Assembly: GCA_035559535.1 (NCBI GenBank)
Contig: DATMBG010000042.1
Coordinates: 1-64,000 of the forward strand
Length of the DNA stretch: 64,000 nt
Direction: 5' to 3'
Origin: Candidatus Limnocylindrales bacterium
Lineage (GTDB): Bacteria; Moduliflexota; Moduliflexia; Moduliflexales; JAUQPW01
Part shown: piece by piece, positions 1 through 64,000 of the stretch
Numbering within the stretch: position 1 is the first letter of the stretch
Layout of the letters: every line of letters starts with the position of its first letter
The notes under the pieces: model-generated
Seen by the model: only the letters and a program-made list of their open reading frames with translations
Database searches by the model: none
What the model was told of the DNA's origin: nothing
Program-made: the position numbers and the translations under genes

Positions 1-56
1 CCGCCCCTACATACTCCCATACCCCCATACCCCCACACTCCCATACGTATTCTTCT

Positions 57-1400
57 TCACGATACTCCTGGAATAAAAGGAACCCGAAGTGGGTCGATAC
101 TTCGGGCGGGAGGTAAGGGAGGATCTATGAAGGGAATGCCGAGTTTTTGAGCTAAAAGTTTCAGGTAAAGATAAGGCTCAGTGTAAGAGGTGGAAGCCTC
201 AATCTGAGAACCCTCATGCCATTCATTCCAGGCTTGAATGACGATATAATCCGGCCGGGCCGTCAATGCAGCAGCAATCTGATTTTCCCAGTTTAATCCA
301 CCGGCCCGGGGACTGGTTGGAGCCGGAGAATCCCCGGGTCGCCATTCATCGTCATTAAATCCCGGCATAATAGGAATCATGGCATCTTTCTTCCATTTAC
401 GAGAATCATTCACGGCGAATTGATCGACTTGAATTCGTTTACTCTGCTCCGCAGTAATCATGCCGTTAGGAGTCCAGTGGGTGAAGCAATCGACTCCGGT
501 ATTTGCCCATTCCTGGGTAATAGGACTTCCGAATACGGCATCTGGAATAAAGTAGAAATAGACTTGGGCTACCATGGCAATCACATAGATAGGCTCGTTA
601 ACCTGTGCTTTGACACCATCGACCAGTTCTTTAAATACGGCAGGAGTTAAGGCCACATCAAAGTAGGGAATAACAATGACCGGTCTTCCACCGAACCGGA
701 GGTAGGCCCCATGACCTTTCCAAAGGTTAAGCATGGTGGCAATTCGGTTGGCAGCCTCCTGTGTGGTACCTCGAACAGAAGGTCTACGAGAAGGTTGAGG
801 AGCAAAAATACCGGGATGAACTCCTTCACGGCGGATCCGATTTGCTATTTCTTCAACGGCATCATGTTTATGGGAAATGAGGGGTTGGGGTTTTCCATCT
901 TTAATACCTCGAACCGAACCCAATGCCGTAAAATGATCTACAAAGGCGATCTTGAAATTCTCCTCATAGGCTACATCCAGGAGCTTGCTGGTTACATTCT
1001 GCTCGGTTACCCAATCGTTCATATACAGAAAAAATCCTTCGAGACCTGCTGCCTTGGCTGCACGAATTTGCCATCTGAGCACTTCCGGATCGGTACTGTC
1101 GTAAGGACCTATGTAAGGATAATCCCCTGGAGCTCCTATCCAGATATCCCTGCGCCAGCCTTCAGGTCCTTTGATTCGTCTTGGATCCTTACCTGGATAG
1201 GACCACTGGGCAAATCCACCACTCTCATTCCGAAAATAATGAAAGTAAAATGCAAAGACTTTCGGAATTTCGTATTTGGGAGGAGGCGTCGGGGGAGGTT
1301 TTGAATCATGGTTATCATCGCCATCAAAAAAGGGGATATGACTGCAGCTTGCTAAGGTACTTAAAATTCCTACCAGGAAGATTAAGATAATTTTCTTCAT
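57..1400 (-). CDS. Lipoprotein with glycoside hydrolase family 99-like domain
   Basis: Lipobox LASC after hydrophobic N-terminus; YPYIGPYDSTDPEVLRWQI and AWNEWHEGSQIE motifs typical of GH99-like proteins. Confidence 0.7.
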   Translation of the reverse strand: MKKIILIFLVGILSTLASCSHIPFFDGDDNHDSKPPPTPPPKYEIPKVFAFYFHYFRNESGGFAQWSYPGKDPRRIKGPEGWRRDIWIGAPGDYPYIGPYDSTDPEVLRWQIRAAKAAGLEGFFLYMNDWVTEQNVTSKLLDVAYEENFKIAFVDHFTALGSVRGIKDGKPQPLISHKHDAVEEIANRIRREGVHPGIFAPQPSRRPSVRGTTQEAANRIATMLNLWKGHGAYLRFGGRPVIVIPYFDVALTPAVFKELVDGVKAQVNEPIYVIAMVAQVYFYFIPDAVFGSPITQEWANTGVDCFTHWTPNGMITAEQSKRIQVDQFAVNDSRKWKKDAMIPIMPGFNDDEWRPGDSPAPTSPRAGGLNWENQIAAALTARPDYIVIQAWNEWHEGSQIEASTSYTEPYLYLKLLAQKLGIPFIDPPLPPARSIDPLRVPFIPGVS

Positions 1401-1425
1401 TTATCCATCCCCCATTCCCTTCCCA

Positions 1426-1530
1426 GTGGATGGGAGGGGAGTGTGGGGTATGGGGGTATGGGAGTGTGGAAGTGTAATACCCCCATACTCCCATACCCCC
1501 ATACCCCACACTCCCCTCCCATACTTCCAT
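1426..1530. repeat. Inverted arrays of 8-bp tandem units (TGGGAGTA/TGGGGGTA/TGGAAGTG); other copies at 9-46, 2656-2766, 8466-8574, 25996-26107, 52017-52079
   Basis: G-rich arm followed by a complementary C-rich arm in several intergenic spacers. Confidence 0.85.
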
Positions 1531-1572
1531 TTAGGGTTATCCTGTCCCACAGACAGCGATCACTGGACAAAA

Positions 1573-2649
1573 TTATAAAACCCCTACTAAGCTATTGTCC
1601 CCCAACATAAACCTATAAGCCCTGGGTTTCGAGGAGGATTTGCGCACCTCGACATTCTTACCTATGAGACTGTCTTCGATGCGGGCATTGATATCGGAAA
1701 TGGTGCTATTTTCCAGCAAAATGCTATGCTCAATTTCACTGTTCTTGACGAGAACGTTATAATGAATGGAAGTAAAAGGCCCTATATAAGAATTAATAAT
1801 TTTAGAATTCTCTCCAATAATAGCCGGACCTCGAATCGTGCTATTGATAATCTCAGCCCCCTTAGAAATCACCACCTTACCGTAAACTTCAGAGCTACTA
1901 TCGATATAACCTTCATTTTTACTCTCAAAAGTATCTAAAACGATGCGATTCGCTTCCAGAAGGTCTTCTAATTTTCCCGTATCCTTCCACCAACCTTTAA
2001 CCAGACAGGGATGAACCTCATACCCCTTATCGATGAGATATTGAATGGCATCGGTAATCTCGAGCTCATTGCGAAAACTCGGTTTGATCTGTTTAACGGC
2101 CTCGAAAATAGGGGGGTTAAACATATAAACCCCCACAAGGGCCAGATTACTTTTGGGGTGTTGAGGTTTCTCCACAAGCCTTACCACACGCCCATTTTCT
2201 AACTCTGCAACGCCAAACTGCTGGGGATTGGGGACCTCGGCCAGAAGAATCTGAGAACCAAAAGAAGGACGAGAACCGTTCTTCCTGAATTCATCCACCA
2301 GACTGGAGATTCCATCTTTAATCAGGTTATCTCCTAAATACATGACAAAACAATCGCCCTTAATAAATCTCTCGGAAATAAGAACTGCATGGGCCAGTCC
2401 TAAAGGAGCTTCTTGCTCGATATAGGTAATCTGTACCCCCCATTTAGAACCATCTCCCACCGCTGCTATAATTTCATTTTTTGTATCCCCTACTACGATA
2501 CCGATATCCGTGATTCCGGCATCCCGAATAGCCTCTATCCCATAGAACAGGACCGGCTTATTGGCTACAGGAACCAACTGTTTCGCACTGGTGTGGGTAA
2601 TAGGTCGTAGCCGGGTCCCCTTACCACCGCTGAGAATTAAACCTTTCAT
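1573..2649 (-). CDS. Glucose-1-phosphate thymidylyltransferase, long form
   Basis: MKGLILSGGKGTRLRPITHTSAKQLVPVANKP, LEITDAIQ, WWKDTG and a C-terminal hexapeptide region; start corrected to ATG 2649 because the upstream extension is repeat DNA. Confidence 0.92.
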   Translation of the reverse strand: MKGLILSGGKGTRLRPITHTSAKQLVPVANKPVLFYGIEAIRDAGITDIGIVVGDTKNEIIAAVGDGSKWGVQITYIEQEAPLGLAHAVLISERFIKGDCFVMYLGDNLIKDGISSLVDEFRKNGSRPSFGSQILLAEVPNPQQFGVAELENGRVVRLVEKPQHPKSNLALVGVYMFNPPIFEAVKQIKPSFRNELEITDAIQYLIDKGYEVHPCLVKGWWKDTGKLEDLLEANRIVLDTFESKNEGYIDSSSEVYGKVVISKGAEIINSTIRGPAIIGENSKIINSYIGPFTSIHYNVLVKNSEIEHSILLENSTISDINARIEDSLIGKNVEVRKSSSKPRAYRFMLGDNSLVGVL

Positions 2650-2766
2650 AGAAGGATAGAAAGTATGAGGGTGTGGGAGTATGGGAGTATAGGTAAATCT
2701 CCCACACTTCCACACTTCCACACCCCCATACCCCCATACTCCCACACCCTCATACTCCCACACTCC

Positions 2767-5019
2767 TTAAAATCTGAGTGATCCAATTCTTCCCAGATGT
2801 TTAAATTCTAAAGTTACAATAAATCGTCGATCTGAGGTAATGGTACCGGTCGCAATATCCTGTTGGGTAAATTCAGAAATGAGGTTCCAGCATTGACCAT
2901 TATAAGCCAGTTGCAGCGTGTCTTCCACTCGATCCTGATCTTCTATATTGAATCGGGTCCGGTACTGGATACCCAACGTATTCCATAATTTAACCCCCGC
3001 TTGAAGATCTAAGAATTGGGTCTCATCTATCACAGAATTTGCAACCCGATCTACTACCAGATTTCGTCGCCATAGCACGGCCAGATTAAATTTATCCTTG
3101 TAGTTGGTGTAGAGATCCACACCGGATCCAACCAGGGCCTTGACATAGACATCATAGCTCGCCGTGAATTGAAGTCGATTCGAACTACCGGGAAAAACCT
3201 GGAGGGTTCCGATGATGTTGGAAAATCTAAAATCCGGTTGGGTAAAGTTAACGCTTTGTGAAAGTTGTAAAGAGACGAATTCTTTGGTTTCAAATTGAGG
3301 TTTCGATTCGGAATCCGAGGTGGAAGAGGGGGTTGCAGATGTTGTTGAAACTCCGGTCTCTTCCTCCTTAGGTTTGATTTTTCTTCTGGCCAGCAACCGA
3401 TTTGTCAAAGCGTAGGTAAGCTGATTTTGTTGACTGATCCGATCGATGCTGTCAAAGCTGGGTAAATCGCTTTGATCGGTGTTTTGAATAAAATTGTAGG
3501 TGAGGGAAGGCTCGATTAAATGTTTAATCTTGGTAATGGATTTATCCTCACCCCGGTCAAAGATTCTATCAAATCTGGGACCATTCAAATCCAGACTGAA
3601 GCCAAACTGACCTCGATCGACCGGATTACTTTTACTATCCGGGTTTGCTGCCGTAACGATGTCATCGGTATAGAGGGTTTCCCGGTAATTCAATTTGGGC
3701 GTCAGAGTTAAGGCTCTTCCCAGAGTTTTAAGGGGTATCGAGATGGTAGGATTAATATCTAACCGGGAGAACTCCAGTTGGGTTTTATTATTGACATCCC
3801 GACGGATGGTGGAGAAAACCGTGTCTTGCTGAAAAAAGACCGGGGAATCGAAAAGTCTTTGATTAAAACTACTGAATCGTATCTCGGGTAATCGATAATC
3901 GGTTTGCTGGATGACACTGGATGGATCAACGTTTGCCGGTACAACATTTTCCAGACGATCAAAAAGAATTCTCACCAGATTATTTTGTCCAAAGCGTTTG
4001 GTGAAAGAAACATCCGACGTAAGGCTCTGCCGGGTCCGTTCATCCAGACTGTTATCGAAATCACGAAGAAAGGTTCGATCCGAGACCAAATTTACGTTAG
4101 CCAGGGTTTCAAAATCCAGGGGGAGGGTCTGACGATGACTGAATCGTAAATCACCTCTATCCGAATGCTCTACCCGATCCCTTATGACACGACCCAGGAA
4201 ACTTCCCCGGGTATTCTCATTATAAATATAGCGGTAATCCAACTCCAGCTCATGACCCCGGATATCATAAAAGTTGTGGGTTAAAGAAAGGTCCTGGCCT
4301 TCATTGATGGCCCAAAAGAAGGTATTACCCAGATGAAAGCCCTTACTTCGACTGGACCCAATATCAGGAACCAGGAAGCCAGTCTGACGCTCTTCCTTGA
4401 TAGGAAATATCAGATAAGGGGTAAACAAAATGGGAATACCCTGGATAAACAGCAAGATATTTCGGCCTATGAAGTAATCTCCTTTATGGATGGTGGCCTT
4501 GGAGCTTTTAAACTTCCAAAAAGGAAGAAAAGAACTACAGGCCGTAAAACTGCCACGATCGATTTTAAAGGATTTCTCGCCAATTTTCTCTATCCGCTCA
4601 CCGGTAATATATTGATCTGGCTGAATTACGGCATCTCCTTTATAAACAATCCCCAATTCAGAATTAATGTTAAATTCAAGTCGTTCGGCCCGCAAGACAT
4701 CACTTCCTTCTGAATAGACCACCTCTCCAATGGCCACCATATCTCCCGTCTCCTCATTTAGTTCGACCCGATCTGCTCGTAATCGGACATCTCGATACTT
4801 TATATCTACATCCCCTTCCATAATATAGAGGCCCGTTTCAACATCTTTCTCTAAAGATTCGGCGTTGATGGTTAAAGGTTCATTGGGTATAATTTTGAAT
4901 CGATCCTGACGGGAGGTATTCGATGGGGTTGCAACCGAGCTGGTCTGGGCTGCAACGGAATGAAAGAACAGATCGTTTACAGTGAATACAACTAAAAAAC
5001 TTAAAATCAAAATCCGCAT
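2767..5019 (-). CDS. lptD: LPS-assembly outer membrane protein LptD
   Basis: Signal peptide, OstA-like N-domain with FTAC..W, RQTGFLVP motif, C-terminal YxxQCW and beta-barrel-like composition. Confidence 0.85.
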   Translation of the reverse strand: MRILILSFLVVFTVNDLFFHSVAAQTSSVATPSNTSRQDRFKIIPNEPLTINAESLEKDVETGLYIMEGDVDIKYRDVRLRADRVELNEETGDMVAIGEVVYSEGSDVLRAERLEFNINSELGIVYKGDAVIQPDQYITGERIEKIGEKSFKIDRGSFTACSSFLPFWKFKSSKATIHKGDYFIGRNILLFIQGIPILFTPYLIFPIKEERQTGFLVPDIGSSRSKGFHLGNTFFWAINEGQDLSLTHNFYDIRGHELELDYRYIYNENTRGSFLGRVIRDRVEHSDRGDLRFSHRQTLPLDFETLANVNLVSDRTFLRDFDNSLDERTRQSLTSDVSFTKRFGQNNLVRILFDRLENVVPANVDPSSVIQQTDYRLPEIRFSSFNQRLFDSPVFFQQDTVFSTIRRDVNNKTQLEFSRLDINPTISIPLKTLGRALTLTPKLNYRETLYTDDIVTAANPDSKSNPVDRGQFGFSLDLNGPRFDRIFDRGEDKSITKIKHLIEPSLTYNFIQNTDQSDLPSFDSIDRISQQNQLTYALTNRLLARRKIKPKEEETGVSTTSATPSSTSDSESKPQFETKEFVSLQLSQSVNFTQPDFRFSNIIGTLQVFPGSSNRLQFTASYDVYVKALVGSGVDLYTNYKDKFNLAVLWRRNLVVDRVANSVIDETQFLDLQAGVKLWNTLGIQYRTRFNIEDQDRVEDTLQLAYNGQCWNLISEFTQQDIATGTITSDRRFIVTLEFKHLGRIGSLRF

Positions 5020-5054
5020 CTATCTTATCCCTCACTTCACTCACGATTGGAAAA

Positions 5055-7241
5055 TTAATCATTGGCAACCGATCGAACGAACCATTTGCCAGCTTTTTTT
5101 TCAAGGGCATAATGGATGTTCTTTAATTCTCCCTTTTTGGATTCCTCGACCACCAATACATCTGCCTGCTCACCGGTCACGTTTATATTTTTAACCTGAT
5201 AGGAATAACCCGGAATACTTCGTTTAATCAAAGCATTCCAGACCGTCTCTTCGATCTCATTTTCACCAGACTTCGCCGCAGCCGAAGTAACTCCTGTTTT
5301 AGAGGTTGTTTTAGGAGTGGCCTCAGTGGCTGGCATAGATTTTAGACTCGCCTTAACATCCGATTTGGATGGTTTCTCAGGGATCGAGGGGGTTGATGGA
5401 GAGGGAGAGTTCGTTGCGGGTTGCGTAGAGGTACGGGTAGATTTGAGATCTGCCCGTGTCAGAGGGGAAGGACTGTCTCCGGTGGAAGATCTACGATCAG
5501 AAAATCCACTGTCGGAAAAAGATTCTGCCTTCCCATAACCAACAGGTTTTGTCAGTTCAAACGGGTTAGAATCTGGAGGAGTAGACCAATGGGTTTCCCT
5601 CCAGTAGGGATCATCCCGCGTGATCCAGGTTTCTAATCCTTCCTGCACCCGAAGGTTGTAGGCTTCTCTCTCTGCACTCCATCGATCGGGATAGGTACCT
5701 ACCCTCACCCGGAAGAAATGACCCAGTCCAGGGACATAAATTTCTGAGATATAGGCCGGATACCCTCTTCTTTTCAATCGATCTTGCAGTTTTACAGCGT
5801 TATAGTGGGTTCGGTTCGCTGCGACCTGAATGGTATAATTCCCTCTAGGTACAGGGGCTAACCGCATACCCGGCGGTGGAACTTCATAATCGGGTTGCAA
5901 AGGCGGAGCGGTATAGATTTCAGGGGGTTCTCCCGGAGGGGATGGAGGCTGCCTGTAGGGTTGAGCAGGAGGCGGTACCAAAGGTTGAGGGGATCTCCCG
6001 TAAGACGATACCGGAGGTTCTGTAAAGGTCTCTGGAGGTCTTTCATAAACTGGTGGCGGAGGCACCGCAAAGGGAGGAGGACCTTCATAAGCCGGCCTTG
6101 GAGGCCCCGCAGAGGCCTGTGAAGGTTCCAACGACTGAGCAGAGGGAGGTGGTGCATAGGCCTGTGGAGATTCTGAATAAGAAGGGGCAGGACGGGGGTA
6201 AAAGTAGAAACTATCCATATCTGACATGGTTTTAGAACCGGAACGGAAGACCACCCGAGCCCTATAAAGTCCGGATTTAAAGAAAGGAGCTCCTGAAGCT
6301 AAAAAACTGATAGAATCGGCGGTTAAATTTGGATTCCTGGCCTTCAATTGCTCAATCCCATCGGGATCTATCACATACAGATCCACCCCGAGCGCCGGCG
6401 TACTCTTGTTAAAACGTAAGGTAACAAAATCCCCGGTATAAGCCGGATTGGGATAAATATCTGCAATGTGGATCTCCGGATTATATTCATAGTCTCCGCC
6501 GGTAATATTTTTGTAAACATCTACCTCTACCCGCTTAATAACAAAGGCATCACTTCCTGTCATGGCAATTTCAATGGGAAGTCGTCCATCCGGACCCACA
6601 AGACTTCCAGGATCTCGATTAATTCGATCTGATTGATATTTGTTGGAAGGGTAGCGAATCCTCCAGCTCTCATTTCGATTAGACGGCTCTGTTAAATCGC
6701 CATAGATCAGATCATCGGCAAATTGAAATACCTTCGGTTTCCAGGCATCTCCAACCCGTCGGGTTACCTGACCAATATTACGACCTCCTATGAGAATAGT
6801 TGGACCTACGTCGGGGTTACTACTTTCTGAATAACCGTCGATCCAAACTTCTAAGATATCCGATTTATCCAGTCTTCCAACCGGAACCGCATAACGAATG
6901 GCTCCACCTTCTAAATGATTGGAGCCTATATGAATCCAGCCGGTATCCTCTCGCCGCAAAACGTCCCCACTGATCCCAATTTGATCTCGGACCAAATCTA
7001 TTTTAAAGGCTTTGACCCGCCACTCGGTGGGGTTTCCTCTCAGGGTGGTACTCTGCCAGTCTGCCAGGGCTTCCGGGAATCCTATCTGGAAGCCATCCTT
7101 CCATAGGTTTCCCATTCGTCCTGCTGACAAACCCGGGACAGATTCTAAACCTGTCGAAGGAACAAGCCTCAGGGATGGCCCTACCAGGATGAAACCTAAC
7201 ACTACACACCCTACCAAACTTAAATGCACCGATTTTTTCAT
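5055..7241 (-). CDS. SPOR domain protein with Pro-rich linkers
   Basis: YTIQVAA...FRVRVGTY SPOR motif; N-terminal signal/TM segment; long Pro/Ser-rich regions. Confidence 0.7.
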   Translation of the reverse strand: MKKSVHLSLVGCVVLGFILVGPSLRLVPSTGLESVPGLSAGRMGNLWKDGFQIGFPEALADWQSTTLRGNPTEWRVKAFKIDLVRDQIGISGDVLRREDTGWIHIGSNHLEGGAIRYAVPVGRLDKSDILEVWIDGYSESSNPDVGPTILIGGRNIGQVTRRVGDAWKPKVFQFADDLIYGDLTEPSNRNESWRIRYPSNKYQSDRINRDPGSLVGPDGRLPIEIAMTGSDAFVIKRVEVDVYKNITGGDYEYNPEIHIADIYPNPAYTGDFVTLRFNKSTPALGVDLYVIDPDGIEQLKARNPNLTADSISFLASGAPFFKSGLYRARVVFRSGSKTMSDMDSFYFYPRPAPSYSESPQAYAPPPSAQSLEPSQASAGPPRPAYEGPPPFAVPPPPVYERPPETFTEPPVSSYGRSPQPLVPPPAQPYRQPPSPPGEPPEIYTAPPLQPDYEVPPPGMRLAPVPRGNYTIQVAANRTHYNAVKLQDRLKRRGYPAYISEIYVPGLGHFFRVRVGTYPDRWSAEREAYNLRVQEGLETWITRDDPYWRETHWSTPPDSNPFELTKPVGYGKAESFSDSGFSDRRSSTGDSPSPLTRADLKSTRTSTQPATNSPSPSTPSIPEKPSKSDVKASLKSMPATEATPKTTSKTGVTSAAAKSGENEIEETVWNALIKRSIPGYSYQVKNINVTGEQADVLVVEESKKGELKNIHYALEKKAGKWFVRSVAND

Positions 7242-7346
7242 AAAGCCTCCTTTTTCTGGGACGTTAGGTCAAAAACTCATGGCCTTAGAATCGAAGCTTA
7301 GTTAATGGTAATCACACTTCTCTAAAGGTATAAAACCGTATTCTTC

Positions 7347-7631
7347 TTATTCACCTTGATTGATAATGGCTTCCTTAAATTCCTTTCCTGGCTTAAATTT
7401 AATCGTTCTACCCTCGCTAATCGGAGCTTCCTCCCCGGTACGCGGATTACGGCCTGTTCTGGCTTTCCGTTTGCGAACCCTAAAAACCCCAAACCCTCTA
7501 AACTCCAGGCGCTCTTCATTTTTAAGAGCCTCCTTGAGGATGGTTAAAAGGGACTCCACCGCTTCACTGGCTTTGGTTTTTGTTAGTCCTGTTTCTTTGG
7601 CAACTCTATTGGCTATCTCTACCTTGGTCAA
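7347..7631 (-). CDS. HU/IHF family DNA-binding protein
   Basis: MTKVEIA, GFGVF, RTGRNPRTGE, FKPGKE; GGAGG SD upstream of a TTG start. Confidence 0.93.
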   Translation of the reverse strand: MTKVEIANRVAKETGLTKTKASEAVESLLTILKEALKNEERLEFRGFGVFRVRKRKARTGRNPRTGEEAPISEGRTIKFKPGKEFKEAIINQGE

Positions 7632-8172
7632 AACGACCTATCCTCCTTTCCTAAAAATAAAATGATCTCCTTTAACCTAAAATCTCTTTACCTGAATTTA
7701 AAATGAATCTTGAAAATCCCTTTAAAATCTAGGGTTTCCATGGTTAAGCATCAAGCGTGACTATAAATATAACATTCTTATTTATTTTGCAAGAAAAAAA
7801 GAAAGAATCCACCAGAAAAGTTTAAGGAAGAAGTTTGATTAGCCTGAAAACCTGTCACCCTGGAGATGGGAAGGTGACTCTGCAGAGCTACCCGACCCTT
7901 TCTCCCACATTTCCACGCCGATCAGGTATAACCTTTCGGAAGAGGAATCGGTCGGTCACCTTTACTCTTAGTGAATAGAGTATGGCTTATCAAATCGGGT
8001 ATAAACCCGATTAAACGAAGCAATGGCGCTTCTGGAAGAGATACCCTAAGCTGGAAGTTACTACCCTGGGAAGGATTCCTGACTTGGGAATTTCCGTTAA
8101 CACCCATAAAAAATGAGGAAAAAAGATGGAATCTTTTTTCCTCTGACCCGGTTAAGGATCTCTTTAAACGAC

Positions 8173-8454
8173 TTAGCTTTTACCTCCGGCAATGGCAGGA
8201 ATAATGGCTACTTCATCTCCATCATGAACCGGTGTATGTTCTCCTTCCATAAACCGAATATCGCGGTTATTGATATAAATATTCACAAACCGTTTAAGGG
8301 TCCCATCCGGGTTGTAGAGCTTTTCTTTCATCCCCGGATATTGTTTCTCCAGGTTCTCAAAAACCTCCCGGATATTTCCTCCTGAGGCTTGTATCTCATC
8401 CTTATTTCCTGTTAATTTTCGTAAAGGGGTTGGAATACGTACCTGAACAGGCAT
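8173..8454 (-). CDS. MoaD/ThiS/CysO family sulfur carrier protein
   Basis: MPVQVRIPTPLR...FVNIYINNRDIRF...IIPAIAGG-KS; start corrected to ATG 8454. Confidence 0.9.
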   Translation of the reverse strand: MPVQVRIPTPLRKLTGNKDEIQASGGNIREVFENLEKQYPGMKEKLYNPDGTLKRFVNIYINNRDIRFMEGEHTPVHDGDEVAIIPAIAGGKS

Positions 8455-8585
8455 ACTACCCTGCTGGTATGGGAGTATGGACGTGTGGGCGTGTGGAAGT
8501 ATGGAGGTATATAATAAATACTTTACTTTCCATACTCCCATACTCCCGCACTTCCACACGCCCACACACTTATACTCTCTTCTCT

Positions 8586-9770
8586 CTAAGCATGGGCCAT
8601 GCTGCAAACAGCCCCGGTGGCAACAAATTCATCGTAGTCTATAAACTCTTTGATTTCCGGATTTTTTCCGCAAACCGCGCAATTGGGATCACGACGGATC
8701 TCCAATTCACGAAACTCCATATTCAAGGCATCATACAGGATTAATTTTCCCATCATGGTAGAACCGATACCGAGAAGAAGTTTGAGGGCATCGGTAGCCT
8801 GTAACAAACCAATAACCCCGGGTAACACGCCCAGGACTCCGGCCTCGTCTCAGGTTGGGGCTAACTCTGCCGGAGTGGGTATGGGATAGAGACATCGATA
8901 GCAAGGCCCTTTACCCGGAATAAAGGTCGTAGCCTGCCCTTCAAATCGAAAAATACTCCCATAAATATTGGGTTTACCATAAAAGACACAGGCATCATTG
9001 ACCAGGTATCGGGTCTTAAAATTATCACTTCCGTCGATGATCACATCGTAGTCCTTAATAATATCAATATTATTCACCGAAAGCCTCTCGGCATAAGGAA
9101 TGACGGTAATCCCCGGATTGAGTCTTTTGAGCGTATCTTGGGCAGATTCTACTTTGCTCTTACCTAACCACTCGGTATTATGCAGGATTTGCCGTTGCAA
9201 ATTCGATTCGTCTACCACATCTGAATCTACAATCCCCAGAGTTCCTACACCGGCTGCAGCCAGATAATAAGCCGCAGGAGAGCCCAGCCCACCCGCTCCA
9301 ATTAATAGAACTTTGCTTTCTAAAAGCTTGATTTGTCCTTTTTCTCCAACTTCTGGAATAAGAATCTGACGACTATAACGGGCCCGTTGTTCAGGAGTTA
9401 AGAACTTTGGTTTTACCACTTTATACTGGGCATTTTTCCAGGCATTAAAACCTCCCACCATGGATTGTACATTTTTATAGCCCATGTCTTTCAAGGTTTT
9501 GGTGGCTAAGGCAGATCGAACTCCGCCTGCACAATAAACGACGATGGGAGTATCCTTATCTGGAACTGCATTTTCGATCCTTAATTCCAGAAAACCCCTT
9601 GGAATAAATACCGCATTTTCAATGGCCCCTTCATCAAACTCTTCCTTTTCTCGCACATCTACGAGAACAAGCTTATCCCCTTTTTGAAGTCGCTCATGAA
9701 CTTCGTGGGGTGTCACCTCCGATATTTCCTTTTTTACCTGTTGTAGCAGTTGATCCTTGGTTAAACTCAT
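8586..9770 (-). CDS. moeB: Rhodanese-MoeB/ThiF fusion (MoeZ-like) sulfur-carrier adenylyltransferase; candidate selenoprotein (U307)
   Basis: Rhodanese YCAGGVRS, RYSRQ, GAGGLG, NLQRQ and CYRC. ORFs 8850-9770 and 8586-8828 are in frame and joined by TGA 8850-8852, giving LAPT*DEAGVLGVLPGVIG; the second Zn-ligand motif CAVC lies after the TGA. Confidence 0.88.
8815..8849 (-). promoter_or_regulatory. Candidate SECIS hairpin of moeZ
   Basis: CCTGGG-CGTGTTA-CCCGGG stem-loop; loop begins 20 nt after the UGA. Confidence 0.5.
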
Positions 9771-9829
9771 ACGACCAGAAGCAAGAGGTAAGAAACAAGA
9801 AATTTTATTTCTTGCCCCTTGTTTACTGT

Positions 9830-10303
9830 TTAATCTTTAACTTGAAAAGCTTCCTCCTTAAAATCCTTTATCCTTTCATCCCATATAAAAATTCGGGCAT
9901 TTTTTACTTTTCCTCCATAAACCGAAACGACCATATGAAAGGCATCAGGATACATAGGTTCTCCCCACTCTCCGGAGAGAGCCATATATTTATCTTCCTG
10001 AGAAAAATAAGCTTCGTGTTCAGGATGAGAATGATAGAACCCCTTAATTTCTTCCTTTTGCTCTTCGGCTTGTTGAAAAACCCGCATCATCTCCTGAGGC
10101 TCCATATAATAAGCAATTCGGGCGTCACGCTTGTATTTATTCGGATCTTTCCGGTGCAGCTCATTTTGAATATTTGTGATCCGATAAACCCTCCAGATGT
10201 CCTGATCCTTAGGACCTGTTATAATACCACAACATTCCTCGGGGTAGGTTGCTTCGGCATGTTGATAAATTTCCTCCAATTTAGATCTCTGAATATATAT
10301 CAT
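9830..10303 (-). CDS. JAMM/M67 metallopeptidase (Mec-like CysO-cysteine peptidase)
   Basis: YPEECCG and YHSHPEHEAYFSQED JAMM motif; lies between cysM and moeZ. Confidence 0.88.
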   Translation of the reverse strand: MIYIQRSKLEEIYQHAEATYPEECCGIITGPKDQDIWRVYRITNIQNELHRKDPNKYKRDARIAYYMEPQEMMRVFQQAEEQKEEIKGFYHSHPEHEAYFSQEDKYMALSGEWGEPMYPDAFHMVVSVYGGKVKNARIFIWDERIKDFKEEAFQVKD

Positions 10304-11265
10304 AATCGGTCTTCTGTACTGAGATACCTTTCTCCACTATCTGGCAAAATAGTTACAATCACCCCCTGGGTAAGCTGCCGACCTACCTCCATAACCCCAA
10401 CTAAAGCGGCCCCTGCCGAGTGGCCTATTAAAAGTCCCTCTTCCCGGGCCATCCTGTGGGCCATCTCATAGGCATCATTGGTATTCACGTTGATTTTCAT
10501 GTCGGCAAACTTTTCATCGTAAATTCCAGGAACAATAGAAGTAGCCATATGCTTTAACCCTTCGATCCCATGCAAAGGCTCACCGGGTTCTACAGCAATG
10601 ATTTGAATGTTGGGATTGTACTCCCGCAGTCGCTTTCCCGTTCCCATGAGAGTTCCACTGGTTCCCAGAGCTGCTACAAAGTGGGTAATACGACCTTTGG
10701 TTTGGTTGAAGATTTCTACCCCCGTGGTTTCATAATGGGCTTTGACATTGGCAGGATTATTATACTGATCTGGCATGAAATACTTACCAGGATTTTCATA
10801 GTAAATTTTACGGGCTAATCGAATAGCCCCATCAGAACCTTCAAAAGGACTTGAAAAATGAATTTTAGCCCCGTAAGCCCTTAAAATCTTTTTTCTTTCC
10901 TCGCTGGCATTCTCAGGAAGGACAATTTCAACCCGGTACCCGGTTACACTGCCAATCATAGCCAGGGCAATACCGGTATTACCCGAGGTCGGCTCCAAAA
11001 TAATTTTATCCTTGGTTAACCTGCCGGATCTTTCCCCTTCCCGTAACATCATCAAGGCAGCCCGATCCTTGACAGAACCACCCGGATTGAACCATTCTGC
11101 CTTGGCATAAACCTCTACCCCTCCTAACTCCTGGCTTAAACTTTCAATCTTTATCAAAGGGGTATTACCAATCTGACTCAGTATGGACCCAGATCGAAGA
11201 CTCCCTTCAACAGTTCTATTCGGCCTCGGGGCTTTTACATTACTATCTAAGGTGGCTACCATCAT
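10300..11265 (-). CDS. cysM: PLP-dependent cysteine synthase (CysM-like)
   Basis: IGNTPL, NPGGSVKDR, PTSGNTG, GTSGT, PDSGERYLST. Confidence 0.88.
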   Translation of the reverse strand: MMVATLDSNVKAPRPNRTVEGSLRSGSILSQIGNTPLIKIESLSQELGGVEVYAKAEWFNPGGSVKDRAALMMLREGERSGRLTKDKIILEPTSGNTGIALAMIGSVTGYRVEIVLPENASEERKKILRAYGAKIHFSSPFEGSDGAIRLARKIYYENPGKYFMPDQYNNPANVKAHYETTGVEIFNQTKGRITHFVAALGTSGTLMGTGKRLREYNPNIQIIAVEPGEPLHGIEGLKHMATSIVPGIYDEKFADMKINVNTNDAYEMAHRMAREEGLLIGHSAGAALVGVMEVGRQLTQGVIVTILPDSGERYLSTEDRL

Positions 11266-11526
11266 CTCTCTACTCCTTGTTTGAATGAAAATGGCTCAAC
11301 TTTTTGAGTCTGCTTCAAAATGTTCGTCGGTTTCTTGAGACAACAAAAAATAAAAATACCTGACTCTTTTGTCAAGATTCAGAATTTAATATATTCTGCG
11401 CTTTAAGTTTTGACAAGGGGAATTTTCCGTTTCCAAACCTTTCTCCTCCACTTTTAGAGAAGAAATAAAACAGACTTCAAGCTATTTCCCCTTATACCGA
11501 CTTTATAGTGAAATTCGACCCAAGCA

Positions 11527-11551
11527 TAGGGCACGTTGTAGCGTGCCCTAC
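11527..11551. repeat. GTAG-type REP-like palindrome; related copies at 33501-33527, 36160-36187, 43498-43523
   Basis: TAGGGCACG-TTGTAG-CGTGCCCTAC and similar hairpins ending in CCCTAC. Confidence 0.7.
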
Positions 11552-11758
11552 CAGATAGGGATAATTTCAACATGAATCTGGTATAACTTTTTCCTGAGCC
11601 TGAAAGTTAGAGCCCCTCTTCCGTCCTGCTGCTTTCAAATGAAGAACCTTTCTATATTTCATAGGGCCCTCCAATAGTCCCTAAGCAGGGATAGGCGGGA
11701 AACCGATCTTCGGGGGATTAGAAAAGTAGCATGGGGGTATAGCCTCCCGACAAAGCTA

Positions 11759-11787
11759 TTGACAAGCCGGGGAAGTCACTCTAGAAT
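11759..11787 (+). promoter_or_regulatory. Sigma70-type promoter of rnhA
   Basis: TTGACA-N17-TAGAAT. Confidence 0.65.
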
Positions 11788-11864
11788 TTACTAAGATTTT
11801 GAGAGGCTTTTCCATGGATAAGGAGGAGGACCGTTTTATTTGTTCATCGTAAGAGTGGAGAGGA

Positions 11865-12353
11865 ATGAGCCAGCTTAAGAAGGTGATCATGTATACCGAT
11901 GGGGGATGCCTGAAAAATCCCGGTCCGGGAGGTTATGGGGTGGTCTTGCTTAACGGAGATCACAGAAAAGAATTGTCCGGTGGATTTCGACGGACAACGA
12001 ATAACCGTATGGAAATCATGGCGGCCATCGCCGGTCTTCAGGCCCTTAAGACCCAATGCGAGGTAACCCTTTATACCGATTCGCAATACCTGGTTAACGC
12101 CATGACGAAAGGATGGGTGAAACGATGGCAGGCAAACGGTTGGATGAGAAACAGGGAGGAGAAGGCTCTCAACTCTGATTTATGGGAGCAACTGCTCCGA
12201 TTATGCCAACAGCACAAAGTTGAGTTTGTATGGATTCGAGGGCATGCGGGTAATTCGGAAAATGAGCGCTGCGATCAACTGGCTAAACAAGCCGCCCGGC
12301 AGAAAGATTTACCTGCTGACCTAGTTTATGAGAGTCAGGAAGGACAGAGATGA
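11865..12353 (+). CDS. rnhA: Ribonuclease HI
   Basis: [38 protein letters not shown]. Confidence 0.96.
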
Positions 12354-12441
12354 CCCTAGTAAGGGCTTTAAGTAAAAGCTTTTAAATTTCAAAAGATATC
12401 TTAACGTTCCAACCAAATTGTTTGTAGAGGAGAACCCTAAC

Positions 12442-13353
12442 ATGAAACAATTCCTTAGACGACTGGTGAGGAAGCGGCGTGCTTTTTCTCATATCTGGAG
12501 GAAAATCCGACAACCGGTTATCATTGCCATTGGAGCCATTATAGCTGCCTTTGGCTATAGCCTTTTTCAGGTACCCTTCAACCTTGCAGCAGGTGGGATC
12601 AGCGGAATCGGCATTATCATCAATCACTTTACCGGCTGGCCGGTAGGCGTTCTGTATTTAATCATGAACATTCCTCTCTTGACCCTGGGTTACTTCTATT
12701 TAGGGCGCTGGCAGTTCTTGATTTACACCATGCTGGCCGTTTTTATCTTTTCCATGGCAACGGATCTATTCATTGCCTTCTTTCCTGTGATCCTGACCCA
12801 GTATCCCATTACTACCGACATACTGCTGAGCACGGTCTATGCCGGATTGGTTTCCGGTATTGGAGTAGGGATTATTTATCGGGCAGGGGGGACGATTGGG
12901 GGTACAGGGATCGTGGGCCGTATCCTCCAGCAGAAGACCGGGATTCCCCTGAGCCAGATATATCTATATACCGACGGGATCATTATCCTGGCTGCAGGAT
13001 TTGTATTTGGCTGGGAAACTGCCTTACATGCTCTCTTGACCCTGTTTCTGAATGGATTGGCCTCCGATTTCGCCCTGGAAGGACCCAGTACCGTCCGTAC
13101 GGTGGTTATTGTCACGGATCGTCCCGAGGAATTAACCAAAGCCCTGATGGAAGGGTTACATCGGGGGGTTACTCACTGGCAGGTGATCGGGGGTTATACC
13201 CATCAACCCCATTTTATTGTCTGGTGTGCCGTATACCGTCCGCAGGTTATTGAAATGAAACGAATTGTAGCATCGGTGGATCCTAAAGCCTTTGTGGTAA
13301 TTGGCAATGCTCACCAGGCCCTGGGATCCGGTTTTATTCCGCTGAAACGTTGA
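12442..13353 (+). CDS. YitT family membrane protein (C-terminal DUF2179-type domain)
   Basis: LAAGGISG, GGTIGGTGI, HRGVT, DPKAFVVI; ATG 12442 with SD. Confidence 0.85.
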   Translation: MKQFLRRLVRKRRAFSHIWRKIRQPVIIAIGAIIAAFGYSLFQVPFNLAAGGISGIGIIINHFTGWPVGVLYLIMNIPLLTLGYFYLGRWQFLIYTMLAVFIFSMATDLFIAFFPVILTQYPITTDILLSTVYAGLVSGIGVGIIYRAGGTIGGTGIVGRILQQKTGIPLSQIYLYTDGIIILAAGFVFGWETALHALLTLFLNGLASDFALEGPSTVRTVVIVTDRPEELTKALMEGLHRGVTHWQVIGGYTHQPHFIVWCAVYRPQVIEMKRIVASVDPKAFVVIGNAHQALGSGFIPLKR

Positions 13354-13677
13354 TCGTTCCGAAACTTCCAGAAAATCCAGGCGGCAGTCTTGAGAGAAAC
13401 TCACAGATAAAAGTTTAGTGCCTTTATATCAGATTTCCTTCAAAAATTTTTTACACCCCCTCAATTTTAAAAGTAAGTGAAAAATTTTAAAAGAAAAAAC
13501 TCGAAAATATTTTATATTCTTATTTCTCGGCTTCATGATTCTTTTAATGATCCGGTAACTCATTTATTCAAAGTTGAAAGTTCATCCCGGAGAATTTAAT
13601 ATATAAACTTGGAAAGCCCAAAAGCCATCCCTGGGATGGGTTCTGATCAGGAGATTAACCAAGGAGGTGTATCGACG

Positions 13678-14172
13678 ATGTTAGGATTAACCAAGTGGAA
13701 TCCCTTTAATGAAATCTTCACCATTCAAAACGAACTGGACAATCTCTTTGATAGAATTTGGGGTGATACCGTGAGAAGCAGGTTTGTAACAGGTCTGAGT
13801 CCCTGGAGTTACCGGAGTGGTCACTGGTACCCTGCCATGGAATGTTTCGTTAAAGGCGAGGAATTGGTGGTACGGGCGGTATTGCCCGGCATAGATCCGA
13901 AAGAAGTTGATATATCCGTATTGGGAAATCAACTGATCCTCAAAGGCGAACGTAAACCCCTGGAAGGGATGAAGAGTGAAGATTATTATTTTAGCGAAAT
14001 TCCCTATGGAAAGTTTGAACGAACCATTACCCTTCCGAGAAAAGTAGATGCGGAACAGATCCATGCAAAATATAAAGATGGGGTTTTGGAAATTACCTTA
14101 CCGGCTTCCGATATTGTTCCTAAAAAGGTTCCTGTGATGGTTGAGACCGGTGAAAAAGCCTTGAATGCCTGA
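13678..14172 (+). CDS. Hsp20/alpha-crystallin small heat shock protein
   Basis: LPGIDPKEVDI, YGKFERTITLP, AKYKDGVLEITLP; AAGGAGG SD before ATG 13678. Confidence 0.93.
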   Translation: MLGLTKWNPFNEIFTIQNELDNLFDRIWGDTVRSRFVTGLSPWSYRSGHWYPAMECFVKGEELVVRAVLPGIDPKEVDISVLGNQLILKGERKPLEGMKSEDYYFSEIPYGKFERTITLPRKVDAEQIHAKYKDGVLEITLPASDIVPKKVPVMVETGEKALNA

Positions 14173-14234
14173 TTAACCTAATTAAATTGAAAACCCATCC
14201 CCGGGATGGCCTTCTCAACAAGCCCTTCCTCAAG

Positions 14235-14278
14235 AAGCTTCTCCCCTCTGCCTCCACCAGGAGGGGAGGAGCTTTTTT
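14235..14278 (+). terminator. Rho-independent terminator after hsp20
   Basis: GCTTCTCCCCT...AGGGGAGGAGC stem followed by a T run. Confidence 0.65.
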
Positions 14279-14720
14279 ATTATCCCGGCTTCCTTTTACC
14301 CACTCCGGTAAACTTACAACCGGTGTATCCGTATCAATTTAGTAGGTGGAAAAAGAAACACCCCTCTGGCCCCCCTGCAGGGGGGGACCGACCTCGACCT
14401 GGGGTGGCTGCTGCTGAAGTTCCCCCCTGCAGGGGGGCCAGAGGGGTGTTCAGACAGAAAAAGTGCCACCTTCTAAATTGTTATAGTCACCACAACCGGT
14501 AAAAAAGTTGACATGGGATCAAAGGGGTGATTAAAATATCCATAGATCTGGTTACAATACTGACTTTATATTGAAATTCAAGTTGAGTGCAAAGGCACGT
14601 AAGCAACATACCCTTACCGTCCAGGAATAATTTCAAAATGAAGTGGGGATAGGGTATGATCCCACTATTTACCGGCGAGATAAATTCGCTCACCATATAT
14701 CCTTATCAGGAGGTAACAGG

Positions 14721-15710
14721 ATGCGTTATTTGACGGGTTTAATTTTTCTGTTTTTTACGTTGTTTGGAGAAGTCTGGGCCTTAGAGGCCGGAAAAGTAGA
14801 CATTACTCTATGGCCCGTCCCCTGGAAGAATACACGACCCCGGGATCCTTATGTAGACCAGCAAAATCGAGTTTGGTTTGTTGGACAGGCAGGGGATTAC
14901 ATTGCTTATCTCGATCCAGAGAGCTCTCAATTCAAGCGATATGATCTGGAATCGGGCACCGGTCCGCACAATTTGATTGTGGATGCCAAGGGATATGTAT
15001 GGTACGCAGGTAATTTAAAAGCCTACATCGGAAAATTAGATCCCAAGACCGGAAAAGTTGCCCAATATGCGATGCCCAATCCTGCTGCACGAGATCCCCA
15101 TACCCTGGTCTTTGATCAAAAAGGCGATATCTGGTTTACAGTCCAGGGAGGAAATTTTGTTGGAAAACTCTCCACTCAGACCGGTGAGATTCAGCTAATT
15201 TCCGTCCCAACTCCCCAGGCACGGCCCTATGGAATCATCATTGACTCAAAAAATCGTCCCTGGATTTGTGAATTTGGGAGTAACAAACTGGCCACCGTAG
15301 ATCCCAATACCTTGAAACTCCAGGAGATCTCCCTACCCCGTGAATCGGCCCGACCCCGTCGGATCGTTGCAACTTCCGATGATAAGATCTGGTATGTAGA
15401 CTATGCAGAAGGTTTTTTAGGGCAGTATGATCCGACTACCGGTAAATTCAACGAATGGCCGCTGCCGGCAGGAACTGATTCCAGGCCTTATGGGATGGCT
15501 GTAGACGATCAGGATCGTATTTGGATCGTTGAGACCGGCCCTCAACCCAACCGATTTGTAGGCTTCGACCCAAAGACCCATCAGTTCTTCAGTGTTACGG
15601 AAATCGAAAATGCAAGGGGATCGGTACGTCATATGTTCTTCCATAAGCCCTCTCAAACGGTCTGGTTTGGAACGGATAGCAACTATATCGGACGAGCCCG
15701 ACTTCATTAA
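14721..15710 (+). CDS. Secreted Vgb (virginiamycin B lyase)-like beta-propeller protein
   Basis: Signal peptide; repeated P-x-x-x-x-x-D-x-x-G/N-x-(I/V)-W-F blades; AGGAGG SD. Confidence 0.8.
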   Translation: MRYLTGLIFLFFTLFGEVWALEAGKVDITLWPVPWKNTRPRDPYVDQQNRVWFVGQAGDYIAYLDPESSQFKRYDLESGTGPHNLIVDAKGYVWYAGNLKAYIGKLDPKTGKVAQYAMPNPAARDPHTLVFDQKGDIWFTVQGGNFVGKLSTQTGEIQLISVPTPQARPYGIIIDSKNRPWICEFGSNKLATVDPNTLKLQEISLPRESARPRRIVATSDDKIWYVDYAEGFLGQYDPTTGKFNEWPLPAGTDSRPYGMAVDDQDRIWIVETGPQPNRFVGFDPKTHQFFSVTEIENARGSVRHMFFHKPSQTVWFGTDSNYIGRARLH

Positions 15711-15722
15711 TCCTTCATAACA

Positions 15723-16295
15723 ATGGGAAGGCGTTTAATCTGGCTTATTTTATCCGGTAGTTTTGGGGTCATCCTGGTATTATCCCATCTTCTGAAAACA
15801 ACCCTGGCCTATCCCGAACATCCTCCCTTGGCTCACACCGGAGGCTTTGGCGAACCGACCTGTCAACAATGTCATTTTGATCAAACCCTCAATGATCCTG
15901 AGGGGTCTTTAACTCTGGAAGGCTTACCCGAGACCTATACCGCCGGTACCCGGTATCGATTAACGGTTAGCCTAAAGAGGTCGAATATGCGTAAAGGCGG
16001 TTTCCAATTGGCAGTTCGCTTTAAAACAGGAAAGCAGGCAGGCTCCTTACGAGCCGTGGATGAACGGGTGGAGTTGGTTCAAGAGGCCCCTTCTGAGATT
16101 CAATATGCTCAGCATACCAGGGCCGGAACTTCTCTGGTATCTTCAGATATGGCAAGATGGACTGTGGAATGGATGGCCCCCACAACAGGCAAGGAGGTCG
16201 TAATATGTAATGTGGTTGCCAATGCTGCAAACGATGATGCCTCTCAGTTCGGTGACTACATTTATGTAAGAGATTTTCTCAGCAAAGCACGGTAG
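15723..16295 (+). CDS. Secreted Reeler/choice-of-anchor V-like protein with one CxxCH
   Basis: HTGGFGEPTCQQCH, GFQL, WTVEWMAP, NAANDD. Confidence 0.65.
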   Translation: MGRRLIWLILSGSFGVILVLSHLLKTTLAYPEHPPLAHTGGFGEPTCQQCHFDQTLNDPEGSLTLEGLPETYTAGTRYRLTVSLKRSNMRKGGFQLAVRFKTGKQAGSLRAVDERVELVQEAPSEIQYAQHTRAGTSLVSSDMARWTVEWMAPTTGKEVVICNVVANAANDDASQFGDYIYVRDFLSKAR

Positions 16296-16315
16296 GTTAA
16301 ACGTCCCGTTTGACA

Positions 16316-17788
16316 CTATCCTGGAAATTCTAAAGCCCGTTGAAGAGCTCTAAGATTTATCGGCTTGGTAAAGTGATGGTCAAAGCCGGCTTCTCGGGCT
16401 CGTTGTGGGTCTTCTTTTTGTCCATAGCCTGTCAAGGCGATCAATACTACCTGAGAGAGCTGAGGTTCCTGTCGAAATCGTCGGGCTACTTCGTAGCCGT
16501 TTATTCCCGGTAGATCAATATCCAGTAACACAACTTCCGGTCGATAAGAGGTCGCCAACTCAATGGCCGTTGGGCCATCCTGGGCGATCTGGACCTCATG
16601 GCCCCATAACTTCAAGAGCTTACCCAAACTAACCGCCGCGTCGGTATTGTCGTCTACCACCAGGATGCGTCGATGGGGAGGGTTCTTGCCCCCGGAGGCA
16701 GGTTGAAATTTTTTCCAGGGGGTTTCTGGCGAAACCGACAAAAGGGGTAGTTGGACAACAAATTCACTTCCCTGGCCCGGGCCTGCGCTGTAAGCAGAGA
16801 TCTTTCCACCGTGCAGTTCTACCAGACTCCGTACCAGCGTAAGTCCTATTCCCAGACCTCCCCGTAATCGATCTTGAGAGCCATTCACCTGCGTGAAGAG
16901 ATCAAAAATACGATCCACCATCTCTGGAGGAATGCCTATTCCGGTATCTCGCACCCGAAGTACGGCCTTTTCTCCTTCTCGATAAACCGTCAGCCAGATC
17001 TGACCCCCGGGATCTGTATATTTGGCGGCATTATTTAACAGGTTGACCAGAACCTGCTCCAACCGAACAGGATCGGCTTCTAGATACAAAGGTTCTGAAG
17101 GTAAAGAAACCGATACCTTATGTTTACGGGCTTCGATAAAAGGACGGCTGGTATCCAAGGCATGAGTGACAACCGTGGTCAGGTCCAGAAGTTCCTTACA
17201 TAACTCGATTTTCCCACAGGTGATTCGGGAAATATCCAGCAGATCTTCAACCAATCGGTTCATGTGCCGAAGCTGTCGTTCCACCACTTCTACAGGCCAC
17301 CTGAGATCTGGGTTATGGGTATTTTCCAGACGCAATATTTGAACAGCATTCAAGCTAGAGGTAAGAGGGTTGCGTAGCTCATGGGCGAGCATGGCCAGAA
17401 AGGTATTTTTGCGTTTATCGGCTTCTGCCAGTTCTGCCACCCGCTGTTTAAGCTCTTTCTCTAATCGCCTCCGGGTCTCAGTAAGGGAACTGATCAAAAG
17501 AGCTACGAGCACAAATACACTAAGCTCCAGCATATCATCTAATCCAAAAGTCAGGGAGTGGGTTGGAGGCATAAAAAAATAGTCGATCATCCAAGCAGAT
17601 AGAAAGGTTGCCCATAATCCCGGTCCCAGGCCTCCATACCAGCTACTAATGGTCACAGCCGCAAAAAACAATGGATCGGCGCTTGGTTCAATCAGTGGCC
17701 ATAACCCATAAGTTAACAACAGAGCCAGAATCACAACTGATATAGCCATTCCATAACGTAACCAGATGGGGTTTGTTGTTTCCGGCAT
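16316..17788 (-). CDS. Hybrid sensor histidine kinase (DUF4118-like TM, HisKA, HATPase, REC)
   Basis: LAHELRNPL, NLLNNAAKYT, DTGIG, GLGIGL, LVVDDN, LLDIDLP, TKP. Confidence 0.93.
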   Translation of the reverse strand: MPETTNPIWLRYGMAISVVILALLLTYGLWPLIEPSADPLFFAAVTISSWYGGLGPGLWATFLSAWMIDYFFMPPTHSLTFGLDDMLELSVFVLVALLISSLTETRRRLEKELKQRVAELAEADKRKNTFLAMLAHELRNPLTSSLNAVQILRLENTHNPDLRWPVEVVERQLRHMNRLVEDLLDISRITCGKIELCKELLDLTTVVTHALDTSRPFIEARKHKVSVSLPSEPLYLEADPVRLEQVLVNLLNNAAKYTDPGGQIWLTVYREGEKAVLRVRDTGIGIPPEMVDRIFDLFTQVNGSQDRLRGGLGIGLTLVRSLVELHGGKISAYSAGPGQGSEFVVQLPLLSVSPETPWKKFQPASGGKNPPHRRILVVDDNTDAAVSLGKLLKLWGHEVQIAQDGPTAIELATSYRPEVVLLDIDLPGINGYEVARRFRQEPQLSQVVLIALTGYGQKEDPQRAREAGFDHHFTKPINLRALQRALEFPG

Positions 17789-18105
17789 ATCTTCCCTCCT
17801 ACTCTAGGAACAGATACCGACAAAATAATATCTTTATCATACGTCGACCGATCGGGAAGTACAAGAAATTTTTCTGGGAAGTTCGAGGACGAGAACTTCA
17901 ACAAACCATAGAGTAATTTTATTAAATAATGTAATTTATTCTATAAGGATTTTATATTTCGGTAAGATAAGTAAGGGTTACCCGTTTATGCCGGTTAATT
18001 TACTGCGAAGTATGGTACCTGGAAAAGCCTTTATTCTAAATTGCAGGAATCCCACCGCGATATGGGTTGAGCCTCTGCCCTGTCTCGGGGGGTGGAGGTC
18101 GGATC

Positions 18106-19443
18106 ATGTCATCTAAGCTTCAACAGGATAAAATGGAGGATTCTTTTACCTCCGATGAGCTTCGGGAAGCATGGCCTCTGCTTTTAACGGTAGATCGTGT
18201 GGAGTTTTTTAAACAGCTGCCTCAGGAAGATGCCGAGGAGTTCTTCTTCAGTTTGCAGGCCAGAGAACAGTTAGAGCTTTTATTGGCCCTTAAGCCGACA
18301 GAACGCCGGACCTGGATGCGATTGCTGGAACCGGATGATGCAGCGGATGTGATTCAAGAAGCCCCTCCCGAGGAAAGAGAGGGCCTTCTTGCCCTTCTCG
18401 ATGATACCACCCGCAAGGAAGTGTCTGCGCTTCTTGCCTATGCCGAGGATGAAGCCGGTGGATTGATGAATCCCCGTTATGCCAGAGTCCGTCCGGATAT
18501 GACCGTGGATGAGGCCATCAGTTACCTGCGAAAGCAAGCGCGGGAACGGGTTGAGACCATTTATTATGCTTATGTATTGGATGCCCAACAGCATTTGCTG
18601 GGAGTCGTATCGTTTCGTGAGCTTTTCTCAGCCCAGGGGAATAAAAAAATTCGGGATGTGATGCGCACCGATGTGATCTCTGTACCCGAGGATATGGATC
18701 AGGAAGCGGTAAGTCGTTTATTGGCCCAGTATGACCTGATGGCTATTCCGGTTGTGGATGGTGAAGGACGTATGAAGGGGATTGTAACTGTGGATGACAT
18801 TGTAGACGTCGTTCAGGAGGTGGCCACAGAAGATATTCAAAAAATCGGTGGTATGGAGGCCCTGGATGCTCCCTATCTAAGGATTGAGTTCTGGCGTATG
18901 ATCAAGAAGCGGGCCGGCTGGCTTTCCGCTCTTTTCCTGGGTGAGATGCTGACCGCTACGGCCATGAGTTACTATGAGCAGGAAATTGCACGGGCCGTTG
19001 TACTGGCTCTTTTCATCCCGCTGATTATCAGCAGTGGGGGAAATTCAGGCTCCCAGGCCTCTACTCTGGTGATTCGGGCTATGGCCCTGGAAGAGATCCG
19101 ACTACGGGATTGGTGGCGAGTACTTTTTCGGGAGTTTTTGGCAGGGATCGCCTTGGGGGTTATTTTAGGAACCATCGGTCTCATGCGTATTCTCCTGTGG
19201 CCGTCTAAACAAACCATCTACGGAGAACATTACCTCATGGTTGGCCTTACCGTTGCCTGTAGCCTGATCGGTGTGGTAACCTTTGGAACCCTCGCCGGTT
19301 CTGCACTTCCCTTCATCCTCAGACGATTGGGATTTGACCCGGCCAGTGCCTCCGCTCCGTTTGTGGCAACCCTGGTCGATGTTTCCGGACTCGTTATCTA
19401 TTTCACTATCGCCAGTCTCATATTAAAAGGAACCCTGCTGTAA
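18106..19443 (+). CDS. mgtE: Magnesium transporter MgtE
   Basis: AGGLM, CBS pair, GIVTVDD, SGGNSGSQ, DPASASAPFVATLVD. Confidence 0.95.
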   Translation: MSSKLQQDKMEDSFTSDELREAWPLLLTVDRVEFFKQLPQEDAEEFFFSLQAREQLELLLALKPTERRTWMRLLEPDDAADVIQEAPPEEREGLLALLDDTTRKEVSALLAYAEDEAGGLMNPRYARVRPDMTVDEAISYLRKQARERVETIYYAYVLDAQQHLLGVVSFRELFSAQGNKKIRDVMRTDVISVPEDMDQEAVSRLLAQYDLMAIPVVDGEGRMKGIVTVDDIVDVVQEVATEDIQKIGGMEALDAPYLRIEFWRMIKKRAGWLSALFLGEMLTATAMSYYEQEIARAVVLALFIPLIISSGGNSGSQASTLVIRAMALEEIRLRDWWRVLFREFLAGIALGVILGTIGLMRILLWPSKQTIYGEHYLMVGLTVACSLIGVVTFGTLAGSALPFILRRLGFDPASASAPFVATLVDVSGLVIYFTIASLILKGTLL

Positions 19444-19710
19444 GCCTCCGAAACTTTCTTTATCTAAAAGAGCAGAATAAAGCTAACGACGAATCCTTCA
19501 AGTTTTTTCCTTGATTTTTTTAACTAGAAGATATTACGTAGCTATGAGTTCTTTGCCACTGGCGAATTCCGAATGAAGACTCGTATATTGTAAGTACTGA
19601 GTTTAATTTCTGTTAAGGTTTAGTACTTTGTAAAGCTAGATTTGAATAAGCGTTCTGCCCTCATCCCCAACTTCCTTCTCCCGAGGCTTCGGGAGGGGGA
19701 CCAGGGGCAC

Positions 19711-19888
19711 ACGCGCCAGGATAAGCTGAAAAGCCCCATCAGGGGCAGACAGTTGGGAGCCCCCGACTTGCGTCGGGAGATTCAGAATTTTTTTCAAGCT
19801 CCCTGGCAGCGCCTGTTAAACAGGTTGCCCCGCTGGGGCTAACCAAATTGTCAACCGGAGACGGTTAACCTACTTATCCCGGTGCGTA
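19711..19888. mobile_element. MITE-like element with ACGCGCCAGGATAAG / CTTATCCCGGTGCGT terminal inverted repeats, nested in a palindromic repeat
   Basis: Same TIR sequence at 36067-36248 and 36289-36360; shares internal GCTGAAAAGCCCC with the 36289 copy. Confidence 0.55.
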
Positions 19889-19980
19889 GAAGGGCCGGGG
19901 TGAGGGTAAAGAGTTCTGCTGATTTAATTTAGTACGGGTCGTTTTCAATAATTTCAATAAAAAAAGAGGTGTAAACAACT

Positions 19981-20463
19981 ATGGACATTATGGAATCGGG
20001 TGGATCCTGGAGTTCAGGATATCTTCTCTCTAAATTAGAAGAAGCTATTGCCTGGGCAAGGAAATATTCCATCTTTCAATACCCCTTTGTAACGGCCTGT
20101 TGCGGTATGGAGTATATGGCAACAGCCTGTTCCCATTATGATATTGACCGGTTTGGGGCCGGGTTACCCAGGTTTTCACCCCGTCAGGCAGATGTACTTT
20201 TTGTGGTGGGTACCATCAGCCACAAGCTGGCTCCAGTACTTAAAAAAGTCTATGACCAGATGTGCGAACCTAAATGGGTCGTTGCTTTTGGCGTATGTAC
20301 CTGTACGGGAGGTTTTTACGATAACTATGCGACGGTTCAAGGGATCGATACCATTATTCCGGTGGACATCTACATACCGGGTTGCCCGCCACGTCCCGAA
20401 ACCGTCCTGGATGGTCTCATGAAACTCCAGGAAAAAATCCAAAAACAAAAACAACTGGTTTAA
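19981..20463 (+). CDS. nuoB: NADH-quinone oxidoreductase subunit B
   Basis: TACCGME, SPRQAD, GCPPRPE. Confidence 0.96.
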   Translation: MDIMESGGSWSSGYLLSKLEEAIAWARKYSIFQYPFVTACCGMEYMATACSHYDIDRFGAGLPRFSPRQADVLFVVGTISHKLAPVLKKVYDQMCEPKWVVAFGVCTCTGGFYDNYATVQGIDTIIPVDIYIPGCPPRPETVLDGLMKLQEKIQKQKQLV

Positions 20464-20476
20464 TAGGGAAAACACC

Positions 20477-20968
20477 ATGAGTGACGAAAGCCTTACCCTT
20501 CAGCTCCTGAAAGAGCAATTCCCGGATAAAATTATAGAAACCCATTCTTATCGTGGGGATGATACGGCCATTGTAAAGAAGGAAGCCATTCTGGAAGTTC
20601 TAAAATTCCTTAAAGAAGATGCCCGGTTGAAATATAATTTTTTGATGGATCTGGCCGGAGTGGATTATTTGACCTATAAAAAGGACCCTCGGTTTGAGGT
20701 GGTGTATCATCTTTACTCGTTGGAGTATAACCGACGTGTACGGATCAAAGCTCCGGTTGATGAAGATGATCCGGTAATTGATTCTGCAACCCCGCTATGG
20801 GAGGCTGCTAACTGGTATGAGCGCGAAGTTTGGGATATGTTTGGAATTAAATTTAGGGGCCACCCCAACCTCAAACGGTTGTTGATGTATGAAGAGTTTG
20901 TCGGACATCCTCTCAGAAAGGATTATCCCATAAACAAACGCCAACCCCTTATAGGACCAAAGATTTAA
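20477..20968 (+). CDS. nuoC: NADH-quinone oxidoreductase subunit C
   Basis: RFEVVYHL, ANWYEREVWDMFG, GHPLRKDYP. Confidence 0.96.
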   Translation: MSDESLTLQLLKEQFPDKIIETHSYRGDDTAIVKKEAILEVLKFLKEDARLKYNFLMDLAGVDYLTYKKDPRFEVVYHLYSLEYNRRVRIKAPVDEDDPVIDSATPLWEAANWYEREVWDMFGIKFRGHPNLKRLLMYEEFVGHPLRKDYPINKRQPLIGPKI

Positions 20969-21053
20969 GTCCTGAAGGTTGAGTACCGGGTGCTGAGAGA
21001 AAAGCTTCACTGAGTACTCCCTACTCAATCCTCAGGACTCAGGACTTATAGGT

Positions 21054-22397
21054 GTGTCAGATCTGAGTAAAGAACTTAAGACAAAACATATGTTTTTAAA
21101 CATGGGTCCCTCGCATCCGGCCATGCATGGGATTATCCGTATCATATTGGAACTGGACGGGGAGACGGTGGTCAATTCCGAGGTAGAGATCGGATACCTC
21201 CACCGGTGCTTTGAGAAACATGCAGAAAACAGTACCTACAACCAGGTAATTCCTTATACGGACCGGTTAAATTATGTGTCTCCACTGATTAATAATGTAG
21301 GCTACGCCCTGGCGGTGGAGAAACTTCTGGGAATAGAGGTCCCCGAGCGATGTAAATATATCCGGGTTATCATGAGTGAGATTTCCCGGATTACAGATCA
21401 CCTGACCTGTATCGGAGCCTCTGCCATGGAGTTGGGTGCCTTTACGGCCTTTCTTTATATGATCAAAGCCCGGGAGCTCCTCTATGAGCTTATCGAAGCG
21501 GTGACCGGAGCTCGATTGACCATTTCGTACACCCGGGTAGGTGGCGTAAAGGCAGACCTGCCGGAAGGATTTGCCCAAAGGACGAAACAGGCCTTTGCAA
21601 AGGTCCGGGAAATCCTGGATGAGGTCGACAAGCTTCTCACACGGAACCGCATTTTTATGGACCGAATGAAAGGAGTGGGTGTCATTTCCAAAGAAGATGC
21701 CATCAGTTATGGGTTTACAGGCCCTCTCCTTCGAGCCTTGGGGGTGGAGTATGATGTACGAAAAGCCAATCCTTATTTGGTTTACGACAGGCTAGACTTT
21801 AAAATTCCCCTGGGTTCCAACGGGGATAATTACGACCGGTACCTGGTTCGCATGGCAGAAATGGAACAAAGTATGCGAATTGTAGAGCAGGCTTTGGAAC
21901 AGATACCTTCAGGACCTATCAACGTGGATCACCGGGGGGAGATTTTGATACAACCAGCGGATATGGTCGATCGAGCCAAATTGGGACAAACTAAAGATCT
22001 CCTTATTACGGAGATTTCCCTTTCACCCAATTTGGAAGGATCCGAGGAAAAGGTCTATCCGGCCATTAATGCCAACGAAAAACGGGTTGTCTTACCTCCC
22101 AAGGAAGAAACCTACGGCAATATCGAAGGACTCATGAATCACTTCATGTTGATTATGGATGGGTGGGGAATCCGACCCCCCAAAGGGGAAGTTTATTTCC
22201 CTGTGGAAGGAGCCAATGGAGAGTTGGGGTTTTATATCATCAGTGATGGAACCGATAAACCGTACCGCGTACGGGTCCGACCTCCGTGTTTTCAATTAAC
22301 CGCAGCCCTCCCTAAGATGATCAATGGCGGCATGGTTGCCGATATTATTCCCACGTTCGGGTCTATTAACATGATTGGAGGAGAATTGGATCGATGA
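21054..22397 (+). CDS. nuoD: NADH-quinone oxidoreductase subunit D
   Basis: NMGPSHPAMHG, GYLHR, DRLNY, C-terminal GELDR. Confidence 0.96.
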   Translation: MSDLSKELKTKHMFLNMGPSHPAMHGIIRIILELDGETVVNSEVEIGYLHRCFEKHAENSTYNQVIPYTDRLNYVSPLINNVGYALAVEKLLGIEVPERCKYIRVIMSEISRITDHLTCIGASAMELGAFTAFLYMIKARELLYELIEAVTGARLTISYTRVGGVKADLPEGFAQRTKQAFAKVREILDEVDKLLTRNRIFMDRMKGVGVISKEDAISYGFTGPLLRALGVEYDVRKANPYLVYDRLDFKIPLGSNGDNYDRYLVRMAEMEQSMRIVEQALEQIPSGPINVDHRGEILIQPADMVDRAKLGQTKDLLITEISLSPNLEGSEEKVYPAINANEKRVVLPPKEETYGNIEGLMNHFMLIMDGWGIRPPKGEVYFPVEGANGELGFYIISDGTDKPYRVRVRPPCFQLTAALPKMINGGMVADIIPTFGSINMIGGELDR

Positions 22398-22912
22398 GCT
22401 TGTTAGAGATTTCTACCGAAGATAAATCCGTAAAACCCTCTATTTCGTTTTCCCCGGAGGCTAAAGCCAAATTTGAAAAGATCTTGACCCTCTATCCACC
22501 GGGTACGCAAGCGCCTTTACTTCCGGTACTCCATCTGGCTCAGGAGGAGTTTGGCTATCTTTCTCTGGAGGTTCAAGAATACGTTGCAAAGCTGATGAAT
22601 CTGCCGGTTACAACCGTCCATGAAGTTGTATCCTTTTATACCCTCTTTAAAAAGGAGCCTACCGGAAAGTATTGGATCCAGGTCTGTACCAATCTTTCTT
22701 GTAACCTGAGGGGTTGTGAGAAAATCGTCGATTACATCTCCAGAAAGCTGGGAATTCAGGTCGGACAGACCACGCCTGACAAGAAATTTACTTTGACCAC
22801 CGTAGAATGTTTATGTGCCTGTGAAATGGCTCCTATGATGCAGATCAACGAAGACTACTATGGCTATCTTACAGAAGCCAGGGTTGATGAAATTTTGGAT
22901 AACTTGAGGTAG
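22394..22912 (+). CDS. nuoE: NADH-quinone oxidoreductase subunit E
   Basis: VVSFYTLF, CTNLSC and ECLCAC 2Fe-2S ligands. Confidence 0.95.
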   Translation: MSLLEISTEDKSVKPSISFSPEAKAKFEKILTLYPPGTQAPLLPVLHLAQEEFGYLSLEVQEYVAKLMNLPVTTVHEVVSFYTLFKKEPTGKYWIQVCTNLSCNLRGCEKIVDYISRKLGIQVGQTTPDKKFTLTTVECLCACEMAPMMQINEDYYGYLTEARVDEILDNLR

Positions 22913-23011
22913 GTCAAACGCCTCGTTTGACATTTGAGACCGGAGACTTGAAACGAGAGACCGGAAGCTCGATTTTCCAGCCTCTCGCCTCAAGTTTCCT
23001 GCCTCTCAGGG

Positions 23012-24289
23012 ATGGCTGAACTGGTTTTAACTAAAAACTTTGGGGTTCCGGATTTTCACAAGATCGAGGGGTACATCCGGTGCGGTGGTTACGAGGGTTT
23101 GAAAAAAACACTGGAAGAATTTACACCGGATCAGGTGATTGAAGAAGTAAAAAAATCCAACCTGCGCGGACTGGGAGGAGCCGGTTTCTCAACCGGAATG
23201 AAGTGGAGTTTTGTTCCCAAGGATTCTCCAAAGCCCAAGTATTTGGTGATTAATGCCGATGAAGGGGAACCGGGAACCTTTAAAGATCGATACCTCCTTG
23301 AAAAAGCCCCCCATATGCTTATCGAAGGAGCCGTCATTGCTGCTTACGCCGTGGGAATCCATACGGCCTACGTGTATATTCGGGGAGAATACGTAAAGCC
23401 CGCGAAAATTCTCCAAAATGCCATTGAAGAAGCCTATGCACATGGATTTTTGGGGAAAAATATTCTGGGAAAAGGGTTCGATCTGGACCTGATCATCCAT
23501 CGAGGTGCAGGGGCCTATATCTGTGGAGAGGAAACCGGATTACTGGAATCCCTGGAAGGAAAGAAAGGGTGGCCCAGACTTAAACCCCCCTTTCCGGCTA
23601 TTGTTGGACTTTTTAAATGCCCCACCGTCGTGAACAATGTAGAAACCCTTTCCCAATTACCCCATATCATGAAAAATGGGGCAGCCTGGTTTGCCAATAT
23701 CTGCCAGGGAGCTCCCAAATGCGGTGGAACCCGAATCTTTAGTGTAAGCGGCCATGTCAACAGACCCGGGATTTATGAATTACCTCTGACCGTGACCCTG
23801 CGGGAAATTATCTACGACCATGCCGGGGGAATTCCAGGTGGAAAAAAACTCAAAGCCGTTATACCGGGAGGTTCTTCCGCACCGGTATTAACCGCCGATG
23901 AAATCGATGTGAAAATGGATTTTGATTCCCTCATGGCCGCAAAAACCATGGGGGGATCGGGGGGCGTAATCGTCATGGATGAAGATACCTGTATGGTCAA
24001 GGCGCTCTATGTCCTTGCTAAATTCTATGCCCATGAATCCTGCGGTCAGTGTACCCCCTGTCGGGAGGGAACCGGCTGGATTGCTAAGATTTTACACCGA
24101 CTGGTCCACGGGGAAGGCCGTCCTGGAGATCCAGACACCCTTAAATCAGTAGCCGATAATATCGCAGGTAATACCATCTGCCCCTTCGGAGATGGGGCAG
24201 CCTGGCCGGTTCAAAGTTTTGTGAAAAAGTTCCGAAGCGAGTTCGAATACCACGCCAAGGAAAGAAAGTGTGATATTTTAAAGACATAA
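23012..24289 (+). CDS. nuoF: NADH-quinone oxidoreductase subunit F
   Basis: LRGLGGAGF, NADEGEPG, GAGAYICGEE, ESCGQCTPCREG. Confidence 0.97.
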   Translation: MAELVLTKNFGVPDFHKIEGYIRCGGYEGLKKTLEEFTPDQVIEEVKKSNLRGLGGAGFSTGMKWSFVPKDSPKPKYLVINADEGEPGTFKDRYLLEKAPHMLIEGAVIAAYAVGIHTAYVYIRGEYVKPAKILQNAIEEAYAHGFLGKNILGKGFDLDLIIHRGAGAYICGEETGLLESLEGKKGWPRLKPPFPAIVGLFKCPTVVNNVETLSQLPHIMKNGAAWFANICQGAPKCGGTRIFSVSGHVNRPGIYELPLTVTLREIIYDHAGGIPGGKKLKAVIPGGSSAPVLTADEIDVKMDFDSLMAAKTMGGSGGVIVMDEDTCMVKALYVLAKFYAHESCGQCTPCREGTGWIAKILHRLVHGEGRPGDPDTLKSVADNIAGNTICPFGDGAAWPVQSFVKKFRSEFEYHAKERKCDILKT

Positions 24290-24375
24290 CCCACGAAGAA
24301 CCGGAAGGGTCCATCGGCAGAAAGACTTTTTTCCCCTGCCTGCTTCTTCAGGTTCCTCGGGGTTCATGTTCTCTT

Positions 24376-25995
24376 ATGCCCACATTAACCATTGACGGAA
24401 AAGAAATCACTGTTGAAAAGGGAACAACGATTATCCAGGCAGCCGAAAAACTGGGAATCGAAATTCCTCGCTATTGTTACCATCCGGGACTCAGTATAGC
24501 CGGAAACTGTCGGATGTGCCTGGTGGAGATTGAAAAGTCCCCTAAACTCCAGATCTCCTGTTATACCCAGGCTGCGGATGGAATGGTCGTTCATACGACC
24601 AGTGAGAAGGTGAAAGCGGCCAGGCGGGCTATCCTGGAATTTTTATTGATTAATCACCCGGTAGATTGTCCCGTTTGCGATCAGGCCGGTGAATGCTGGC
24701 TTCAAATTTATTATATGGAACACGGATTGTATAACTCCCGGTTCATGGAAAATAAAGTTCGTAAACACTTCAAAGCCACCCCGATCGGACCCTGGGTTAA
24801 TCTGGATTCAGAACGCTGTATCCTCTGTTCCCGCTGCGTCCGATTTACCAGTGAAATAACCAAAACCTATGAGCTGGCCCTGGTGAACCGGGGAGATCAC
24901 TCGGAAATTACCATATTCCCGGGTAAAGAGTTGAACAATAAATACTCCGGAAACGTAGTAGATATTTGTCCAGTCGGAGCCTTAACCGATCGAGATTTTC
25001 GGTTCCAGTGCCGGGTCTGGTATCTGGATAAACAGGAATCCATCTGCCCCGGATGTAGTCGGGGCTGCAACATTGAAATCCACTATAACGTTCAACGCGC
25101 CCACCACGCCGGAGGACGTAGAGTTTTAAGAATAAAACCACGTTTTAACCCCGAGGTCAATAAATGGTGGATCTGCGATGAAGGACGCTATGGCTACAAA
25201 TTTATAGATGATAAAAGCCGGATTCAAATGCCTTATCTGCAAGAAGGAGAAGTTCTGGTGGAAACAGATTGGAAAGTAGTACTGGATAAGGTGGCTTCAA
25301 CCCTTCGGTCGATTCTTACCACCTACGGAACCGAAAGTATTGGGGTTATCGCATCTCCTCAGTTAACCAACGAAGATCTCTACCTCATCCGAAAGCTCTT
25401 TGTGGAAGACCTCAGACTCCCCCACGTGGATTTTAAGGTTCCTGTGAAAGAGAAAGGGTACGAAGATGATTTTCTGATCAAAGCCGACAAGAACCCTAAC
25501 ACCCGGGGGGCTGAAGAGCTTGGGTTGGGAGCCAGAGAAGGCTCTTTGAATGTGGAAAATATGCTGGAAGCAGCCGGTACGGGCAGACTCAAGGCTTTGT
25601 ATGTCTTCGGACAGGATCTAACCAACTTCTTTGGAGAAGAAAAAATTAAAGAGATCGCTTCTCGCCTGGAGTTACTGGTTTTCCAGGGAAGTAATCTGAA
25701 TCCAACCGGACAATACGCCCATGTCATCCTACCCTCCGCTACCTATGCGGAGAAAGATGGTACATTTACCAACTTTGAAGGTCGGGTTCAACGGATCTAC
25801 AAAGCCGTGGAACCTTTAGGAGAATCCTTACCGGATTGGGAAATCATCATTAAACTGGCCAGGTTGATGGGATTTTCTTATCCTTATCAATCCGCCCGGG
25901 AAATCTTCGAAGAAATCGCAACGGTGATTCCTGCTTTTAACGGGTTGAGTTATAAGGTAATCGGCAGTCAGGGTGCAAAGCTCGCAACAGTCTGA
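24376..25995 (+). CDS. nuoG: NADH-quinone oxidoreductase subunit G, short form
   Basis: IPRYCYH, GNCRMC, NHPVDCPVCDQAGEC, CILCSRC, CPVGALT. Confidence 0.93.
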   Translation: MPTLTIDGKEITVEKGTTIIQAAEKLGIEIPRYCYHPGLSIAGNCRMCLVEIEKSPKLQISCYTQAADGMVVHTTSEKVKAARRAILEFLLINHPVDCPVCDQAGECWLQIYYMEHGLYNSRFMENKVRKHFKATPIGPWVNLDSERCILCSRCVRFTSEITKTYELALVNRGDHSEITIFPGKELNNKYSGNVVDICPVGALTDRDFRFQCRVWYLDKQESICPGCSRGCNIEIHYNVQRAHHAGGRRVLRIKPRFNPEVNKWWICDEGRYGYKFIDDKSRIQMPYLQEGEVLVETDWKVVLDKVASTLRSILTTYGTESIGVIASPQLTNEDLYLIRKLFVEDLRLPHVDFKVPVKEKGYEDDFLIKADKNPNTRGAEELGLGAREGSLNVENMLEAAGTGRLKALYVFGQDLTNFFGEEKIKEIASRLELLVFQGSNLNPTGQYAHVILPSATYAEKDGTFTNFEGRVQRIYKAVEPLGESLPDWEIIIKLARLMGFSYPYQSAREIFEEIATVIPAFNGLSYKVIGSQGAKLATV

Positions 25996-26121
25996 GGGTA
26001 TGGGAGTGTGGAAGTGTGGGAGTAGAGAAGTATGGGGGTATGGGAGTGTGGAAGTGTGGAAAGTAAAGTATTTATTTTGTACTTCAACACCCCATACTCC
26101 CACACCCTTGGTTAGATAGAA

Positions 26122-27159
26122 ATGGATTTAGCTATTGAAGTCATTAAGGTTGTCGTTGTTCTCTTCGGAGTCTTGAACCTGGCAGGGTTATTGACCTGGG
26201 TGGAGCGCAAACAGAGTGCGGTCATGCAAGACCGGATTGGGGCCAATCGTGCATCCATTCTGGGGATTAGAGCTTTTGGACTTTTTCATCCCCTGGCAGA
26301 TGCGGCTAAATTGATCCTTAAAGAGGATTTTATACCGGAAGGTGGTAACAAAGTTTTACACACCTTGGCTCCCTTTGCGTCGCTGTTCTTTGCCCTGCTC
26401 GCGTTCGCAGCAATTCCATTTGGTAATGTGCTGATCCTGGATGGAAAGGAAATTAACCTGCAAATCGCCAATCTGAATGTGGGGATCCTTTACATTTTTG
26501 CCATGATGTCCATGGGAGTTTACGGAGTTGTTTTAGCCGGATGGTCTTCCAACAATAAATATTCCCTTCTGGGAGGACTACGAGCTTCCTCACAAATGAT
26601 ATCCTATGAAATCACCATGGGTGTTTCCATCATGGGAATTATCATGGTCTATAATTCCCTGGATCTCCAGGAAATTGTCCGAAGACAAGGCGAGCTTCTT
26701 TGGGGTTTTATCCCCAAATGGGGGGTCATTACACAACCTCTGGCGTGTCTGCTGTTCATGACTGCCATCATTGCAGAAACCAAGCGGATTCCCTTTGATC
26801 TTCCAGAGGGAGAGTCGGAAATTATCGGTTACTTCACCGAATATAGTGGGATGAAATTTGGGATGTTCTTCATGACTGATTTTGTCGAAACGGTCCTGGC
26901 AGCGGCCTTGATGACCACTCTGTTTTTTGGTGGATGGCAAATTCCCTATGTCCATGGAAATAGCCTGACTATCGTTATTTTACAGGTTCTGGCTTTTACG
27001 TTAAAAGTGATCTTCTTCTGCTGGTTCTTCATGCTCATTCGGTGGACCCTTCCAAGGTTCCGATACGATCAATTAATGAAACTCGGGTGGAAGATGATGC
27101 TTCCCCTTTCCCTGGCCAATATCTTCGTCACAGGATTGGTAATCCTGTTATGGAACTAA
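26122..27159 (+). CDS. nuoH: NADH-quinone oxidoreductase subunit H
   Basis: ERK..QDRIG, KYSLLGGLR, PFDLPEGESE, RWTLPRFRYDQLM. Confidence 0.96.
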   Translation: MDLAIEVIKVVVVLFGVLNLAGLLTWVERKQSAVMQDRIGANRASILGIRAFGLFHPLADAAKLILKEDFIPEGGNKVLHTLAPFASLFFALLAFAAIPFGNVLILDGKEINLQIANLNVGILYIFAMMSMGVYGVVLAGWSSNNKYSLLGGLRASSQMISYEITMGVSIMGIIMVYNSLDLQEIVRRQGELLWGFIPKWGVITQPLACLLFMTAIIAETKRIPFDLPEGESEIIGYFTEYSGMKFGMFFMTDFVETVLAAALMTTLFFGGWQIPYVHGNSLTIVILQVLAFTLKVIFFCWFFMLIRWTLPRFRYDQLMKLGWKMMLPLSLANIFVTGLVILLWN

Positions 27160-27352
27160 AAAGAGGTCTTAAAAAATTTTAATTTTCTTTAGGAAGAGGT
27201 ATTAAAAATTGGCAATCTGGTTGCACAGATGAAAATTTCAAGAATATCCTGGAGATCTTGTTTCATTATCAAACATATTTCCGATGAAACCAAGGAATCC
27301 TGGGATTCAGAGATGGGTGAAGGCACCCCTGTTGAGTAGGTTATAAATTTCT

Positions 27353-27874
27353 ATGAGGAAAGAAGAATTGACTTTTTGGGAGCAACTTTATATCCCGCAA
27401 ATTTATGAAGGTTTGAAGGTTACGGCCCGTCATTTCTTTAAAAACATGAAAGGCCATATCGCCCGTTTGTTAGGAAGGCCTGTAAAGGATGATGAAACCG
27501 TCACCATCCAGTATCCTGAAGAACGTCGACCCCTATCTCCTCGACTTCGGAGTTTACATCGTCTGGTAAAACGGGCAGATGGAACCCCACGTTGTGTTGC
27601 CTGTATGATGTGTGAAACCATTTGTCCGGCCCGATGCATTTATATTGTCGCTGCTGAGCATCCGAATCCTGATATCGAGAAGCGACCTGCCCGCTTCGAT
27701 ATCGACCTGGGCAAGTGCATCTTTTGTGGCTACTGTGTCGAAGCCTGTCCAGAAGATGCCATTCGGATGGATACAGGAATACTGGAATTTGCGGCCTATA
27801 CCCGTCAAGACATGATCTATACCATGGAAAGATTGCTGGCCCATGAACCTATGAAAATAACCTCACAAGGTTAA
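27353..27874 (+). CDS. nuoI: NADH-quinone oxidoreductase subunit I
   Basis: TIQYPEE; two 4Fe-4S motifs CVACMMCETICP and CIFCGYCVEACP. Confidence 0.95.
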   Translation: MRKEELTFWEQLYIPQIYEGLKVTARHFFKNMKGHIARLLGRPVKDDETVTIQYPEERRPLSPRLRSLHRLVKRADGTPRCVACMMCETICPARCIYIVAAEHPNPDIEKRPARFDIDLGKCIFCGYCVEACPEDAIRMDTGILEFAAYTRQDMIYTMERLLAHEPMKITSQG

Positions 27875-27948
27875 CGACTTTAGTTGAGTAGGAAGAAGTC
27901 CTAAAAGAAAGTTCCCGGCTTTTTAAAAAAGAGGGGTTACTAAATTTT

Positions 27949-29958
27949 ATGCATCCAACACAAAGTCTTTTGGGTTTCATTTTTTTCTGCCTTCTATTGG
28001 CAGTTTCCATAGGAATCTTTTCCTATCTTCTCTATCGGCGTTATGATTTAATGCGCCGGGCACAACCCGAGAATCGTTTCGATGAAATAAGCCGAAGAAT
28101 CAAAGAAACCCTTATTTACGTTTTCGGACAGAAGCGTCTTTTCAAAGGGAAGTATTTCCTGGCGGGGGTTCTCCACGCCCTTATTTTCTGGGGATTTTTG
28201 GTTGTATCCATCCATACGATCCATATGATAGGAGGCGGTTTCGTGCAAGGATTTCATTTGCCTTATTTGAGTCCCCAGACCCGATTGGGAGCTTCTTACG
28301 CTTTTGTGCGGGATATCTTTGAGGTTTTGGTTTTGGTCATGGTTCTGGCGGCTGCCTATCGTCGGGCGGTACTCCGTCCCCCGCGAATTACCCGGTCCTG
28401 GGATGCCGTCTTGATATTGACCCTGATCGGAACTCTCATGGTAACCGATTTCATCCTCCATGGGGCTGAAACGGCTTTACAGGGTTATGAAAATACCAGA
28501 TCTCCCGTTGGAGCCGTTCTGGCCAGCTTTTTTAATGGATGGAGATTACAGGAAACTACCCTTCAAGTTTTACAGGGAACTGCCTGGTGGCTTCATCTGG
28601 GAGTTCTCCTCTTCTTCCTGGATTATCTGCCCCTTTCTAAACATTTCCATGTCATTACCTCCTTACCCAATGTGTTTTTTAGAAATTTCCACAAGAACGC
28701 TCTCAAACCCCTTGACCTTGAAAACGCAGAGACTTTTGGGATCCACAAACTTGAGGACCTTACCTGGAAAAATATCCTGGATATTTACACCTGTACAGAA
28801 TGTGGCCGTTGTCAGGATGCCTGCCCGGCCCACTTTACGGGAAAACCTTTGAATCCCAAGAAGATCAATGAGGATCTGCGCGAGTACATTTACCAAAAGG
28901 ATTCTCTGGGGACCTGGAATCGGAGGAACGGAGGGGAAGAAGAGTTAGAACTCCCCTTGGCCGGGGGAGTGATTCATGAAGATGTTCTCTGGGCCTGTAC
29001 AACCTGCGGGGCCTGTGAGGAACAATGCCCTCTTTTTATCGAGTTTATCGACCGCATTGTGGGGATGCGTCGCCATCTGGTTCTCATGGAGAGTCGATTC
29101 CCGGAAGAGACAAAAACTACCTTTAGAAATATGGAAAACACCGGTAATCCCTGGGGTTTAAGTCCGGACTCCCGGGCAGACTGGGCAAAGGAATTGGGAG
29201 TTAAACAGCTATCCGAGGAGGAAGAGGTAGAAATTTTGTATTGGATAGGTTGTGCCGGAGCCTTTGAAGATCGAAACAAGAAGGTAGCGCGCTCGGTGGT
29301 TCAGTTACTCAAAAAGGCCGGGGTGAAGTTTGGCATCCTGGGGAATGAAGAGGGTTGCACTGGGGAATCGGCCCGTCGAATTGGAAATGAATATCTGTTT
29401 CAGATGCTGGCCCGATCCAATATTGAAACTTTAAACCGATACAAGGTCAAGAAAATATTGACGCATTGCCCCCACTGTTTTAATACTATAAGAAACGAAT
29501 ACCCTCAATTCGGAGGAAATTATGAGGTCGTCCACCATACGCAGTTTATAGCCGATTTGATTCAACAAGGGAGACTCAAACCTACGAAGGCGTTGGAAAA
29601 AACCGTGACTTATCACGATTCATGTTATCTGGGAAGGCATAATGGCATTTATGAAGCCCCTCGAAAAATTTTACAGGCAATCCCTGGAGCTAAAATGGTG
29701 GAATTGCCGCGGAACAGGAAAAACAGTTTTTGCTGTGGAGCGGGAGGAGGTCGTATGTGGATGGAAGAGAACCAGGGAACCCGGGTTAACCTGGCCCGGA
29801 TAGAAGAAGTGGTAGAATCTAAAGCAGAAGTACTCGGAACCGCCTGTCCTTTCTGCCTTATCATGTTGGGGGATGGGGTCAGACAAATTGGAAAAGAAGA
29901 GTCCCTGAAAACCGTTGACCTGGTTCAGTTATTGAGTGAATCCATAGAAATGGATTAA
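27949..29958 (+). CDS. Membrane-bound Fe-S oxidoreductase with CCG domains (FadF/HdrD-like, NarI-like TM domain)
   Basis: TM helices with conserved His (LHALIFWGF, SKHFH), CTECGRC..CP, CTTCGAC..CP, CPHC, YHDSCYLGR, CCGAGGG, ACPFC. Confidence 0.88.
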   Translation: MHPTQSLLGFIFFCLLLAVSIGIFSYLLYRRYDLMRRAQPENRFDEISRRIKETLIYVFGQKRLFKGKYFLAGVLHALIFWGFLVVSIHTIHMIGGGFVQGFHLPYLSPQTRLGASYAFVRDIFEVLVLVMVLAAAYRRAVLRPPRITRSWDAVLILTLIGTLMVTDFILHGAETALQGYENTRSPVGAVLASFFNGWRLQETTLQVLQGTAWWLHLGVLLFFLDYLPLSKHFHVITSLPNVFFRNFHKNALKPLDLENAETFGIHKLEDLTWKNILDIYTCTECGRCQDACPAHFTGKPLNPKKINEDLREYIYQKDSLGTWNRRNGGEEELELPLAGGVIHEDVLWACTTCGACEEQCPLFIEFIDRIVGMRRHLVLMESRFPEETKTTFRNMENTGNPWGLSPDSRADWAKELGVKQLSEEEEVEILYWIGCAGAFEDRNKKVARSVVQLLKKAGVKFGILGNEEGCTGESARRIGNEYLFQMLARSNIETLNRYKVKKILTHCPHCFNTIRNEYPQFGGNYEVVHHTQFIADLIQQGRLKPTKALEKTVTYHDSCYLGRHNGIYEAPRKILQAIPGAKMVELPRNRKNSFCCGAGGGRMWMEENQGTRVNLARIEEVVESKAEVLGTACPFCLIMLGDGVRQIGKEESLKTVDLVQLLSESIEMD

Positions 29959-30189
29959 GAAAATCTCTACTCCCGGTCAGATACTCTTTTTCGTGAAGGG
30001 GAGGTAAGGGATTTCTCCTAAGGTTCAGGTGGGAGGTTTAAGGCTTTTAAAAATCCCACGTAAGGTACCGACTAAGAGCTAAGAGGCTTAGAAGGTAAAG
30101 AGGTAGATAACGGATCCAAGATCGCGAAATGGGAAGAAGTAGATCTTTGTTCCGTAATCTCCGGATTTAGGTTGAAAAGGAGAATCATT

Positions 30190-30684
30190 ATGCGAGCAAC
30201 TATGAGATTACAGGTCGGTGATGAAGCACCGGACTTTACCCTTCCGGCCACGGGTGAAACTGCCGGAAAAGGTCAAGAGCGAAAGAATATCAGTCTGAAG
30301 GATTATCGAGGGAAGAAAAACGTACTCCTGGCTTTTGTTCCTGCGGCCTTTACAAAGGTTTGAAGTGCCCAGATGCCTGCTTACGAGGAAGATCTGGCCG
30401 AGTTTAGCAGGTATGACACCCAGGTACTGGGTATCAGCACGGATAATGTACCTTCCCTGGAGAATTGGGCGAAAAGCATGGGTGGGTTATCTTATCCACT
30501 TCTGAGCGACTTCTGGCCCCATGGTCAGGTTGCCCTTAAATATGGAATCTTAAGGGAAGAGGGGATATGTGAGAGAGCCCTGTTTGTCATTGACAAGCAA
30601 GGAATTATTCGATATATCGATATCCACCCCATCGGGGACCAGCCGGATAATGCTGAAATTTTCGAGGTGTTGAAAAAACTCTAG
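30190..30684 (+). CDS. Peroxiredoxin (AhpE/AhpC-TSA family); candidate selenoprotein (U58)
   Basis: ORFs 30172-30363 and 30373-30684 are in frame. The joined sequence [14 protein letters not shown] puts TGA 30361-30363 at the peroxidatic Cys of PxxxTxx[10 protein letters not shown] and ERALFVID follow. Confidence 0.9.
30369..30397 (+). promoter_or_regulatory. Candidate SECIS hairpin of the peroxiredoxin
   Basis: CCAGAT/ATCTGG lower stem, CCT/AGG upper stem, loop starting with G 15 nt after the UGA. Confidence 0.5.
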
Positions 30685-30852
30685 TCGGAAGTATACCCGG
30701 GCAGGTCCCCCTTTGAATTTTAAACTCCTTACGTGGGATAAATCTTTTTACCGATAGTTTAAACCAGACCGGGTGAATTCGGGGGGAAGGGGGGTGGAAA
30801 AGGATTTTTCTGAAAAGGGATTCCCCCGCAAATAGTCGAGGACTAAAAGTTC

Positions 30853-30881
30853 TTGATTCTTAATCGGTATTCTCGTATATT
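30853..30881 (+). promoter_or_regulatory. Sigma70-type promoter of clpC
   Basis: TTGATT-N17-TATATT. Confidence 0.45.
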
Positions 30882-31013
30882 ATCAATAGGAAAGCGTTAT
30901 ACGATGATTCCTATCATCAGCGAATAAAATTCGCCGGAACTCGGTTTAATGAGTTATTAAATAAAAAAGGGTCTCTGCGTGACAATGGGTTAAAAATTTA
31001 TAAGGAGGTTCCG

Positions 31014-33470
31014 ATGTTCGACAGATTTACAGAGCGAGCACGTAAAGTGATTATTTTAGCCAGAGATGAGGCCAGTCGTCTTAAACATGATAGTTTAGAC
31101 TGTGAGCATCTCTTGCTAGGCCTTATTCGAGAAGGGGGAGGGATTGCCATAGCAGCCCTGCAAAAACTAGGTGTAGACCCCGATCGGCTGCGACAGGAAA
31201 TCGAAAGCCGATTGGTCAGGGGTAAAGAAGCACCCTCGCTCAGTGAAATACCCTTTACGCCTGCTGCTAAGAAAGTATTAGAGCTTTCAATAGAGGCTTC
31301 TCGTCAACTAGGCCACAATTATATCGGTACAGAGCATTTGTTATTAGGGCTCGAAAAGGAGCGAAATAGCCTGGCTGCTAAGGTCCTCAGGGATTTTGGG
31401 ATAACTGAGGAGAAACTAAAAAGACAGATTTTATGGCTTTTAGGAACTCCTCAAGAAACTACAAAAGAACAAGAAGAATTTAAAGTACTTAAACATTTCA
31501 GTGTAGATCTTACGCAGTTGGCCCGAGAAGGTAAAATTGATCCGGTCATTGGGCGGGATGACGAAACGGAACGAGTCATCCAGATCCTGAGCCGGCGAAC
31601 GAAAAATAATCCTATTTTATTAGGAGAACCCGGAGTCGGTAAAACGGCTATTGTGGAAGGACTGGCTCAGAGAATCGTCAATGGAACGGTACCGGAAATT
31701 CTCCTCAACAAGCATGTGATCACCTTAGACCTGGCTGCTCTGGTTGCAGGAACTAAGTATCGAGGTCAGTTTGAGGAACGGCTAAAAGCCGTTATGAAAG
31801 AAATCAAAAGCTCTGACCGGATTATTATGTTCATCGATGAGATTCATACCTTGGTCGGAGCCGGTGCCGCCGAGGGTTCCATTGATGCTTCCAATATGCT
31901 AAAACCCTCCTTATCTCGAGGGGAAATCCAGTGTATTGGGGCTACAACTCTGGATGAATACCGTAAGTATATCGAAAAAGATGGAGCTCTGGCACGACGT
32001 TTCCAGACGGTGATTGTAAATCCTCCGAAGGCGGAAGAAACCATCAGTATTTTGAAAGGCCTACGGGAAAAATATGAAAGCTTCCATCGGGTCAAGATCC
32101 CCGATGAAGTTATTAAGACGGCGGTTCGACTGTCCGAACAGTATATAACCGATAGATTTTTCCCGGATAAGGCGATTGATGTGATCGATGAAGCCAGTTC
32201 CAGACGGAAACTTCATGGTTACATGTACCCACCTAGCTTTAAGGAGCTCGAGGAAGAGATTCAACAGGTGAATATGCAGAAAGAGAGCGCGGTCCTGGAA
32301 CAAGATTTTGAGAAAGCGGCAGAGCTAAGGGATAAAGAACGTCAGCTACGGGCTAAGTTGGAAACCATGAAGGTGAACTGGCGGGAAAATCGAGAGAAAA
32401 TCACCCCTGTTGTTACAGAAGAAGATGTAGCCCATGTGGTTTCCAAGTGGACCGGAATCCCGCTTTATAAACTGGAAGAGACCGAAACCGAGCGACTCCT
32501 GCATATGGAAGAAGAGCTTCATAAGCGCGTGGTGGGACAGGATGAAGCCATTAAAGCAATCGCCAAGGCCATTCGACGCTCCCGTACCGGACTCAAAAAT
32601 CCAAAACGACCGGTTGGCTCCTTTATATTTCTCGGACCTACAGGGGTAGGAAAAACTGAATTGAGTAAAGCCTTAGCTGAATTCCTCTTCGGCAGTGAAG
32701 CGGCTTTGATCCGAATCGACATGTCGGAGTACATGGAAAAGTTCTCGGTATCCCGATTGGTTGGAGCCCCTCCGGGTTACATCGGATACGATGAAGGCGG
32801 GCAGCTCACAGAGAAGGTTCGGCGTAGACCTTACTCGGTTATCTTGCTGGATGAAATCGAGAAAGCGCACCCGGATGTCTTCAATATCCTGCTCCAGGTT
32901 TTAGAAGATGGTCAGTTGACCGATAGTATCGGACATGTTGTAGATTTCAAAAATACGGTCATCATCATGACTTCTAACGTGGGAGCGCGAATGATCGAAA
33001 AGCGGACTTCTTTAGGGTTCCATCAGCAGGATGAAGAGGTGACCTATGAAAAGATGAAAGAGCTGGTGACCTCGGAGTTAAAAAAGGTCTTTAACCCGGA
33101 ATTCCTGAACCGAATCGACGAGGTAATCACCTTCCATACCTTACAAAAAGAGCATATTAATCAAATCGTGGATATTATGATCGGCCAGGTTAATGCCCAA
33201 CTTGCGAAGAAGGGAATTACGCTGGTGCTTGAACCTGAGGCAAAAGAATGGCTGGCCAATAAAGGATACAATCCAAGCTATGGAGCACGACCTTTACGGC
33301 GCGTGATCCAAAAGTATGTGGAAGATGCCTTGGCCGAAGAAGTCTTAAAAGGTCGATTTAAAGAAGAGACGGTTGTTCGCGTGGTTGTGGAAGAGGAAAA
33401 TAAGCTTGGATTTATCGAAGAACCTTCTAAAACCGAGGAAAAATTGGAAGTTATCGAAAAGGGAATCTAA
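31014..33470 (+). CDS. clpC: ATP-dependent Clp protease ATPase ClpC
   Basis: [12 protein letters not shown], two Clp-N repeats, two Walker A motifs ([16 protein letters not shown]), UVR middle domain, LGF loop. Confidence 0.95.
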
Positions 33471-33628
33471 AAGACCGTTGTTAAATACCATCTCCTATAA
33501 TAGGGGCGGGCTTAAACCCGCCCCTATTACGTTTAACGGATTCTTGAACCTATTTTTTTACTTTACTAAAATCGATGTGAGCAGGGATACTCATATTGAG
33601 CTTAGTAAAGTAGAGGCCATTCAAAATA

Positions 33629-34552
33629 ATGAGAAACGTCATTATTATCGGATCCGGCCCAGCGGGACTCACAGCAGCTATTTATACCGCCAGAGCTAAT
33701 TTGAACCCCCTTGTTTTTGAAGGATATGGAGCGGGAGGCCAACTGATGTTAACCACCATGGTGGAAAATTTTCCGGGGTTTCCTGAAGGTATTTTAGGCC
33801 CCCAGTTGATGGAAGATATGCGCAAGCAAGCAGAACGGTTCGGCGCAGAGTTGATTCGGAAAGATGTGACCGGGGTAGACCTCTCTCAAAGACCTTTTAA
33901 AATCCAGGTGGAAGAAAACACCTACGAAACTAAATCCCTGATCATCGCCTCAGGGGCTTCCGCAAAGCTATTGGGACTTGAATCGGAAAAGAAGTTGATG
34001 GGACGAGGGGTTACAACCTGTGCAACCTGTGACGGTTTTTTCTATCGAGGTCAAGAGGTGGCCGTTGTAGGTGGCGGAGATTCCGCCATGGAGGAAGCAA
34101 TCTTTCTTACAAAATTTGCAACCAAAGTGACCGTTATCCACCGACGAGATAAACTACGAGCCTCTAAAATCATGCAGGAAAAGGCGTTTAAAAATCCAAA
34201 AATCGAATTCATGTGGAACTCGGTTGTAGAAAAGGTCCTCGACGAAAACCTGGGTAAGGTTACCGGCGCTTTGATCAGAAACGTTAAAACGGGAGAATTG
34301 ACCGAGAAAAAATTTTCAGGTCTCTTTGTAGCCATCGGACATACTCCCAATACCCAATTATTCGCCGGGCAATTGGAACTGGATGAGCAGGGATATATCA
34401 TCACCCGAAATGGAACCCATACCAGTGTCCCCGGCGTCTTTGCTGCCGGAGATGTCCAGGACCACGTTTATAGACAAGCCATTACAGCCGCTGGAAGTGG
34501 GTGTATGGCAGCCATGGATGTGGAAAAATTCCTGGAACACTCCGAACCTTAA
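33629..34552 (+). CDS. trxB: Thioredoxin reductase
   Basis: GSGPAG, CATCDG, GGGDSA, HRRD, YRQAITAAG. Confidence 0.97.
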   Translation: MRNVIIIGSGPAGLTAAIYTARANLNPLVFEGYGAGGQLMLTTMVENFPGFPEGILGPQLMEDMRKQAERFGAELIRKDVTGVDLSQRPFKIQVEENTYETKSLIIASGASAKLLGLESEKKLMGRGVTTCATCDGFFYRGQEVAVVGGGDSAMEEAIFLTKFATKVTVIHRRDKLRASKIMQEKAFKNPKIEFMWNSVVEKVLDENLGKVTGALIRNVKTGELTEKKFSGLFVAIGHTPNTQLFAGQLELDEQGYIITRNGTHTSVPGVFAAGDVQDHVYRQAITAAGSGCMAAMDVEKFLEHSEP

Positions 34553-34713
34553 ATCCAACAGGAAAATAGCTTTTCCGGCTTCGGACTCCCGGCTGAAGCC
34601 GGGTTATTCCCTGTAAGTCCGAATTGCCTTTATCGAAGAAAGCGATTATATTGTCATTATAGGCTTCATGATAGGTTATTCACTTAAAAATTGAAAAAGG
34701 AGGAGGATAGTCT

Positions 34714-35037
34714 ATGATAACCGTAACAGACGCAGCCGCATCTAAAATCAAGAGTCTTCTGGAACAGCAAGGTAAACCGGGATACGGATTAAGGATGCGG
34801 GTTGTGGGCGGTGGATGTTCAGGATTGCAATATCAGTTAAACTTTGAGGAAAAAGCCAATGCAACGGATAGGGTTCTCGAAACAAAGGGGATTAAAATCT
34901 TCATCGATATGAAAAGCTCGCTTTATCTGGTTGGATCGGAGTTGGACTATGTAGATGGACTTATGGGAGCTGGGTTTAAAATTAATAATCCCAATGCCAA
35001 ATCCACCTGCGGTTGTGGAGAATCTTTTCAGGCTTAA
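34714..35037 (+). CDS. IscA/ErpA/HesB A-type Fe-S carrier
   Basis: GGGCSG and CGCGESF. Confidence 0.94.
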   Translation: MITVTDAAASKIKSLLEQQGKPGYGLRMRVVGGGCSGLQYQLNFEEKANATDRVLETKGIKIFIDMKSSLYLVGSELDYVDGLMGAGFKINNPNAKSTCGCGESFQA

Positions 35038-35288
35038 AACTCTGTAGGGCTCAGCCACAAAGACACGAAGACCCCCGGGTTGAAAGTCGAAGGGGAGAGC
35101 ATAGTTGCCGGGAGCCTTTCTCTTCAGGGAGAAAGGTACGTGTCTTTGTAGCTGAGTGGCCGGGTTTTTAGAAAATTTTCTTGCCTTTCTACTCCTACCT
35201 CTGATAATAATACCTTTAATATCGTCATCTTAGTTTCACAGATTTTAATTTTAGTAGTCTTTGGATTCCGAAAAACCGTACGCGGAGT

Positions 35289-35930
35289 ATGGGAGATACG
35301 ACCCTATTACAAATCGCCCTGGACTGTACCACCATCCAGGAAGCTCTTGAAATTTCCCGGCAGGTCGAGAATTATGTGGATATTTTAGAAGTAGGAACTC
35401 CTCTCTTAAAATCGGAAGGGCGAAGTGCCATTGTGCACCTTCGAAATCAATTTCCGAATAAGCCGATCTTTGCAGACACCAAAACCATGGATATGGGAGA
35501 CTTAGAGGCCCGCATTGTATTTGAAGCAGGTGCCGATATTATGAGCGTGTGCGGAGTCGCTTCCATAGAGACCATCGAAGCGGCTATAGATCAGGCCAGA
35601 TTGTTGAACAAACAAATTCTTATTGACCTGATTGGGGTTCATGATAAACTCCAGTGTGTAGAACGCCTTCGATGGACGAAGCCCAACTTCATCGGCATAC
35701 AAACCGGAATCGACGAGCAGAGGAAGGGTAAGTTTCCCTATCAGGATCTAGAAATTATCTCTCAGGCCGTTTCTTTCCCCCTTGTTGTGGCCGGAGGTAT
35801 TAGCCTGGATGACATTCCTTACCTTATGATGTTTCGTCCTGCCATTATTGTGGTTGGAGGATTTATAACAAGGGCTAAAGATCTAAAAGCAGCCGCAGAA
35901 ACCATTAAGGAGGCGATCTGCAAGGGATAA
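35289..35930 (+). CDS. 3-hexulose-6-phosphate synthase / OMP decarboxylase-HUMPS family protein
   Basis: LQIALD, EVGTPL, ADTKTMDMG, VAGGI. Confidence 0.8.
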   Translation: MGDTTLLQIALDCTTIQEALEISRQVENYVDILEVGTPLLKSEGRSAIVHLRNQFPNKPIFADTKTMDMGDLEARIVFEAGADIMSVCGVASIETIEAAIDQARLLNKQILIDLIGVHDKLQCVERLRWTKPNFIGIQTGIDEQRKGKFPYQDLEIISQAVSFPLVVAGGISLDDIPYLMMFRPAIIVVGGFITRAKDLKAAAETIKEAICKG

Positions 35931-36066
35931 ATCCTTAAGAATCGAAGCAGGCTTTCCGGGACCTCCTCGAACCTCCAGGGGTAAGTTTCTTAACTTTCAG
36001 GGGTAGGTTTTCTGAACCTAGCCCCTCCGACTCTCCTTCCCTATAAGGGAAGGGGAGAGCGGGGTA

Positions 36067-36360
36067 TACGCGCCAGGTTAAGACGCCCCTACCCGGTCCC
36101 TCCCCCGTTTCCCAAGGGAGGGACCTTCCCTTCAAAGTTCCTTCCCCTGCAAACCTAAGGTAGGGGCGCAAGGCCTTGCGCCCGTACAACGTCGCGTCTG
36201 ACATTTAGGAGACCCTCCTCATAGATCTCACCCTTATCCTGGCGCGTATGGGAAAGTGGGGACCCGGATGATTTCGGCGAGGGTAGAAGCGCCAGGATAA
36301 GCTGAAAAGCCCCGGTCAAGGGGCGAACAGGGGGTGGCTCCCAACTTATCCCGGCCTGTA
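36067..36360. mobile_element. Two MITE-like elements (36067-36248, 36289-36360), the first containing a GTAG-type REP
   Basis: TACGCGCCAGGTTAAG...CTTATCCTGGCGCGTA inverted termini; internal GTAGGGGCGCAAGGCCTTGCGCCCGTAC. Confidence 0.55.
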
Positions 36361-36449
36361 GGTTCTTCCCCCCACTTACCAGGGAAGGGACTTTGGGAGG
36401 AAGTCCCCCCTCCCTTGCCATAGCGGGAAGGGGACCGGATCTGATGGGA

Positions 36450-38213
36450 TTATCTCGGTGCTTGAGGTTGTCTACCGGCCGGAGGTTGACTACCCGTAGG
36501 AGGCTGGCTGCTGGCAGGGTACTGTCCACCAGTAGGAGATTGACCACCGGTAGGGGAAGATCGGGAGGTTCCTGCAGAGACGGTGATATATCTTTTTTCG
36601 GTTTCGCTAAACCGGGCTTCGACGACCTGGACATTATTTCTAAATATGACGATACCGGGGGTTTTATTTAATTCTTGCTGAATTTGATTTCCTATCTCAA
36701 TGGCCAGATTGGAAGCTTCTGCATCGGTAGTCTGGGGTAAAACATTAATTCCTATCAGGGTAGCCTTATCCAAATCTTCATTTCTGAAGGAGACAATTTG
36801 CGGATGAGTCGACAAGAGGGTCGCCCGTAGGGTAATAGCTTTCTGCTCTTCAGGGGAGAGTCCGGATCTTTCGGTGGTTTCTTGTCTTAACCGGGTCAAC
36901 ATCTCTTCTTTGGTGGCGGGTTTAGGAATCCGGGGTACTTGGGGTGCCGGGATCTGAAGAGCTTCCAAGTCTCTTCGAATCCACTGCCGGACCTCTGCCT
37001 GGCGGGGGCCTCCCAACTCTAAATAGGTGCGGTAAAGTTCGATGGCTTTTGCCTTATCCTTTATCACTTCATCCATAAGAATGGCCATATTTAAATAAGC
37101 ATCGGCATTGCGAGGGTCTAATTTTAAGATTTTAGTATATTCTGCCATGGCTTCCCGGGTCTGCCCGTTTCTGTAATACCAGTTTCCTAAAGCCAGATGG
37201 GCCCGATCGTAAGTATCCAGACCCCCATTGGAATTTACAATGCCAATGGTCAGATTATGCAACCGATCCAGGGTAAAATAGGTCGATAAAGGAGGAATGG
37301 TAGAAATCTCCAACCGATAAACTCCCGGTTTTAAAATATGGGGAGAGTCCCCGATGGCAGCGTCCAAAAGTTTCACATCGGTCAGATTTTCGAAGACTTG
37401 ATAGATGGAGTAACGGAGTCGACCTGTTTTTTGGGCAAGGCGGATCAAGTCTTCTTGCGTATGGGTATGGGTATTTAAAAAGTCTCCGTGACCCCGGACA
37501 GCTATACAGCTCAATCCGCGCACAGCATCTTCCGAAGGAGGATTAATTCCGATAACATGGATAACCTGCCCTGTTCTGGCCTGGTCTACTCTCTCAAAGG
37601 TTACTGCGCAGGTATCGGTCTGTCCTATATCACAGGTTTCTTGTCCATCGGATAAAACAAATACGACTTTCCCTCCATTCAGGTTTTGAAAGTCTTTGAT
37701 GGAATCCCGGATAGAGTAAAAAAGGGGAGTCAATCCCTTCGGTTGAATGCCTGGAAGGGTTTCCAATATTTTAGATCCGTTTCCTTTTTCAAAGGGGACC
37801 AGAAGGGTCGTATCCAGGCAATTGTTATCGTATTGACCCCCGTTTACGCGCAGGGCGAACCGGGTGTGCTTGGGGAGATGCTCAACAAGGGTGGTTATCA
37901 GATGTTTGGCAACATCAAGTTTTGTCCGACCCTGTAAGTCCATTTCAGACATAGTTTTGGAAGCATCCAGAATAATCTCTACATTAAGGACTTCTTCATA
38001 GGTAAGATGGGTAGCAACCGGTTTAATGTTTTCATCCAATTTTACAATATTAACCTGGGAAATTTCGGGCTCAGGCCTTGTTTTAGTAGAGACCTGGGTT
38101 TTCAAAAAGGCATCCAGGGCAAAAACTGGAGATCCTGAGGCAAAACTTAACAGCACCATCCAGAAGCAAACTGCTTTAATGGACTGATTAAACGTTTTCA
38201 TAGGGGTCCTCAC
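36450..38213 (-). CDS. Secreted VWA + TPR domain protein with C-terminal hexapeptide repeats
   Basis: MIDAS-like ILDASKTM, GLTPL, LSDGQETC; TPR AHLALGNWY..NADAYLNMA; SPTGGQ-like repeats. Confidence 0.8.
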   Translation of the reverse strand: MRTPMKTFNQSIKAVCFWMVLLSFASGSPVFALDAFLKTQVSTKTRPEPEISQVNIVKLDENIKPVATHLTYEEVLNVEIILDASKTMSEMDLQGRTKLDVAKHLITTLVEHLPKHTRFALRVNGGQYDNNCLDTTLLVPFEKGNGSKILETLPGIQPKGLTPLFYSIRDSIKDFQNLNGGKVVFVLSDGQETCDIGQTDTCAVTFERVDQARTGQVIHVIGINPPSEDAVRGLSCIAVRGHGDFLNTHTHTQEDLIRLAQKTGRLRYSIYQVFENLTDVKLLDAAIGDSPHILKPGVYRLEISTIPPLSTYFTLDRLHNLTIGIVNSNGGLDTYDRAHLALGNWYYRNGQTREAMAEYTKILKLDPRNADAYLNMAILMDEVIKDKAKAIELYRTYLELGGPRQAEVRQWIRRDLEALQIPAPQVPRIPKPATKEEMLTRLRQETTERSGLSPEEQKAITLRATLLSTHPQIVSFRNEDLDKATLIGINVLPQTTDAEASNLAIEIGNQIQQELNKTPGIVIFRNNVQVVEARFSETEKRYITVSAGTSRSSPTGGQSPTGGQYPASSQPPTGSQPPAGRQPQAPR

Positions 38214-38418
38214 AGGTTAATCTACGGGTTTCTGTCGTCAAGGGAGTTCACTTAAAGTCATATCTCCCTTGCTACAGAGGTTTTCGGGCTTTGGAGTAGG
38301 TCATTTTTCGCTAAGTATCAGAAATTTTATAGTTTGTCAAGAGCAAAACGTAAAAGATAATGTCAAATTCTGGTTTTCTGTTGGAGGGTTCGGGGGAGGA
38401 AGTTTTACGTTTAAAACA

Positions 38419-38447
38419 TTGACAAAAAGAGACTCAACTATTATATT
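38419..38447 (+). promoter_or_regulatory. Sigma70-type promoter of dnaK
   Basis: TTGACA-N17-TATATT. Confidence 0.65.
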
Positions 38448-38566
38448 AAGGTTGTAATCATATTAATTGTCAAAAGTTTTAGGGTAGGGAAGGTTTTGGA
38501 TCTAATACTTCCATTTCATGACCTAAACAGTTTTCCACCGAGTAAAAACGGGGAAGGAGGTTATTC

Positions 38567-40486
38567 ATGGCTAGCAGTAGCAAAGTTATAGGAATCGATT
38601 TAGGAACGACGAACTCCGTAGTGGCTATTATGGAAGGTGGCGAGCCTACGGTTATCGTTAATCAGGAAGGGAGCCGGTTAACCCCATCGGTAGTAGCTTT
38701 TACAAAAGATGGTGAGCGGTTGGTAGGAAGGATTGCAAAGAATCAGGCCATTACAAACCCTGAAAATACGATCTTCTCTATCAAACGGTTCATGGGACGG
38801 CGGTACGAAGAAGTAACGGAAGAAATTAAAATGGTCCCTTATAAAGTGGTGAGAGCTCCCAACGGGGATGCCCGGGTTGAAATTATGGGTAAGCAGTATT
38901 CCCCACCGGAGATTTCTGCCATGATCTTGCAGAAACTGAAACAGGCGGCAGAAGATTATCTGGGACAAAAGGTTACTCAAGCAGTTATCACCGTGCCGGC
39001 TTATTTCAATGATAGTCAACGACAGGCGACCAAAGATGCCGGTAAAATTGCAGGTCTTGATGTCCTTCGGATTGTCAACGAGCCTACCGCGGCAGCTTTA
39101 GCCTATGGACTTGATAAAAAGAAAGATGAGACCATCGCCGTCTTCGATTTTGGAGGAGGAACCTTTGATATCTCCATTCTGGAGGTTGGAGAAGGGGTAG
39201 TCGAAGTAAAGTCTACCAATGGAGATACCCATTTGGGTGGAGATGACCTGGATCAAAGGATTATCAACTGGTTGGTCAGCGAATTCAAAAAAGATTACGG
39301 CATTGACCTGAGTAAAGATCGAATGGCTTTACAACGGCTTAAGGAAGCTGCAGAAAAGGCCAAGATGGATCTCTCCACGGTTATGGAAACGGAGATTAAT
39401 CTTCCTTTCATTACAGCAGATGCTTCAGGTCCCAAACATCTTAATATGAAGTTGACCCGAGCTAAATTTGAGCAGATGGTCGCAGATCTGCTGGAGAGAA
39501 CCTTAGAACCTACCCGACGGGCTTTGAAGGATGCCGGCCTTGCACCCAGTGATATCGATGAAGTGGTTCTTGTGGGAGGATCTACGCGAATTCCAAAGAT
39601 CCAGGAAATGGTGAGACAATTCTTTGGAAAAGAACCTCATAAAGGGGTTAACCCGGATGAAGTGGTGGCGGTGGGTGCTGCTATTCAGGCAGGAGTTCTT
39701 GTCGGAGAAGTTAAAGACCTTCTCCTCCTGGATGTTACTCCGCTCTCTCTGGGGATTGAGACCCTGGGTGGTGTGACCACAAGGCTCATCGAGCGGAATA
39801 CAACCATTCCAACCCGAAAAAGCGAGATTTTTACAACGGCGGCGGATAATCAAACCAGTGTAGAAATCCATGTGGTTCAGGGCGAACGAGAAATGGCACG
39901 GGATAATAGAACTCTTGCTAGGTTCCATCTGGTAGGAATACCTCCGGCTCCTAGAGGAGTCCCCCAAATTGAGGTGACCTTTGATATCGATGCCAACGGT
40001 ATCGTTAATGTCTCGGCCAAGGATTTAGCTACCGGTAAACAACAGCAGATTACCATTACTTCTTCCAGCGGCTTAACCGACGAGGAAATCAAGAGAATGA
40101 TAAAAGATGCCGAGGCCCATGCCGAGGAAGACAGGAGAAAACGGGAAGAGGTAGAAGTTCGAAACCAGACAGACTCCCTCATTTACAGTACCGAAAGACT
40201 CCTTAATGAAAACCGGGCCAAACTTTCGGAAAGTGATATCAGACCCATTGAAGATGCACTGGCAGAAGCTAAAAGGGCCTTAGAATCCGGTGACGTTTCA
40301 CGTATGCGGCAGGCCAAGGATAATCTGACCCGGGCTTCTCATCGTCTCGCAGAAGCCATGTATCGGCAGGCTGGTGGACAGCAAACCGGTGGATATACCC
40401 AAAGTGGACCCGGCCCAGGTGGAGCAACCGGTGGATCTAAAGGTGGCGATAACGTAGTGGATGCGGAGTTCGAAGATATTAAGTAA
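38567..40486 (+). CDS. dnaK: Chaperone DnaK
   Basis: [44 protein letters not shown]. Confidence 0.98.
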
Positions 40487-41336
40487 GTAATGCTCGAAGC
40501 CGATTCAGATTTTTTCGGTCTGACTCGGCTTCTTTTTTTTTGTCCTTGGGAGTCTCCAAAATCTTAGGAACCTCTTTGAAACGTTCATCTTTCAGGAAGC
40601 ATCGAAAGGCTTCCAGTCCTAAACACCCTTCTCCAATATGCTCGTGCCGATCCACCCGGCAACCCAGCCCTTTTTTAGAATCGTTGACATGGATGGCTTT
40701 GACTCGGGATAAACCCACCATCCCATCCAACTCCTGTAAAATTCTCTGATAACCCTGTTCGGTGCGAATATCATAGCCGGCTGCCAGAAGATGACAGGTA
40801 TCCAGACAAACCCCAAACCGGGGCTTCTCTTCCACCTGTTCCAAAATCTCGGCGAGATGCTCAAACCGATAACCCAAATTAGTTCCCTGCCCCGCCGTAT
40901 TTTCCAACAAAATCATCACCCGAGATCCCGGGGTTTTCTCCAAAGCCCAATTTAAAGATTCTGCAATGCGTCTGATTCCCTCTGACTCTCCGGCTCCCAC
41001 ATGGGACCCGGGATGCATGACCAGATAAGGAATATCCAACTGATCACATCGCTTCAATTCAATAAGAAAAGCTTCTCGAGACTTCTGAAGAAGCTCCAGG
41101 TCCGGAGAACCCAGATTAATCAAGTAGGAATCATGGGCCACCACCGGGCTAATCCCGGTTTCTTTTTGGGCCTCCTTAAACTTTAAGATCTCCTCCTCGG
41201 TTAGATCTTTAACTTTCCATTGATTGGAATTCTTCGTAAAAATCTGAATCGTCGTACATCCCACTTCTTTTCCCCGCAGAAAGGCCTTATAAAGCCCTTC
41301 GGATATCGACATATGCGCACCGAGTAACTCACTCAC
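40479..41336 (-). CDS. nfo: Endonuclease IV
   Basis: [42 protein letters not shown]. Confidence 0.96.
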
Positions 41337-41583
41337 CCTGGAGTCCCTCCTCCCATAGATCCACCCTTAGAAACCGAATCGGAGTCTGAACCCAAAGTAC
41401 TCCGAACCCTTCAGGGCCGGATCCCCTCCCCTTGAGAAAGATTATTTCACTTTACTAAACTTAACATCCACAAAACAGATAAGCAAATCCAGTTTTTAAT
41501 CTTCCACAAAAAATTTCCCAAAGATCCAACAGGATTATACTCACTTCATGGACAAAAAAAATTAATTTTTTCTTGTCTTACCG

Positions 41584-41611
41584 TAACCATTCGCCTGCTT
41601 TTAGGATTTCT
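41584..41611 (+). promoter_or_regulatory. Candidate ECF sigma promoter, copy 1, at the head of the metal island
   Basis: TAACCATT-N11-AGGATTTCT, repeated with identical spacing at 42507-42534. Confidence 0.6.
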
Positions 41612-41711
41612 TTAAATGAAAGGGAGAAAGATGGGGGTTTAATAAAGTGACCGATGAAAAACCCATATCTTGCGTAAAACCTTTTTAATTTTAAGGAAGG
41701 AGGTTGAGGAT

Positions 41712-41768
41712 ATGCTCCGCAAACGATGGATGCTCCGCGCGGTTGCACGTTGCCGCGAGGGTTGTTAA
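41712..41768 (+). CDS. Candidate 18-aa leader peptide MLRKRWMLRAVARCREGC
   Basis: AGGAGG SD 8 nt upstream; C-terminal CxxxC; embedded in a long nested inverted-repeat region. Confidence 0.5.
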   Translation: MLRKRWMLRAVARCREGC

Positions 41769-41916
41769 CCTGGGTCCTGGGTATGACGTTAAACTGCCCA
41801 GAAGAAGATAAAGGACCCAAACCAGATCGGTGAAGGGGTTTTTATGGCAAACGCGAGCAAGACGACCGGAGATTTAATTTGGAGCGAAGGATATCTGGGA
41901 GTCTAAACGTCAGGAA

Positions 41917-42348
41917 ATGTCAAAGGCCCTTTTGAAAAAAATGGGAATTCTAGGGACCTATTTTTCTACCACTTTTGCCCTGGGTTGCTGCGGATTTGGT
42001 CCGTTTCTTTATCTGGTGTCAGGGCTTTCGGCTCTAGGTCTGGGGTTCTTGGCTAATTTGTCGTTACCGATTCTGTATACCTCCTTGGGAATGACGGTAG
42101 TCGGGCTTTTGATCTCCTATCGCCATCATCGCCATCCTTTACCCTTCATCTTAGGTCTGGTTGGCTCCGGTATGATTCTCTATCCTTTCCATGAAGCCCT
42201 GGATGTCTGGATTTTCCGGATTTTTTTCTCTACAGGCCTGGCTCTGTTAACCCTGGGGGTTATTTGGGACTTGATAAATCCCAGGAGATGGCTGCATAAA
42301 GGATTGAGACAAGGAGAAGGCTGGACCCCTTCCCTACTACGAAGGTAG
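41917..42348 (+). CDS. MerC-like mercury transporter
   Basis: Four TM segments, Cys pair in TM1 (LGCCG), SYRHHRHPLPFILG loop. Confidence 0.7.
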   Translation: MSKALLKKMGILGTYFSTTFALGCCGFGPFLYLVSGLSALGLGFLANLSLPILYTSLGMTVVGLLISYRHHRHPLPFILGLVGSGMILYPFHEALDVWIFRIFFSTGLALLTLGVIWDLINPRRWLHKGLRQGEGWTPSLLRR

Positions 42349-42506
42349 AGGTTGATGACTTCTCAGTTACGTTCTTCTCGTTGAATCTGCCTCGCTCTTT
42401 ACTTCCACTGAGATTTTGCCGATCTGTTCCAATCGAAATCACTCACCTGGTTTAGAGTCGGTCAGGTTGCCGGGTTAAAAAATTTAAAATTTTTTCCCAT
42501 AGATGA

Positions 42507-42534
42507 TAACCATTTTCATGTTTTAAGGATTTCT
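42507..42534 (+). promoter_or_regulatory. Candidate ECF sigma promoter, copy 2, directly upstream of the ECF gene
   Basis: TAACCATT-N11-AGGATTTCT ending 31 nt before the sigma ATG. Confidence 0.6.
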
Positions 42535-42565
42535 ATTTACAAAGTAGGTAAAGCCATAGGGGATC

Positions 42566-43150
42566 ATGGGGTATTCGTTTAATAAAATGACCGATGAAGA
42601 GCTCATGGCTCAAGTTCAGAGGGGGGATCAGGCTGCCTTTGAGGAATTATTCAAACGCTACGATCGAAAAATCTTCAATTACTTCCTTCGTTACCTGGGA
42701 GATGAAGAGTTGGCTAAAGACCTTTTTCAAGAAACCTTCCTCCGGGTGTTTCAATTCAGCAAGTCCTATAAGCCGACCACTCACAGTGGACGTTCCTCTT
42801 CTTTTGCAGCCTGGCTCTATACCGTTGCCCGGAATGTGTATAGAAAACAATGGGGACGAGAACCGGTTGAGGGGCGTATGGGAGAGTCCACGTGGGAGAT
42901 GTTAGAAGAAGTTCCAACCCCTAACGCCACGCCTCAGCAGGCAAGGGCCGATCAGGAATTGGTGGAAAAGATCAAACAGGCCCTGGACGCCCTTCCTGAA
43001 AGCCAGCGGGAGGTGGTGATCCTTCATAAGTATCAGGGACTCAGTTATCCTCAAATCGCTCAAGTCCTGGGATGCTCGATAAGTTCTGTGAAGCAAAGGG
43101 CTTTCAGAGCCTATCAGAGCCTCAGGCAGCAATTAGCCGAATATGCCTAA
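42566..43150 (+). CDS. ECF RNA polymerase sigma factor
   Basis: TDEELM, GDQAAFEEL, DLFQETFL, FAAWLYTVARN, LPESQREVV..GLSYPQIA. Confidence 0.93.
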   Translation: MGYSFNKMTDEELMAQVQRGDQAAFEELFKRYDRKIFNYFLRYLGDEELAKDLFQETFLRVFQFSKSYKPTTHSGRSSSFAAWLYTVARNVYRKQWGREPVEGRMGESTWEMLEEVPTPNATPQQARADQELVEKIKQALDALPESQREVVILHKYQGLSYPQIAQVLGCSISSVKQRAFRAYQSLRQQLAEYA

Positions 43151-44084
43151 AGAAGAAGGTGAAACGAACATGTGTAACTCCATTGTTGAACAACTGCCCG
43201 CTTATATCGCCGGGGAGCTGGGGGCTGAAGAGAGGGGAGAAGTAGAAAGACATCTGGCTCACTGCGTCTCCTGCACTTCAGAGCTTAAAGCCTTTCAGAG
43301 AACCTGGGATCTGCTGGATCAATGGGAGGATGTGGTCCCATCTCAGGAGCTTCGGAACAGTGTCCTGGCTCAAGTTCAGAAATTAACCGATGCCAAAAGG
43401 ACCAGAAGAGTCGATGGGTGGAGGTACTTTAAAGGCTTTTCCCACATTGTGTATGGCACCTTGACAGCCGTCCTTTCTGTGTTGCTTCTGGTTAGTAAGG
43501 GCGACCCGGCGGGTCGCCCCTACACAGAACCGTTAACCCTTGAGTTTATTCTGGGCTTTAGTGTACTCTGGACCGGCCTTTATATCCTGGCTTTCTGGTT
43601 GGCCGCCGGGAGGGGAGATCCGACAGTTTCACCTGTAAACTTCGATAAAGTCTTTGGACCTGTAGACTTAGCCCGTATTACCTATGTAGGATTGGTTGCC
43701 ATTGTCATTTCCCTGGTTATCTCCTGGCTGGTTCCCATCCACAGTGTCGTAAAATTCTGTCTAACCCAACCCGGCTTGCAGGGGATCAAGGATAAAATCT
43801 CCATAACCGGGTTCTATTTTCTGTTTGGAGGATTGTATGCCTGGATTCCCTTGCTGATGGTAGCTTCCTTTGAAGGAAGAAAAGTCTCTGGGAGCCCTGT
43901 CAGCTACGGGGTATTAACCGGGGTTATCTTTGTGCTCTTAATGGTACCGGGAATTTTCCTTCAATGTGGCTCTTTAACCCTGGGTATGCTGGTAAGTTGG
44001 ATCTTAGGGACGGCATTGGGATCCATGGCCGGGGGTGTTACCGGCTATTGGATCGCGTTCCGGACCCGGGAGGTTTCCTTATGA
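43143..44084 (+). CDS. Zinc-binding (zf-HC2/ZAS) anti-sigma factor with multi-pass membrane domain
   Basis: HLAHCVSC (HxxxCxxC); overlaps the ECF stop codon; about 6 TM helices with two loop Cys. Confidence 0.82.
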   Translation: MPKEEGETNMCNSIVEQLPAYIAGELGAEERGEVERHLAHCVSCTSELKAFQRTWDLLDQWEDVVPSQELRNSVLAQVQKLTDAKRTRRVDGWRYFKGFSHIVYGTLTAVLSVLLLVSKGDPAGRPYTEPLTLEFILGFSVLWTGLYILAFWLAAGRGDPTVSPVNFDKVFGPVDLARITYVGLVAIVISLVISWLVPIHSVVKFCLTQPGLQGIKDKISITGFYFLFGGLYAWIPLLMVASFEGRKVSGSPVSYGVLTGVIFVLLMVPGIFLQCGSLTLGMLVSWILGTALGSMAGGVTGYWIAFRTREVSL

Positions 44085-44320
44085 CCGAACAAACCTGTAA
44101 TCGGCTCATGAAAACAGGAATGATTGGAGCCATCCTTGCGGCTATCTGCTGTTTTACCCCGGTTTTGGTTATCTTACTGGGCTTGGTGGGACTCAGTACC
44201 GTAGTAGGCTACCTGGACTATGTTCTCATTCCGGCCCTGGGAGCATTTGTGATTCTGGCCGCGTATGCGGTCATTAAAAAGAGACAGTTAGCCTGTTCCG
44301 ATATTCCTAAGGAGGTTTAG
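44081..44320 (+). CDS. merF: MerF mercury transporter
   Basis: GAILAAICCFTPVLVILLGLVGLS..GYLDYVLIPAL; start ATG 44081. Confidence 0.9.
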   Translation: MTEQTCNRLMKTGMIGAILAAICCFTPVLVILLGLVGLSTVVGYLDYVLIPALGAFVILAAYAVIKKRQLACSDIPKEV

Positions 44321-44323
44321 CCG

Positions 44324-45157
44324 ATGAAAACGATTACGACTTTTTCAGCTTTGATTCTCTTTTTAATAGGATCCTTTGTTTTACAGAATATGGTTGCAGC
44401 GGACGTCCCGCTTCAAAAAACAGTTCTCAAAATCCAAGGCATGGTCTGCGAAGCATGTCCGCCCAAGATTAAAAAAGCCCTGGAAGGGTTAGATGGCGTG
44501 AAGAAAGTAGAGGTTAGCCTGGAGAAGGCCGAAGCCTATGTGGAATCGGAACCGGGAAAAGTTACCACCGAACAGATGATACAGGCAGTGGACCAGGCCG
44601 GATTTAAAGCTTCTCCGGCAGCAGAGAATTTTTCAGAGATAACCTTGAAGGTGGAGAATATCAAAGGACCCGAAGATGAGCTTAAGATCAAGCCGGCCTT
44701 GGAGAAGATAGAAGGGGTGAGAAAGGCTTTAGTCGATGCCGAGAAAAAAGAGGTGTTTATAGACTATCTAAAGGATAAGGTAACGGTTCAACAGCTCACC
44801 CAGTCTTTAACCAAGCTAGGCTATCCCCCTCTTTCCCCCTTAACGACCCAGGTAGGGGATTTCCTGGTAACCTTACAGATCCATCCAAAACCTATCAAAG
44901 ACCAGGAAGTCCATTTTGACGTAATCTTACAGAGCTCTGATGGGAAACCTGTCTCCGATGCAGAGGTTCAAGTGGATTTGAGTATGCCCGGGATGACCAT
45001 GGGGGAGATGCGATTTAAAGCGGAACCCGCCGGAGAGGGACGGTATACAGGAAAAGGGAAGTTTTCCATGGAGGGCAAATGGAGAATTGCCATCCGAATT
45101 AATCAAGGGGGACAGAAAAAAATCGCCAACTTCGATATGGAGGTTCCTGAGCAGTAG
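44324..45157 (+). CDS. Exported MerP-like HMA protein: HMA (GMVCEAC), Cys-less HMA and YtkA/FixH-like domain
   Basis: Signal peptide; GMxCxxC; second ferredoxin-like repeat with GPED; LSMPGMTMG...GRYTG..FSMEGKW. Confidence 0.82.
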   Translation: MKTITTFSALILFLIGSFVLQNMVAADVPLQKTVLKIQGMVCEACPPKIKKALEGLDGVKKVEVSLEKAEAYVESEPGKVTTEQMIQAVDQAGFKASPAAENFSEITLKVENIKGPEDELKIKPALEKIEGVRKALVDAEKKEVFIDYLKDKVTVQQLTQSLTKLGYPPLSPLTTQVGDFLVTLQIHPKPIKDQEVHFDVILQSSDGKPVSDAEVQVDLSMPGMTMGEMRFKAEPAGEGRYTGKGKFSMEGKWRIAIRINQGGQKKIANFDMEVPEQ

Positions 45158-45210
45158 GGGGTAGGGCGTTGGCCCGTTGGCCGGCAAATACCCAAAAAGG
45201 GGGTGTTCCC

Positions 45211-45735
45211 ATGAAAGATTTAAAAAAAATTTTATTAAGCCTTTTATTAACCTTTACTCTCATAGCTGCCTTCCTTCCTAAGGCAACTGTTGCCGAAATT
45301 GAAAAGGCTGTTATTAAAGTCAAGGGAACTTTGAGGTGTGTATTCTGAGCTTATGGGATTGACAAATCCGTGGGACGCCTGGAAGGCGTCAAGAAATCTG
45401 AGACCGATTGGAAAGCCGGTTTAACCGTGGTTACCTTCAAGGAAGGGGCCTCGTTGGATCCCAATCAACTGGCAAAAGCCATGGACGCAGCCGGATTTGG
45501 AGCGGATGAGATTACCCTTATCGCCAGGGGAAGCCTGACCGAAGAGAAAGGCTATCCGGCCTTTAAGGTCAGTGGCAGTAATCAAATTTTTCTGCTGGCA
45601 GAGAACGAAGTCCTCAACCAACTTAAAGCCTTGGGCTCCGGGAAAGAAGCAACAATCACAGCCAAAGTGGAGATGAAAGAAGAGGGGACTCCATTTACCC
45701 TGATCCTTGAAAAGGTTGAGTCGCCTACCCTGTAG
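45211..45735 (+). CDS. Exported HMA domain protein; candidate selenoprotein (CVFU, U46)
   Basis: ATG 45211 with signal peptide reads ...VKGTLRCVF*AYGIDKSVGRLEGV; TGA 45346-45348 is in frame with ORF 45370-45735 and aligns with Cys in in-window paralog 58613 (PYCAYGLEK). Confidence 0.85.
45349..45390 (+). promoter_or_regulatory. Candidate SECIS hairpin(s)
   Basis: GGATT-GACA-AATCC, then perfect GACGCCT-GGA-AGGCGTC after the UGA. Confidence 0.5.
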
Positions 45736-45821
45736 GTTGAATTTTGTCTGTTATCCCTGGTCGATTGTCCGGGGTTAAAGGCAAAGAACAAAAAACAACG
45801 GACAACAGACCAGGTTGAGTA

Positions 45822-46883
45822 ATGGGAGAGTTTCTTAAAGAAGTTCTAATATTTATCTATGCCACAGCTAACCATACCTTTTTAATGATGTATTGGGTTT
45901 GGCTTCCGGCTTTTCTCCTCTCCGGCTACCTGTTCACCCGATGGCATCGGGATCCGGTTGATAAGATTCTGCAGGATCGGACCTTGACCTTTAACTCTCT
46001 TTTGCAGGCTGTCAAGTTAGGTGCCTCTTATTCCACGGACCGTCGTAAGGGGCTGGCGGCTGTTGTGGGTTTATTTGAAAAAGGGGTGGTCCCTTTTCCC
46101 CTGATTTTCGCGTTCTGGCTCGCAAGCCAGCACCTGATTCTTTATTCCCTCTCCTTTTTCATGGCCCTGGTTGGAGGCGAGTTCTTTGTGGGACCTGCCG
46201 TGGCCGCGTTGGCTATGATAAGCTTGACAACCCTTTTCTTGAGCCAGATTCCCGAGAATACCTGGGAAGAGGCCAGGAAGCGGTTACGTATCTCCTCACC
46301 CTCCATCCCCCTCTCCCAAAGCTTTGGGAGAGGGGACATAAGGGGTGTGGGTAACCCTCTTCCACAAAGCTGGGGAGGATATTTTCGATATGTAGGCAGG
46401 GAGATCAAAGTGATCTGGAAGAACGTCATCTTGGGGATTATTCTGGCAGGGTTTATTGCGGCCGCCGGACGAACCGAATGGTGGATAGATTTCTCAACAG
46501 TGGGCGGTGGCGGAGTTTTCACGGAAATTTTAAACGTAATTCTCGGAGCGACTATTTCTCTGGTCATCCCCTTATCCCCGGTGGGACATCTCTTCGTAGC
46601 TGCTTTCCTTTGGAAAACCTATACCGTAACCTACGGAGGGATTTTGGGCTTTTTTCTGGCCAGCGCCCTGGACCTCAGAAATTTCTGGGCTTATGGGAAG
46701 CTCCTGGATCCCAAACTGGGGTTGACCGTGGAAGCTTTGGGATTTGCCTCGGCCATCCTGGGTGCTTTGGTCGTGGTGGTCCTGCTCCGGATCGTGGGAT
46801 TTGAAGTAACCCACGCTCCGTTGTTCCATGAGTACGTGGATAAGATCATGATGTTCTTCTCCCTGGGGGGAAAGATGATGTAA
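45822..46883 (+). CDS. Predicted permease (DUF318/ArsP-like architecture)
   Basis: Two TM bundles separated by a soluble loop; IWKNVILGIILAGFIAA, YGGILGF. Confidence 0.6.
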   Translation: MGEFLKEVLIFIYATANHTFLMMYWVWLPAFLLSGYLFTRWHRDPVDKILQDRTLTFNSLLQAVKLGASYSTDRRKGLAAVVGLFEKGVVPFPLIFAFWLASQHLILYSLSFFMALVGGEFFVGPAVAALAMISLTTLFLSQIPENTWEEARKRLRISSPSIPLSQSFGRGDIRGVGNPLPQSWGGYFRYVGREIKVIWKNVILGIILAGFIAAAGRTEWWIDFSTVGGGGVFTEILNVILGATISLVIPLSPVGHLFVAAFLWKTYTVTYGGILGFFLASALDLRNFWAYGKLLDPKLGLTVEALGFASAILGALVVVVLLRIVGFEVTHAPLFHEYVDKIMMFFSLGGKMM

Positions 46884-46899
46884 AAGGAGGTAAGGAAAA

Positions 46900-47811
46900 G
46901 TGAAAAAGGTTATGCTTTATATGGCTCTATCCAGCTTTTTAATCCTGGGAAGTGCTTTCTCAACCCCTCACCCCTTTGGTCCCCCTCTCCCAAAGCTCTG
47001 GGAGAGGGGGAAGGGGGTGAGGGCTGCCACCCCAGATTGCCGAATTGCCTTCCATACCAAGAGGGGAGAGAAAGAATTTAGAATTTCTACCATTCGAATA
47101 GACGGAACAGATATAAAGGACCTGACCTCGGGCCACTGGGACAGTAATCCCTGGTTTTCTCCGGATGGAAAGCAAATCGTCTTTGACCGGGATGAGGAGA
47201 TTTATATCGCGAACACCGATGGAAGTGAGCCGAGAAATCTGACCCATAACCCAAAAGCTAACTCCTGCCCGACCATCGCTGGAGGTAAGGTCGCTTTCCA
47301 GACGAACCGGGATGGGAATTTTGCGATCTATGTGGTGAATACGGATGGAACCGGACTGCAACGATTGACCCAGGAACCATCTAACAATGCCTGTCCGGCC
47401 TTCTCTTCCGATGGAAAGCGACTCGCTTTTGTCTCGGATCGGAACGGCCCCATGGAGATCTACGTAATGAATATTGACGGAACCGGACTCAAACGGCTCA
47501 CTTCTAACGCTGGAAATAACATGGATCCCGCCTTCTCCCCCGATGGGAAAAAGATCGTCTTTACTTCGGACCGAGATGGAAACTTTGAGATCTACCTCAT
47601 GGACAGCGACGGCCATAATCAAACCCGGCTTACCTATAACAATACGTCCGATATCCAACCTGCTTTCTCTCCCGATGGGAAACAGATTGCCTATGAGCGG
47701 GGTGGCAATATTTATGTGATGGACCTTGAGAAACGAGAAGAAAGGCCACTGACCCAGGGAGCTGTATACCGGGGCGGTCCTTCCTGGGATCCTAACTGTG
47801 TTTCTGAATAA
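46900..47811 (+). CDS. Exported TolB-like PD40 beta-propeller protein
   Basis: Repeated PAFSPDGKxIxFxSDRDGNFEIYxM motifs; signal peptide. Confidence 0.88.
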   Translation: MKKVMLYMALSSFLILGSAFSTPHPFGPPLPKLWERGKGVRAATPDCRIAFHTKRGEKEFRISTIRIDGTDIKDLTSGHWDSNPWFSPDGKQIVFDRDEEIYIANTDGSEPRNLTHNPKANSCPTIAGGKVAFQTNRDGNFAIYVVNTDGTGLQRLTQEPSNNACPAFSSDGKRLAFVSDRNGPMEIYVMNIDGTGLKRLTSNAGNNMDPAFSPDGKKIVFTSDRDGNFEIYLMDSDGHNQTRLTYNNTSDIQPAFSPDGKQIAYERGGNIYVMDLEKREERPLTQGAVYRGGPSWDPNCVSE

Positions 47812-47827
47812 GGAAGGATAGAGTGCT

Positions 47828-48436
47828 ATGAAAAGTTTTAACCTTTTTTCAACCCTTCGACCAGCCTGTCCTGAGCGAAGCCGAAGGGCTCAGGACGCAG
47901 CCTGGCTGAGTATAGCTCTAACGCTTTTGATCTCGCTGTTTTCTTTACACCCAAGTTCGGTTTATGCTGAGGACCTTCGGAAAGTGACCATCAAGGTAGG
48001 TTGGATGCTCTGTGAAAAGTGACCTCCGGCGGTGAAAGCAGCTTTGGAGAAGCTGGAAGGTGTAAAAAAAGTTGAGGTCAGTCTGGAGAAGGCTTCAGCT
48101 TATGTGGAGTATGAGGCTAGAAAGGTCACTCCGGATCAGATGGTAGCGGCAGTGAACCAGGCGGGATATATGGCGTTTCTTCCTCCCAAGGATCTGGTGG
48201 AGATCACGTTAGCCATCGAAGGTCTCAAGGGTCCTGAGGATGAGCTGAAAATCAAACCGGCCCTGGAGAAGGTGGATGGGATCAGGAAGGCTTTGGTGTA
48301 TACAAAGGAAAAGGAGGTCTATGTGGAATATATGAAAAATCAGATTACCCTTCAACGGATCACTGAAGAGATCTCGAAACTGGGCTATAAGGTGATCCTG
48401 CCTTCTGTTGAAGGGAAAGAAAGGTGCCAAAGATAA
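47828..48436 (+). CDS. Exported MerP-like tandem HMA protein; candidate selenoprotein (CEKU, U65)
   Basis: ORFs 47828-48022 and 48032-48436 are in frame; WMLCEK*PPAVKAALEKLEGVKKVEVSLEKA aligns with paralog 44324 GMVCEACPPKIKKALEGLDGVKKVEVSLEKA. Confidence 0.9.
48023..48055 (+). promoter_or_regulatory. Candidate SECIS hairpin
   Basis: CTCCGG..GAAA..TTGGAG stem-loop, or the alternative CAGCTT-TGGAG-AAGCTG. Confidence 0.45.
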
Positions 48437-48457
48437 AATTTAACGAAGGTTTGATTC

Positions 48458-48691
48458 ATGAAATCGACCCAGGAAAAGAGAACCCTGAAGGGATATTTGC
48501 TTTTGGTCACGGCTTTTATTACCTGTCCCTGCCATCTCCCTTTAACGTTGGTTTTACTAGGGGGAACAGCTTGGGGTGGGTTTATCGCAGCAAACCAGAC
48601 GCTAATTTTTGTTGTAGCTCTGGTTTATTTCCTTTTTGCATTAGTTTTTGGTTTGAAAATCCTTAGCAAAGAAGTGGAGGATCGGTCATGA
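48458..48691 (+). CDS. merE: MerE-like mercury/methylmercury transporter
   Basis: GYLLLVTAFITCPCHLPL..LLGGTAWG, the MerE CPCHLP signature. Confidence 0.85.
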   Translation: MKSTQEKRTLKGYLLLVTAFITCPCHLPLTLVLLGGTAWGGFIAANQTLIFVVALVYFLFALVFGLKILSKEVEDRS

Positions 48692-48785
48692 GTTCCTAGT
48701 CCCTAGTCCTTTGCCTATAGTCCACACTCAGGTGAAGGACAAGGCATGAAGAACCCAAGTCGATCTCTAAAAGGAGGGTATTCAC

Positions 48786-49025
48786 GTGACGTCTAAAAAA
48801 GTCATTGTCTATAGTTCCACCGGTTGAGCCGCTTGTAAGCAGACGAAAGAGTTTCTTTCGCAAAAAGGGGTTGCGTTCACGGACATTAACGTTAGCGAGA
48901 ATCCGGAAGCTCTGGATGAAATGGTTCAGAAGGCTGGAGGAACCATGGCAACGCCTACGGTCCTCATCGGGGATGAGGTGGTCATAGGATTTAATCCCAA
49001 ACGATTGATGGAGCTTTTGGCTTAG
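48786..49025 (+). CDS. Glutaredoxin/NrdH-like protein; candidate selenoprotein (UAAC, U14); missing from the ORF track
   Basis: AAGGAGG SD, GTG start, MTSKKVIVYSSTG*AACKQTKEFLSQKGVAFTDINV...ATPTVLIGDEVVIGFNP; TGA 48825-48827. Confidence 0.9.
48844..48860 (+). promoter_or_regulatory. Candidate SECIS hairpin of the glutaredoxin
   Basis: Perfect CGAAAGA-GTT-TCTTTCG; loop G is 23 nt after the UGA. Confidence 0.55.
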
Positions 49026-49102
49026 GTGGCTTGTTGGTTAGGTCGTCAGGTTGGTCACCAGTAACCTGACGACCTGGCTACCCAAGCAAAGGAGGTCATT
49101 CT

Positions 49103-49762
49103 TTGAAAGCAGGAAAATTTAGTCTACTATCTACGCTGATGGCATTGATTTGTTGTTTTGGCCCTATAGCCCTATTGGCTATAGGGCTGGGAAGTGCCGG
49201 ATTAACCGTTGGCTTGTTAAAATATAAAAGGGTTTTTCTCTCTCTAGGTCTAACAGCTTTGGCTTTTTCCTATTATCTATACTTTCGAGAGAAGACCCGC
49301 TGTACCACCCAGGGATGCCAGATGGTCAACACGAGGTTTAACAAGGCCTTGTTGATCTTTTCAACCCTCACGGTCCTGACCTTTGTGGTTTTTTCTTATC
49401 TCCCTTACTCCCATGCCAATCATCCGTCATCGGACCAGGCAGCTTTGGTTGCCGCCGCTTCTACGCCTCAAGTGCTCTATTTTTGGGAACCCTGTCCCAC
49501 CTGCGCAGTCTTAAACCCCCTTGTAGAAAGCCTGGAGAAAACCTACCAGGGAAAAGTACGCTTCCGGTGGGTCAATATGATCACAGATGATGACTCGCTC
49601 CGGCTGGCCCGGCAGGAAAATCTAAAGGCAATTCCTTATCTGGTCTTTAAATCCGCGGATGGGCAGCCGGTGGACTATATCGTTGGTTTTTTTACTTACG
49701 AAACAGCCAAAGAGAAGATTGAAAATCTTTTAAAAAACAGAAAGCAAGATCAGAGAGGTTGA
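49103..49762 (+). CDS. MerT-like transporter fused to a thioredoxin domain
   Basis: ICCFGPIALLAIG, loop CTTQGC, three TMs, then WEPCPTC...AIP thioredoxin fold. Confidence 0.8.
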   Translation: MKAGKFSLLSTLMALICCFGPIALLAIGLGSAGLTVGLLKYKRVFLSLGLTALAFSYYLYFREKTRCTTQGCQMVNTRFNKALLIFSTLTVLTFVVFSYLPYSHANHPSSDQAALVAAASTPQVLYFWEPCPTCAVLNPLVESLEKTYQGKVRFRWVNMITDDDSLRLARQENLKAIPYLVFKSADGQPVDYIVGFFTYETAKEKIENLLKNRKQDQRG

Positions 49763-49842
49763 CGGTTAGAGAGGAAACGCAGTTATTCTCTCATCGCAAC
49801 CTATCTGAATAATCCAATAACAGCTAAGGAGGGATTAAGAAT

Positions 49843-50433
49843 ATGAGAAATCGGCCAAAACAAACCTTCGTTCCATGGGCAGTCCGCGTCATCCTGGGAA
49901 GTTTTATTCTTTTCATTTTGATGCTCTGGTTTGTAGTAAAACCTGGAGAGGCTGAGAATCAGGCTTTAAAAGCCCTTGGGGGATCAGAGGTTAAGGAAGC
50001 TCTAGAAGCCCCGGATTTTATCATACAAACTCCAGATGGAAAAGCGCTTCACCTGAAGGATTATCGGGGCAAGGCCATTCTCCTCAACTTTTGGGCGACC
50101 TGGTGTGGCCCTTGTGCCAAGGAGCTTCCTAAAATGGCCAAGCTTTATGAGCAGTATAAGGATAAAGGGTTCGTTCTGATAGGGGTATCCCTGGATTTTG
50201 GGAATCCGGAGGTGGTCAAAGCATTTCTGGAAGAACGTGGATTAAATTTTCCGGTTGGCATCGATACAGAAAAGGAGGCGGTTAAAGCCTATGGAGTTCG
50301 CGGACTTCCCACCAGTTATTTTATCAATCCACAGGGGAAGGTGGTTGGATGGCTGACAGGAGAGAGGGACTGGGAGGGTGAGGCCGCCCATCATTTAATC
50401 AAGTCCTTGTTAGACCAAGCCCCTAAGGGGTAA
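49843..50433 (+). CDS. TlpA/ResA family membrane-anchored disulfide reductase
   Basis: APDF, LNFWATWCGPCAKELP, YGVRGLPTS. Confidence 0.92.
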   Translation: MRNRPKQTFVPWAVRVILGSFILFILMLWFVVKPGEAENQALKALGGSEVKEALEAPDFIIQTPDGKALHLKDYRGKAILLNFWATWCGPCAKELPKMAKLYEQYKDKGFVLIGVSLDFGNPEVVKAFLEERGLNFPVGIDTEKEAVKAYGVRGLPTSYFINPQGKVVGWLTGERDWEGEAAHHLIKSLLDQAPKG

Positions 50434-50447
50434 ACCTCTCAATTTTT

Positions 50448-50580
50448 GTAACTATTCAGGCCCTCACCCCTAACCCCTCTCCCGAGGCTTCGGGAGAGGG
50501 GGAACGAGGAGAAGAGATTCTAACCTCTTACCCTCTCCTACAGCGTGGGAGAGGGGCTGGGGGTGAGGGTGAACAGTTAC
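50448..50580. repeat. MITE-like GTAACTATTCA...TGAACAGTTAC element containing CCCTCTCCC/GGGAGAGGG palindromes
   Basis: Inverted termini; palindrome family also at 19659-19700, 46294-46351, 46964-47023, 60705-60786. Confidence 0.65.
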
Positions 50581-50614
50581 CAAATTTTAAACCTTAACTT
50601 TAGAGGAGGAGACC

Positions 50615-51100
50615 ATGTTCAAAAAATTTAAAGTTTATACGTTCGGCATACCCCTATTAACCCTTGCATTAATGGGCATATTCATGCTCCCTACAAGCCT
50701 GATCCTGGCTCAGGATGGACGGGTCGAGAAGGTTTCTAATTCTCCATTTGATAAAACCATCAAACAACTGGAGGATGCGATCACGGCTAACAAAGTGATG
50801 GCTGTCAACAAAATTGACCATCAAAATATGCTCACCATGGTAGGGATGAACATCAAAGGGAGCAAAACGTATGAGGTGTTTCGCCCCGATTTTGGTAAGA
50901 TCCTTTTTGAGAGCAATCCCGCTGCCGGGTTGGAGATACCCTTAAGAATCTATGTCTACGAAAATAAGGAGGGAAAAACCGTGGTCAGTTACCATAAGCC
51001 TTCAGTGGCTCTGGCAGTTTACAAGAATCCCAAGCTGGATGAGCTGGGTAAGACTCTGGATGGCATTCTTCAGGCCATTGCCGATAGCGCCACAAAATAA
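50615..51100 (+). CDS. Exported DUF302 family protein
   Basis: Signal peptide; IDHQ, GLEIPLRIYVYE, VSYHKPS. Confidence 0.75.
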   Translation: MFKKFKVYTFGIPLLTLALMGIFMLPTSLILAQDGRVEKVSNSPFDKTIKQLEDAITANKVMAVNKIDHQNMLTMVGMNIKGSKTYEVFRPDFGKILFESNPAAGLEIPLRIYVYENKEGKTVVSYHKPSVALAVYKNPKLDELGKTLDGILQAIADSATK

Positions 51101-51188
51101 TTTAAATCCAGGGGTTAGTTGTTAGGGGCTGGGGATGAGTGCGGACCCCTAACCCCTTTAGTTTTACTTTGAAAGCGAGGTTAGTCTT

Positions 51189-51998
51189 ATGGTTGATAAA
51201 TTCCTTTATACTTCGATAATCCTTATGGCCATTGTAGCCTTCATAGTCGGAGGCGCTCTGGTGATCCTAGGGCTTATAAAAAGACATCGGCATACCAAAG
51301 AACTGCTGCTGACTTTGATAGTTCTGGCGAGTGTTGGAGTTTCTCCAAACCTTACCGTCTTCAGCCCGGCCGGGTTCATCTCCTGGAGCACGTATTTCTG
51401 GTATCTGGTAGTTCCAGGTTTCATCCTATTTATAGGGATCCTGATCTATGCCTATGTCTCCGGTGAGCAAAGGCTCTTCAACCGGATGTGGGCCGGGATG
51501 TGGGCTGGGTTCGCAGCGGCTATTGCTTTAGATATAGTACGACTCACGGGATTTAAGCTGGGTTACATGCCCGGCAACATGCCACGGATGTTCGGAGTTA
51601 TGATCTGGGGAAACATGCTGGAAGGCCCCAATGCCTTATCTGATTTTATTGGGTATGCCTACCATTTCTGGAATGGATGTGCCTTCGGGATTGTATACGC
51701 CCTAATTTTCGGCAAGACAAGCTGGATCGGTCCCTTAATCTACTCAGCGGCTTTTGTTGAGATCGGGATGATGATTAGCCCGGCCATGCTCTCCATGGGA
51801 GTGGGACCCTTTGGGATCAACTTTGGTCCGGGGTTGTTTATGGTAAGCCTATTAGCTCATATTGCCATGGGTATCGTGATGGGAGTTATCCTCCAGCGAT
51901 ATGTCCGGGACCAGGGTACGATTCTGAAGTTGCTCCCCTTTGGGGAAGAAAGGTCAGGGGAAGTGCTGACGGGCTATGGTCAAACTTCCAGAAGCTGA
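51189..51998 (+). CDS. Hypothetical multi-pass membrane protein, Met/His-rich
   Basis: About 7 TM segments; MPGNMPRMFG, YHFWNGC, AHIAMG. Confidence 0.7.
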   Translation: MVDKFLYTSIILMAIVAFIVGGALVILGLIKRHRHTKELLLTLIVLASVGVSPNLTVFSPAGFISWSTYFWYLVVPGFILFIGILIYAYVSGEQRLFNRMWAGMWAGFAAAIALDIVRLTGFKLGYMPGNMPRMFGVMIWGNMLEGPNALSDFIGYAYHFWNGCAFGIVYALIFGKTSWIGPLIYSAAFVEIGMMISPAMLSMGVGPFGINFGPGLFMVSLLAHIAMGIVMGVILQRYVRDQGTILKLLPFGEERSGEVLTGYGQTSRS

Positions 51999-52092
51999 AA
52001 GGGCAGCTGGAAAACCAGTGTGGGAGTATGGAGGTGTGGGAGTGCGGGAATTACTCCCACACCTCTATACTCCCACACCAGTCGAGGTTCTT

Positions 52093-53529
52093 ATGAAGCA
52101 AAAAGAAAAGCCATCACATTACGATTTAGTCATCCTGGGATCCGGTTCGGCAGCTTTTGCTGCGGCCATCAAAGCCTCTGAATTAGGGGCTCGGGTGGCC
52201 ATGACGGAAAGCCGGGTCGTGGGTGGGACCTGTGTCAACCGGGGATGTATCCCGAGTAAAAACCTGATTCGAGCCGCTGAGATTTATTACAGCGCTCGTA
52301 ACCAGCCCTTTGACGGCATTGAGCTGGAGCAGAAAAGGTTGGACTTTGGTCGTCTCATCGCCCAGAAGGATGAGCTGGTAGAGCGGCTCCGATACAAAAA
52401 ATATATCAGCATTGCCGAAGAGGATGAGCGAATAACTATCTTTACCGGACCAGCCCGGTTCATCTCCCCCCATCAGGTTCAGGTTGGGGATCAAGTTCTT
52501 CAAGCAGAGAAGTTCCTCATTGCCACAGGAGGGAGAACCCAGATTCCCGATATTGAAGGATTATCGGAAGTGGGGTACCTCACCAGCGATTTGCTGGCCA
52601 GCGGGGAGAGCATGGAGCTCAAGGAATTACCTCAATCTTTGCTGATTATTGGAGGGGGATATATCGCAGCGGAACTGGGTCAGATGTTCCAGCGGTTCGG
52701 AACGCAGGTCACGATGATCGAGCGAGGATCCCGGCTCATCAAAACTTTTGATGAAGAAGTGGCGGCGGTTTTAAGGAAGGTCCTGGAGGAAGAAGGGGTG
52801 AAGCTGGTGTTTGAGGCAAATCTGGTTAAGGTTATCCAACAAGAAGGGCAGGTTCGTCTGACCGTTGAAGTCAGGGGTCAGAAACAAGATCTGGTCGGTG
52901 AGAAGCTGTTGTTAGCTACCGGTGTTGTACCTAACACGAAGGATCTGGGCTTAGAAAAGGTGGGCGTTAAGCTCGACCCGCAAGGCTTTGTGAAAGTGAA
53001 CGAAGAAATGAGAACCACGGCTTCCCATATCTGGGCGGCAGGGGATGTGACCGGAGCGCCTTTAGCCACGCCGGTGGGAGCCCGGGAAGGGGTGGTGGCC
53101 GCTGAGAACATGCTGAACCCCAAGGCTCATAAAAAGATGGACTATTGGGCCATTCCGAGGGCGATCTTTACCGATCCAGAGGTAGCCAGCGTAGGATTAA
53201 CGGTTCAGCAGGCCAGAGATCAAGGCTATGAGGTAGATGCTAACTGCCTGGATCTGGCCCATGTCCCCAAGGCGGCTGCCATTCGGGATACTCGGGGGCT
53301 GGTGAAAATGGTCATGGATAAAAAGACCCGACAGGTTTTAGGAGTCCATTTGATAGCCCATCGGGGAGCGGACATCATCCATGAAGCGGCCCTGGCGGTT
53401 AAGTTTAAGCTCACAGCGGATGATCTCATCGAAACGGTTCATGTTTATCCAACCCTATCCGAGGCTATCCGGATGGTGGCCCAGACGTTTACAAAGGATG
53501 TCTCTAAGCTGAGCTGCTGTGCCGAGTAG
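52093..53529 (+). CDS. merA: Mercuric reductase without NmerA domain
   Basis: GSGSAAFAAA, GGTCVNRGCIPSK, HVYPTLSE, C-terminal LSCCAE; start corrected to ATG 52093. Confidence 0.93.
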   Translation: MKQKEKPSHYDLVILGSGSAAFAAAIKASELGARVAMTESRVVGGTCVNRGCIPSKNLIRAAEIYYSARNQPFDGIELEQKRLDFGRLIAQKDELVERLRYKKYISIAEEDERITIFTGPARFISPHQVQVGDQVLQAEKFLIATGGRTQIPDIEGLSEVGYLTSDLLASGESMELKELPQSLLIIGGGYIAAELGQMFQRFGTQVTMIERGSRLIKTFDEEVAAVLRKVLEEEGVKLVFEANLVKVIQQEGQVRLTVEVRGQKQDLVGEKLLLATGVVPNTKDLGLEKVGVKLDPQGFVKVNEEMRTTASHIWAAGDVTGAPLATPVGAREGVVAAENMLNPKAHKKMDYWAIPRAIFTDPEVASVGLTVQQARDQGYEVDANCLDLAHVPKAAAIRDTRGLVKMVMDKKTRQVLGVHLIAHRGADIIHEAALAVKFKLTADDLIETVHVYPTLSEAIRMVAQTFTKDVSKLSCCAE

Positions 53530-53638
53530 GTCAAACGTCTCGTTTGATTAGGAAAAGTCAGGGATCAGATCCAGAGAACCTGGAATGAGTACTTTCTGAT
53601 CTCTCTTACCTGTGAGACCTGGGAAGAGGGGGACTCTT

Positions 53639-56062
53639 ATGAATGAAAATATCTTGACAAACGATGGGCAGGCCTTTGGCTACCCAGGGATTCCACCCAG
53701 GTGGACCTTGAGTTCAAAGGAAGGGGTGGGAACGGCCTATTCCACGTCCAGCCGGGTATGGTTCACTATATCCCATGGCATCCTCACTGAGGTTTACTAT
53801 CCCACCATAGACCGTCCGCAGATCAGGGATCTCCAATTTCTCCTCAGTGACGGCGAAACCTTTTTTCATGAAGAAAAGCGCAACCTGGTTAGCGAAGTCG
53901 AGTACCTCGAGCGAGACACCCTGGGCTATCGCATCGTGAGCACCGACCCTGAAGGGCGATATCGGATCATCAAGGAGATTCTCTCTGATCCTCATCAATC
54001 TTGTGTGTTAGTACACGCCCGAATCGAAGCTATTGAGGCTTCAGAAGATTGGTTAAACCGCTTGCAGGTTTATGTATTGATGGCGCCTCATCTGGAGGTG
54101 GGCGGATGGGGCAACTCAGCCCGGAGGTTTCATGCTGCCGGCTGTGACCTCCTCGTAGCATGGAAAGGCCGTACCTATCTGGCAATGGGAGTGAATGTGG
54201 GGTTCACCAAGACATCTTGCGGCTATGTGGGTTTCAGTGATGGCTGGCAAGACCTCCACGACAACTTTCAGATGGACTGGCAGTTCCAACGGGCTGAGAA
54301 TGGGAATGTCGCGGTCATCGGGCAAATAGACCTTGCGAAAGACAAAGAGTTTACGCTAGGATTGGCCTTCGGTGACGGACTCCACGCAGCAGTAACCACC
54401 CTCACCCAATCACTGAGCGTACCCTTCGCCGATCATCGAGAAAAATACATCGCCCAGTGGTACCGTGTCTGTTGCGATATACCGGAGCTGGATAAGTACT
54501 CCGGGGACGGAGGACGGATCTATCGGATCAGCCATAGCTTGCTGCTGGCCCACGAAGACAAAACCTTTGCGGGTGCCTTGATCGCCTCAGCGAGCATTCC
54601 TTGGGGGGACGCCAAGGGGGATGAAGACCTCGGTGGCTATCATCTGGTATGGACCCGCGACATGGTTCACAGTGTTACAGGATTGCTGGCCTGCGGGGAC
54701 CTGATAACCCCCCGCAGAGCCCTTATCTATCTGGCCTGCTCGCAGCGTCCAGATGGGGGTTTCCCACAAAACTTCTGGCTGGATGGAACGCCTTACTGGA
54801 GCGGCATCCAACTCGACGAGGTCGCCTTCCCTGTGATCCTCGCCTGGAAGCTCTGGAAGGCTGAAGCCTTGGGTGAGTTCGATCCTTACCTCATGGTCAG
54901 GGCCGCGGCCACTTACTTGATTCGTCAAGGTCCCATGACCCAGCAGGAGCGCTGGGAAGAGAACAGCGGATACTCCCCCTCGACCCTTGCAGTGACTATT
55001 GCGGCTCTCATCTGCGCAGCCGACTTTGCCAGATCTCGTAGGCAGGAAAAGCTCGCCGTTTTCCTGCAGGATTATGCGGACTTCCTGGAGTCCCATGTCG
55101 AGCGCTGGACGGTGACGACCCAGGGGGGTCTATTGCCAGAGATTCCCAGGCATTACATCCGCATCCATCCGACGGATATCCACGATCCCGCTCCGGACGA
55201 AGATCCCAATCGTGGCATGCTGGCAATTCGCAACCGGCCACCGGGGGAGCCCTGGGAGTTTCCGGCCAAAGACATCGTCGATGCCGGTTTCCTGGAATTG
55301 GTCCGTTACGGCCTACGCAAGCCAGGAGACCCGCTTATCGAGGATTCGCTCCAAGTCGTGGACGCTGTGCTCAAGGTAGATACCCCCTTCGGTCCCTGCT
55401 GGCATCGCTACAACCATGACGGATACGGCCAGCGTCCGGATGGCGGCCCATTTGAAGGATGGGGAAAGGGACGGGCCTGGCCGCTTCTCACAGGGGAGCG
55501 GGGCCACTATGAGCTTGCAGCTGGCCGCGACGCGAGACCATACATCCGCGCGATGGAGGGATTCGCTTCCAGAGGTGGCCTGCTTCCTGAGCAGGTGTGG
55601 GATGAAGCAGACCGGCCTGAGATCAAGATGTACCTGGGGCGGCCTGCGGGCTCGGCCATGCCTCTGATGTGGGCCCACGCCGAATATATCAAACTGTTAC
55701 GGTCTGTTGCTGACGGCCAGGTGTTCGACCTGATCCCAATTGTAGCCGAGCGCTATCTGGTCGGACGGGGGCGCAAGGACCTTGAGGTGTGGAAGCCAAA
55801 CCGTCAGGTCCGGCAAGTGGTACCGGGGCAGGTGCTGCGGGTTCAGGCACCAGCAGCTTTCTGGCTGCACTGGACGGATAATGAGTGGCAGGACGTTTAC
55901 GATACACGGTCAACGCCAACGGCCCTTGGTATCGAGTTCGTGGATATCCCAATTGCGTTAGAGCAGCGTGCCCCGATCCGCTTTACCTTCCGATGGGTGG
56001 AAGGAGATCACTGGGAAGGTAAAGATTATGCAGTGACCATTGACCACAAGACACCGCGATAA
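53639..56062 (+). CDS. Glycoside hydrolase family 15 (glucoamylase/glucodextranase-like)
   Basis: TEVYYP, ASASIPWG, GYHLVWTRD, QERWEE, LPEQVW, MPLMWAHAEY. Confidence 0.9.
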   Translation: MNENILTNDGQAFGYPGIPPRWTLSSKEGVGTAYSTSSRVWFTISHGILTEVYYPTIDRPQIRDLQFLLSDGETFFHEEKRNLVSEVEYLERDTLGYRIVSTDPEGRYRIIKEILSDPHQSCVLVHARIEAIEASEDWLNRLQVYVLMAPHLEVGGWGNSARRFHAAGCDLLVAWKGRTYLAMGVNVGFTKTSCGYVGFSDGWQDLHDNFQMDWQFQRAENGNVAVIGQIDLAKDKEFTLGLAFGDGLHAAVTTLTQSLSVPFADHREKYIAQWYRVCCDIPELDKYSGDGGRIYRISHSLLLAHEDKTFAGALIASASIPWGDAKGDEDLGGYHLVWTRDMVHSVTGLLACGDLITPRRALIYLACSQRPDGGFPQNFWLDGTPYWSGIQLDEVAFPVILAWKLWKAEALGEFDPYLMVRAAATYLIRQGPMTQQERWEENSGYSPSTLAVTIAALICAADFARSRRQEKLAVFLQDYADFLESHVERWTVTTQGGLLPEIPRHYIRIHPTDIHDPAPDEDPNRGMLAIRNRPPGEPWEFPAKDIVDAGFLELVRYGLRKPGDPLIEDSLQVVDAVLKVDTPFGPCWHRYNHDGYGQRPDGGPFEGWGKGRAWPLLTGERGHYELAAGRDARPYIRAMEGFASRGGLLPEQVWDEADRPEIKMYLGRPAGSAMPLMWAHAEYIKLLRSVADGQVFDLIPIVAERYLVGRGRKDLEVWKPNRQVRQVVPGQVLRVQAPAAFWLHWTDNEWQDVYDTRSTPTALGIEFVDIPIALEQRAPIRFTFRWVEGDHWEGKDYAVTIDHKTPR

Positions 56063-56098
56063 CCAGACACTTAAGTGACCCCAAAAGGAGGTAAATCC

Positions 56099-56752
56099 AT
56101 GGAAAAGAAAAAATTAGACCTGGAGGAGATAGTTGCCCTGATAAGGAATTCATTACCAAAACTCAGCGCAGAAGAGCAAAAGGTTTTTGTACAAATATAT
56201 CGGCTTTTGGCCGTAGGTCAACCCGTGCCCCATGACAAAAAGCCACAAACGCTTCACGTCTCAAATGACGTTGTAAACGATATTCTGAGTCGATGGTGGG
56301 GGATCTATTATGATGAAAAAGATCGTATCATAGGGTTTTGGGGACTGACCCTAAAACCCATGTCACACCGTTTTGAGGTCAACGGTCATACGCTGTACAC
56401 CTGGTGCGCCTGGGATAGTTTATTTATCCCTGAGATTATCCAGAAAACTGCTCGTGTAGAGTCTACCTGTCCTGTGACGGGAGCCAAGATCCGGCTTACG
56501 GTAACCCCGAAAGACGTCAAGCAACTCGACCCGGCTGGTGCCGTTATGTCTTTTATAACACCAGAAGCTGCCAAAATTCGCGAGAATGTGATTGCCAACT
56601 TTTGCCACTACGTGTATTTTTTCAGTTCTGCGGAAGCAGGTACTACCTGGATTTCAAAGACCCCGGGAACCTTCCTTCTTTCCATAGATGAGGCCTATTA
56701 CCTTGGGCGAAAGAAAAATGAGTTTCAGTTCAAGGAGGCTTTAGTAATGTAG
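56099..56752 (+). CDS. merB: Organomercurial lyase
   Basis: YTWCAWD (catalytic Cys/Asp), STCPVTG, FCHYVYFF; GGAGG SD before ATG 56099. Confidence 0.9.
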   Translation: MEKKKLDLEEIVALIRNSLPKLSAEEQKVFVQIYRLLAVGQPVPHDKKPQTLHVSNDVVNDILSRWWGIYYDEKDRIIGFWGLTLKPMSHRFEVNGHTLYTWCAWDSLFIPEIIQKTARVESTCPVTGAKIRLTVTPKDVKQLDPAGAVMSFITPEAAKIRENVIANFCHYVYFFSSAEAGTTWISKTPGTFLLSIDEAYYLGRKKNEFQFKEALVM

Positions 56753-56786
56753 CCAATATAATAAATCTGATGAACTTAAAAAACCC

Positions 56787-56818
56787 TTGACCTTCCAGCA
56801 TACTGGAAGGCTTATCCT
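56787..56818 (+). promoter_or_regulatory. MerR-family promoter/operator
   Basis: TTGACC-N20-TATCCT with perfect dyad CCTTCCAG-CATA-CTGGAAGG overlapping the -35 and spacer. Confidence 0.85.
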
Positions 56819-56886
56819 AAAAGTATCCTGGGAATCATGAACGGCTCTAAAGAAATTGTTTTATAGAAGTAAGGAGGTGATCCTGG

Positions 56887-57039
56887 ATGGCTCTCAAGGA
56901 AGGCGAGATTTACCAATGTCCCGATCCTAATTGTGGGTGTGAAATTACCGTGACGAAGGCACCTGCGTCAGGCAAGGGCGGTAATTTACCACCGCGTTGC
57001 TGCTGCGGTAAAGAGATGATGCTAAAGAGTAAGCAATAA
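56887..57039 (+). CDS. Small Cys-rich desulforedoxin-like protein (50 aa); missing from the ORF track
   Basis: AAGGAGGTGA SD; MALKEGEIYQCPDPNCGCEITVTK...PPRCCCGKEMMLKSKQ. Confidence 0.85.
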   Translation: MALKEGEIYQCPDPNCGCEITVTKAPASGKGGNLPPRCCCGKEMMLKSKQ

Positions 57040-57173
57040 AGACCGTCGCAGAAGGGGAAAATCCCCTTCTGCTACCCTGAGAATTATTCACAATATTCAG
57101 GGATATTCTCCGATTTCTAGACATAAACAACTCAAATCAGCGTGTAACATAAAAAAGAAAGAGAGCAAGAAAT

Positions 57174-58178
57174 ATGAATAACTCTAACAAAGGAAAAATT
57201 ATCTTTGTCTCCATGGCTTTGGTCCTTCTGGCCATAACCGTGATTGGGCTCTTTTCCCTGGCCACGTCTCCGGCTCAGGCCGCCAGTCTCACGCTGGCTT
57301 ACGTAGCCGGACTTTCAATGATCCTGTTACCGTGTACGTTACCTGCTCTGCTTGTAATCGTTCCACTATCCATGGGCAAGGGCTATCAAAAGGGTTTTCT
57401 TATCGCTTTGTTCTTTTCCATTGGAATGGCGATCACACTGACTGCCTATGGAGTAGCTATGGCAGCCCTAGGGAAGATCCTCTATCTGGACCGGGCGACC
57501 CTTTTGATGTGGTTGGTCGCGGGACTGGCGGCTTATCTCTTTGGGCTGTCGGAGTTAGGATTAATTTCCTATAAAGGACCGTCCTATTCCGGGTCTCTGC
57601 CTGGTTTTATGGCAGGATCACCGACTAATTATTTCAAAGCCTTTTTGATGGGAATTCTACTTGGAAACGCCGGGATCGGCTGCCCCAATCCGGCCTTCTA
57701 TGTGTTGCTAACCTATATAGCTGGAATAGGAAACCTTATGACAGGAGGGATTCTTGGACTCATTCATGGTCTTGGCCGCGCCACACCTCTCCTGGCCATC
57801 TCGATCCTGGCCATTTGGGGAGTCAATTCCATGGGGTGGATCCTTAACAAGAAGGAGGCACTGCAACAACTGGTGGGGTGGGGGCTTATTGGTTTTGCCG
57901 CTCTCATCACCCCAAAACCCATCTTCGGCCATGCCTGGTGGGAAGAGTCTATTTTTCATAAAGTTTGGAATAGGGTAGTAATGATTATCGGTGGTGAGCA
58001 GATTGCCGAAAGCGCTTATGTGGAAAAGCAACTGGGCGATATGCCAGTTCATGACCCGTTGCTGCTCTATGGCCCCTGGATCTTTCTGGCCCTGCTAATT
58101 GTAATTCCAATCCTTTGGGGCTATGCTAAAAACCTTCAAAAGAAGGAGGTAAATAGGTATGTGGAAAAAACCGCTTAA
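57174..58178 (+). CDS. CcdA/DsbD-TM family protein
   Basis: AGLSMILLPCTLP and GIGCPNP transmembrane Cys pair. Confidence 0.8.
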   Translation: MNNSNKGKIIFVSMALVLLAITVIGLFSLATSPAQAASLTLAYVAGLSMILLPCTLPALLVIVPLSMGKGYQKGFLIALFFSIGMAITLTAYGVAMAALGKILYLDRATLLMWLVAGLAAYLFGLSELGLISYKGPSYSGSLPGFMAGSPTNYFKAFLMGILLGNAGIGCPNPAFYVLLTYIAGIGNLMTGGILGLIHGLGRATPLLAISILAIWGVNSMGWILNKKEALQQLVGWGLIGFAALITPKPIFGHAWWEESIFHKVWNRVVMIIGGEQIAESAYVEKQLGDMPVHDPLLLYGPWIFLALLIVIPILWGYAKNLQKKEVNRYVEKTA

Positions 58179-58362
58179 GATTTTGGGTGTGATAGCACTG
58201 CTGGTTCTGATGCCGGTTCTGGTGCAGGCTCATGGCGATGACCAGGTAACGGTAAATAGCCTCTTCGGCCCACTCCTAGCCATTTTTACGATTTTCATCC
58301 TTGTCCCTCTAGGTAAGGTCGCTATTCGAGGGATCAAGAAGCAGAAGGAGGAGAGAATATGA
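58159..58362 (+). CDS. Small hypothetical membrane protein
   Basis: AAGGAGGT SD; signal-like segment ending VQA-HGDD plus one TM. Confidence 0.65.
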   Translation: MWKKPLKILGVIALLVLMPVLVQAHGDDQVTVNSLFGPLLAIFTIFILVPLGKVAIRGIKKQKEERI

Positions 58363-58616
58363 TTCATCTGAAACTACTGACCACCTCTGGTTGTTCTCGT
58401 TGCGACCGGGCCAAACAAGTTATCGAGAAGGTCTGGCCTGATTTTCCCGATGTGAAAGTGGAGATCATCAACCTCATAGATCACGCGGAGCTTGCTGTCC
58501 AGTATGGTGTCATGGTCTCCCCAGCCCTGGTTATCAATGAGAAGGTGGCCTTTGTGGGTGGAGTCAGCGAGAATCAGTTGAGAGAAAAACTCATGCAAGT
58601 CGGAGAGTACCCATGA
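58359..58616 (+). CDS. Small thioredoxin/glutaredoxin-like protein
   Basis: TSGCSRC, YGVMVSPALVIN. Confidence 0.85.
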   Translation: MIHLKLLTTSGCSRCDRAKQVIEKVWPDFPDVKVEIINLIDHAELAVQYGVMVSPALVINEKVAFVGGVSENQLREKLMQVGEYP

Positions 58617-58927
58617 AAGTCTTTTATGTGTCACTGACGGTGATATTCTTACTTGCCCTTGCTGTGACGATCTTGTTAAGATCGGGCTTCCTTTTGGCAG
58701 GAGAGGAAGAGATTATCCTGTCCGTTCCTGGCATCCCTGGCCCCTACTGTGCTTACGGCCTGGAAAAGCGGTTATTAGAGCTGGAGGGGGTTCAAAGGGT
58801 GGATTTGCTTTGGAAAGAAGAGAAAATCCGGGTGGTCGTTGCTCTGGGGAAGAGGGTGACTCTTGCCGAGATACGGGAAGCGATCCAGCGAGCTGACTAT
58901 CCCTATCCTTACACTATCTCACCATGA
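58613..58927 (+). CDS. Membrane-anchored HMA protein with a single Cys (GPYC)
   Basis: VPGIPGPYCAYGLEKRLLELEGV. Confidence 0.72.
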   Translation: MKVFYVSLTVIFLLALAVTILLRSGFLLAGEEEIILSVPGIPGPYCAYGLEKRLLELEGVQRVDLLWKEEKIRVVVALGKRVTLAEIREAIQRADYPYPYTISP

Positions 58928-59906
58928 AAAGATTTGGGATTCTTATAGCTCTGGCGATTGTTCTAGCAGTCCTTTTCTTTAGCCTGTTTCCGATAGATTC
59001 GCTTCGCTTACTACAAGTTATATCTCCCAAAGAGACGTATCGGGCTATCTTGCAGTGGGGCCAGGAAGGAGAAGGAGCAGGAAACTTTCGTCACCCTATG
59101 GGGCTTGCTTGGGAAGGCGGATTTCTTTACGTGGCTGATGCAGAAAACGGAGCGATTGAAAAGTTCCAAGACGACGGATCCTTTGTGCCCAATGGAAGGG
59201 TTTTAAAAGACCGGTAGCTGTAGCAGCGGTAGGAGATTTCGTTTATGTCGCCGATTTTCTCGCCGATCAAATTTCTAAGCTCCATAACGATGGTACCCTA
59301 ATTGTTCAATGGGGGCAGCATGGAAAAGGCGATGGGGAATTTGACGCCCCTACTGGAGTCGCGGCAGACCACTACGGTCAGGTTTATGTGACCGATTTTT
59401 ACAATCACCGGGTCCAGAAATTTACCGCTGATGGAAAATTCCTGCTCCAGTGGGGAAGCAACGGCCGTTGGAGTGGGAGATTCCATTACCCTACTGATGT
59501 GGCCGTCAATAACCAAGGCGAGGTCTTTGTGGTGGATGCCTACAACCACCGGATCCAGAAATTTACTCGAGATGGACACTATCTTACCAAATGGGGTGGG
59601 ATCAGTTACGGCCTTTCAGGGAAATGGCCTGGCTGGTTTCGTCTGGCTAAGGCAGTGGCAATTGATCAGGAAGGCTATGTTTATGTGGCAGATGCCTTCA
59701 ATCATCGGGTGCAGAAGTTTACGGGCCAGGGGAAACTGGTTAGCTGGTGGGGAGGACTTGGCAGTGACCTGGGCCAGATTCACTATGCGGCTGGAGTTGC
59801 TGTAGACACGCAGAGATCTGTCTTCGTGAGCGATTTCTTCAACAACCGAATTGAAAAATTTGTCTCAATGGTTCCAAAACAATCGAAAAAGAATATTATT
59901 CCTTAA
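58924..59906 (+). pseudogene. NHL-repeat protein interrupted by a single-base frameshift near 59187
   Basis: NHL repeats in both 58924-59217 and 59388-59906; the second frame is open from AQWKGFKRPVAV at about 59187. Confidence 0.75.
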
Positions 59907-59924
59907 TACCTTTAAAGGATCATA

Positions 59925-60614
59925 ATGCACGGAACTCTCATGGAAATCTGGAGCGGAACGTCCGCTGCGGGTAGTATCATACTGCCTTTCTTGCTAGGCC
60001 TTTTGGGTTTTATCGAGCCCTGCTCGCTAGGGGCCAATCTCATCTTCCTTCAATACCTGTTACCCTTTACCCAGCGTGCCCGGATCCTTCAAAGCTTGCT
60101 TTTTACACTGACCCGAGCACTTTTTTTAAGCCTTATCGGACTGCTTGCGGCTCTCCTAGGCCAACAGTTCATTGGGATTCAAAGCCATTACATCCTCTTT
60201 TTGGGCACGTTGTATATGGTTTTCGGTTTGATCATTTTAATGAAAGGCCCTGTATGGAGCTTCACATTACCTTTTCCACGTCTCTCTGAGAGTTCCATGA
60301 CAACTCTGCTGGGAGGAGCCTTCGGTCTGGCGGTCCCGGCTTGTGCCAGTCCCCTGATCTTGGCCCTGCTTGGGAGGGCAGCTCTCTCGGGCCAGCTCTT
60401 GTTTGGGTTTTCAAGCCTCTTTGTCTTTGGTCTGGGACTGTCTCTTCCACTGGTGATAGCCGTCTACTCGGAAAAGGCCTGGGAAACAATGATACGTGTT
60501 GCCCGTCGTTATTCCTACAGCACGCAATATCTCATCGGAGGCATATTGGTTTTTGCTGGCTTCTACACCCTCTTCACCCGGAGTGGAAGCCTGCAAGCGA
60601 TTCTACAAAAATAG
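59925..60614 (+). CDS. CcdA-like cytochrome c biogenesis/DsbD-TM protein
   Basis: GLLGFIEPCSLG and VPACASP. Confidence 0.82.
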   Translation: MHGTLMEIWSGTSAAGSIILPFLLGLLGFIEPCSLGANLIFLQYLLPFTQRARILQSLLFTLTRALFLSLIGLLAALLGQQFIGIQSHYILFLGTLYMVFGLIILMKGPVWSFTLPFPRLSESSMTTLLGGAFGLAVPACASPLILALLGRAALSGQLLFGFSSLFVFGLGLSLPLVIAVYSEKAWETMIRVARRYSYSTQYLIGGILVFAGFYTLFTRSGSLQAILQK

Positions 60615-61088
60615 GCTTCGTTCACGCGTTCTCAAAATTAGACATGATAAAGACAATAACTACTACCCTGTTACCTTAATTTTAACCTCATAGGGCTGCT
60701 TTCACTCCCCAGCTCCCCTCTCCGCCCCCACCCCTTCCCTCCCCGTGGTCGGGGAGGGAGAAGAGGGAGAGGGGCCGGGGGTGAGGACCACTTAAACGTT
60801 AAACAAAACTAAGTAAACAGTGTACTACTCACCCAACTGTTTAATTTGGGTTTAATACCAAATCTACTTGAATATTGTGCATTGTCACCCTGAGCGAAAT
60901 GAAGGGTCTTGCCTCAGCCACGACAAGATTCTTCGCTATCGCTCAGAATGACACATGCAAGGTAATCATCTGAATTTGGTATAACAGACCGCTCCGACTG
61001 AACTTGCTACCATCAAGATTTCGGCGTAACGATCTCACAGTTTAAATGACAAATTTAATAAAGAGGAAACAAGTAGGAGGAATTTATT

Positions 61089-62192
61089 ATGGAGATAACT
61101 CAAAAAGAAAATCGCGCTCCAAAAAACGAAACAATTGCCTGTGAAATCAAACTCCAGACCCTCTTTGAAGGAATCACGGACGGGCTTTTAATGGTGGGCC
61201 AAGATCATACCATTGAAGCGGTTAACCAGGGGTTTCTATCTCTGATGGGCAAGTCTGCCAATGATTTTATCCACCAGGATTGCCACCAACCCTTTCAAGG
61301 GGCTGAACCTTCTCAGGAACCATGCCCCGTATGTATAACCTTTGAGTCCGGGAAACCTGTCCACCTGGAACGGGTCGGAATCGCTGAAAAGGGACGGCGA
61401 ATAGAGATGGAGATTTCCACGTTTCCTTTGAAAAATCCAGATGGAAAGGTCGTTCAAGCTATTGTCTATGTTAAAGATATCACCGAAAAGCGAACCCTTT
61501 ACCGGCAGGTAGCTGAGGCAGAGCGGTTAACAGCCGTGGAGCAGATCTGTGCTACGGTAGCCCATGAATTGATGAATCCCCTGACTTCTGTCCTGCTCAA
61601 TATAGAACTGCTGGAAGAGACCTTAACTGCTCCAGAGGTTCAGACCCAAGAGGCGAGGAAGAGTTTAGAAGTTATCAGATCTGAACTGGAACGTTTAGCC
61701 AGTATTGTAACCGAGTACCATGAGTTTACCCGGCTGCCGAAAACCAAACTGAAGCGTGGGAATATCAACACAATTTTAATGAAGCTTCTGGAGTTTTTAG
61801 CGTTAGAGCTCTATGAGAAAAGGATTTCAGTTCGGAAGGTCTTTGAGGCGGATTTACCAGAAGTACTCATAGATGTCAATCAGCTTCGGCAAGTTTTTCT
61901 TAATCTATTTCGAAATGCTATGGAAGCCATGCCCCAGGGAGGGCGGTTAGTTGTGACGACTCGAACGAGAGACGGAAAAGTTGAAATTGAGATAGTCGAT
62001 ACCGGGGTTGGCATTGACAAAGCAAATCTCGAGAGAATCTTTGAGCCCTTTTTTACCACCAAAGCCAAGGGGAGTGGGCTAGGGTTACCCTTGGTTCGGC
62101 AGATTCTTAAAGAGCATCGGGGAGAGATTGAGTGTATCAGTGAAAAGGGAGCCGGTACGACCTTTATCGTCTGGCTCCCTATAGCAAGATGA
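61089..62192 (+). CDS. PAS-domain sensor histidine kinase (NtrB-like)
   Basis: PAS with CH...CPVC, VAHELMNPL, NLFRNA, DTGVG, FEPFFTTK, GSGLGL. Confidence 0.92.
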   Translation: MEITQKENRAPKNETIACEIKLQTLFEGITDGLLMVGQDHTIEAVNQGFLSLMGKSANDFIHQDCHQPFQGAEPSQEPCPVCITFESGKPVHLERVGIAEKGRRIEMEISTFPLKNPDGKVVQAIVYVKDITEKRTLYRQVAEAERLTAVEQICATVAHELMNPLTSVLLNIELLEETLTAPEVQTQEARKSLEVIRSELERLASIVTEYHEFTRLPKTKLKRGNINTILMKLLEFLALELYEKRISVRKVFEADLPEVLIDVNQLRQVFLNLFRNAMEAMPQGGRLVVTTRTRDGKVEIEIVDTGVGIDKANLERIFEPFFTTKAKGSGLGLPLVRQILKEHRGEIECISEKGAGTTFIVWLPIAR

Positions 62193-62937
62193 GTATTTTA
62201 TCCGATAAAGATGGAAGCTATCTTCAGAGCGTTAAGGGGCGACAATGGGTGGTATTTTTCATCTACTCAGGTCAGTTTCATATACAGGGTCCAACCATCA
62301 TTTAGATCGACTCGAACTACGCCATAATCTCCACAGTCTTTCCCCATTTGCCCTAAACCCCTGGATAAACTCAAGACAGGCTTGTCCACGTGTTTCTTTT
62401 CTTCTATAATCCCCTTTAGAATTCCTACCTAAACCCCTGGATAAACTCAAGACAGGCTTGTCCAAGGGTGAACATCGCACCAACCACAGCGTCCGACCAA
62501 TAACCCATCTCAGTCGGAAATTGGCATCACCTCTTATACCAAATCAGTATTGAAATGGGGTATAAAGTAAGGACCGCCCCTCCCCAGGAGGCAACTTATT
62601 CAATCCGAGCTGTTTCAAATCATGGACTCCTTGAGAATTTAAGGTTAGAAAACCCTCTAAAGAGAATGAATCCCCTGGTTTTAGATTAGACAAACATAAA
62701 TCAAAAAAGTTGAAAATCAATAAAAATTTTCAGGTGATTTTTTGATTGCATCTCTAAGGAATTTAAGATATACAGGTAGAGTTTGAAAGTTAATGAATGT
62801 TTTCCAAATTTGTTTGGAAAGGATATAAACCCAGCAATAGGGGAGAGAGTGATTAACCCATCTCAGAGAACAAAAGCTTAAAGGATCCGGGCGCTACCTG
62901 GAGAGAAGGATTTAATTCCCAAAATAAAAAAGATTCT

Positions 62938-64000
62938 ATGTTAGAATTTTTGAAAAAGCTCCTGGCATTACCCCTAACCTCGATGGTGAGAACACTTGTT
63001 GTTTGGGGTTTTATTGATCTTTCGAAATTAGAAAAAGAGCTGAAAAGTGAACTCATCAAAGGATTGACCCTGATGACCCCGGATAATGCCCAATTGTACC
63101 ATTCAATCCAGCAAGAGTTGGCCGAGCATAAGCGGACGGAAGAACAGTTACAACAACGCATTGAGCAACTTCAGAGTATTTACCATCTCAACAGTGCCAC
63201 CAGCCGTGCAGAAGTTCTCGAAGAGATCTACACCGAAGCTCTGAACGCTTTGCAACGTACGTTGAAGGCGGATCGGGCTTCGGTGTTACTATTTGATCCG
63301 GATGGCATCATCCGCTTTAAAGCCTGGAGAGGACTTTCCGATAACTACCGAAAAGCTGGAGAAGGTCATTGTCCGTGGTCACGCCACGAAAAGAACCCAC
63401 AGCCGATCCTGGTTCCTGATGTGGAAAAGGAGCCGAGTTTGCAGTCTCTCCGACCCGCCATTTTAAAGGAGGGCATCCGGGCTCTCGGTTTCATTCCCCT
63501 GGTGTATCAAGGTCAGTTGTTAGGGAAATTTATGATTTATTATAACACCCTGCATGAGTTCACCGATGAGGAAGTTCAGTTGGCGCAAACCATCGCCAGT
63601 CATATTGCCTTTGCCATAGAGCGCAAGCGGGCGGAGGATGCGTTGCGAGAGAGTGAAGAACGATATGCCCTTGCTGCCCGTGGGGCTAACGATGGACTGT
63701 GGGATTGGAATTTGAAAACTGGTGAGATCTATTACTCTCCCCGTTGGAAGTCGATGCTCGGTTATGAGGAAAACGAGATCAAAAATAGCCTCGAGGAGTG
63801 GTTTAGCCGGGTGCATCCTGAGGACATTGAAAATTTAAAGGCACGAATCGATTTACATCTGGAAGGCCTCACTCCCTTTGAAAACGAACATCGGATGAAA
63901 CATAAGGACGGAACTTACCGCTGGATGCTAAGTCGAGGACTTGCAGTTCGAGATGCAGAAGGGAAGGCTTATCGCATGGCCGGTTCTCAGACCGATATTA
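62938..64000 (+). CDS. GAF-PAS signalling protein, 3'-truncated by the window edge
   Basis: Open frame from ATG 62938 to the end: GAF (ADRASVLLFD..GIRALGFIPL), SEERYALAARGANDGLWDW, PAS/PAC (RVHPED, DGTYRW, GSQTDI). Confidence 0.85.
   Translation, partial: MLEFLKKLLALPLTSMVRTLVVWGFIDLSKLEKELKSELIKGLTLMTPDNAQLYHSIQQELAEHKRTEEQLQQRIEQLQSIYHLNSATSRAEVLEEIYTEALNALQRTLKADRASVLLFDPDGIIRFKAWRGLSDNYRKAGEGHCPWSRHEKNPQPILVPDVEKEPSLQSLRPAILKEGIRALGFIPLVYQGQLLGKFMIYYNTLHEFTDEEVQLAQTIASHIAFAIERKRAEDALRESEERYALAARGANDGLWDWNLKTGEIYYSPRWKSMLGYEENEIKNSLEEWFSRVHPEDIENLKARIDLHLEGLTPFENEHRMKHKDGTYRWMLSRGLAVRDAEGKAYRMAGSQTDI

Follow-up and report, generated by a model that had tools for sequence, protein, structure and literature searches.

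The window, a stretch of 64,000 nucleotides on contig C42 of a 5.6 Mb genome, contains a group of genes that, judged from sequence, would form a mer cluster for the detoxification of Hg(II) and organomercurials. A Pfam scan (E<=0.01) of 25 plus-strand ORFs in 41917-60614 assigned a family to 22 of them, and every gene named in an earlier sequence-only reading was found at its place. The promoter-like repeats and the genes of the conserved core (41.9-56.75 kb) are as follows.

41555..41615, +, promoter-like repeat 1, upstream of merC: A/T palindrome, GTAACC, N15, GGATTTCT
41917..42348, +, MerC-like membrane transporter (PF03203, 31.9 bits, cut-off 27.6)
42480..42540, +, promoter-like repeat 2, upstream of the sigma gene: A/T palindrome, ATAACC, N15, GGATTTCT
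42566..43150, +, ECF sigma factor (Sigma70_r2, Sigma70_r4_2, Sigma70_ECF; TIGR02937, 109.9, cut-off 42.9)
43143..44084, +, anti-sigma factor with an N-terminal ZAS domain (HxxxCxxC) and six predicted membrane helices (zf-HC2, 43.2 bits)
44081..44320, +, MerF (PF11431, 71.9 bits; NF033565, 95.4, cut-off 50)
44324..45157, +, exported HMA-HMA-YtkA protein, Cys form CEAC (HMA 66.3, YtkA 55.1 bits; NF041115, 107.9, cut-off 95)
45211..45735, +, exported HMA selenoprotein candidate 1, C-V-F-U, TGA at 45346-45348 (HMA, 30.7 bits)
45822..46883, +, ArsP-type permease (PF03773, 55.3 bits)
46900..47811, +, exported PD40/TolB-like beta-propeller (PD40, 151 bits; one N-terminal hydrophobic segment)
47828..48436, +, exported double-HMA selenoprotein candidate 2, C-E-K-U, TGA at 48020-48022 (HMA, 66.4 bits; NF041115, 94.9, cut-off 95)
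48458..48691, +, MerE-like small membrane protein with a CPC motif (PF05052, 37.7 bits, cut-off 22.8; NF010310, 47.1, cut-off 80)
48786..49025, +, cytosolic glutaredoxin-like selenoprotein candidate, U-A-A-C, TGA at 48825-48827 (PF00462, 58.3 bits)
49103..49762, +, MerT-like membrane protein-thioredoxin fusion (MerT, 33.2 bits, cut-off 32.9; Thioredoxin, 29.6)
49843..50433, +, membrane-anchored TlpA/ResA-like thiol:disulfide reductase (AhpC-TSA 108.7, Redoxin 92.3 bits)
50615..51100, +, exported DUF302 protein (PF03625, 56.9 bits)
51189..51998, +, membrane protein without a family
52090..53529, +, MerA core enzyme without the NmerA domain (Pfam pyridine-nucleotide disulfide reductase; TIGR02053, 542.7, cut-off 454.45)
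53612..56062, +, GH15 glucan 1,4-alpha-glucosidase (TIGR01535, 743.1, cut-off 741.9)
56075..56752, +, MerB organomercurial lyase (PF03243, 115.7 bits; NF009710, 193.6, cut-off 193)

The cluster is chromosomal and flanked by dnaK and histidine kinase genes; no integrase or transposase families were found among the large flanking ORFs scanned. From the sigma gene through to merB, the genes are co-directional with short gaps. The locus had been described as an island of about 19 kb, but it is not a uniform unit: the conserved core is followed by a variable part at 56.9-60.6 kb.

MerA, MerB and MerF exceed curated cut-offs, and contig C42 gave no MerR match, in line with the proposal of a mer cluster without an adjacent MerR. 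MerA aligns with PDB 5x1y (402 bits), including the CVNxGC active site and the C-terminal Cys-Cys. The merA ORF is open from 51976, and its start is most likely at 52090 because a palindromic repeat occupies 52014-52082. In the alignment with 3f2g, MerB retains the Cys-x-x-Asp motif and the later active-site Cys. The MerC-like protein scores about 31 against NCBIfam MerC equivalog cut-offs of 140-170; since MerC, MerE and MerT fall far below such cut-offs, they are referred to as '-like'. The MerT-thioredoxin fusion carries CC in TM1 and CPTC in its thioredoxin domain.

Among the other core proteins, the HMA-HMA-YtkA protein has a single N-terminal hydrophobic segment by hydropathy, and the TlpA/ResA-like protein scores 141.2 against the ResA subfamily cut-off of 170. 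The membrane protein at 51189..51998 has no Pfam or NCBIfam match; its Atlas neighbours are partly DUF6789, which we take as a lead only. The GH15 gene is present in a genome of the same genus (G001) and absent from L061, a compact relative of the cluster. It coincides with a rise in G+C content to 0.583 (54-56 kb) from about 0.47 in the adjoining DNA, and is probably an insertion unrelated to the cluster. An ArsP_1 gene also occurs after merA in L058, a locus from another lineage.

The last 8 nt of the sigma gene are shared with the anti-sigma gene, and the pair heads the co-directional cluster. In an alignment of 22 anti-sigma sequences (A1), H37, C41, C44 and C275 are invariant, and Cys206 is found in 15 of the 22 by reading of the alignment. 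In the AlphaFold model (mean pLDDT 87.1), Cys206 locates in a short helix past TM3 and Cys275 at the TM5-TM6 turn, and both are predicted to lie on the outer face. The search of solved structures gave no Foldseek match at E<=0.001, and the six-helix domain has no solved relative there. The N-terminal domain resembles RslA in its complex with sigma domain 4 (3hug_B; probability 0.99, 67 columns, TM 0.64 by target, E 1.1), and its HxxxCxxC motif is shared with the ZAS anti-sigmas RsrA, RslA and ChrR. These three are soluble or single-pass, whereas the protein encoded here spans the membrane with six helices, in a domain that contains an invariant Cys. No match to it was found in 72,556 plasmids.

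The closest parallel in regulation is sigmaF/NrsF of Caulobacter crescentus, which is induced by Cr and Cd and has the promoter GTAACC-N16-CGAA and a six-helix anti-sigma, two periplasmic Cys of which are required for holding the sigma factor (PMC3511200). Both systems place the anti-sigma gene next after the sigma gene, carry a GTAACC -35 element with a spacer of about 16 nt, have an anti-sigma of six membrane helices whose two conserved Cys point to the periplasm (predicted in our case), and are linked to toxic metals. On the other hand, NrsF is a DUF1109 member with an N-terminus of only 25 residues in place of the full ZAS domain, and the -10 element is CGAA rather than the CCGTTT or GGATTTC seen here. 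The linked genes are mer genes and not the sigmaF regulon. None of the 22 anti-sigma family members matches DUF1109 at E<=1.

In the window, the basis of the promoter motif is two sites together with close relatives. The extended repeat form is confined to 41555-41615 and 42480-42540 out of 23 short-pattern matches in the genome, and the short form shows no enrichment (3 found, 1.41 expected). Both repeats are conserved in G001. The blocks of repeat 2 are conserved in G001 and L061, and the spacers between them vary.

Loci from other lineages were gathered with a single peptide pattern, and each holds a relative of the anti-sigma. In the fetched DNA, genes for MerA, MerB, MerC, MerT or HMA proteins occur in 13 of 23 such loci, a raw count; the independent lineages are fewer than 13, because several loci are near-duplicates (L075 and L059, L076 and L057, L073 and L069). 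Nine of the 10 loci without mer or HMA genes are contigs of at most 4.1 kb. MerA exceeds the TIGR02053 cut-off in L058, L059 and L060 (509-520 bits). L061 keeps the same order in compact form: ECF, anti-sigma, MerF, Grx(Sec), MerT-Trx, TlpA, MerA, MerB. In most of the other-lineage loci with mer or HMA genes nearby, an ECF-type motif, GTAACC-N14-CCGTTT, is found before the sigma gene as well as before a divergent mer operon. Neither the window nor G001, L061 or L057 contains this motif; the extended motif of the window is related to it. The pattern GTAAC-N15-CCGT has 24 copies in 150,930 bases of the other-lineage loci, where 200 shuffles gave 1.24 on average and 4 at most. Twelve of the copies stand 33-53 nt ahead of the sigma gene; 10 are on the opposite strand within 420 nt, and in several loci these come just before genes for MerT, MerTP or MerB. 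The proposed ECF-mer link is no accident of the window: the same sigma/anti-sigma family adjoins mer genes in other phyla with a shared promoter motif. Placing mer genes under an ECF sigma factor and a membrane anti-sigma appears, from sequence comparison, to be the main new result; our literature search turned up no description of mer genes under the control of an ECF factor.

The pair could instead be a mere neighbour, with the mer genes expressed constitutively or governed in trans. A whole-genome search for merR (TIGR02051) returned three sub-threshold matches, all on other contigs, the best of which (102.9 against 150.85) is on contig C43. This MerR-family protein, with Cys at 81, 118 and 130, could act in trans on the cluster, and a sigma-70 promoter scan is uninformative (14 sites against 18.8 expected). 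However, the C43 protein is generic, scoring 102.9 for MerR, 100.2 for CadR and 97.7 for CueR, and exceeds the cut-off of no metal-specific model. Since the pair also adjoins mer genes under several phylum-level labels and a common bipartite motif precedes sigma gene and divergent mer operons alike, we regard the neighbour explanation as quite improbable.

A broader role of the pair, as a sensor of envelope stress from thiol-reactive agents or soft metals in general (Cu, Ag, Cd, oxidants) in an island for soft-metal and thiol homeostasis of which mer is only part, seems rather unlikely to us. ZAS anti-sigmas and NrsF do answer thiol-reactive agents and several metals (PMC3511200). The island also holds YtkA, ArsP and a metallothionein-like ORF (a weak MymT match, 21.8 bits against a cut-off of 80), its HMA proteins score equally with CopZ and MerP models, and L068 (10.7 kb) pairs the regulator with DUF3179 and methyltransferase genes and has no mer gene. 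Against this, what is found repeatedly next to the pair in other lineages is specifically MerA (above its equivalog cut-off), MerB, MerT/MerTP and MerC, and scans of the island and the other loci found no copper or cadmium efflux ATPases and no RND pumps.

Three in-frame TGAs had been proposed as selenocysteine codons. Read directly, each falls on a conserved metal-binding or redox Cys, giving the motifs C-V-F-U, C-E-K-U and U-A-A-C. The genome contains selA (622 bits), selB (408.6 bits), selD (388.6 bits; the gene itself holds a TGA) and tRNA-Sec, and G001 retains all three TGAs in DNA that is about 90% identical. Past the TGA, comparison with G001 gives 22 synonymous and 11 non-synonymous codon changes for HMA candidate 1, and 11 and 5 for the glutaredoxin. 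The TGAs behave as Sec codons, with the decoding apparatus in the genome, the codons themselves conserved and purifying selection acting on the frames beyond them. We infer that the three genes encode real selenoproteins.

In HMA candidate 1, U aligns with the sole invariant Cys of seven HMA proteins. In the searches run, this gene is confined to close relatives, and its only database matches are two fragments, both starting after the TGA. HMA candidate 2 shares 52% identity with the Cys paralog at 44324 and has an ortholog in G001 (85% identical, one TGA). In runs X3 and X5, contigs bridge 47801-48220 and lack the gene; its absence from a colinear contig of another sample shows it to be dispensable. 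The glutaredoxin TGA is kept in G001, the metagenome loci L061 (91% identity) and L065 (46%), and a paralog on contig C6 (58%). This paralog sits in a housekeeping context, so being a Sec-glutaredoxin does not in itself tie the protein to mercury. A 7-bp hairpin lies 19 nt past the glutaredoxin UGA, with 35 of 35 cells paired in five sequences and one compensatory change, a value reached in 113 of 500 shuffles. The 60-nt folds after the two HMA TGAs have z-scores of only -1.7 and -1.9, and the HMA hairpins are non-discriminating because the Cys paralog has a similar one at the same place.

That the TGAs are true stops (in pseudogenes or split genes) or assembly errors, with no selenoprotein made, is disfavoured and hardly credible. 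Public gene calls do end HMA candidate 1 at its TGA, and no Rfam SECIS family matched; yet the TGAs lie exactly on conserved Cys and recur in assemblies made independently, at 46-92% protein identity, with mostly synonymous change downstream and full Sec machinery in the genome.

Selenoprotein forms of the HMA, MerT and Grx families, mentioned in the sequence-only reading as reported before, are indeed catalogued. The tables of PMC9312934 and PMC13188914, with the preprint 10.1101/2022.07.06.499078, include the metal-binding (seleno)protein NF041115 (UxxU), MerT and the MerT/CopZ fusion (NF045683), P-type ATPase UxxC and glutaredoxin UxxC forms. The candidates here share the HMA and Grx folds with Sec at a metal-binding or redox Cys, and the glutaredoxin is the catalogued UxxC form. 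Relative to the entries in these tables, the HMA proteins differ in being exported, CxxU and equipped with extra domains, and Sec HMA and Sec Grx families stand together within an ECF-headed mer cluster.

Canonical mer operons of the Tn21/Tn501 type are MerR-controlled, with the order merR-merT-merP-(merC/F)-merA-(merB)-merD-merE, and an N-terminal metal-binding domain is usual in MerA. The cluster shares with them the redox-active Cys pair and C-terminal Cys-Cys of MerA, the catalytic Cys/Asp/Cys of MerB, importers of the MerT, MerC, MerF and MerE types, and exported HMA proteins resembling MerP. Among plasmids, the double-HMA protein finds its best matches in merP plus the N-terminus of merA (32-34% identity). 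Unlike the canonical operons, the cluster is chromosomal, its contig has neither merR nor merD, MerA lacks NmerA, and the ECF pair, TlpA, the MerT-Trx fusion, DUF302 and Sec in three proteins are added.

We consider it probable that this chromosomal mer cluster is regulated by the ECF sigma factor and its ZAS, six-helix membrane anti-sigma, with two predicted outer-face Cys, and not by MerR. The Caulobacter sigmaF/NrsF system suggests by analogy that a thiophilic signal, most likely Hg(II), may act on the anti-sigma cysteines and free the sigma factor, which would drive the two similar promoters before merC and before its own gene, the second possibly serving the co-directional genes through to merB. 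Periplasmic Hg would be bound by the exported MerP-like HMA proteins, two of them with selenocysteine as the second ligand (CxxU), and TlpA may hold the exported thiols and selenols reduced. The MerC-, MerF-, MerE- and MerT-Trx-like proteins would import the metal, and the cytosolic UxxC glutaredoxin-like protein may act as a redox partner or hand-over protein for MerA without NmerA. Organomercurials would be cleaved by MerB and Hg(II) reduced by MerA. Selenium may improve Hg capture in these presumed roles of the selenoproteins.

The variable part downstream of merB contains the following features.

56887..60614, +, variable accessory module (CcdA/Trx/HMA/NHL; Pfam), 3.8 kb
within 56887..60614, +, 50-aa Cys-rich ORF
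57174-58178, +, DsbD_TM, CcdA-like (Pfam)
within 56887..60614, +, 67-aa two-TM ORF
58359-58616, +, Thioredoxin_3 (Pfam)
58613-58927, +, single-Cys HMA, the fourth HMA (Pfam, 22.2 bits, under the 24.8 cut-off)
58924-59906, +, NHL propeller gene with a frameshift (Pfam)
59925-60614, +, DsbD_2, CcdA-like (Pfam)

At the DNA level, this module is missing from G001, with only three matches of about 40 nt, and a different module occupies its slot. The sequence-only reading held up in its view of the TGAs as Sec, the mer cluster without adjacent MerR and the ECF link; its suggestion that CcdA keeps the exported chaperones reduced did not extend to the conserved system. Both CcdA-like genes sit in the module absent from the same-genus genome, so CcdA-based reduction is no property of that system, whereas TlpA belongs to the core. 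The NHL gene is broken by its frameshift near 59200. The HMA-plus-NHL pairing reappears beside the ECF pair in L057.

About 26 co-directional genes occupy the plus strand of the window between 41.9 and 60.6 kb, and 22 of the 25 ORFs scanned have a Pfam family at E ≤ 0.01. The sigma and anti-sigma genes (the ECF pair) overlap by 8 nt at the head of the cluster.

Gene order of the cluster, by Pfam
Plus strand, first: MerC-like protein, ECF sigma factor (42566-43150), zf-HC2 anti-sigma factor (43143-44084), MerF, exported HMA-HMA-YtkA protein (44324-45157), HMA protein, ArsP-type permease
Plus strand, next: PD40 propeller, double-HMA protein, MerE-like protein, glutaredoxin, MerT-thioredoxin fusion, TlpA/ResA-like reductase, DUF302 protein
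Plus strand, between DUF302 and MerA: family-less membrane protein
Plus strand, last: MerA, GH15 glucoamylase, MerB, DsbD_TM, Thioredoxin_3, weak HMA, NHL, DsbD_2

MerA is marked by a redox-active CxxxxC and a C-terminal vicinal Cys pair, and an N-terminal HMA domain (NmerA) is common in it, not universal. The MerA of the window lies above the curated equivalog cut-off (NCBIfam TIGR02053, 542.7 bits vs 454.45; 542.8 in the genome search), and both its redox-active GGTCVNxGC and its terminal SCCA (the C-terminal Cys-Cys) align with PDB 5x1y. No HMA (NmerA) match was found in its frame with Pfam, and the TIGR02053 match begins at residue 49 of the long ORF. MerB is borderline, barely exceeding its cut-off (NF009710, 193.6 vs 193; PF03243, 115.7 bits); its catalytic Cys-x-x-Asp (WCAxD) and later Cys (FC) align with those of 3f2g. 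MerF passes its NCBIfam cut-off (95.4 vs 50), and MerC, MerE and MerT are '-like' only, as judged by the NCBIfam cut-offs. All HMA proteins, TlpA, the PD40 protein, DUF302 and NHL carry one N-terminal hydrophobic segment, and glutaredoxin and the Thioredoxin_3 protein carry none.

Ordinary chromosomal genes surround the cluster (dnaK, an Nfo-like gene, nuo genes and histidine kinases). An origin by a mobile element was considered, but none of the 23 large flanking ORFs scanned matched an integrase or transposase family. Within the phylum of the window (9 genomes), a MerA above cut-off, the glutaredoxin and the full-length anti-sigma factor are restricted to this genus, so the mer cluster is likely an old acquisition.

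The conserved core extends from 41.9 to 56.75 kb and is common to the window and G001, a genome of the same genus. Between merA and merB, the core contains a glucan 1,4-alpha-glucosidase of family GH15 (53612-56062; TIGR01535, 743.1 vs 741.9), whose DNA has 58% G+C vs about 47% around it. This gene is kept in G001 and missing from L061, a relative of the cluster at 79% identity, and for the latter reason we treat it as a passenger.

The region 56.9-60.6 kb forms a module of its own, comprising a Cys-rich ORF, two DsbD-like proteins, a cytosolic thioredoxin, a single-Cys HMA protein and a frameshifted NHL gene, and it is absent from G001. The slot after merB in G001 (L080, G001:C64:3000-22700) holds a different module with a second ECF sigma factor, a second member of the anti-sigma family, two TlpA-like genes, an FG-GAP protein, an outer-membrane protein, a radical SAM enzyme and a HEAT/cNMP protein. 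Since the HMA-plus-NHL pairing also follows the ECF pair in a Calditrichaceae locus, the 56.9-60.6 kb module is probably related in function to the core but optional. The sequence-only reading had linked the exported chaperones to CcdA; both DsbD-like proteins belong to this module, so that link does not extend to G001.

Several minor features lie in these regions. The NHL gene (58924-59906) is split into two frames, 58924-59217 and about 59218-59906, by a frameshift near 59200, which is either a pseudogene mutation or a sequencing error. The ORF at 56887-57039 encodes 50 residues with eight Cys including a CCC run, and weakly matches the copper metallothionein MymT (21.8 bits, cut-off 80). 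G/C-rich palindromes of the REP/MITE kind locate at 46299-46344, 46959-47029, 50444-50584, 52014-52082 and 60701-60792; they score as chance miRNA matches in Rfam and recur in G001. The ArsP and PD40 frames run through two of them and translate them as additional peptide; another takes up the 5' end of the long MerA ORF.

Three genes of the core have an in-frame TGA, as the sequence-only reading had noticed and as direct reading of the frames confirms.

In-frame TGA codons
45346, plus strand: HMA candidate 1, C-V-F-U
48020, plus strand: double-HMA protein, C-E-K-U
48825, plus strand: glutaredoxin, U-A-A-C

The genome (95.8% complete) contains the complete decoding machinery for selenocysteine (Sec), namely selA, selB, selD and tRNA-Sec, and selD has a TGA of its own. 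Over 40001-56754, G001 has the same gene order as the window, is about 90% identical in nucleotides and keeps all three TGAs. Past the TGA, codon differences from G001 are 22 synonymous to 11 non-synonymous in HMA candidate 1 and 11 to 5 in the glutaredoxin; this synonymous excess points to purifying selection on the downstream frames. When seven HMA proteins are aligned, their sole invariant Cys coincides with the Sec position. The glutaredoxin TGA is kept in L061 and also in a distant soil contig, L065, at 46% protein identity, where the Sec-glutaredoxin adjoins a MerP-like gene and an ECF pair of this type. A glutaredoxin-like paralog on another contig of the genome (G000:C6:139309-139530; L081:6307-6540) is 58% identical and has a TGA at the same active-site position; its neighbours are an SNF2 helicase gene and an ABC transporter, and G001 has it too. 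On this sequence evidence, all three TGA genes very probably encode selenoproteins. We rejected the alternative that the TGAs are pseudogene stops or assembly errors, because they fall on conserved Cys, are kept in relatives and are followed by constrained frames. Contigs of two other samples join across 47801-48220 and do not have most of the double-HMA Sec gene.

A 7-bp hairpin begins 19-28 nt past each of the three UGAs. In the glutaredoxin hairpin, 35 of 35 cells are paired over five sequences with one compensatory change (A-U to U-A); given how few the sequences are, 113 of 500 shuffles reach this value as well. The Cys paralog, that is, the exported HMA-HMA-YtkA protein (CEAC), carries a similar hairpin, so the HMA hairpins are not diagnostic. 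No SECIS family of Rfam matches at E ≤ 5, where only chance miRNA-type matches on palindromic repeats were returned.

The double-HMA Sec protein scores 94.9 with NF041115 (cut-off 95) and has the motif CxxU, not UxxU; with the same model HMA candidate 1 scores 25.0 and the Cys paralog 107.9. The glutaredoxin, with its UxxC active site, exceeds PF00462 (58.3 bits vs 22.9) and lies under the cut-offs of TIGR02196 (78.4 vs 88.55) and NF041212 (64.6 vs 66). Two reviews (PMC9312934, PMC13188914) already list Sec-containing versions of MerT, glutaredoxin, a P-type ATPase and an HMA 'metal-binding protein' with UxxU, and NCBIfam NF041115 and NF045683 likewise cover Sec metal-handling families. Other Sec-rich metal systems are described in the consulted part of a preprint (10.1101/2022.07.06.499078). 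Public gene calls end HMA candidate 1 at the TGA, and the three proteins, broken off at their TGAs in such calls, are at present unseen by annotation.

Metal sensing by MerR-type regulators has its textbook example in mercury resistance. The sequence-only reading had seen no merR or merD in the window. The contig of the window has no match to the MerR model TIGR02051, and the three matches on other contigs of the genome are sub-threshold. A merR gene adjoining the structural genes, as in a canonical MerR-regulated operon, is thus not found on this contig. The best MerR-family protein of the genome, on contig C43, is matched about equally by the MerR, CadR, CueR and ZntR models, all below cut-off. 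This regulator (G000:C43:70796-71179; L014) has Cys at 81, 118 and 130, and two small membrane ORFs follow it.

The sigma factor of the cluster consists of regions 2 and 4 only, and the next gene carries an HxxxCxxC (ZAS) anti-sigma domain, followed by six hydrophobic segments in the hydropathy profile. The AlphaFold model of the anti-sigma factor, built from 22 sequences, has a mean pLDDT of 87.1. Its N-terminal domain resembles the ZAS anti-sigma factor RslA (3hug_B; probability 0.99, 67 columns, E 1.1), and Foldseek found no solved relative of the membrane domain in the PDB. H37, C41, C44 and C275 are invariant in all 22 aligned sequences, and Cys206 is present in 15 of them by reading of the alignment. 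With the anti-sigma domain taken as cytoplasmic, Cys206 and Cys275 are predicted to be on the outer face of the membrane.

Searched exhaustively with HMMER, the anti-sigma factor matched 1061 proteins at E ≤ 0.001, of which 84 reach E ≤ 1e-10; many of the best 150 listed are full-length relatives at 25-36% identity. A word-index protein search returned only five, near-identical relatives. On plasmids no relative was found (0 of 72,556). Using one conserved peptide pattern from a six-sequence alignment, we retrieved 6 loci in species genomes and a further 19 in metagenomes, which is a biased and incomplete sample of the family. One of these, L055, is the G001 contig; setting it and L061 aside leaves 23 other loci. 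L061 is a compact cluster of ECF sigma factor, anti-sigma factor, MerF, Sec-glutaredoxin, MerT-thioredoxin, TlpA, MerA and MerB, and it does not have the three exported HMA genes, ArsP, the PD40 gene, MerE or GH15. Mer-type genes are present in the fetched DNA of 13 of the 23 other loci; this is a raw count, and the independent lineages are fewer than 13 since several loci are near-duplicates.

Mer-type genes in the fetched loci
MerA above the TIGR02053 cut-off (509-520 bits): L058, L059, L060
MerA-like genes, 43-58% identity: L066, L069, L071, L072, L075
MerTP or MerT: L059, L060, L069, L071, L072
Two MerB genes: L062
MerC: L063
HMA: L057, L065, L076

Nine of the ten loci lacking mer-type genes are contigs of at most 4.1 kb, and the tenth, L068, has a DUF3179 gene and a methyltransferase gene beside the ECF pair. 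The metagenome-assembled genomes with the pair are labelled Deltaproteobacteria, Proteobacteria and Calditrichaceae.

Upstream of the sigma gene, the word GTAAC-N15-CCGT occurs in 12 of 14 regions, with the consensus GTAACC-N14-CCGTTTAAT. The 150,930 bases of the 23 loci contain 24 copies, whereas 200 shuffles gave 1.24 on average and never more than 4. Twelve of the 24 sit 33-53 nt before the sigma gene, ten are on the other strand within 420 nt and two lie elsewhere; several of the other-strand copies are directly upstream of divergent MerT, MerTP or MerB genes. Judged from sequence, this placement would look like that of an autoregulated ECF sigma factor which also drives the neighbouring mer operon.

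The same word is found neither in the window nor in G001, L061, L057, L056, L058, L064, L076 and L080, and its 27 copies in the whole genome, none of them in the island, are judged to be at chance level. The window has its own repeat, in which an A/T palindrome is followed by (G/A)TAACC, N15 and GGATTTCT. The extended repeat occurs at exactly two sites in 5.6 Mb, before merC (GTAACC) and before the sigma gene (ATAACC), and in G001 and L061 its blocks are conserved and its spacers vary. As the short form alone is not enriched, the motif evidence is weaker for the window than for the other loci. The A-run/T-run palindromes (41555-41575 and 42482-42503) lie 10-12 nt upstream of each -35-like element and may serve as an UP element or be bound by a second regulator. 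Scans of the island for sigma-70 promoters (14 vs 18.8) and terminators (26 vs 24.4) did no better than shuffles.

A comparison can be made with sigmaF/NrsF of Caulobacter. The sigmaF promoter is given as GTAACC-N16-CGAA, and NrsF, in a system responsive to Cr and Cd, is described as a protein with six membrane helices that depends on two periplasmic Cys to retain the sigma factor (PMC3511200, in the portion consulted). To that extent, the two systems share the GTAACC -35 word and an anti-sigma factor with six predicted membrane helices and two conserved Cys; however, the anti-sigma family of the window is not DUF1109, which 0 of 22 members match (Pfam, E ≤ 1). We found no relevant report of a link between ECF factors and mer genes in the literature searched. 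The string 'mercur' is absent from the main text of the ECF reclassification paper (PMC7826278). A survey of mer genes (PMC8261052) counts MerR and MerD as regulators, and 'sigma' is absent from its main text.

We tentatively propose, giving it slightly less than an even chance, that these loci represent a hitherto undescribed, MerR-independent switch for mercury resistance, with a dedicated ECF sigma factor, an anti-sigma factor that binds Hg(II), promoters of its own, a distribution over several lineages and, here, Sec partners. The sigma factor would be held by the ZAS/six-helix anti-sigma factor, and Hg(II) would bind directly to the outward-facing cysteine pair of the latter or to its ZAS zinc site. 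The promoter code GTAACC-N14-CCGTTT and its variants would be specific to this system, which would be distributed over the small phylum of the window and over uncultured lineages with the labels Deltaproteobacteria, Proteobacteria and Calditrichaceae. In this genus, the system would be joined to Sec MerP-like and glutaredoxin-like proteins, and these would capture mercury with higher affinity in the face of competing sulfide and thiols. Of the sequence-only reading, the selenoproteins, the mer cluster and an ECF factor in place of MerR are retained; the CcdA link and the role it gave to selenium went too far.

The mer-associated ECF/anti-sigma family and its promoter motif are the most valuable outcome of this analysis, and the family is a variant of two systems already known, the mer operon and the Cys-sensing ECF system. 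If the proposal is true, sigma-based control of mer genes would be common to several uncultured lineages, so that mer loci in metagenomes would be recognised and annotated in a different way, and the anti-sigma factor would be a membrane-bound Hg sensor of a new kind, lending itself to a simple reporter of two components. It would also offer a testable case of what Sec contributes to metal binding, distinct from redox catalysis, for which the locus supplies a natural control, as the exported HMA protein has neighbouring Sec and Cys paralogs there.

Three further arrangements were noticed around the ECF pair. In L062 (1483-4364), the operon divergent from the pair consists of DUF3237 and two merB genes, and the 14 kb of this locus contain no merA. 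The DUF3179 gene of L068 (6293-7032) appears as two ORFs, and since Sec forms of DUF3179 have been catalogued, the split may be a Sec codon. In another branch of the family, a protein of 83-84 residues is encoded after the anti-sigma factor (L058:453-707, L059:10928-11179, L060:10919-11173). This protein, which fits no known family, combines a signal peptide and a CxxxxC pair with a membrane anchor at its C-terminus, and it could act as a co-sensor.

Follow-up and report, generated by a model that had tools for sequence, protein, structure and literature searches.

Coremin (xrRNA-C), a proposed H-type pseudoknot, is a fold of eukaryotic RNA viruses. According to the accessible parts of the respective reports, its resistance to Xrn1 requires a YG..AD loop together with a second hairpin, and scanning ribosomes stall at it (PMC10520033); a Watson-Crick variant stimulates -1 frameshifting without the second hairpin (PMC10321173), and a flaviviral xrRNA blocks RNase J1 (PMC5760640). 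Bacteria are not mentioned in the accessible parts of two papers on coremin (PMC10321173 and PMC6546385), and those of the class 3 xrRNA paper (PMC12397905) cover neither coremin nor phages. In the CutF-cutO system of Rhodobacter capsulatus, a Cys-motif ORF precedes metal-detoxification genes and its translation is proposed to control an RNA structure; CutF is an exported protein with a Sec signal, and its proline-rich tail, which causes stalling, opens a stem-loop shielding the Shine-Dalgarno (SD) sequence (PMC9973294, accessible part). In mycobacteria, ribosome reading of polycysteine short ORFs controls RNA folding; these ORFs are leaderless, contain Cys tracts and lie before cysteine-metabolism loci (10.1101/834739, accessible part).

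The element described here consists of a two-cysteine mini-ORF and a predicted pseudoknot in the window, by which we mean the whole 64,000-nt stretch of DNA analysed (Table 1). As with CutF, a Cys-motif ORF stands before metal-detoxification genes and its translation is proposed to control an RNA structure. Unlike CutF, the peptide has 18 aa (16-29 in its family) with neither a Sec signal nor a proline-rich tail, and it is followed by a pseudoknot and often then by a terminator; a CutF-type SD-shielding stem-loop is possible for the HMBD scar of this lineage (see below), and no such pairing was seen family-wide. The proposed control of RNA folding by ribosomes reading a Cys ORF is shared with the mycobacterial system, whereas the ORF here is led and contains two Cys and conserved non-Cys residues.

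The pseudoknot shares with coremin the hp1 stem GUC/GAC, whose three pairs are nearly invariant here, and the spacer (AAA, CU; start UUAAACU), of which AAA is kept in the pseudoknots found through the peptide. A fourth stem-1 pair is formed in 129 of the 157 viral copies and is G-G in the window. In contrast, the coremin loop rule YGAD / YG(N)nAD is broken: the 8-nt loop reads CYGRGYAN and forms five Watson-Crick pairs with the 3' strand, its second base being U or C in 157/157 viral copies, where the search pattern imposed it, and likewise in the peptide-found copies. The second hairpin, obligatory in coremin, is absent in the window and not enriched in two sets of copies (18/56 against 14.4+-2.7 in shuffles; 22/151 against 21.4+-3.6). 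Since the loop rule is broken and the second hairpin is not enriched, the fold is coremin-like rather than a member of coremin, and it occurs in bacterial and phage DNA genomes, coupled in the former to a peptide ORF, instead of in eukaryotic RNA viruses. It also differs from xrRNA-WCC, which has G as the first loop base and three pairs starting from the spacer C, whereas here C comes first and five pairs start one base later. The GUCCY-hairpin (Weinberg 2010; GUC, perfect hairpin, CY) was set aside as a different element on the alignment rows in its supplement; in the parts of that supplement examined, the motif strings were not found as a pseudoknot element. No description of the peptide or of a bacterial pseudoknot of this kind was found in the literature searched, to which the Weinberg 2017 supplement (PMC5737381) and subscription papers did not belong.

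Table 1. Positions of the features in the window and the evidence on which each is placed
Feature	Position	Strand	Evidence or remark
Promoter-like motif TAACC[AC]TT-N12-GGATTTCT, candidate ECF promoter (inferred)	41584..41611	+	second copy 42507-42534 before ECF sigma gene
Truncated duplicate of sigma gene 5' end (42577-42606), remnant	41637..41666	+	30 nt at 87% (blastn); G001 has an altered start codon
Shine-Dalgarno AGGAGG of the mini-ORF	41698..41703	+	sequence; 8 nt before ATG 41712
18-codon two-cysteine mini-ORF, family M[KR]R[FYW]x[IL][PR]xxA[HR]CxxG[CS]	41712..41768	+	codon differences, family alignment, profile matches
Predicted 26-nt H-type pseudoknot	41774..41799	+	covariation in viral, mixed and cellular copies
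20-nt lineage-specific segment	41800..41819	+	missing in G001 and X6
Scar of deleted two-HMBD (PF19335-like) gene	41832..41877	+	SD with start codon at 41844, the gene's first eight codons and then its last bases
merC-like gene, first intact gene behind the element	41917..42348	+	PF03203 E 2.1e-7

The mini-ORF and its peptide family

The initial annotation had described an AGGAGG SD followed by an 18-aa ORF with a CxxxC motif, and both are present in the sequence as claimed: the mini-ORF reads MLRKRWMLRAVARCREGC-TAA, and its motif is CREGC. The region was present in one of 40 other genomes, G001, of the same genus; L022 is a second ortholog and the sole true one among 24 metagenome matches to an 18-mer, the other 23 being rejected as chance. 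Both retain the 18-codon ORF with an identical stop. Against G001, the SD region (41691-41711) shows 0 differences in 21 nt, and the 19 codons of the mini-ORF show 0, 1 and 5 differences at positions 1, 2 and 3, compared with 11-29% at the four-fold sites of neighbouring genes. The ORF changes listed for the sequencing runs X3, X5 and X6 are all synonymous, the table for X6 covering part of its 13 differences; no RNA dataset was found among the runs listed as carrying the locus. A 16-column profile of the family matches the source genome once, at the mini-ORF (E 6.5e-7). Judged by its strong SD and the mostly synonymous changes in relatives, the predicted 18-codon ORF is real and under selection at the protein level.

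The first distant relative was a 119-nt contig of another organism in run X3, which matches 41767-41799 and carries a homologous peptide upstream. A 21-nt pattern taken from the matched stretch was found in 16 of 401 genomes (reversed control, 4), and the 14 non-genus matches at two mismatches comprised eight with a homologous ORF in the same register, one with the RNA motif alone and five chance matches. A wider pattern was found in 18/151 and 35/121 genomes of two phyla, with no matches for the control. The 61 cellular loci scored, which leave out one at a contig end, duplicates and six matches without a locus, contain the family peptide in one register in 57 cases. Exactly two Cys lie within the last seven codons in 55/56 loci, spelled CxxxC, CC or CxxC, and SD and start were identified in equally many (55/56). 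The profile itself matches 23/401 mixed genomes and 48/121 genomes of one phylum, and outside the genus 21/399 mixed genomes, about 5%; these counts are tallies rather than tests, related genomes not being independent. A further 27 loci (14 + 13) were found through the peptide alone, one of the pseudoknot-less ones lying inside a 762-aa frame and possibly a chance match. No NCBIfam model matched the five family peptides tested, a plasmid search returned one chance match, and searches of the phyla around G119 and G095 returned the known locus only (1/9 and 1/3 genomes). By these comparisons, the mini-ORF is a member of a widespread, uncatalogued family of predicted two-cysteine mini-peptides; its conservation in homologous loci, which had been proposed as a check, extends far outside mer loci. 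Even if the function preferred below is wrong, this is an unannotated gene family in about 5% of a mixed genome sample.

The composition of the family bears on whether the cysteines matter as codons or as residues. If the element were a cysteine-availability attenuator, a shortage of Cys-tRNA, as under Hg or oxidative stress, would make ribosomes wait at the Cys codons, the pseudoknot would be left folded and the peptide sequence would matter little. Two Cys codons stand just before the structure, and the mycobacterial polycysteine ORFs are a precedent (10.1101/834739, accessible part). However, there are two Cys rather than a tract, and protein-level conservation includes Arg, aromatic, Pro/Arg, Ala, His and Gly positions, with synonymous codons used freely for the conserved residues. 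Cys occupies both CxxxC positions in 35/53 unique cores, and in 18/53 a codon for Ser, Ala or His stands at the 8-nt position; in addition, no cysteine-synthesis gene was found among the 70 neighbours scanned. An attenuator of this kind is thus unlikely.

A predicted pseudoknot at a fixed distance behind the peptide

Stem 1 of the predicted pseudoknot pairs GUC (41774-76) with GAC (41785-87), and stem 2 pairs GGGUA (41779-83) with UGCCC (41795-99), with UUAAAC as the A-rich loop. The structure begins 8 nt past the last-Cys codon and 5 nt past the stop of the mini-ORF. This 8-nt spacing from the last-Cys codon position is exact in 57 of the 61 pattern-found loci and holds also where the stop precedes the spacer or the pseudoknot has indels. 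Recoding pseudoknots meet the ribosome at a distance matching this spacing. Among the loci found through the peptide, the pseudoknot stands at 8 nt in 17/27 (11/14 + 6/13) and is missing in 10/27; a plain strong hairpin begins at the same 8 nt in two of these ten (L319 and L333), and no strong hairpin begins there in the other eight. In cellular peptide loci with a pseudoknot, the stop lies at most 5 nt before the pseudoknot, or later.

Pairing is maintained through base changes. At positions left free in the search pattern, the viral copies show AU 95, GC 58, GU 3 and AC 1 at pair 7/25 and CG 96, UG 48, UA 9 and CA 4 at pair 9/23, while stem 1 has a fourth pair, likewise free, that occurs as CG 60, UG 29, UA 28 and GC 12; covariation was also seen in 66 mixed copies. 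In 25 aligned cellular loci, three pairs change on both sides and 0/500 shuffles reach the covariation score, with the caveat that a slide by +2 scores equally high and that the rows were pattern-selected. The least biased case is L336, which was found through the peptide and has compensated changes in both stems. Covariation, another check suggested for the originally proposed rod, was found in the 26-nt pseudoknot, whereas the rod is not conserved in orthologs. According to these models, the conserved RNA is the covarying 26-nt H-type pseudoknot and not the rod.

Two recoding schemes were considered. The pseudoknot contains an in-frame UGA, and its read-through as selenocysteine was rejected, since the base in question is U, A, C or G across copies; for -1 frameshifting, no slippery heptamer was seen by eye at the Gly/Cys codons. 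Apart from the family, locus L043 has the pseudoknot without the family peptide, behind a 79-aa ORF that contains NPCNPC repeats and whose stop lies 10 nt before the pseudoknot. In L310 and L334, from different lineages, a pseudoknot-less peptide precedes homologous small membrane-type ORFs with a CxYCxxHW motif.

The 20-nt segment directly behind the pseudoknot contains AGGACCCA, which may pair either with the stem 1 side (41771-78) or with the SD region of the HMBD remnant (duplex -13.6 kcal/mol; alternative folds -21.4 vs -23.0). As modelled, it could switch between these two partners, stem 1 on one side and the SD of the deleted gene on the other, in this lineage only.

The proposed rod and the scar of a deleted gene

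The initial annotation had proposed that some 190 nt around the ORF can form a nested rod of seven arm pairs. All seven exist as strings, whereas the pair TGGGTCCT/AGGACCCA lies outside the minimum free energy (MFE) structure, and TGGGTCCT shares 2 nt with CTGGGTA. The 199-nt fold has an MFE of -63.6 kcal/mol and a z of -1.81, with 9/200 shuffles as good, and 4/25 control windows elsewhere in the 64 kb have a lower z. For the corresponding span, z is -0.64 in L022; in G001, where the span extends over 377 nt, it is +0.28. The sole conserved arm pair, CTGGGTA/TGCCCAG, is stem 2 of the pseudoknot. An Rfam search, which had been named as a test, gave no match at gathering score in the window; locally there was none at E<=10 over the element (two chance matches), in 20 loci the motif itself had no match at E<=1, and the covariance model of STAXI (RF01728) was not matched.

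The 3' half of the proposed rod has a different origin. G001 has about 190 nt more than the window at this point, and two frames of it weakly match HMBD (E about 1e-3). These extra pieces match an intact 62-aa two-HMBD protein, P0003, which was found among 1.84 billion protein representatives, at E 4e-15 and 6e-07; a word-index protein search with the G001 HMBD piece gave no match. Because P0003 begins at the position of ATG 41844, the stretch 41832-41877 is the scar of a separate, deleted gene, and this scar makes up the 3' half of the rod. The comparison indicates that the gene originally next after the element is this small two-HMBD gene and not merC. The start codon of the HMBD gene is lost in G001, X3 and X5. 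As a separate observation, the two-HMBD gene is broken differently in G001 (L002 1291-1475) and X6 and deleted in the window, L022, X3 and X5; decay of this gene, which lies immediately after the pseudoknot, has recurred.

These results bear on two further readings of the locus. A rod-shaped non-coding RNA or attenuator of about 190 nt, as initially proposed for merC, has in its favour that the arms exist and that the outer helices have high pair probability in the source genome alone. Its z values in three genomes, its span across a deletion junction that is missing in G001, the lack of an Rfam match, a 3' half formed by a pseudogene scar and a next gene that was not originally merC make it extremely improbable. 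The 18 codons could also be a dead remnant, for example a frameshifted start of the HMBD gene, in a region that is a patchwork of remnants (the duplicated sigma start and the HMBD scar). The frameshifted-start version was rejected, since P0003 shows the gene's own start at the 41844 position, downstream of the ORF; with selection at the protein level and a wide family in addition, a dead remnant is hardly credible.

Phage copies of the pseudoknot

Among the 157 unique viral copies, none has the family peptide (two loose flags are not members), and L113, the one viral match to the peptide codon pattern, is without a pseudoknot. After de-clustering into 108 groups, a stop codon lies 6-8 nt before the pseudoknot in 34 and 4-5 nt before it in 2; in the rest it lies inside the pseudoknot (3) or further off (47), or none was found (22). 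The next ATG is mostly 20-33 nt downstream, with no such pattern on the opposite strand. Phage stops (6-8 nt before) and peptide stops (<=5 nt before) thus form complementary patterns on either side of the ribosome footprint. Read-through of the phage stops was rejected, since 6-, 7- and 8-nt spacers each occur commonly, which leaves no fixed frame.

The fold and the phage arrangement also relate to the possibility that the pseudoknot is a bacterial xrRNA which blocks 5'-3' decay by RNase J and is gated by translation of the peptide. Stem 1 and the UUAAACU spacer are as in coremin, flaviviral xrRNA blocks RNase J1 (PMC5760640, accessible part), the source genome has RNase J, and the next phage ATG mostly follows the pseudoknot at 20-33 nt. 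Against this, only 4 of 15 other carriers, each with a genome 95-100% complete, were found to have RNase J (TIGR00649), a result that speaks against a general 5'-exonuclease block; moreover, the second hairpin is not enriched and the loop breaks the YG..AD rule. We regard this reading as distinctly improbable.

A few kb at one viral locus contain 11 loose pseudoknot copies, and 25 other loci have two or three. A pistol ribozyme (above gathering score; L061 1668-1729) and a RAGATH-5-like RNA (L058 1273-1325) lie near phage copies.

Neighbouring genes of the family

The next ORF lies on the same strand in 29/61 loci and on the opposite strand in 31/61, as assigned by a mechanical ORF pick with at least four visible errors. 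The description of the element as a mer-linked 5' leader therefore needs to be narrowed: the peptide is conserved, whereas the element is neither mer-specific nor always a leader. A strong, terminator-like hairpin follows the element in at least 35/61 loci, by a finder that missed several visible hairpins; general antiterminator pairing between hairpin and pseudoknot was not found, 7/35 hairpins reaching p<=0.05, which is weak.

Of 169 candidate neighbours, 70 were scanned, including 26 upstream genes. ArsR stands directly upstream in 9 of these 26, all in one phylum, and other neighbours related to thiol or metal stress are thiol peroxidase, nitroreductase, MsrAB and ferritin; unrelated same-strand neighbours (PilZ, peptidase M28, SurE and UxaC) occur too. 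The copies behind ArsR resemble SmtB-SmtA-type ArsR/metallothionein pairs, in which a small Cys peptide lies behind ArsR/SmtB, within this one phylum. They differ from that type in having two Cys only, 16-29 aa, a fixed RNA structure and no NCBIfam match.

Such arrangements suggest that the peptide itself could be the product. As a free dithiol mini-peptide, it would bind Hg(II), As(III) or Cu(I) or buffer thiols, and the element would be a small stress gene of its own whose pseudoknot caps or paces a short mRNA, as it may behind phage stops. Often the element is alone or final in its transcript and is accompanied by a terminator-like hairpin and a convergent gene; an overlap with the stop of the upstream gene is seen in several copies (ArsR in L048, L244 and L267), the SD is strong, two Cys are always present, and 10/27 peptide-found loci do without the pseudoknot. 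The stand-alone position and the pseudoknot-less copies make a free chelator a close rival. However, it leaves the indel-free 8-nt spacing unexplained, most ORFs run into the supposed cap, and the tail after Gly varies freely in both length and sequence, like that of leader peptides. On balance, we consider a free chelator possible, if doubtful.

Proposed mechanism

The peptide ORF and the pseudoknot at a fixed 8 nt can be regarded as a two-part module, and the reading that we tentatively prefer, at somewhat under an even chance, is that of a ribosome-read sensor of thiol-binding metals or thiol stress, for example Hg(II). The pseudoknot would be at the mRNA entry while the Gly and last-Cys codons are decoded, so that the ribosome may pause. 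During the pause, the A[HR]C-x-x-G-C end of the nascent peptide would adjoin the peptidyl-transferase centre, and a soft metal or an oxidant acting on the two thiols could turn the pause into arrest. At an arrested ribosome the pseudoknot would stay folded, whereas normal reading to the stop would melt it. The folded pseudoknot may then alter what becomes of the transcript: its stability, its processing or how accessible the next ribosome-binding site is. In the mer island, the transcript would continue into the lost HMBD gene and merC. The sequences themselves give the conservation of the ORF, its two Cys, the covariation of the structure and its constant spacing; the functional steps, namely translation, pausing, ligand and output, we infer.

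The fixed spacing, kept even over a non-coding spacer, the hairpin at the same point in two of the ten loci lacking the pseudoknot and the complementary stops favour a structure acting on the ribosome as it translates the peptide, the two thiols being the part that senses. The lean of the neighbours towards thiol and metal stress (ArsR, peroxidase, MsrAB and the mer island) and the ability of the related coremin fold to stall scanning ribosomes and to stimulate -1 frameshifting also speak for the sensor. On the other hand, an opposite-strand next gene and a terminator-like hairpin often leave no downstream gene to switch, and the pseudoknot-less copies (10/27), the unrelated neighbours and the missing arrest motif, neither a RAPP-type nor a proline-rich one being present in the family peptides, count against it. 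The metal-responsive leader peptide and the tiny metal-binding peptide of the initial annotation both survive as predictions, the peptide being conserved beyond mer loci.

If the sensor is real, soft metals or thiol stress would be added to the ligands that nascent peptides recognise in the cytoplasm, the coremin fold would extend from eukaryotic viruses to bacteria and phages, and leader- or arrest-peptide control would be built on a coremin-like fold. In its widest form, the proposal is that a coremin-type pseudoknot, whose fold is known only from eukaryotic RNA viruses, serves many bacterial lineages as a ribosome roadblock, and that the nascent two-Cys peptide senses mercury, arsenite or thiol oxidation in the exit tunnel. 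This sensing would be cytoplasmic and independent of a transcription factor, and in the window the sensor would stand at the head of a selenoprotein-rich mer island, while phages would reuse the fold behind stops without the peptide; we put this forward as speculative and consider it rather doubtful. The module is about 90 nt in size and thus directly testable.

The mer island

Downstream of the element, the order is HMBD scar, merC, sigma, anti-sigma, merF, HMA, merE and merT. No canonical SD was found for merC, in agreement with the weak SD noted initially, and an alignment search of genome contigs with MerC gave G001 as the single match. Both copies of the promoter-like motif are retained in G001 and L022, and three other one-mismatch matches occur in the 5.6-Mb genome. 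The first promoter region of the island (41584-41666) duplicates the upstream region and first codons of the ECF sigma gene (42507-42606). In L022 (1157-1897), the island begins beside a divergent ECF sigma/anti-sigma-like pair instead of an endonuclease IV-like gene, and this different flank indicates that the island has moved. In G001, an ORF behind merA and a glucoamylase-like gene (L005 2600-3253) presumably encodes an organomercurial lyase-like protein.

Elsewhere in the family, a gene 25-50 nt behind the element (L037 1547-2344 and L104 944-1450) is split after a TPG motif and is a candidate selenoprotein gene; its product, without a Pfam match at 1e-12, is one that we take to resemble a reductase-B-type protein. 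In the island itself, three genes (45169-45735, 47828-48436 and 48786-49025) have an in-frame TGA at a Cys-like site, all kept in G001; they show two HMA-type CxxU motifs and a glutaredoxin-like UxxC, and the genome has tRNA-Sec.

Follow-up and report, generated by a model that had tools for sequence, protein, structure and literature searches.

The locus at 45211-45735 raises two questions: whether the single TGA (45346-45348) that interrupts the frame opening at ATG 45211 is a stop or a selenocysteine codon, and what the protein read across it would do. The locus lies in a 64,000-nucleotide stretch of DNA, the whole of which was analysed and is called the window below. It is probable that 45211-45735 is a functional gene for an exported two-domain selenoprotein with a MerP-like role in soft-metal handling.

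The presence of one in-frame TGA is evident from the sequence and from its translation with TGA as U, and the read-through sequence around the putatively recoded codon is VKGTLRCVF-TGA-AYGIDKSVGRLEGV. The table-11 ORF 45370-45735, which has a GTG start and 121 aa, is in frame with the TGA. A preliminary description of the locus had held that ATG 45211 leads through a signal peptide to CVF-TGA and on into this ORF, and that ORF callers miss the N-terminus. Sequence, translation, and ORF list agree with the first statement, and the protein databases bear out the second, in which the gene is represented by fragments alone, an N-terminal one of 45 aa (P0007) and C-terminal ones of 99-109 aa. A word-index protein homologue search with the product returned only two truncated pieces, and a profile built from 150 family members matches 45211-45726 with 173.3 bits, spanning one TGA. 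The evidence supports a single gene that is split in two by ORF callers. The read-through product has 174 aa and is predicted to consist of a signal peptide, an HMA domain, and a C-terminal OB fold (Table 1). Its N-terminus begins with MKDLKK, continues as a hydrophobic stretch, and ends in ATVA followed by E, and thus looks like a Sec-type signal peptide; the predicted model has a helix at residues 2-19. Rfam at gathering thresholds gave no match within the window, and ARAGORN found no tRNA within it.

Table 1. Features of the locus and of the conserved module around it; offsets are counted from the U of the UGA
Feature	Position	Strand	Details and basis
ECF sigma factor	42566-43150	+	Pfam; upstream part of conserved module
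Membrane anti-sigma factor with zf-HC2	43143-44084	+	Pfam; upstream part of conserved module
Shine-Dalgarno-like AAGGGGG	45197..45203	+	7 nt 5' of ATG; identical in sister species
Probable selenoprotein gene, whole	45211..45735	+	174 codons; UGA is codon 46; TAG stop 45733-45735
Predicted signal peptide	45211..45294	+	Residues 1-28, cleavage after ATVA; inferred from sequence features
Predicted HMA domain	45298..45510	+	Residues ~30-100, ferredoxin-like beta-alpha-beta-beta-alpha-beta; Pfam and model
Putative metal-site motif C43-V-F-U46	45337..45348	+	UGA codon 45346-45348
Hairpin 1	45356..45369	+	GGAUU-GACA-AAUCC, +11..+24
Hairpin 2, candidate SECIS	45373..45391	+	7-bp stem GACGCCU/AGGCGUC, GGA loop, +29..+45
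Predicted OB-fold domain	45508..45732	+	Residues ~100-174, b1-b2-b3-helix-b4-b5; predicted model and VIA-align
ArsP_1-type permease, no Cys	45822-46883	+	Pfam; downstream part of conserved module
TolB-like PD40 propeller	46900-47811	+	Pfam; downstream part of conserved module

Conservation of the TGA and of the hairpins behind it

At the column of codon 46, cysteine is present in 134 of the 136 homologues that cover it, and the same 134 have cysteine at both positions of the motif. The two exceptions are P0017, whose tryptophan we infer to be a TGA translated as Trp, and P0146, with an arginine. The databases hold the selenocysteine forms only as fragments, which makes the cysteine forms look overwhelming in this count. 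The paralogue at 58613-58927 also places a cysteine on U46, as had been proposed (29% identity, E 4e-8).

The TGA itself is retained in related genomes. The orthologue from the sister species (G001) is 90% identical and covers residues 1-173 with one TGA. When the two sequences are compared, codons 23-45, which encode the mature part ahead of the TGA, show only two changes, both synonymous; all six non-synonymous changes before the TGA are located in residues 6-22, and the part after the TGA has accumulated 22 synonymous and 11 non-synonymous changes. The segment TCVF-TGA-AYGIDKS is found in all three metagenome relatives at about 50% identity. The search for related loci used a 5-row alignment as the query. 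The TGA is retained in G001, L006, L007, L008, L016, L017, L027, L029, and L030. An independent contig (X6, 93% identity) is unchanged at the TGA; runs X2 and X3 cover the 3' end of the locus only. The persistence of the codon in the sister species, the metagenome relatives, and the independent contig speaks against a sequencing error. When 185,579 species genomes were scanned with a pattern, 24 stretches emerged, six of which are family members with CxF-TGA: two Poribacteria loci, three from Acidobacteriota, and one from the same genus. In a six-frame search of 401 genomes, five of the eight two-domain matches have TGA at a metal-site column.

The genome encodes SelA (540 bits), the SelB wing domain, a tRNA-Sec with the anticodon tca, and SelD (388.6 bits), the gene of which itself carries a TGA. 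TGA ends 528 of the 2297 long ORFs of the genome and is therefore not a reassigned codon there.

Two hairpins follow the UGA. The preliminary description had listed both, and both are present, but only hairpin 2 is kept in register with compensatory changes. In the relatives, a stem occurs near the place of hairpin 1 with a shifted register and 80% of cells paired. Hairpin 2 gains an eighth pair in the relatives (+28/+46), and 95.8% of the cells of its eight pairs are paired. Two of the pairs exhibit compensatory changes: pair 29/45 is seen as CG, GU, AU, and GC, and pair 35/39 as UA and AU, in a comparison that comprises six distinct sequences from three lineages. The folding energy after the UGA is unremarkable (z = -1.13; 21 of 200 shuffles fold as well), and hairpin 2 rises above chance because it is conserved, not by its folding energy. 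A 7-bp stem with a GGN triloop is common to hairpin 2, SelD, and the second HMA gene of the genome. The loop of hairpin 2 is positioned at +36..+38, compared to +24 in SelD and +27 in the second HMA gene, and is thus 9-12 nt further from the UGA. According to the 2005 bSECISearch work of Zhang and Gladyshev, a SECIS element is reportedly a hairpin shortly after the UGA with a G in the apical loop. Hairpin 2 (+28..+46), which is GC-rich and conserved, is the most likely candidate for the decoding signal of UGA46.

That the TGA is a true stop, in a pseudogene, between two separate small genes, or through an assembly error, is very improbable: the report of only pieces by gene callers and the non-significant folding energy downstream are outweighed by the retention of the TGA in the independent contig and in nine or more other loci that represent four lineages, by purifying selection on both sides of the codon, by the need of both halves for the HMA fold, by the cysteine of the homologues, and by the complete Sec machinery. 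From the comparison of sequences, 45211-45735 is very probably a real selenoprotein gene.

Predicted structure of the two domains

The assignment of the read-through protein to the HMA proteins, previously made from the letters alone, holds in a profile search of all 174 residues: with U read as C, the Pfam HMA profile (PF00403) aligns to residues 41-96, on both sides of the TGA codon, and scores 30.7 bits (cut-off 24.8). The AlphaFold2 model of the domain has a pLDDT of 93.8 and is composed of a strand at residues 30-37, a helix at 44-55, strands at 60-66 and 71-76, a helix at 84-93, and a strand starting at 98. In the predicted model, the beta1-alpha1 loop holds C43, and U46 belongs to the opening turn of helix 1; this modeled placement is the geometry of the CxxC site of MerP and CopZ. 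Foldseek searches with the domain matched CopZ (6ff2_A, TMt 0.89) and MerP (1osd_A, TMt 0.82), and VIA-align matched 4a48_A with a Z of 8.4 and an rmsd of 1.4 over 66 residues.

The C-terminal domain was modeled with a pLDDT of 89.7 and has the secondary-structure order E-E-E-H-E-E. The beta-rich C-terminal domain of the preliminary description is thus present, but it no longer stands as unidentified, since structure prediction gives it an OB fold. VIA-align superposes it on PriB (3fhw_A, Z 8.1, rmsd 2.6, 74/75 residues), YgiW (1nnx_A, Z 7.1), the C-terminal domain of NlpE (2z4h_A, Z 6.8), and SilF (8bwv_B, Z 6.5), and of the 50 rows listed nearly all are OB folds. A Foldseek search restricted to this domain returned nothing at E<=0.001, so that the assignment rests on VIA-align and topology; Pfam matched no family to the domain. 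The model identifies a five-stranded OB-fold barrel, at the level of the fold and with middling Z values. YgiW, NlpE, and SilF/CusF are envelope proteins, some of which are linked to metal. Their sequence identity to the domain is 4-12%, so the fold is common and the family is not, and DNA-binding OB folds (PriB, SSB) match as well as the envelope proteins or better. CusF-type proteins bind metal through Met/His/Trp ligands, which are not conserved here. Because the OB domain has no conserved metal ligand, its role is probably in docking or oligomerisation.

Genomic neighbourhood and possible functions

The gene is flanked directly by an HMA-HMA-YtkA gene and by the Cys-free permease. An ECF sigma/anti-sigma pair is located directly 5' of the orthologues with about 50% identity in L006 and L007, and genes for a permease and a PD40 propeller follow the orthologue in L006, as in the window. 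The permeases of the window and of the orthologue locus are 51% identical and contain zero and one cysteine, respectively, and two cysteines in hydrophobic segments of the anti-sigma factor are conserved. Mer functions are present on both flanks of 45211-45735: the mer island encodes MerA (542.7 bits, cut-off 454), MerB (193.6 bits, cut-off 193), MerF (94 bits, cut-off 50), a MerC-like protein, and a MerT-Trx fusion. The window also contains genes for redox proteins, namely TlpA/ResA-like at 49843, DsbD-like at 57174, and Trx_3 at 58359. The CxFU genes of Poribacteria adjoin DsbD and a MerR-family regulator, the best model of which is Hg-MerR (149.1 bits, just below the cut-off of 150.85), and those of Acidobacteriota have an AhpC/TSA-thioredoxin gene directly downstream. 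No sigma/anti-sigma pair was found in the 8 kb examined around the Poribacteria and Acidobacteriota members, and no mer genes in the 3.5-7.8 kb of visible flanks of the orthologues with about 50% identity. It may be, then, that the module responds to a different metal or a different stress. A search of a plasmid collection gave one weak, HMA-only match to a Cys-form relative.

We slightly favor MerP-like capture of mercury or another soft metal as the job of the product. UGA46 would be read as selenocysteine by the SelA/SelB/SelC/SelD system of the genome itself, and the signal peptide would take the protein to the periplasm. There, a thiophilic metal ion would be bound between the C43 thiolate and the U46 selenolate; in this genome the metal would most likely be Hg(II) or an organomercurial. 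The protein may thus serve the mer island as its high-affinity capture protein in the periplasm, with the metal passing to the importers MerF, MerT-thioredoxin, and the MerC-like protein, and then to MerA and MerB. Maintaining the Cys-Sec pair in its reduced state would fall to the TlpA/ResA-like and DsbD-like proteins of the periplasm. Passing the ion on from S,Se to S,S coordination should be thermodynamically unfavorable, so sequestration fits as well as relay. The permease has no cysteine and so is no evident candidate for relaying Hg(II) between thiols.

Among the other functions, a chaperone for copper, silver, gold, or cadmium, with the place in a mer island being secondary, is unlikely, although several observations point to it. 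The HMA domain scores 30.4 bits on CopZ models and 28.5 bits on MerP, domains of CopZ and PacS give the best structural matches, the visible flanks in L006 and L007 lack mer genes, an upstream gene in the window has a YtkA domain, and the list of OB matches includes the Cu(I) protein SilF. Against this stand the mer functions on both sides of the gene in this genome and the Poribacteria regulator, for which Hg-MerR is the top-scoring model, with the cut-off not reached; the metal specificity of an HMA site is, moreover, not assignable from sequence alone.

Most bacterial CxxU and UxxC selenoproteins are redox proteins. The Cys-x-x-Sec pair could, by this precedent, form a redox center, and the protein would then act in the periplasm as a selenol/thiol oxidoreductase, or would carry reducing equivalents, together with DsbD-like and TlpA/thioredoxin-like partners. 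Thioredoxin-like or DsbD-type genes are located beside or near the selenocysteine forms in three lineages, and a passage of a 2026 review (PMC13188914) states that most bacterial selenoproteins are thought to act in redox reactions. We nevertheless regard a redox role as rather improbable: the fold is that of HMA and not of thioredoxin, and in all solved relatives among the matches listed the CxxC loop of the HMA domain is a metal site. The nearby reductases are equally explained by the need to keep a metal site reduced, and mer genes and a MerR-type regulator are adjacent as well.

The conserved order of ECF sigma factor, anti-sigma factor, gene, permease, and PD40 propeller in the window and in L006/L007 would also suit a protein that senses metal in the periplasm on behalf of the sigma/anti-sigma pair. 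Once loaded with metal, the HMA-OB protein would signal to the anti-sigma factor, with its two conserved cysteines in hydrophobic segments, as a selenium-dependent sensor of envelope metal stress, and the OB domain without a conserved ligand could be the docking module. Such a role is improbable, since the Poribacteria and Acidobacteriota members have no sigma/anti-sigma pair within 8 kb, and neighbors of ECF sigma factors are commonly mere co-regulated targets that adjoin them without being sensors.

In a broader version, to which we give little credence, the HMA(Cys-x-x-Sec)-OB protein would serve a conserved envelope module as its metal receptor rather than act as a simple MerP-like shuttle. 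It may be a selenium-dependent soft-metal sensor that signals to the anti-sigma factor or a near-irreversible, selenium-based periplasmic sink for mercury. If this were true, the family would have switched repeatedly between cysteine and selenocysteine (CxxU, UxxC, UxxU) to tune its chemistry.

Comparison with known metal-binding proteins and selenoproteins

The MerP-like role that we prefer invites comparison with MerP itself (PDB 1afi, 1osd). A signal peptide and the HMA fold are common to both (1afi, Z 6.1; 1osd as above), as are a two-ligand motif at the beta1-alpha1 junction and a place among mer genes. In the protein studied here, the second ligand would be selenocysteine and an OB-fold domain is added. 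The MerP motif is GMTCxxC, whereas that of 45211-45735 is CVFU (family consensus CPFCAYG), and the gene adjoins the Cys-free permease and not merT as MerP does. By the curated model TIGR02052 the product is not a MerP, as it reaches 28.5 bits against a cut-off of 92.55, has two domains in 174 aa where MerP is a small periplasmic protein of one domain, and has no adjacent merT. The HMA metallochaperones of the CopZ/Atx1 type (6ff2, 2qif, 4a48) are the best structural matches, with a TMt of 0.85-0.89 and an rmsd of 1.5-1.8 over 69 columns. Unlike the predicted product of 45211-45735, they reside in the cytoplasm, contain a single, Cys-only domain, and handle Cu(I).

The model NF041115 (UxxU_metal_bind (seleno)protein) describes proteins in which selenocysteine likewise belongs to the metal motif of an HMA-type domain, and which occur in heavy-metal contexts; the gene studied here differs in its CxxU motif and its second domain. 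Its product scores 25.0 bits on NF041115 against a cut-off of 95, whereas the island neighbors 44324-45157 and 47828-48436 score 107.9 and 94.9 bits. The products of 45211-45735 and 47828-48436 are 34% identical, in the HMA domain only. The proposal of a separate HMA selenoprotein family in the island thus agrees with the distance between the 25.0 and 94.9 bits. Seven Sec-form proteins were scanned with NF041115, six two-domain relatives and the single-domain L046. Five of the six score 28.3-46.5 bits, L029 gives no match at E<=1e-5, and L046 scores 67.5 bits; no tested family member reaches the cut-off. Membership in NF045683 (MerT/CopZ fusion-like selenoprotein) was also rejected, as the product scores 26.4 bits against 375 and the match is limited to the CopZ-like end. 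A protein cluster search with a Cys-form relative returned only clusters named 'heavy-metal-associated domain-containing protein'.

Metal-site forms of the family include CxxC, CxxU, UxxC, and UxxU. In a FastTree of 10 Sec and 96 Cys rows, built without alignment rows that were truncated, exceeded 200 aa, or had a kept region outside the range of 120-175 residues, the Sec label needs four changes, of which the starred branches force only two, many forks being unresolved. The HMA and OB two-domain family is uncatalogued, while selenium at such a site is already known. The bacterial selenoproteome thereby gains an exported, widespread, and systematically mis-annotated two-domain family, for which a new curated model is justified, to end the splitting of such genes by annotation pipelines. 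The natural CxxC, CxxU, UxxC, and UxxU versions form a good system for studying the benefit of selenium in binding mercury and other soft metals. The known picture, in which selenocysteine can replace cysteine in heavy-metal sites, is unchanged.

The GOS selenoproteome (Zhang and Gladyshev 2008, PMC2398784) has a selenoprotein entry 'Mercuric transport protein MerP' with two sequences. It stands for a predicted Sec-containing MerP-like protein, and its likeness to 45211-45735 goes by the description in that entry, which gives no motif. Selenium in a periplasmic Hg-binding HMA site is, by this entry, an idea already in print. Selenocysteine in HMA metal sites is likewise already present in curated models (NF041115) and, in the passages concerned, in reviews (PMC2398784, PMC13188914).

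Reading frame and probable recoding of the UGA codon

The reading frame of the HMA-OB gene opens at ATG 45211, as the preliminary description proposed, and runs through MKDLKKILLSLLLTFTLIAAFLPKATVAEIEKAVIKVKGTLRCVF, TGA 45346–45348 (codon 46), and AYGIDKSVGRLEGV to TAG 45733–45735. A Shine-Dalgarno-like AAGGGGG is located upstream of the ATG, and the sole piece in the table-11 ORF list is 45370–45735 (GTG start, 121 aa). The profile check proposed earlier, run against Pfam, matches the HMA domain to the 174-residue read-through product across the TGA (residues 41–96, 30.7 bits, cut-off 24.8). The single cysteine of the in-window paralogue 58613–58927 aligns with the TGA, as had been claimed (29% identity, E-value 4e-8). 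Judged from its sequence, 45211–45735 is very probably a real selenoprotein gene.

The orthologue from a sister species (G001) is 90% identical and contains one TGA at the same position. Eight codons differ 5' of the TGA; six of these are conservative replacements in signal peptide residues 6–22, and the other two are silent changes in the mature part. Of the 33 differing codons 3' of the TGA, 22 are synonymous. This pattern indicates that both halves are under purifying selection in one frame. Doubt about a sequencing error was addressed using contigs from an independent run (X6, 93% identity), which span 45145–45445 and carry the TGA unchanged. Of 273 metagenome stretches matched when a 5-row alignment was used as the query, three encode relatives (about 50% identity, high-GC organisms), and each of the three has TCVF-TGA-AYGIDKS behind a signal peptide. 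The degenerate pattern C-x-F-TGA-[AV]-[YF]-G-x-[DEN..]-[KQ] matched 24 stretches in 185,579 species genomes, with about 17 estimated by chance from its information content. Eighteen of the 24 lack an open frame. The other six belong to the family, with one in the same genus, two as paralogues in one Poribacteria MAG (CPF-TGA-AYGL), and three in Acidobacteriota MAGs (C[TN]F-TGA-A[YF]GV).

The 5.6 Mb genome encodes SelA (540 bits), a SelB wing domain within a 637-aa frame, tRNA-Sec with anticodon tca, and SelD (388.6 bits) with its own TGA inside. Since TGA terminates 528 of 2297 long ORFs, the genome uses the standard code, and the UGA of 45211–45735 is recoded locally. SelD, too, is a selenoprotein, and its hairpin, GCCCAAC-GGU-GUUGGGC, is positioned at +17..+33 from the U of the UGA.

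The two hairpins described after the UGA of the HMA-OB gene are present, at +11..+24 and +29..+45. The 65 nt after the UGA fold with ordinary energy (z = -1.13; 21 of 200 shuffles fold equally well). In a gap-free alignment of 60 nt from the UGA, covering seven loci from three lineages, 95.8% of the cells of hairpin 2 (columns 28–35 with 39–46) are paired and four pairs are invariant. At 29/45 the pairs CG, GU, AU, and GC all occur, and 35/39 is either UA or AU. When the partners are slid out of register, pairing falls to 28–47%. The core CGCC/GGCG is conserved despite a change in the peptide (RLEG versus RQSG). Hairpin 1 was found in all three lineages with a shifted register; the hairpin of the Poribacteria genes is a different one, at +21..+39. 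The 7-bp stem with a GGN triloop recurs after the UGAs of SelD and the second HMA selenoprotein gene, with the loop at +24 and +27, respectively, versus +36 in 45211–45735. Hairpin 2 is a probable SECIS, based on six distinct sequences and with a rather long spacing.

Domain structure and forms of the metal site

The structure predicted by AlphaFold2 from a 150-row alignment (pLDDT 93.8, pTM 0.81) has an HMA fold at residues 30–100, similar to CopZ (6ff2_A, TMt 0.89), MerP (1osd_A, TMt 0.82), and 4a48_A (Z 8.4). C43 is in a loop, and helix 1 has U46 in its first turn, which is the placement of the metal-site residues in MerP. The beta-rich C-terminal domain, for which structure prediction had been suggested, was modelled separately (residues ~100–174, pLDDT 89.7). 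It has the order b1-b2-b3-helix-b4-b5 and superposes on OB folds, namely PriB (3fhw, Z 8.1, 74 of 75 residues), SSBs, YgiW (1nnx, Z 7.1), NlpE (2z4h, Z 6.8), and SilF (8bwv, Z 6.5); Foldseek returned no match to this domain at E<=0.001. None of its conserved columns (G107, V120, Q125, F127, L138) is a metal ligand.

An exhaustive phmmer search identified 806 proteins at E<=0.001, 62 of them at E<=1e-10. The query and 149 of 152 proteins were aligned (P0107, P0137, and P0152 were excluded), with the metal-site consensus G-[LM]-x-C-P-F-C-A-Y-G-[LV]-E-K-K-L. The proposed count at position 46 gave cysteine at both metal positions in 134 of the 136 rows (of 149) that cover the TGA column. The exceptions are P0146, with R, and P0017, with W (W-H-L-W). 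Where its cluster mate P0157 stops, P0017 continues with a W; its W residues therefore almost certainly stand for TGA translated with a different code, and P0017 is probably a UxxU form, U-H-L-U. Twelve further rows start past the motif, and another, P0007, is the 45-aa N-terminal piece of the gene in the window itself; Sec forms are stored in databases as such fragments.

When 401 genomes were searched with a profile, reading through stops, 15 gave a match. In eight of the matches both domains are covered, and five of the eight have TGA at a metal-site column: CxxU in the genome studied here and G001, UxxU (U-P-T-U, U-S-L-U) in L034 of G095 and L040 of G058, and UxxC (U-P-F-C) in L035 of G179.

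The mer island and related loci

The surroundings of the gene are a mer island.

Features of the window and related loci
Feature	Position (strand)	Details
Peroxiredoxin-like ORF	30172–30684 (+)	in-frame TGA at 30361 (FTKV-U-SAQ)
MerC-like	start 41917
ECF sigma	start 42566
zf-HC2 anti-sigma	43143–44084 (+)
Anti-sigma, L006	2070–2918
Anti-sigma, L007	1853–2698
MerF	start 43964	94 bits, cut-off 50
Exported HMA-HMA-YtkA protein	44324–45157	NF041115 107.9 bits; Cys paralogue of 47828–48436, CEAC
HMA-OB gene	45211–45735 (+)
ArsP_1-type permease	45822–46883 (+)	adjoins selenoprotein gene
TolB-like PD40 protein	start 46900
Second exported HMA protein	47828–48436 (+)	C62-E-K-U65; TGA 48020–48022; NF041115 94.9 bits, cut-off 95
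MerT-thioredoxin fusion	49103–49762 (+)	MerT-like membrane part, C-terminal thioredoxin-like domain
TlpA/ResA-like exported thioredoxin	49843–50433	after the fusion
MerA	start 51976	542.7 bits, cut-off 454
Putative GH15 glucoamylase-like	53612–56062	between MerA and MerB
MerB	start 56075	193.6 bits, cut-off 193
DsbD-like membrane protein, then Trx_3	57174–58616	past MerB
Single-Cys HMA paralogue	58613–58927 (+)	past MerB; GPYCAYG
NHL-repeat genes	59388–59906	past the HMA paralogue
SelD	G000:C29:76668–77594	TGA 76695

The orthologues with about 50% identity have the order ECF sigma, anti-sigma, HMA-OB gene, permease, and PD40 protein, without the two inserted genes. The permeases of the window and of such an orthologue share 51% identity and contain zero and one cysteine, respectively; the single cysteine, in L006, is not conserved, and the window permease matched no NCBIfam model. 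Two cysteines inside hydrophobic segments of the anti-sigma factors are conserved (window, C206 and C275; orthologues, C177 and C244), and from its sequence context this pair could be a thiophilic-metal sensing site.

The Poribacteria genes have as neighbours a regulator of the MerR family, which scores best on the Hg-MerR model (149.1 bits versus 150.85), together with DsbD, a further HMA protein, a MetA-type barrel of the outer membrane, and NHL repeats. A barrel of that type also accompanies the Acidobacteriota genes, along with a thioredoxin-like AhpC/TSA protein. The grouping at 57174–59906, in which the paralogue with Gly in place of the first Cys lies between Trx_3 and the NHL-repeat genes, resembles the Poribacteria locus (DsbD, HMA, HMA-U, barrel, NHL).

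MerA (51976–56752 region), whose last residues are CCAE, has no HMA domain at its N-terminus, and the putative glucoamylase-like gene is an odd insertion for a mer island. The second exported selenoprotein candidate has a signal peptide, a second HMA domain, and the hairpin CAGCUUU-GGA-GAAGCUG at +20..+36. The peroxiredoxin-like ORF matches AhpC/Prx models weakly (PrxU, 67.7 bits versus 270).

Proposed function and relation to known selenoproteins

On the best reading, the HMA-OB protein would act in the periplasm much as MerP does, capturing Hg(II) or another soft metal at an S,Se site that periplasmic thiol reductases would keep reduced. A simple relay is opposed by the absence of cysteine from the conserved neighbouring permease, by distant orthologues without visible mer genes nearby, and by metal transfer from S,Se to S,S being expected to be uphill. 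Rival readings are that the protein works in redox reactions, that it serves the ECF pair as a sensor, or that it handles a different metal.

Selenocysteine in HMA-type sites is already catalogued in NCBIfam as NF041115 (UxxU) and NF045683 (MerT/CopZ fusion-like). The GOS selenoproteome table has a 'Mercuric transport protein MerP' entry (PMC2398784), and MerT-family selenoproteins are mentioned in Haft's 2022 preprint. A 2026 review includes NF041115 and an entry of MerT type, and the words 'HMA' and 'MerP' are absent from the searchable portion of its main text (PMC13188914). Scores against NF041115 (cut-off 95) are 25–47 bits for the HMA-OB protein and five two-domain relatives in Sec form, and 67.5 bits for single-domain L046; L029, a sixth two-domain relative, has no match at E<=1e-5. 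None of the UxxU and UxxC forms (L034, L040, L035, P0017) reaches the cut-off. As its scores are below 95, the family appears to be uncatalogued in the curated models and paper texts that were searched. The HMA-OB gene combines probable selenocysteine in an HMA-type site, which is of a known kind, with a distinctive two-domain architecture.

Follow-up and report, generated by a model that had tools for sequence, protein, structure and literature searches.

A gene that very probably encodes a tandem-HMA selenoprotein in a MerA-terminated cluster of a Candidatus Limnocylindrales bacterium

Selenium in mercury-type metal-binding proteins

The metals bound by HMA domains include Cu(I), Zn, Cd and Hg, and two proteins built from such domains resemble the product of the gene described here. 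MerP (TIGR02052; structures 1afi and 1osd) is exported as a single domain of about 72 mature residues, with its metal loop between strand 1 and helix 1, and belongs with Mer transporters and MerA; the N-terminal part of the B. subtilis copper ATPase CopA (1p6t, 2rml) comprises two consecutive HMA folds, both with CxxC, within a cytoplasmic ATPase. HMA proteins in which selenocysteine (Sec, U) takes a ligand position have already been catalogued, and the present locus opens no new category. Table 2 of the GOS selenoproteome study (PMC2398784) contains a 'Mercuric transport protein MerP' selenoprotein family, predicted before 2008 and comprising two sequences in one sample from ocean metagenomes; the table itself gives no motif or domain, and the family may include CxxU or tandem forms. 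The model NF041115, 'UxxU_metal_bind', appears as 'putative mercuric reductase / metal-binding protein, UxxU' in tables of the reviews PMC9312934 and PMC13188914, MerT-family selenoproteins are mentioned in a preprint (bioRxiv 10.1101/2022.07.06.499078), and the words PF00403 and HMA are absent from the 2026 review. Likewise, NF045683, 'MerT/CopZ fusion-like heavy metal transport selenoprotein', places Sec in a mercury-type transport protein. Beyond such catalogue entries, literature searches returned no account of an HMA protein with CxxU encoded in a mer operon, an absence that is provisional, since the supplements of PMC2398784 may hold MerP-type sequences.

Within the 64,000-nucleotide window (the whole stretch of DNA analysed), positions 47828-48436 of the + strand form a single frame with one in-frame TGA at 48020-48022 and a TAA stop at 48434-48436. 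Under translation table 11 this frame appears as a 64-amino-acid ORF (47828-48022, ending in GWMLCEK) and a 134-amino-acid ORF (48032-48436) that begins at GTG 48032; with the TGA read as U, the product is one protein of 202 amino acids with U at residue 65. Pfam HMA (PF00403) matches this product in two stretches, at 66.4 bits (cut-off 24.8). The first domain (residues about 50-117; 47975-48178), delimited by Pfam, the structural model and Foldseek, contains the loop G-W-M-L-C62-E-K-U65, and domain 2 (residues about 123-190; 48194-48397), delimited by Pfam, the model and the match to 1p6t, has neither Cys nor Sec ligands, such that the canonical G-M-x-C-x-x-C motif is found in neither. The codon of C62 is TGT and that of U65 is TGA, giving C-x-x-U with U at the second HMA ligand position; the original prediction of a MerP-like HMA protein with CxxU is thereby borne out.

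Comparison with the described systems places this product near to, and outside, each of them. It shares with MerP an HMA domain with a predicted exported location, the position of the metal loop and the company of Mer transporters and MerA, but scores 80.6 bits on the TIGR02052 equivalog, under the cut-off of 92.55; moreover, its second ligand is Sec rather than Cys, its mature form would be about 155 residues long and comprise two HMA domains, of which only the first has ligands, and its cluster is headed by an ECF sigma/anti-sigma pair. NF041115 is the best-scoring NCBIfam model, and likewise describes an HMA-type protein with Sec at a ligand position; its 94.9 bits, 0.1 under the cut-off of 95, are summed over the two domains (a single domain reaches 57.7 bits), and whereas the model describes UxxU in a single domain of 74 positions, here only the second position is Sec. 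NF045683 covers membrane fusions, whereas the present protein is soluble and predicted to be exported, and scores 45.9 bits against a cut-off of 375. With CopA it shares two consecutive HMA folds, but here the second domain lacks ligands, and the protein is free and predicted to be exported.

Among a sample of 401 genomes, 69 had a match, seven matches contained a TGA, and Sec occupied an HMA ligand motif in five genomes: two of this genus with CxxU, G014 and G183 with UxxC, and G095 with UxxU. The TGA-containing matches in G384 and G380 are not selenoproteins, as the TGA precedes the start codon. Of the two UxxC genes, one lies between MerT-like and MerA genes (L053) and the other encodes an exported tandem HMA protein with a ligand-less second domain (L056), and the UxxU of G095 belongs to the HMA part of a MerT-HMA fusion (L058). 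UxxU HMA sequences also occur on two estuarine contigs (L054, L055). A metagenome scan yielded two confirmed loci among at least 597 pattern matches, both distant UxxU forms, and no further orthologue. A word-indexed protein search returned three matches among 491 candidates, all from the same genus, by a method too insensitive for mapping the family. What is new at the present locus is the CxxU motif, the tandem HMA architecture with a ligand-less second domain, the nearby Cys paralogue, two more selenoprotein genes, and the setting in a MerA-terminated cluster.

A Mer-type cluster and the proposed function

The genes between 41917 and 53529 (about 11.6 kb) all lie on the + strand with short gaps, and the cluster ends in MerA. 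Upstream is a MerC-like membrane protein (41917-42348; Pfam MerC, 31.9 bits against 27.6), and genes for an ECF sigma factor and a zf-HC2 anti-sigma factor (42566-44084; Pfam) open the cluster. These are followed by a MerF-like transporter (43964-44320; NF033565, 94 bits against a cut-off of 50, and Pfam MerF), the true start of which is probably further in, because the ORF overlaps the anti-sigma gene. The Cys paralogue (44324-45157) and a second exported HMA selenoprotein gene with C-V-F-U (45211-45735) come next, and between the latter and 47828 lie a Cys-less ArsP-type permease and then a PD40 beta-propeller protein. Only 21 nt downstream of the gene under study is a small MerE-like membrane protein with C-P-C (48458-48691; Pfam MerE, 37.7 bits against 22.8, and 47.1 bits on NCBIfam, under the cut-off of 80), and beyond it are a glutaredoxin-like selenoprotein gene with U-A-A-C, that is UxxC (48786-49025), a MerT-like membrane domain fused to a thioredoxin domain (49103-49762) and an exported TlpA/ResA-like thiol-disulfide oxidoreductase (49843-50433). 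A DUF302 protein and then a membrane protein precede the mercury(II) reductase MerA (51976-53529), which scores 542.7 bits on TIGR02053 (cut-off 454.45) and has no HMA domain at its N-terminus, the match beginning at residue 49. A promoter and terminator scan of 41300-54000 returned 9 promoter-like and 17 terminator-like sites, not exceeding the 11.3 and 17.2 of shuffled sequence, and is uninformative on the operon limits.

The Cys-encoding gene at 44324-45157 had been placed in the same operon; the two genes do share the + strand, 2.7 kb apart within the run of short gaps, and the operon itself we infer. The product of 44324-45157 has a signal peptide, an HMA domain with C-E-A-C, a ligand-less HMA domain and a YtkA-like domain. 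This additional C-terminal domain distinguishes it from the Sec protein, and the two are therefore not equivalent; other metals are possible because the Cys paralogue carries it. A division of labour within the pair, Se-dependent against Se-independent or high- against low-affinity, would be plausible. The suggestion of periplasmic metal scavengers was incomplete: with a second CxxU HMA gene, a UxxC glutaredoxin-like gene and MerA in the cluster, the context points to mercury handling and not to scavenging in general.

The predicted structure accords with this family placement. An AlphaFold2 model, built from an alignment of 13 rows, has a mean pLDDT of 82.9, with 137 residues at 90 or above and almost all of residues 50-192 above 90, and contains two beta-alpha-beta-beta-alpha-beta units. 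In the first, which has a strand at 50-58 and a helix at 65-74, C62 is modelled in the loop that follows the strand, with U65 as the opening residue of the helix. The best single-domain match in Foldseek is oxidised MerP 1osd (TM 0.95, rmsd 0.9 over 71 columns, 35% identity), and sequence comparison also finds MerP 1afi (E 1.3e-9); the best two-domain structural match is the B. subtilis CopA N-terminus 1p6t (E 6.5e-11; sequence match at residues 50-192). Ahead of the domains, where model confidence is low, residues 1-47 (47828-47968) read as a Sec-type signal peptide with a basic stretch, a hydrophobic core and V-Y-A before E48, in agreement with the signal-like segment of the original prediction, and the orthologue in the sister species has a textbook signal peptide ending in A-H-A. 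Export, leaving a mature protein of about 155 amino acids, is thus suggested by sequence features.

By analogy with MerP, MerT and MerA, and drawing on family knowledge and gene context for export, the identity of the metal and its hand-off, we propose that one gene spans 47828-48436, and that its product is an exported, MerP-like selenoprotein with tandem HMA domains, acting in a mercury relay. Translation would start at ATG 47828, and the hairpin at 48039-48055 would recruit SelB and Sec-tRNA(Sec) at UGA 48020, so that U65 is inserted. After removal of the signal peptide behind residue 47, the mature protein would reside outside the cytoplasmic membrane, where Cys62 and Sec65 of HMA domain 1 may jointly bind a soft metal ion, Hg(II) being the likeliest. 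The ion could then be handed to the neighbouring MerE-, MerT- and MerF-type membrane proteins and be reduced by the MerA encoded at the cluster end. The ligand-less HMA domain 2 is probably a docking or spacing module, and the Cys-Sec pair probably owes its reduced state to the TlpA-like and thioredoxin-fused proteins. Taken as a whole we regard this account as the favoured one, by a fair distance short of assurance, and mercury as the bound metal as only a shade less probable than that.

The strongest competing account accepts that Sec is inserted, and assigns the protein a role other than in mercury handling, either as a chaperone for Cu(I) or another soft metal, or as an envelope Cys-Sec redox protein that is merely co-located with mer genes. 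The breadth of metals bound by HMA domains would allow as much, and the product reaches 91.6 bits on chaper_CopZ_Bs, against a cut-off of 91, whereas its MerP score stays beneath its own threshold. The best tandem structural matches are copper ATPase N-termini, and the cluster contains a YtkA-like domain, an ArsP-type permease, a PD40 propeller and TlpA/thioredoxin redox proteins, under an ECF sigma/anti-sigma head and with no MerR-family match among the proteins scanned. Nevertheless, the terminal reductase clears its equivalog cut-off, four Mer-type transporter families (MerF, MerE, MerT and MerC-like) surround the gene, and a UxxC HMA gene in another lineage likewise lies between MerT-like and MerA genes (L053). 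On these grounds a non-mercury role appears a minority prospect, though one to be taken seriously.

Extending the mercury reading to the whole cluster is more speculative. In a selenium-based mercury relay of this kind, two exported CxxU HMA proteins would capture Hg(II) outside the membrane, the Mer-type transporters would import it, the UxxC glutaredoxin-like protein, in the cytoplasm, would serve as hand-off partner in place of the N-terminal HMA domain missing from MerA, the Cys paralogue would act as a backup when selenium is low, and the ECF/anti-sigma pair would replace MerR as the switch. We offer this scheme tentatively, as less likely than not; if it holds, the cluster provides a natural Sec/Cys pair in one operon for measuring the contribution of selenium to metal trafficking. 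In any case, two CxxU HMA proteins beside a CxxC paralogue constitute a natural comparison for asking why Sec should occupy a metal-binding rather than a redox site. Possible reasons from general chemistry include tighter Hg-Se binding, a lower pKa and faster ligand exchange.

Probable selenocysteine at the in-frame TGA

The frame, homology and selection evidence, together with Pfam and BLASTP matches, indicate that 47828-48436 is a real gene, and that it very probably encodes a selenoprotein. A Shine-Dalgarno-like purine run, AAGGAAGGA (47810-47818), precedes ATG 47828 by 9 nt, and a run likewise rich in purines occupies the equivalent position in the sister species. BLASTP aligns the product with that of 44324-45157 without gaps over 86/166 identities (52%; E 3e-58), and pairs the TGA with the second Cys of C-E-A-C; the resemblance extends across the second HMA repeat, where KGPEDELKIKPALEK is common to both proteins. 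Every detail of the original observation that was checked proved correct. More widely, Cys occupies the U65 column in all 11 relatives aligned from outside the two orthologues, in an alignment with the Cys paralogue, P0104 and 10 more distant matches; with U read as C, position 65 is invariant. Apart from the window's own paralogue, these were 11 full-length-looking, small exported forms chosen from the best 150 of 4342 matches (E ≤0.001) in a set of 1.84 billion representative proteins. A maximum-likelihood tree of 15 rows unites the two Sec orthologues with three Cys-paralogue sequences in a single clade (support 100/98), which establishes 44324-45157 as a true paralogue, and this clade is nested among Cys proteins under a root placed at midpoint only. 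Because of that nesting, Sec is most simply read from the sequences as the derived state, acquired after duplication in this lineage.

The genome encodes what Sec insertion requires: selB (408.6 bits; cut-off 242.25), selA (622.1; cut-off 267.9), selD (388.6; cut-off 125), itself a gene with one in-frame TGA, and a tRNA-Sec (74.5; cut-off 47) with anticodon TCA as called by ARAGORN. Across the phylum, selB is above its cut-off in 8 of 9 species genomes. General recoding of TGA was considered and rejected, as TGA terminates 4 of 18 genes examined in the cluster and its surroundings. The genus has one other species (G001, locus L020), which keeps both the TGA and the gene order, and comparison with this single orthologue by the Nei-Gojobori method gave an omega of 0.32 for the 48 codons ahead of the TGA and of 0.23 for the 138 codons that follow it, at a dS between the two species of about 0.32-0.36; selection is thus purifying beyond the TGA, with none of the relaxation that might have undermined the original prediction. 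The 18 mature codons before the TGA contain four synonymous changes and one replacement, and the 53 nt at 48005-48057, encompassing the TGA and the hairpin and including 35 bases after the TGA, are identical in both species. An apparently lower dS in the 20 codons after the TGA (0.15 against 0.36) was discarded as evidence, since it reflects just two synonymous changes. From the frame, its homology and conservation, and the Sec machinery, we infer that selenocysteine is inserted at U65, and consider this highly likely.

Were the TGA instead a true stop, the gene would be a decaying duplicate, or would be split into a 64-amino-acid peptide and a 134-amino-acid protein translated from GTG 48032. 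Automatic gene calling does split it in this way, and protein databases hold the 134-amino-acid tail (P0003) only. The downstream hairpin is not significant alone, and a relative lacks most of the gene: in a 16-kb contig assembled from run X7, position 47801 is followed directly by 48220, and 48267 by 48457. That absence suggests a gene which is dispensable or recent, and fits an accessory, recently elaborated component of the cluster; the contigs of X7 and of another run, X3, show 89-93% identity. Against a stop, however, the TGA has been retained at the divergence given above with constraint on both sides, it falls exactly at the ligand Cys position, and the same TGA-at-Cys pattern recurs in two further genes of the cluster. 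Independent translation from GTG 48032 is also poorly served, as no purine-rich ribosome-binding run was found upstream of it, and according to the model its product would be left with neither strand 1, nor the metal loop, nor the signal peptide. We therefore judge a true stop to be improbable. Misassembly or miscalling of a TGT or TGC codon can effectively be dismissed, as the TGA is present in three assemblies, namely the source (whose own run has 0 differences, but is not independent), the separately assembled sister species, and a contig of run X2 from a different study with 0 differences over 47865-48043.

If selenocysteine is indeed read here, then mercury-handling capacity and selenium dependence may both be under-read in this poorly sampled phylum of 9 species genomes, because the gene is cut in two and databases carry the tail only.

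The hairpin said to follow the UGA is present at 48039-48055, starting 16 nt after the UGA, as a perfect 17-nt structure with a stem of 7 bp, the loop GGA and a stability of -6.0 kcal/mol; the sister species has it unchanged. Rules of the bSECISearch type ask for a loop at 16-37 nt behind the UGA and for a G among its first two nucleotides, and the hairpin fits them. A hairpin at least as stable occurs at 998 of 13266 in-frame positions in the long frames of the window (7.5%), and out of 3000 synonymous recodings that preserve the peptide, 321 (10.7%) do at least as well; the hairpin was accordingly rejected as stand-alone proof, and is best described as compatible with a SECIS element. The exact gene is carried by two species only, too few for covariation evidence on the stem. 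The Cys paralogue has a hairpin of -5.4 kcal/mol at the homologous place, which falls to -2.4 kcal/mol in the sister species after a synonymous change.

The TGAs of selD and of the two other selenoprotein genes of the cluster are likewise followed by hairpins of this format (7 bp, a triloop beginning with G, 23-35 nt after the U). In selD the hairpin has -9.8 kcal/mol with the loop at +23, and 72 of 3000 recodings are as good. In the C-V-F-U gene (TGA at 45346-45348; hairpin at 45374-45390) the values are -9.9 kcal/mol, +35 and 4 of 3000, and in the glutaredoxin-like gene (TGA at 48825-48827; hairpin at 48844-48860) they are -5.2 kcal/mol, +26 and 74 of 3000. Both of these cluster genes are conserved in the sister species, the omega values beyond the TGA being 0.13 and 0.09, and a full-length homologue of the C-V-F-U protein, 32% identical, reads C-A-F-C. 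The gene at 47828-48436 is thus very probably one of three encoding selenium-containing proteins in a mercury-detoxification cluster.

Finally, the signal-peptide region contains an in-frame palindromic insertion of 48 bp (47853-47900), which alignments reveal to be missing from the sister species and from an X3 contig, where 47852 joins directly to 47901. Its interpretation as a multi-copy repeat was rejected, as the genome holds one copy at ≤2 mismatches and two at ≤4.

Additional selenocysteine candidates in the mer-type cluster and selD

A second HMA gene, whose product is predicted to be exported, lies on the + strand at 45211-45735. In its ligand motif, C-V-F-U, the codon of the second ligand is a TGA in frame (45346-45348). 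This TGA is followed by a strong hairpin (45374-45390; -9.9 kcal/mol), which was equalled in 4 of 3000 recodings in a synonymous-recoding test. The TGA is kept in the sister species, the only other species of the genus, with an omega of 0.13 downstream of it, and a homologue found elsewhere (173 aa) has C-A-F-C at the motif. The C-terminal domain of the protein (~75 aa) returned no family match.

Downstream, a glutaredoxin-like gene (48786-49025, +) contains a TGA at 48825-48827 within the motif U-A-A-C and is conserved in the sister species; its protein scored 58.3 bits against Pfam Glutaredoxin, and 64.6 bits against the Uxx-star model NF041212, slightly below the cut-off of 66. MerA of the cluster (51976-53529) begins without an N-terminal HMA domain, for which the glutaredoxin-like protein might substitute. 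An ECF sigma/anti-sigma pair (42566-44084) stands at the head of the cluster, and no match to the MerR family was found among the proteins scanned. To judge from its sequence, selD of the source genome (contig C29, 76668-77594) is itself a selenoprotein gene, with one in-frame TGA ahead of a hairpin whose 7-bp stem is capped by a GGU loop.

HMA ligand motifs with Sec in other lineages

HMA ligand motifs with Sec are also present in other lineages, at five loci. A UxxC motif occurs in L056 (genome G183, contig C163), a tandem HMA protein with predicted export whose second domain lacks ligands, and in L053 (G014, C264), an HMA gene flanked by MerT-like and MerA genes. L058 (G095, C78) encodes a MerT-HMA fusion with UxxU and a third U, while L054 and L055, on estuarine contigs, are UxxU HMAs; the frame of L055 extends into a Cys-rich C-terminal part with another in-frame TGA.

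Insertion, repeat-like stretches and contig joints around the C-E-K-U gene

The predicted signal-peptide region of the tandem-HMA C-E-K-U gene (47828-48436, +) contains a palindromic, in-frame insertion of 48 bp (47853-47900); neither the sister species nor one contig of sequencing run X3 has it. This stretch has matches of ~85% in many unrelated metagenome contigs, and only 1-2 copies in the source genome. Short G/C-rich repeat-like stretches form part of the coding frame of the ArsP-type permease (46294-46335) and of the PD40 protein, there at the N-terminus (46981-47024), yielding peptides that resemble P-L-P-K-L-W-E-R-G; many metagenome contigs end or start at these two stretches, and the repeat has six genome copies at ≤5 mismatches.

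In a relative sampled by run X7, a 16-kb contig shows joints 47801->48220 and 48267->48457 (window coordinates), so that little lies between its PD40 and MerE-like genes and the greater part of the C-E-K-U gene is missing. A second, separate contig of that run, at low depth, covers 47938-48197.
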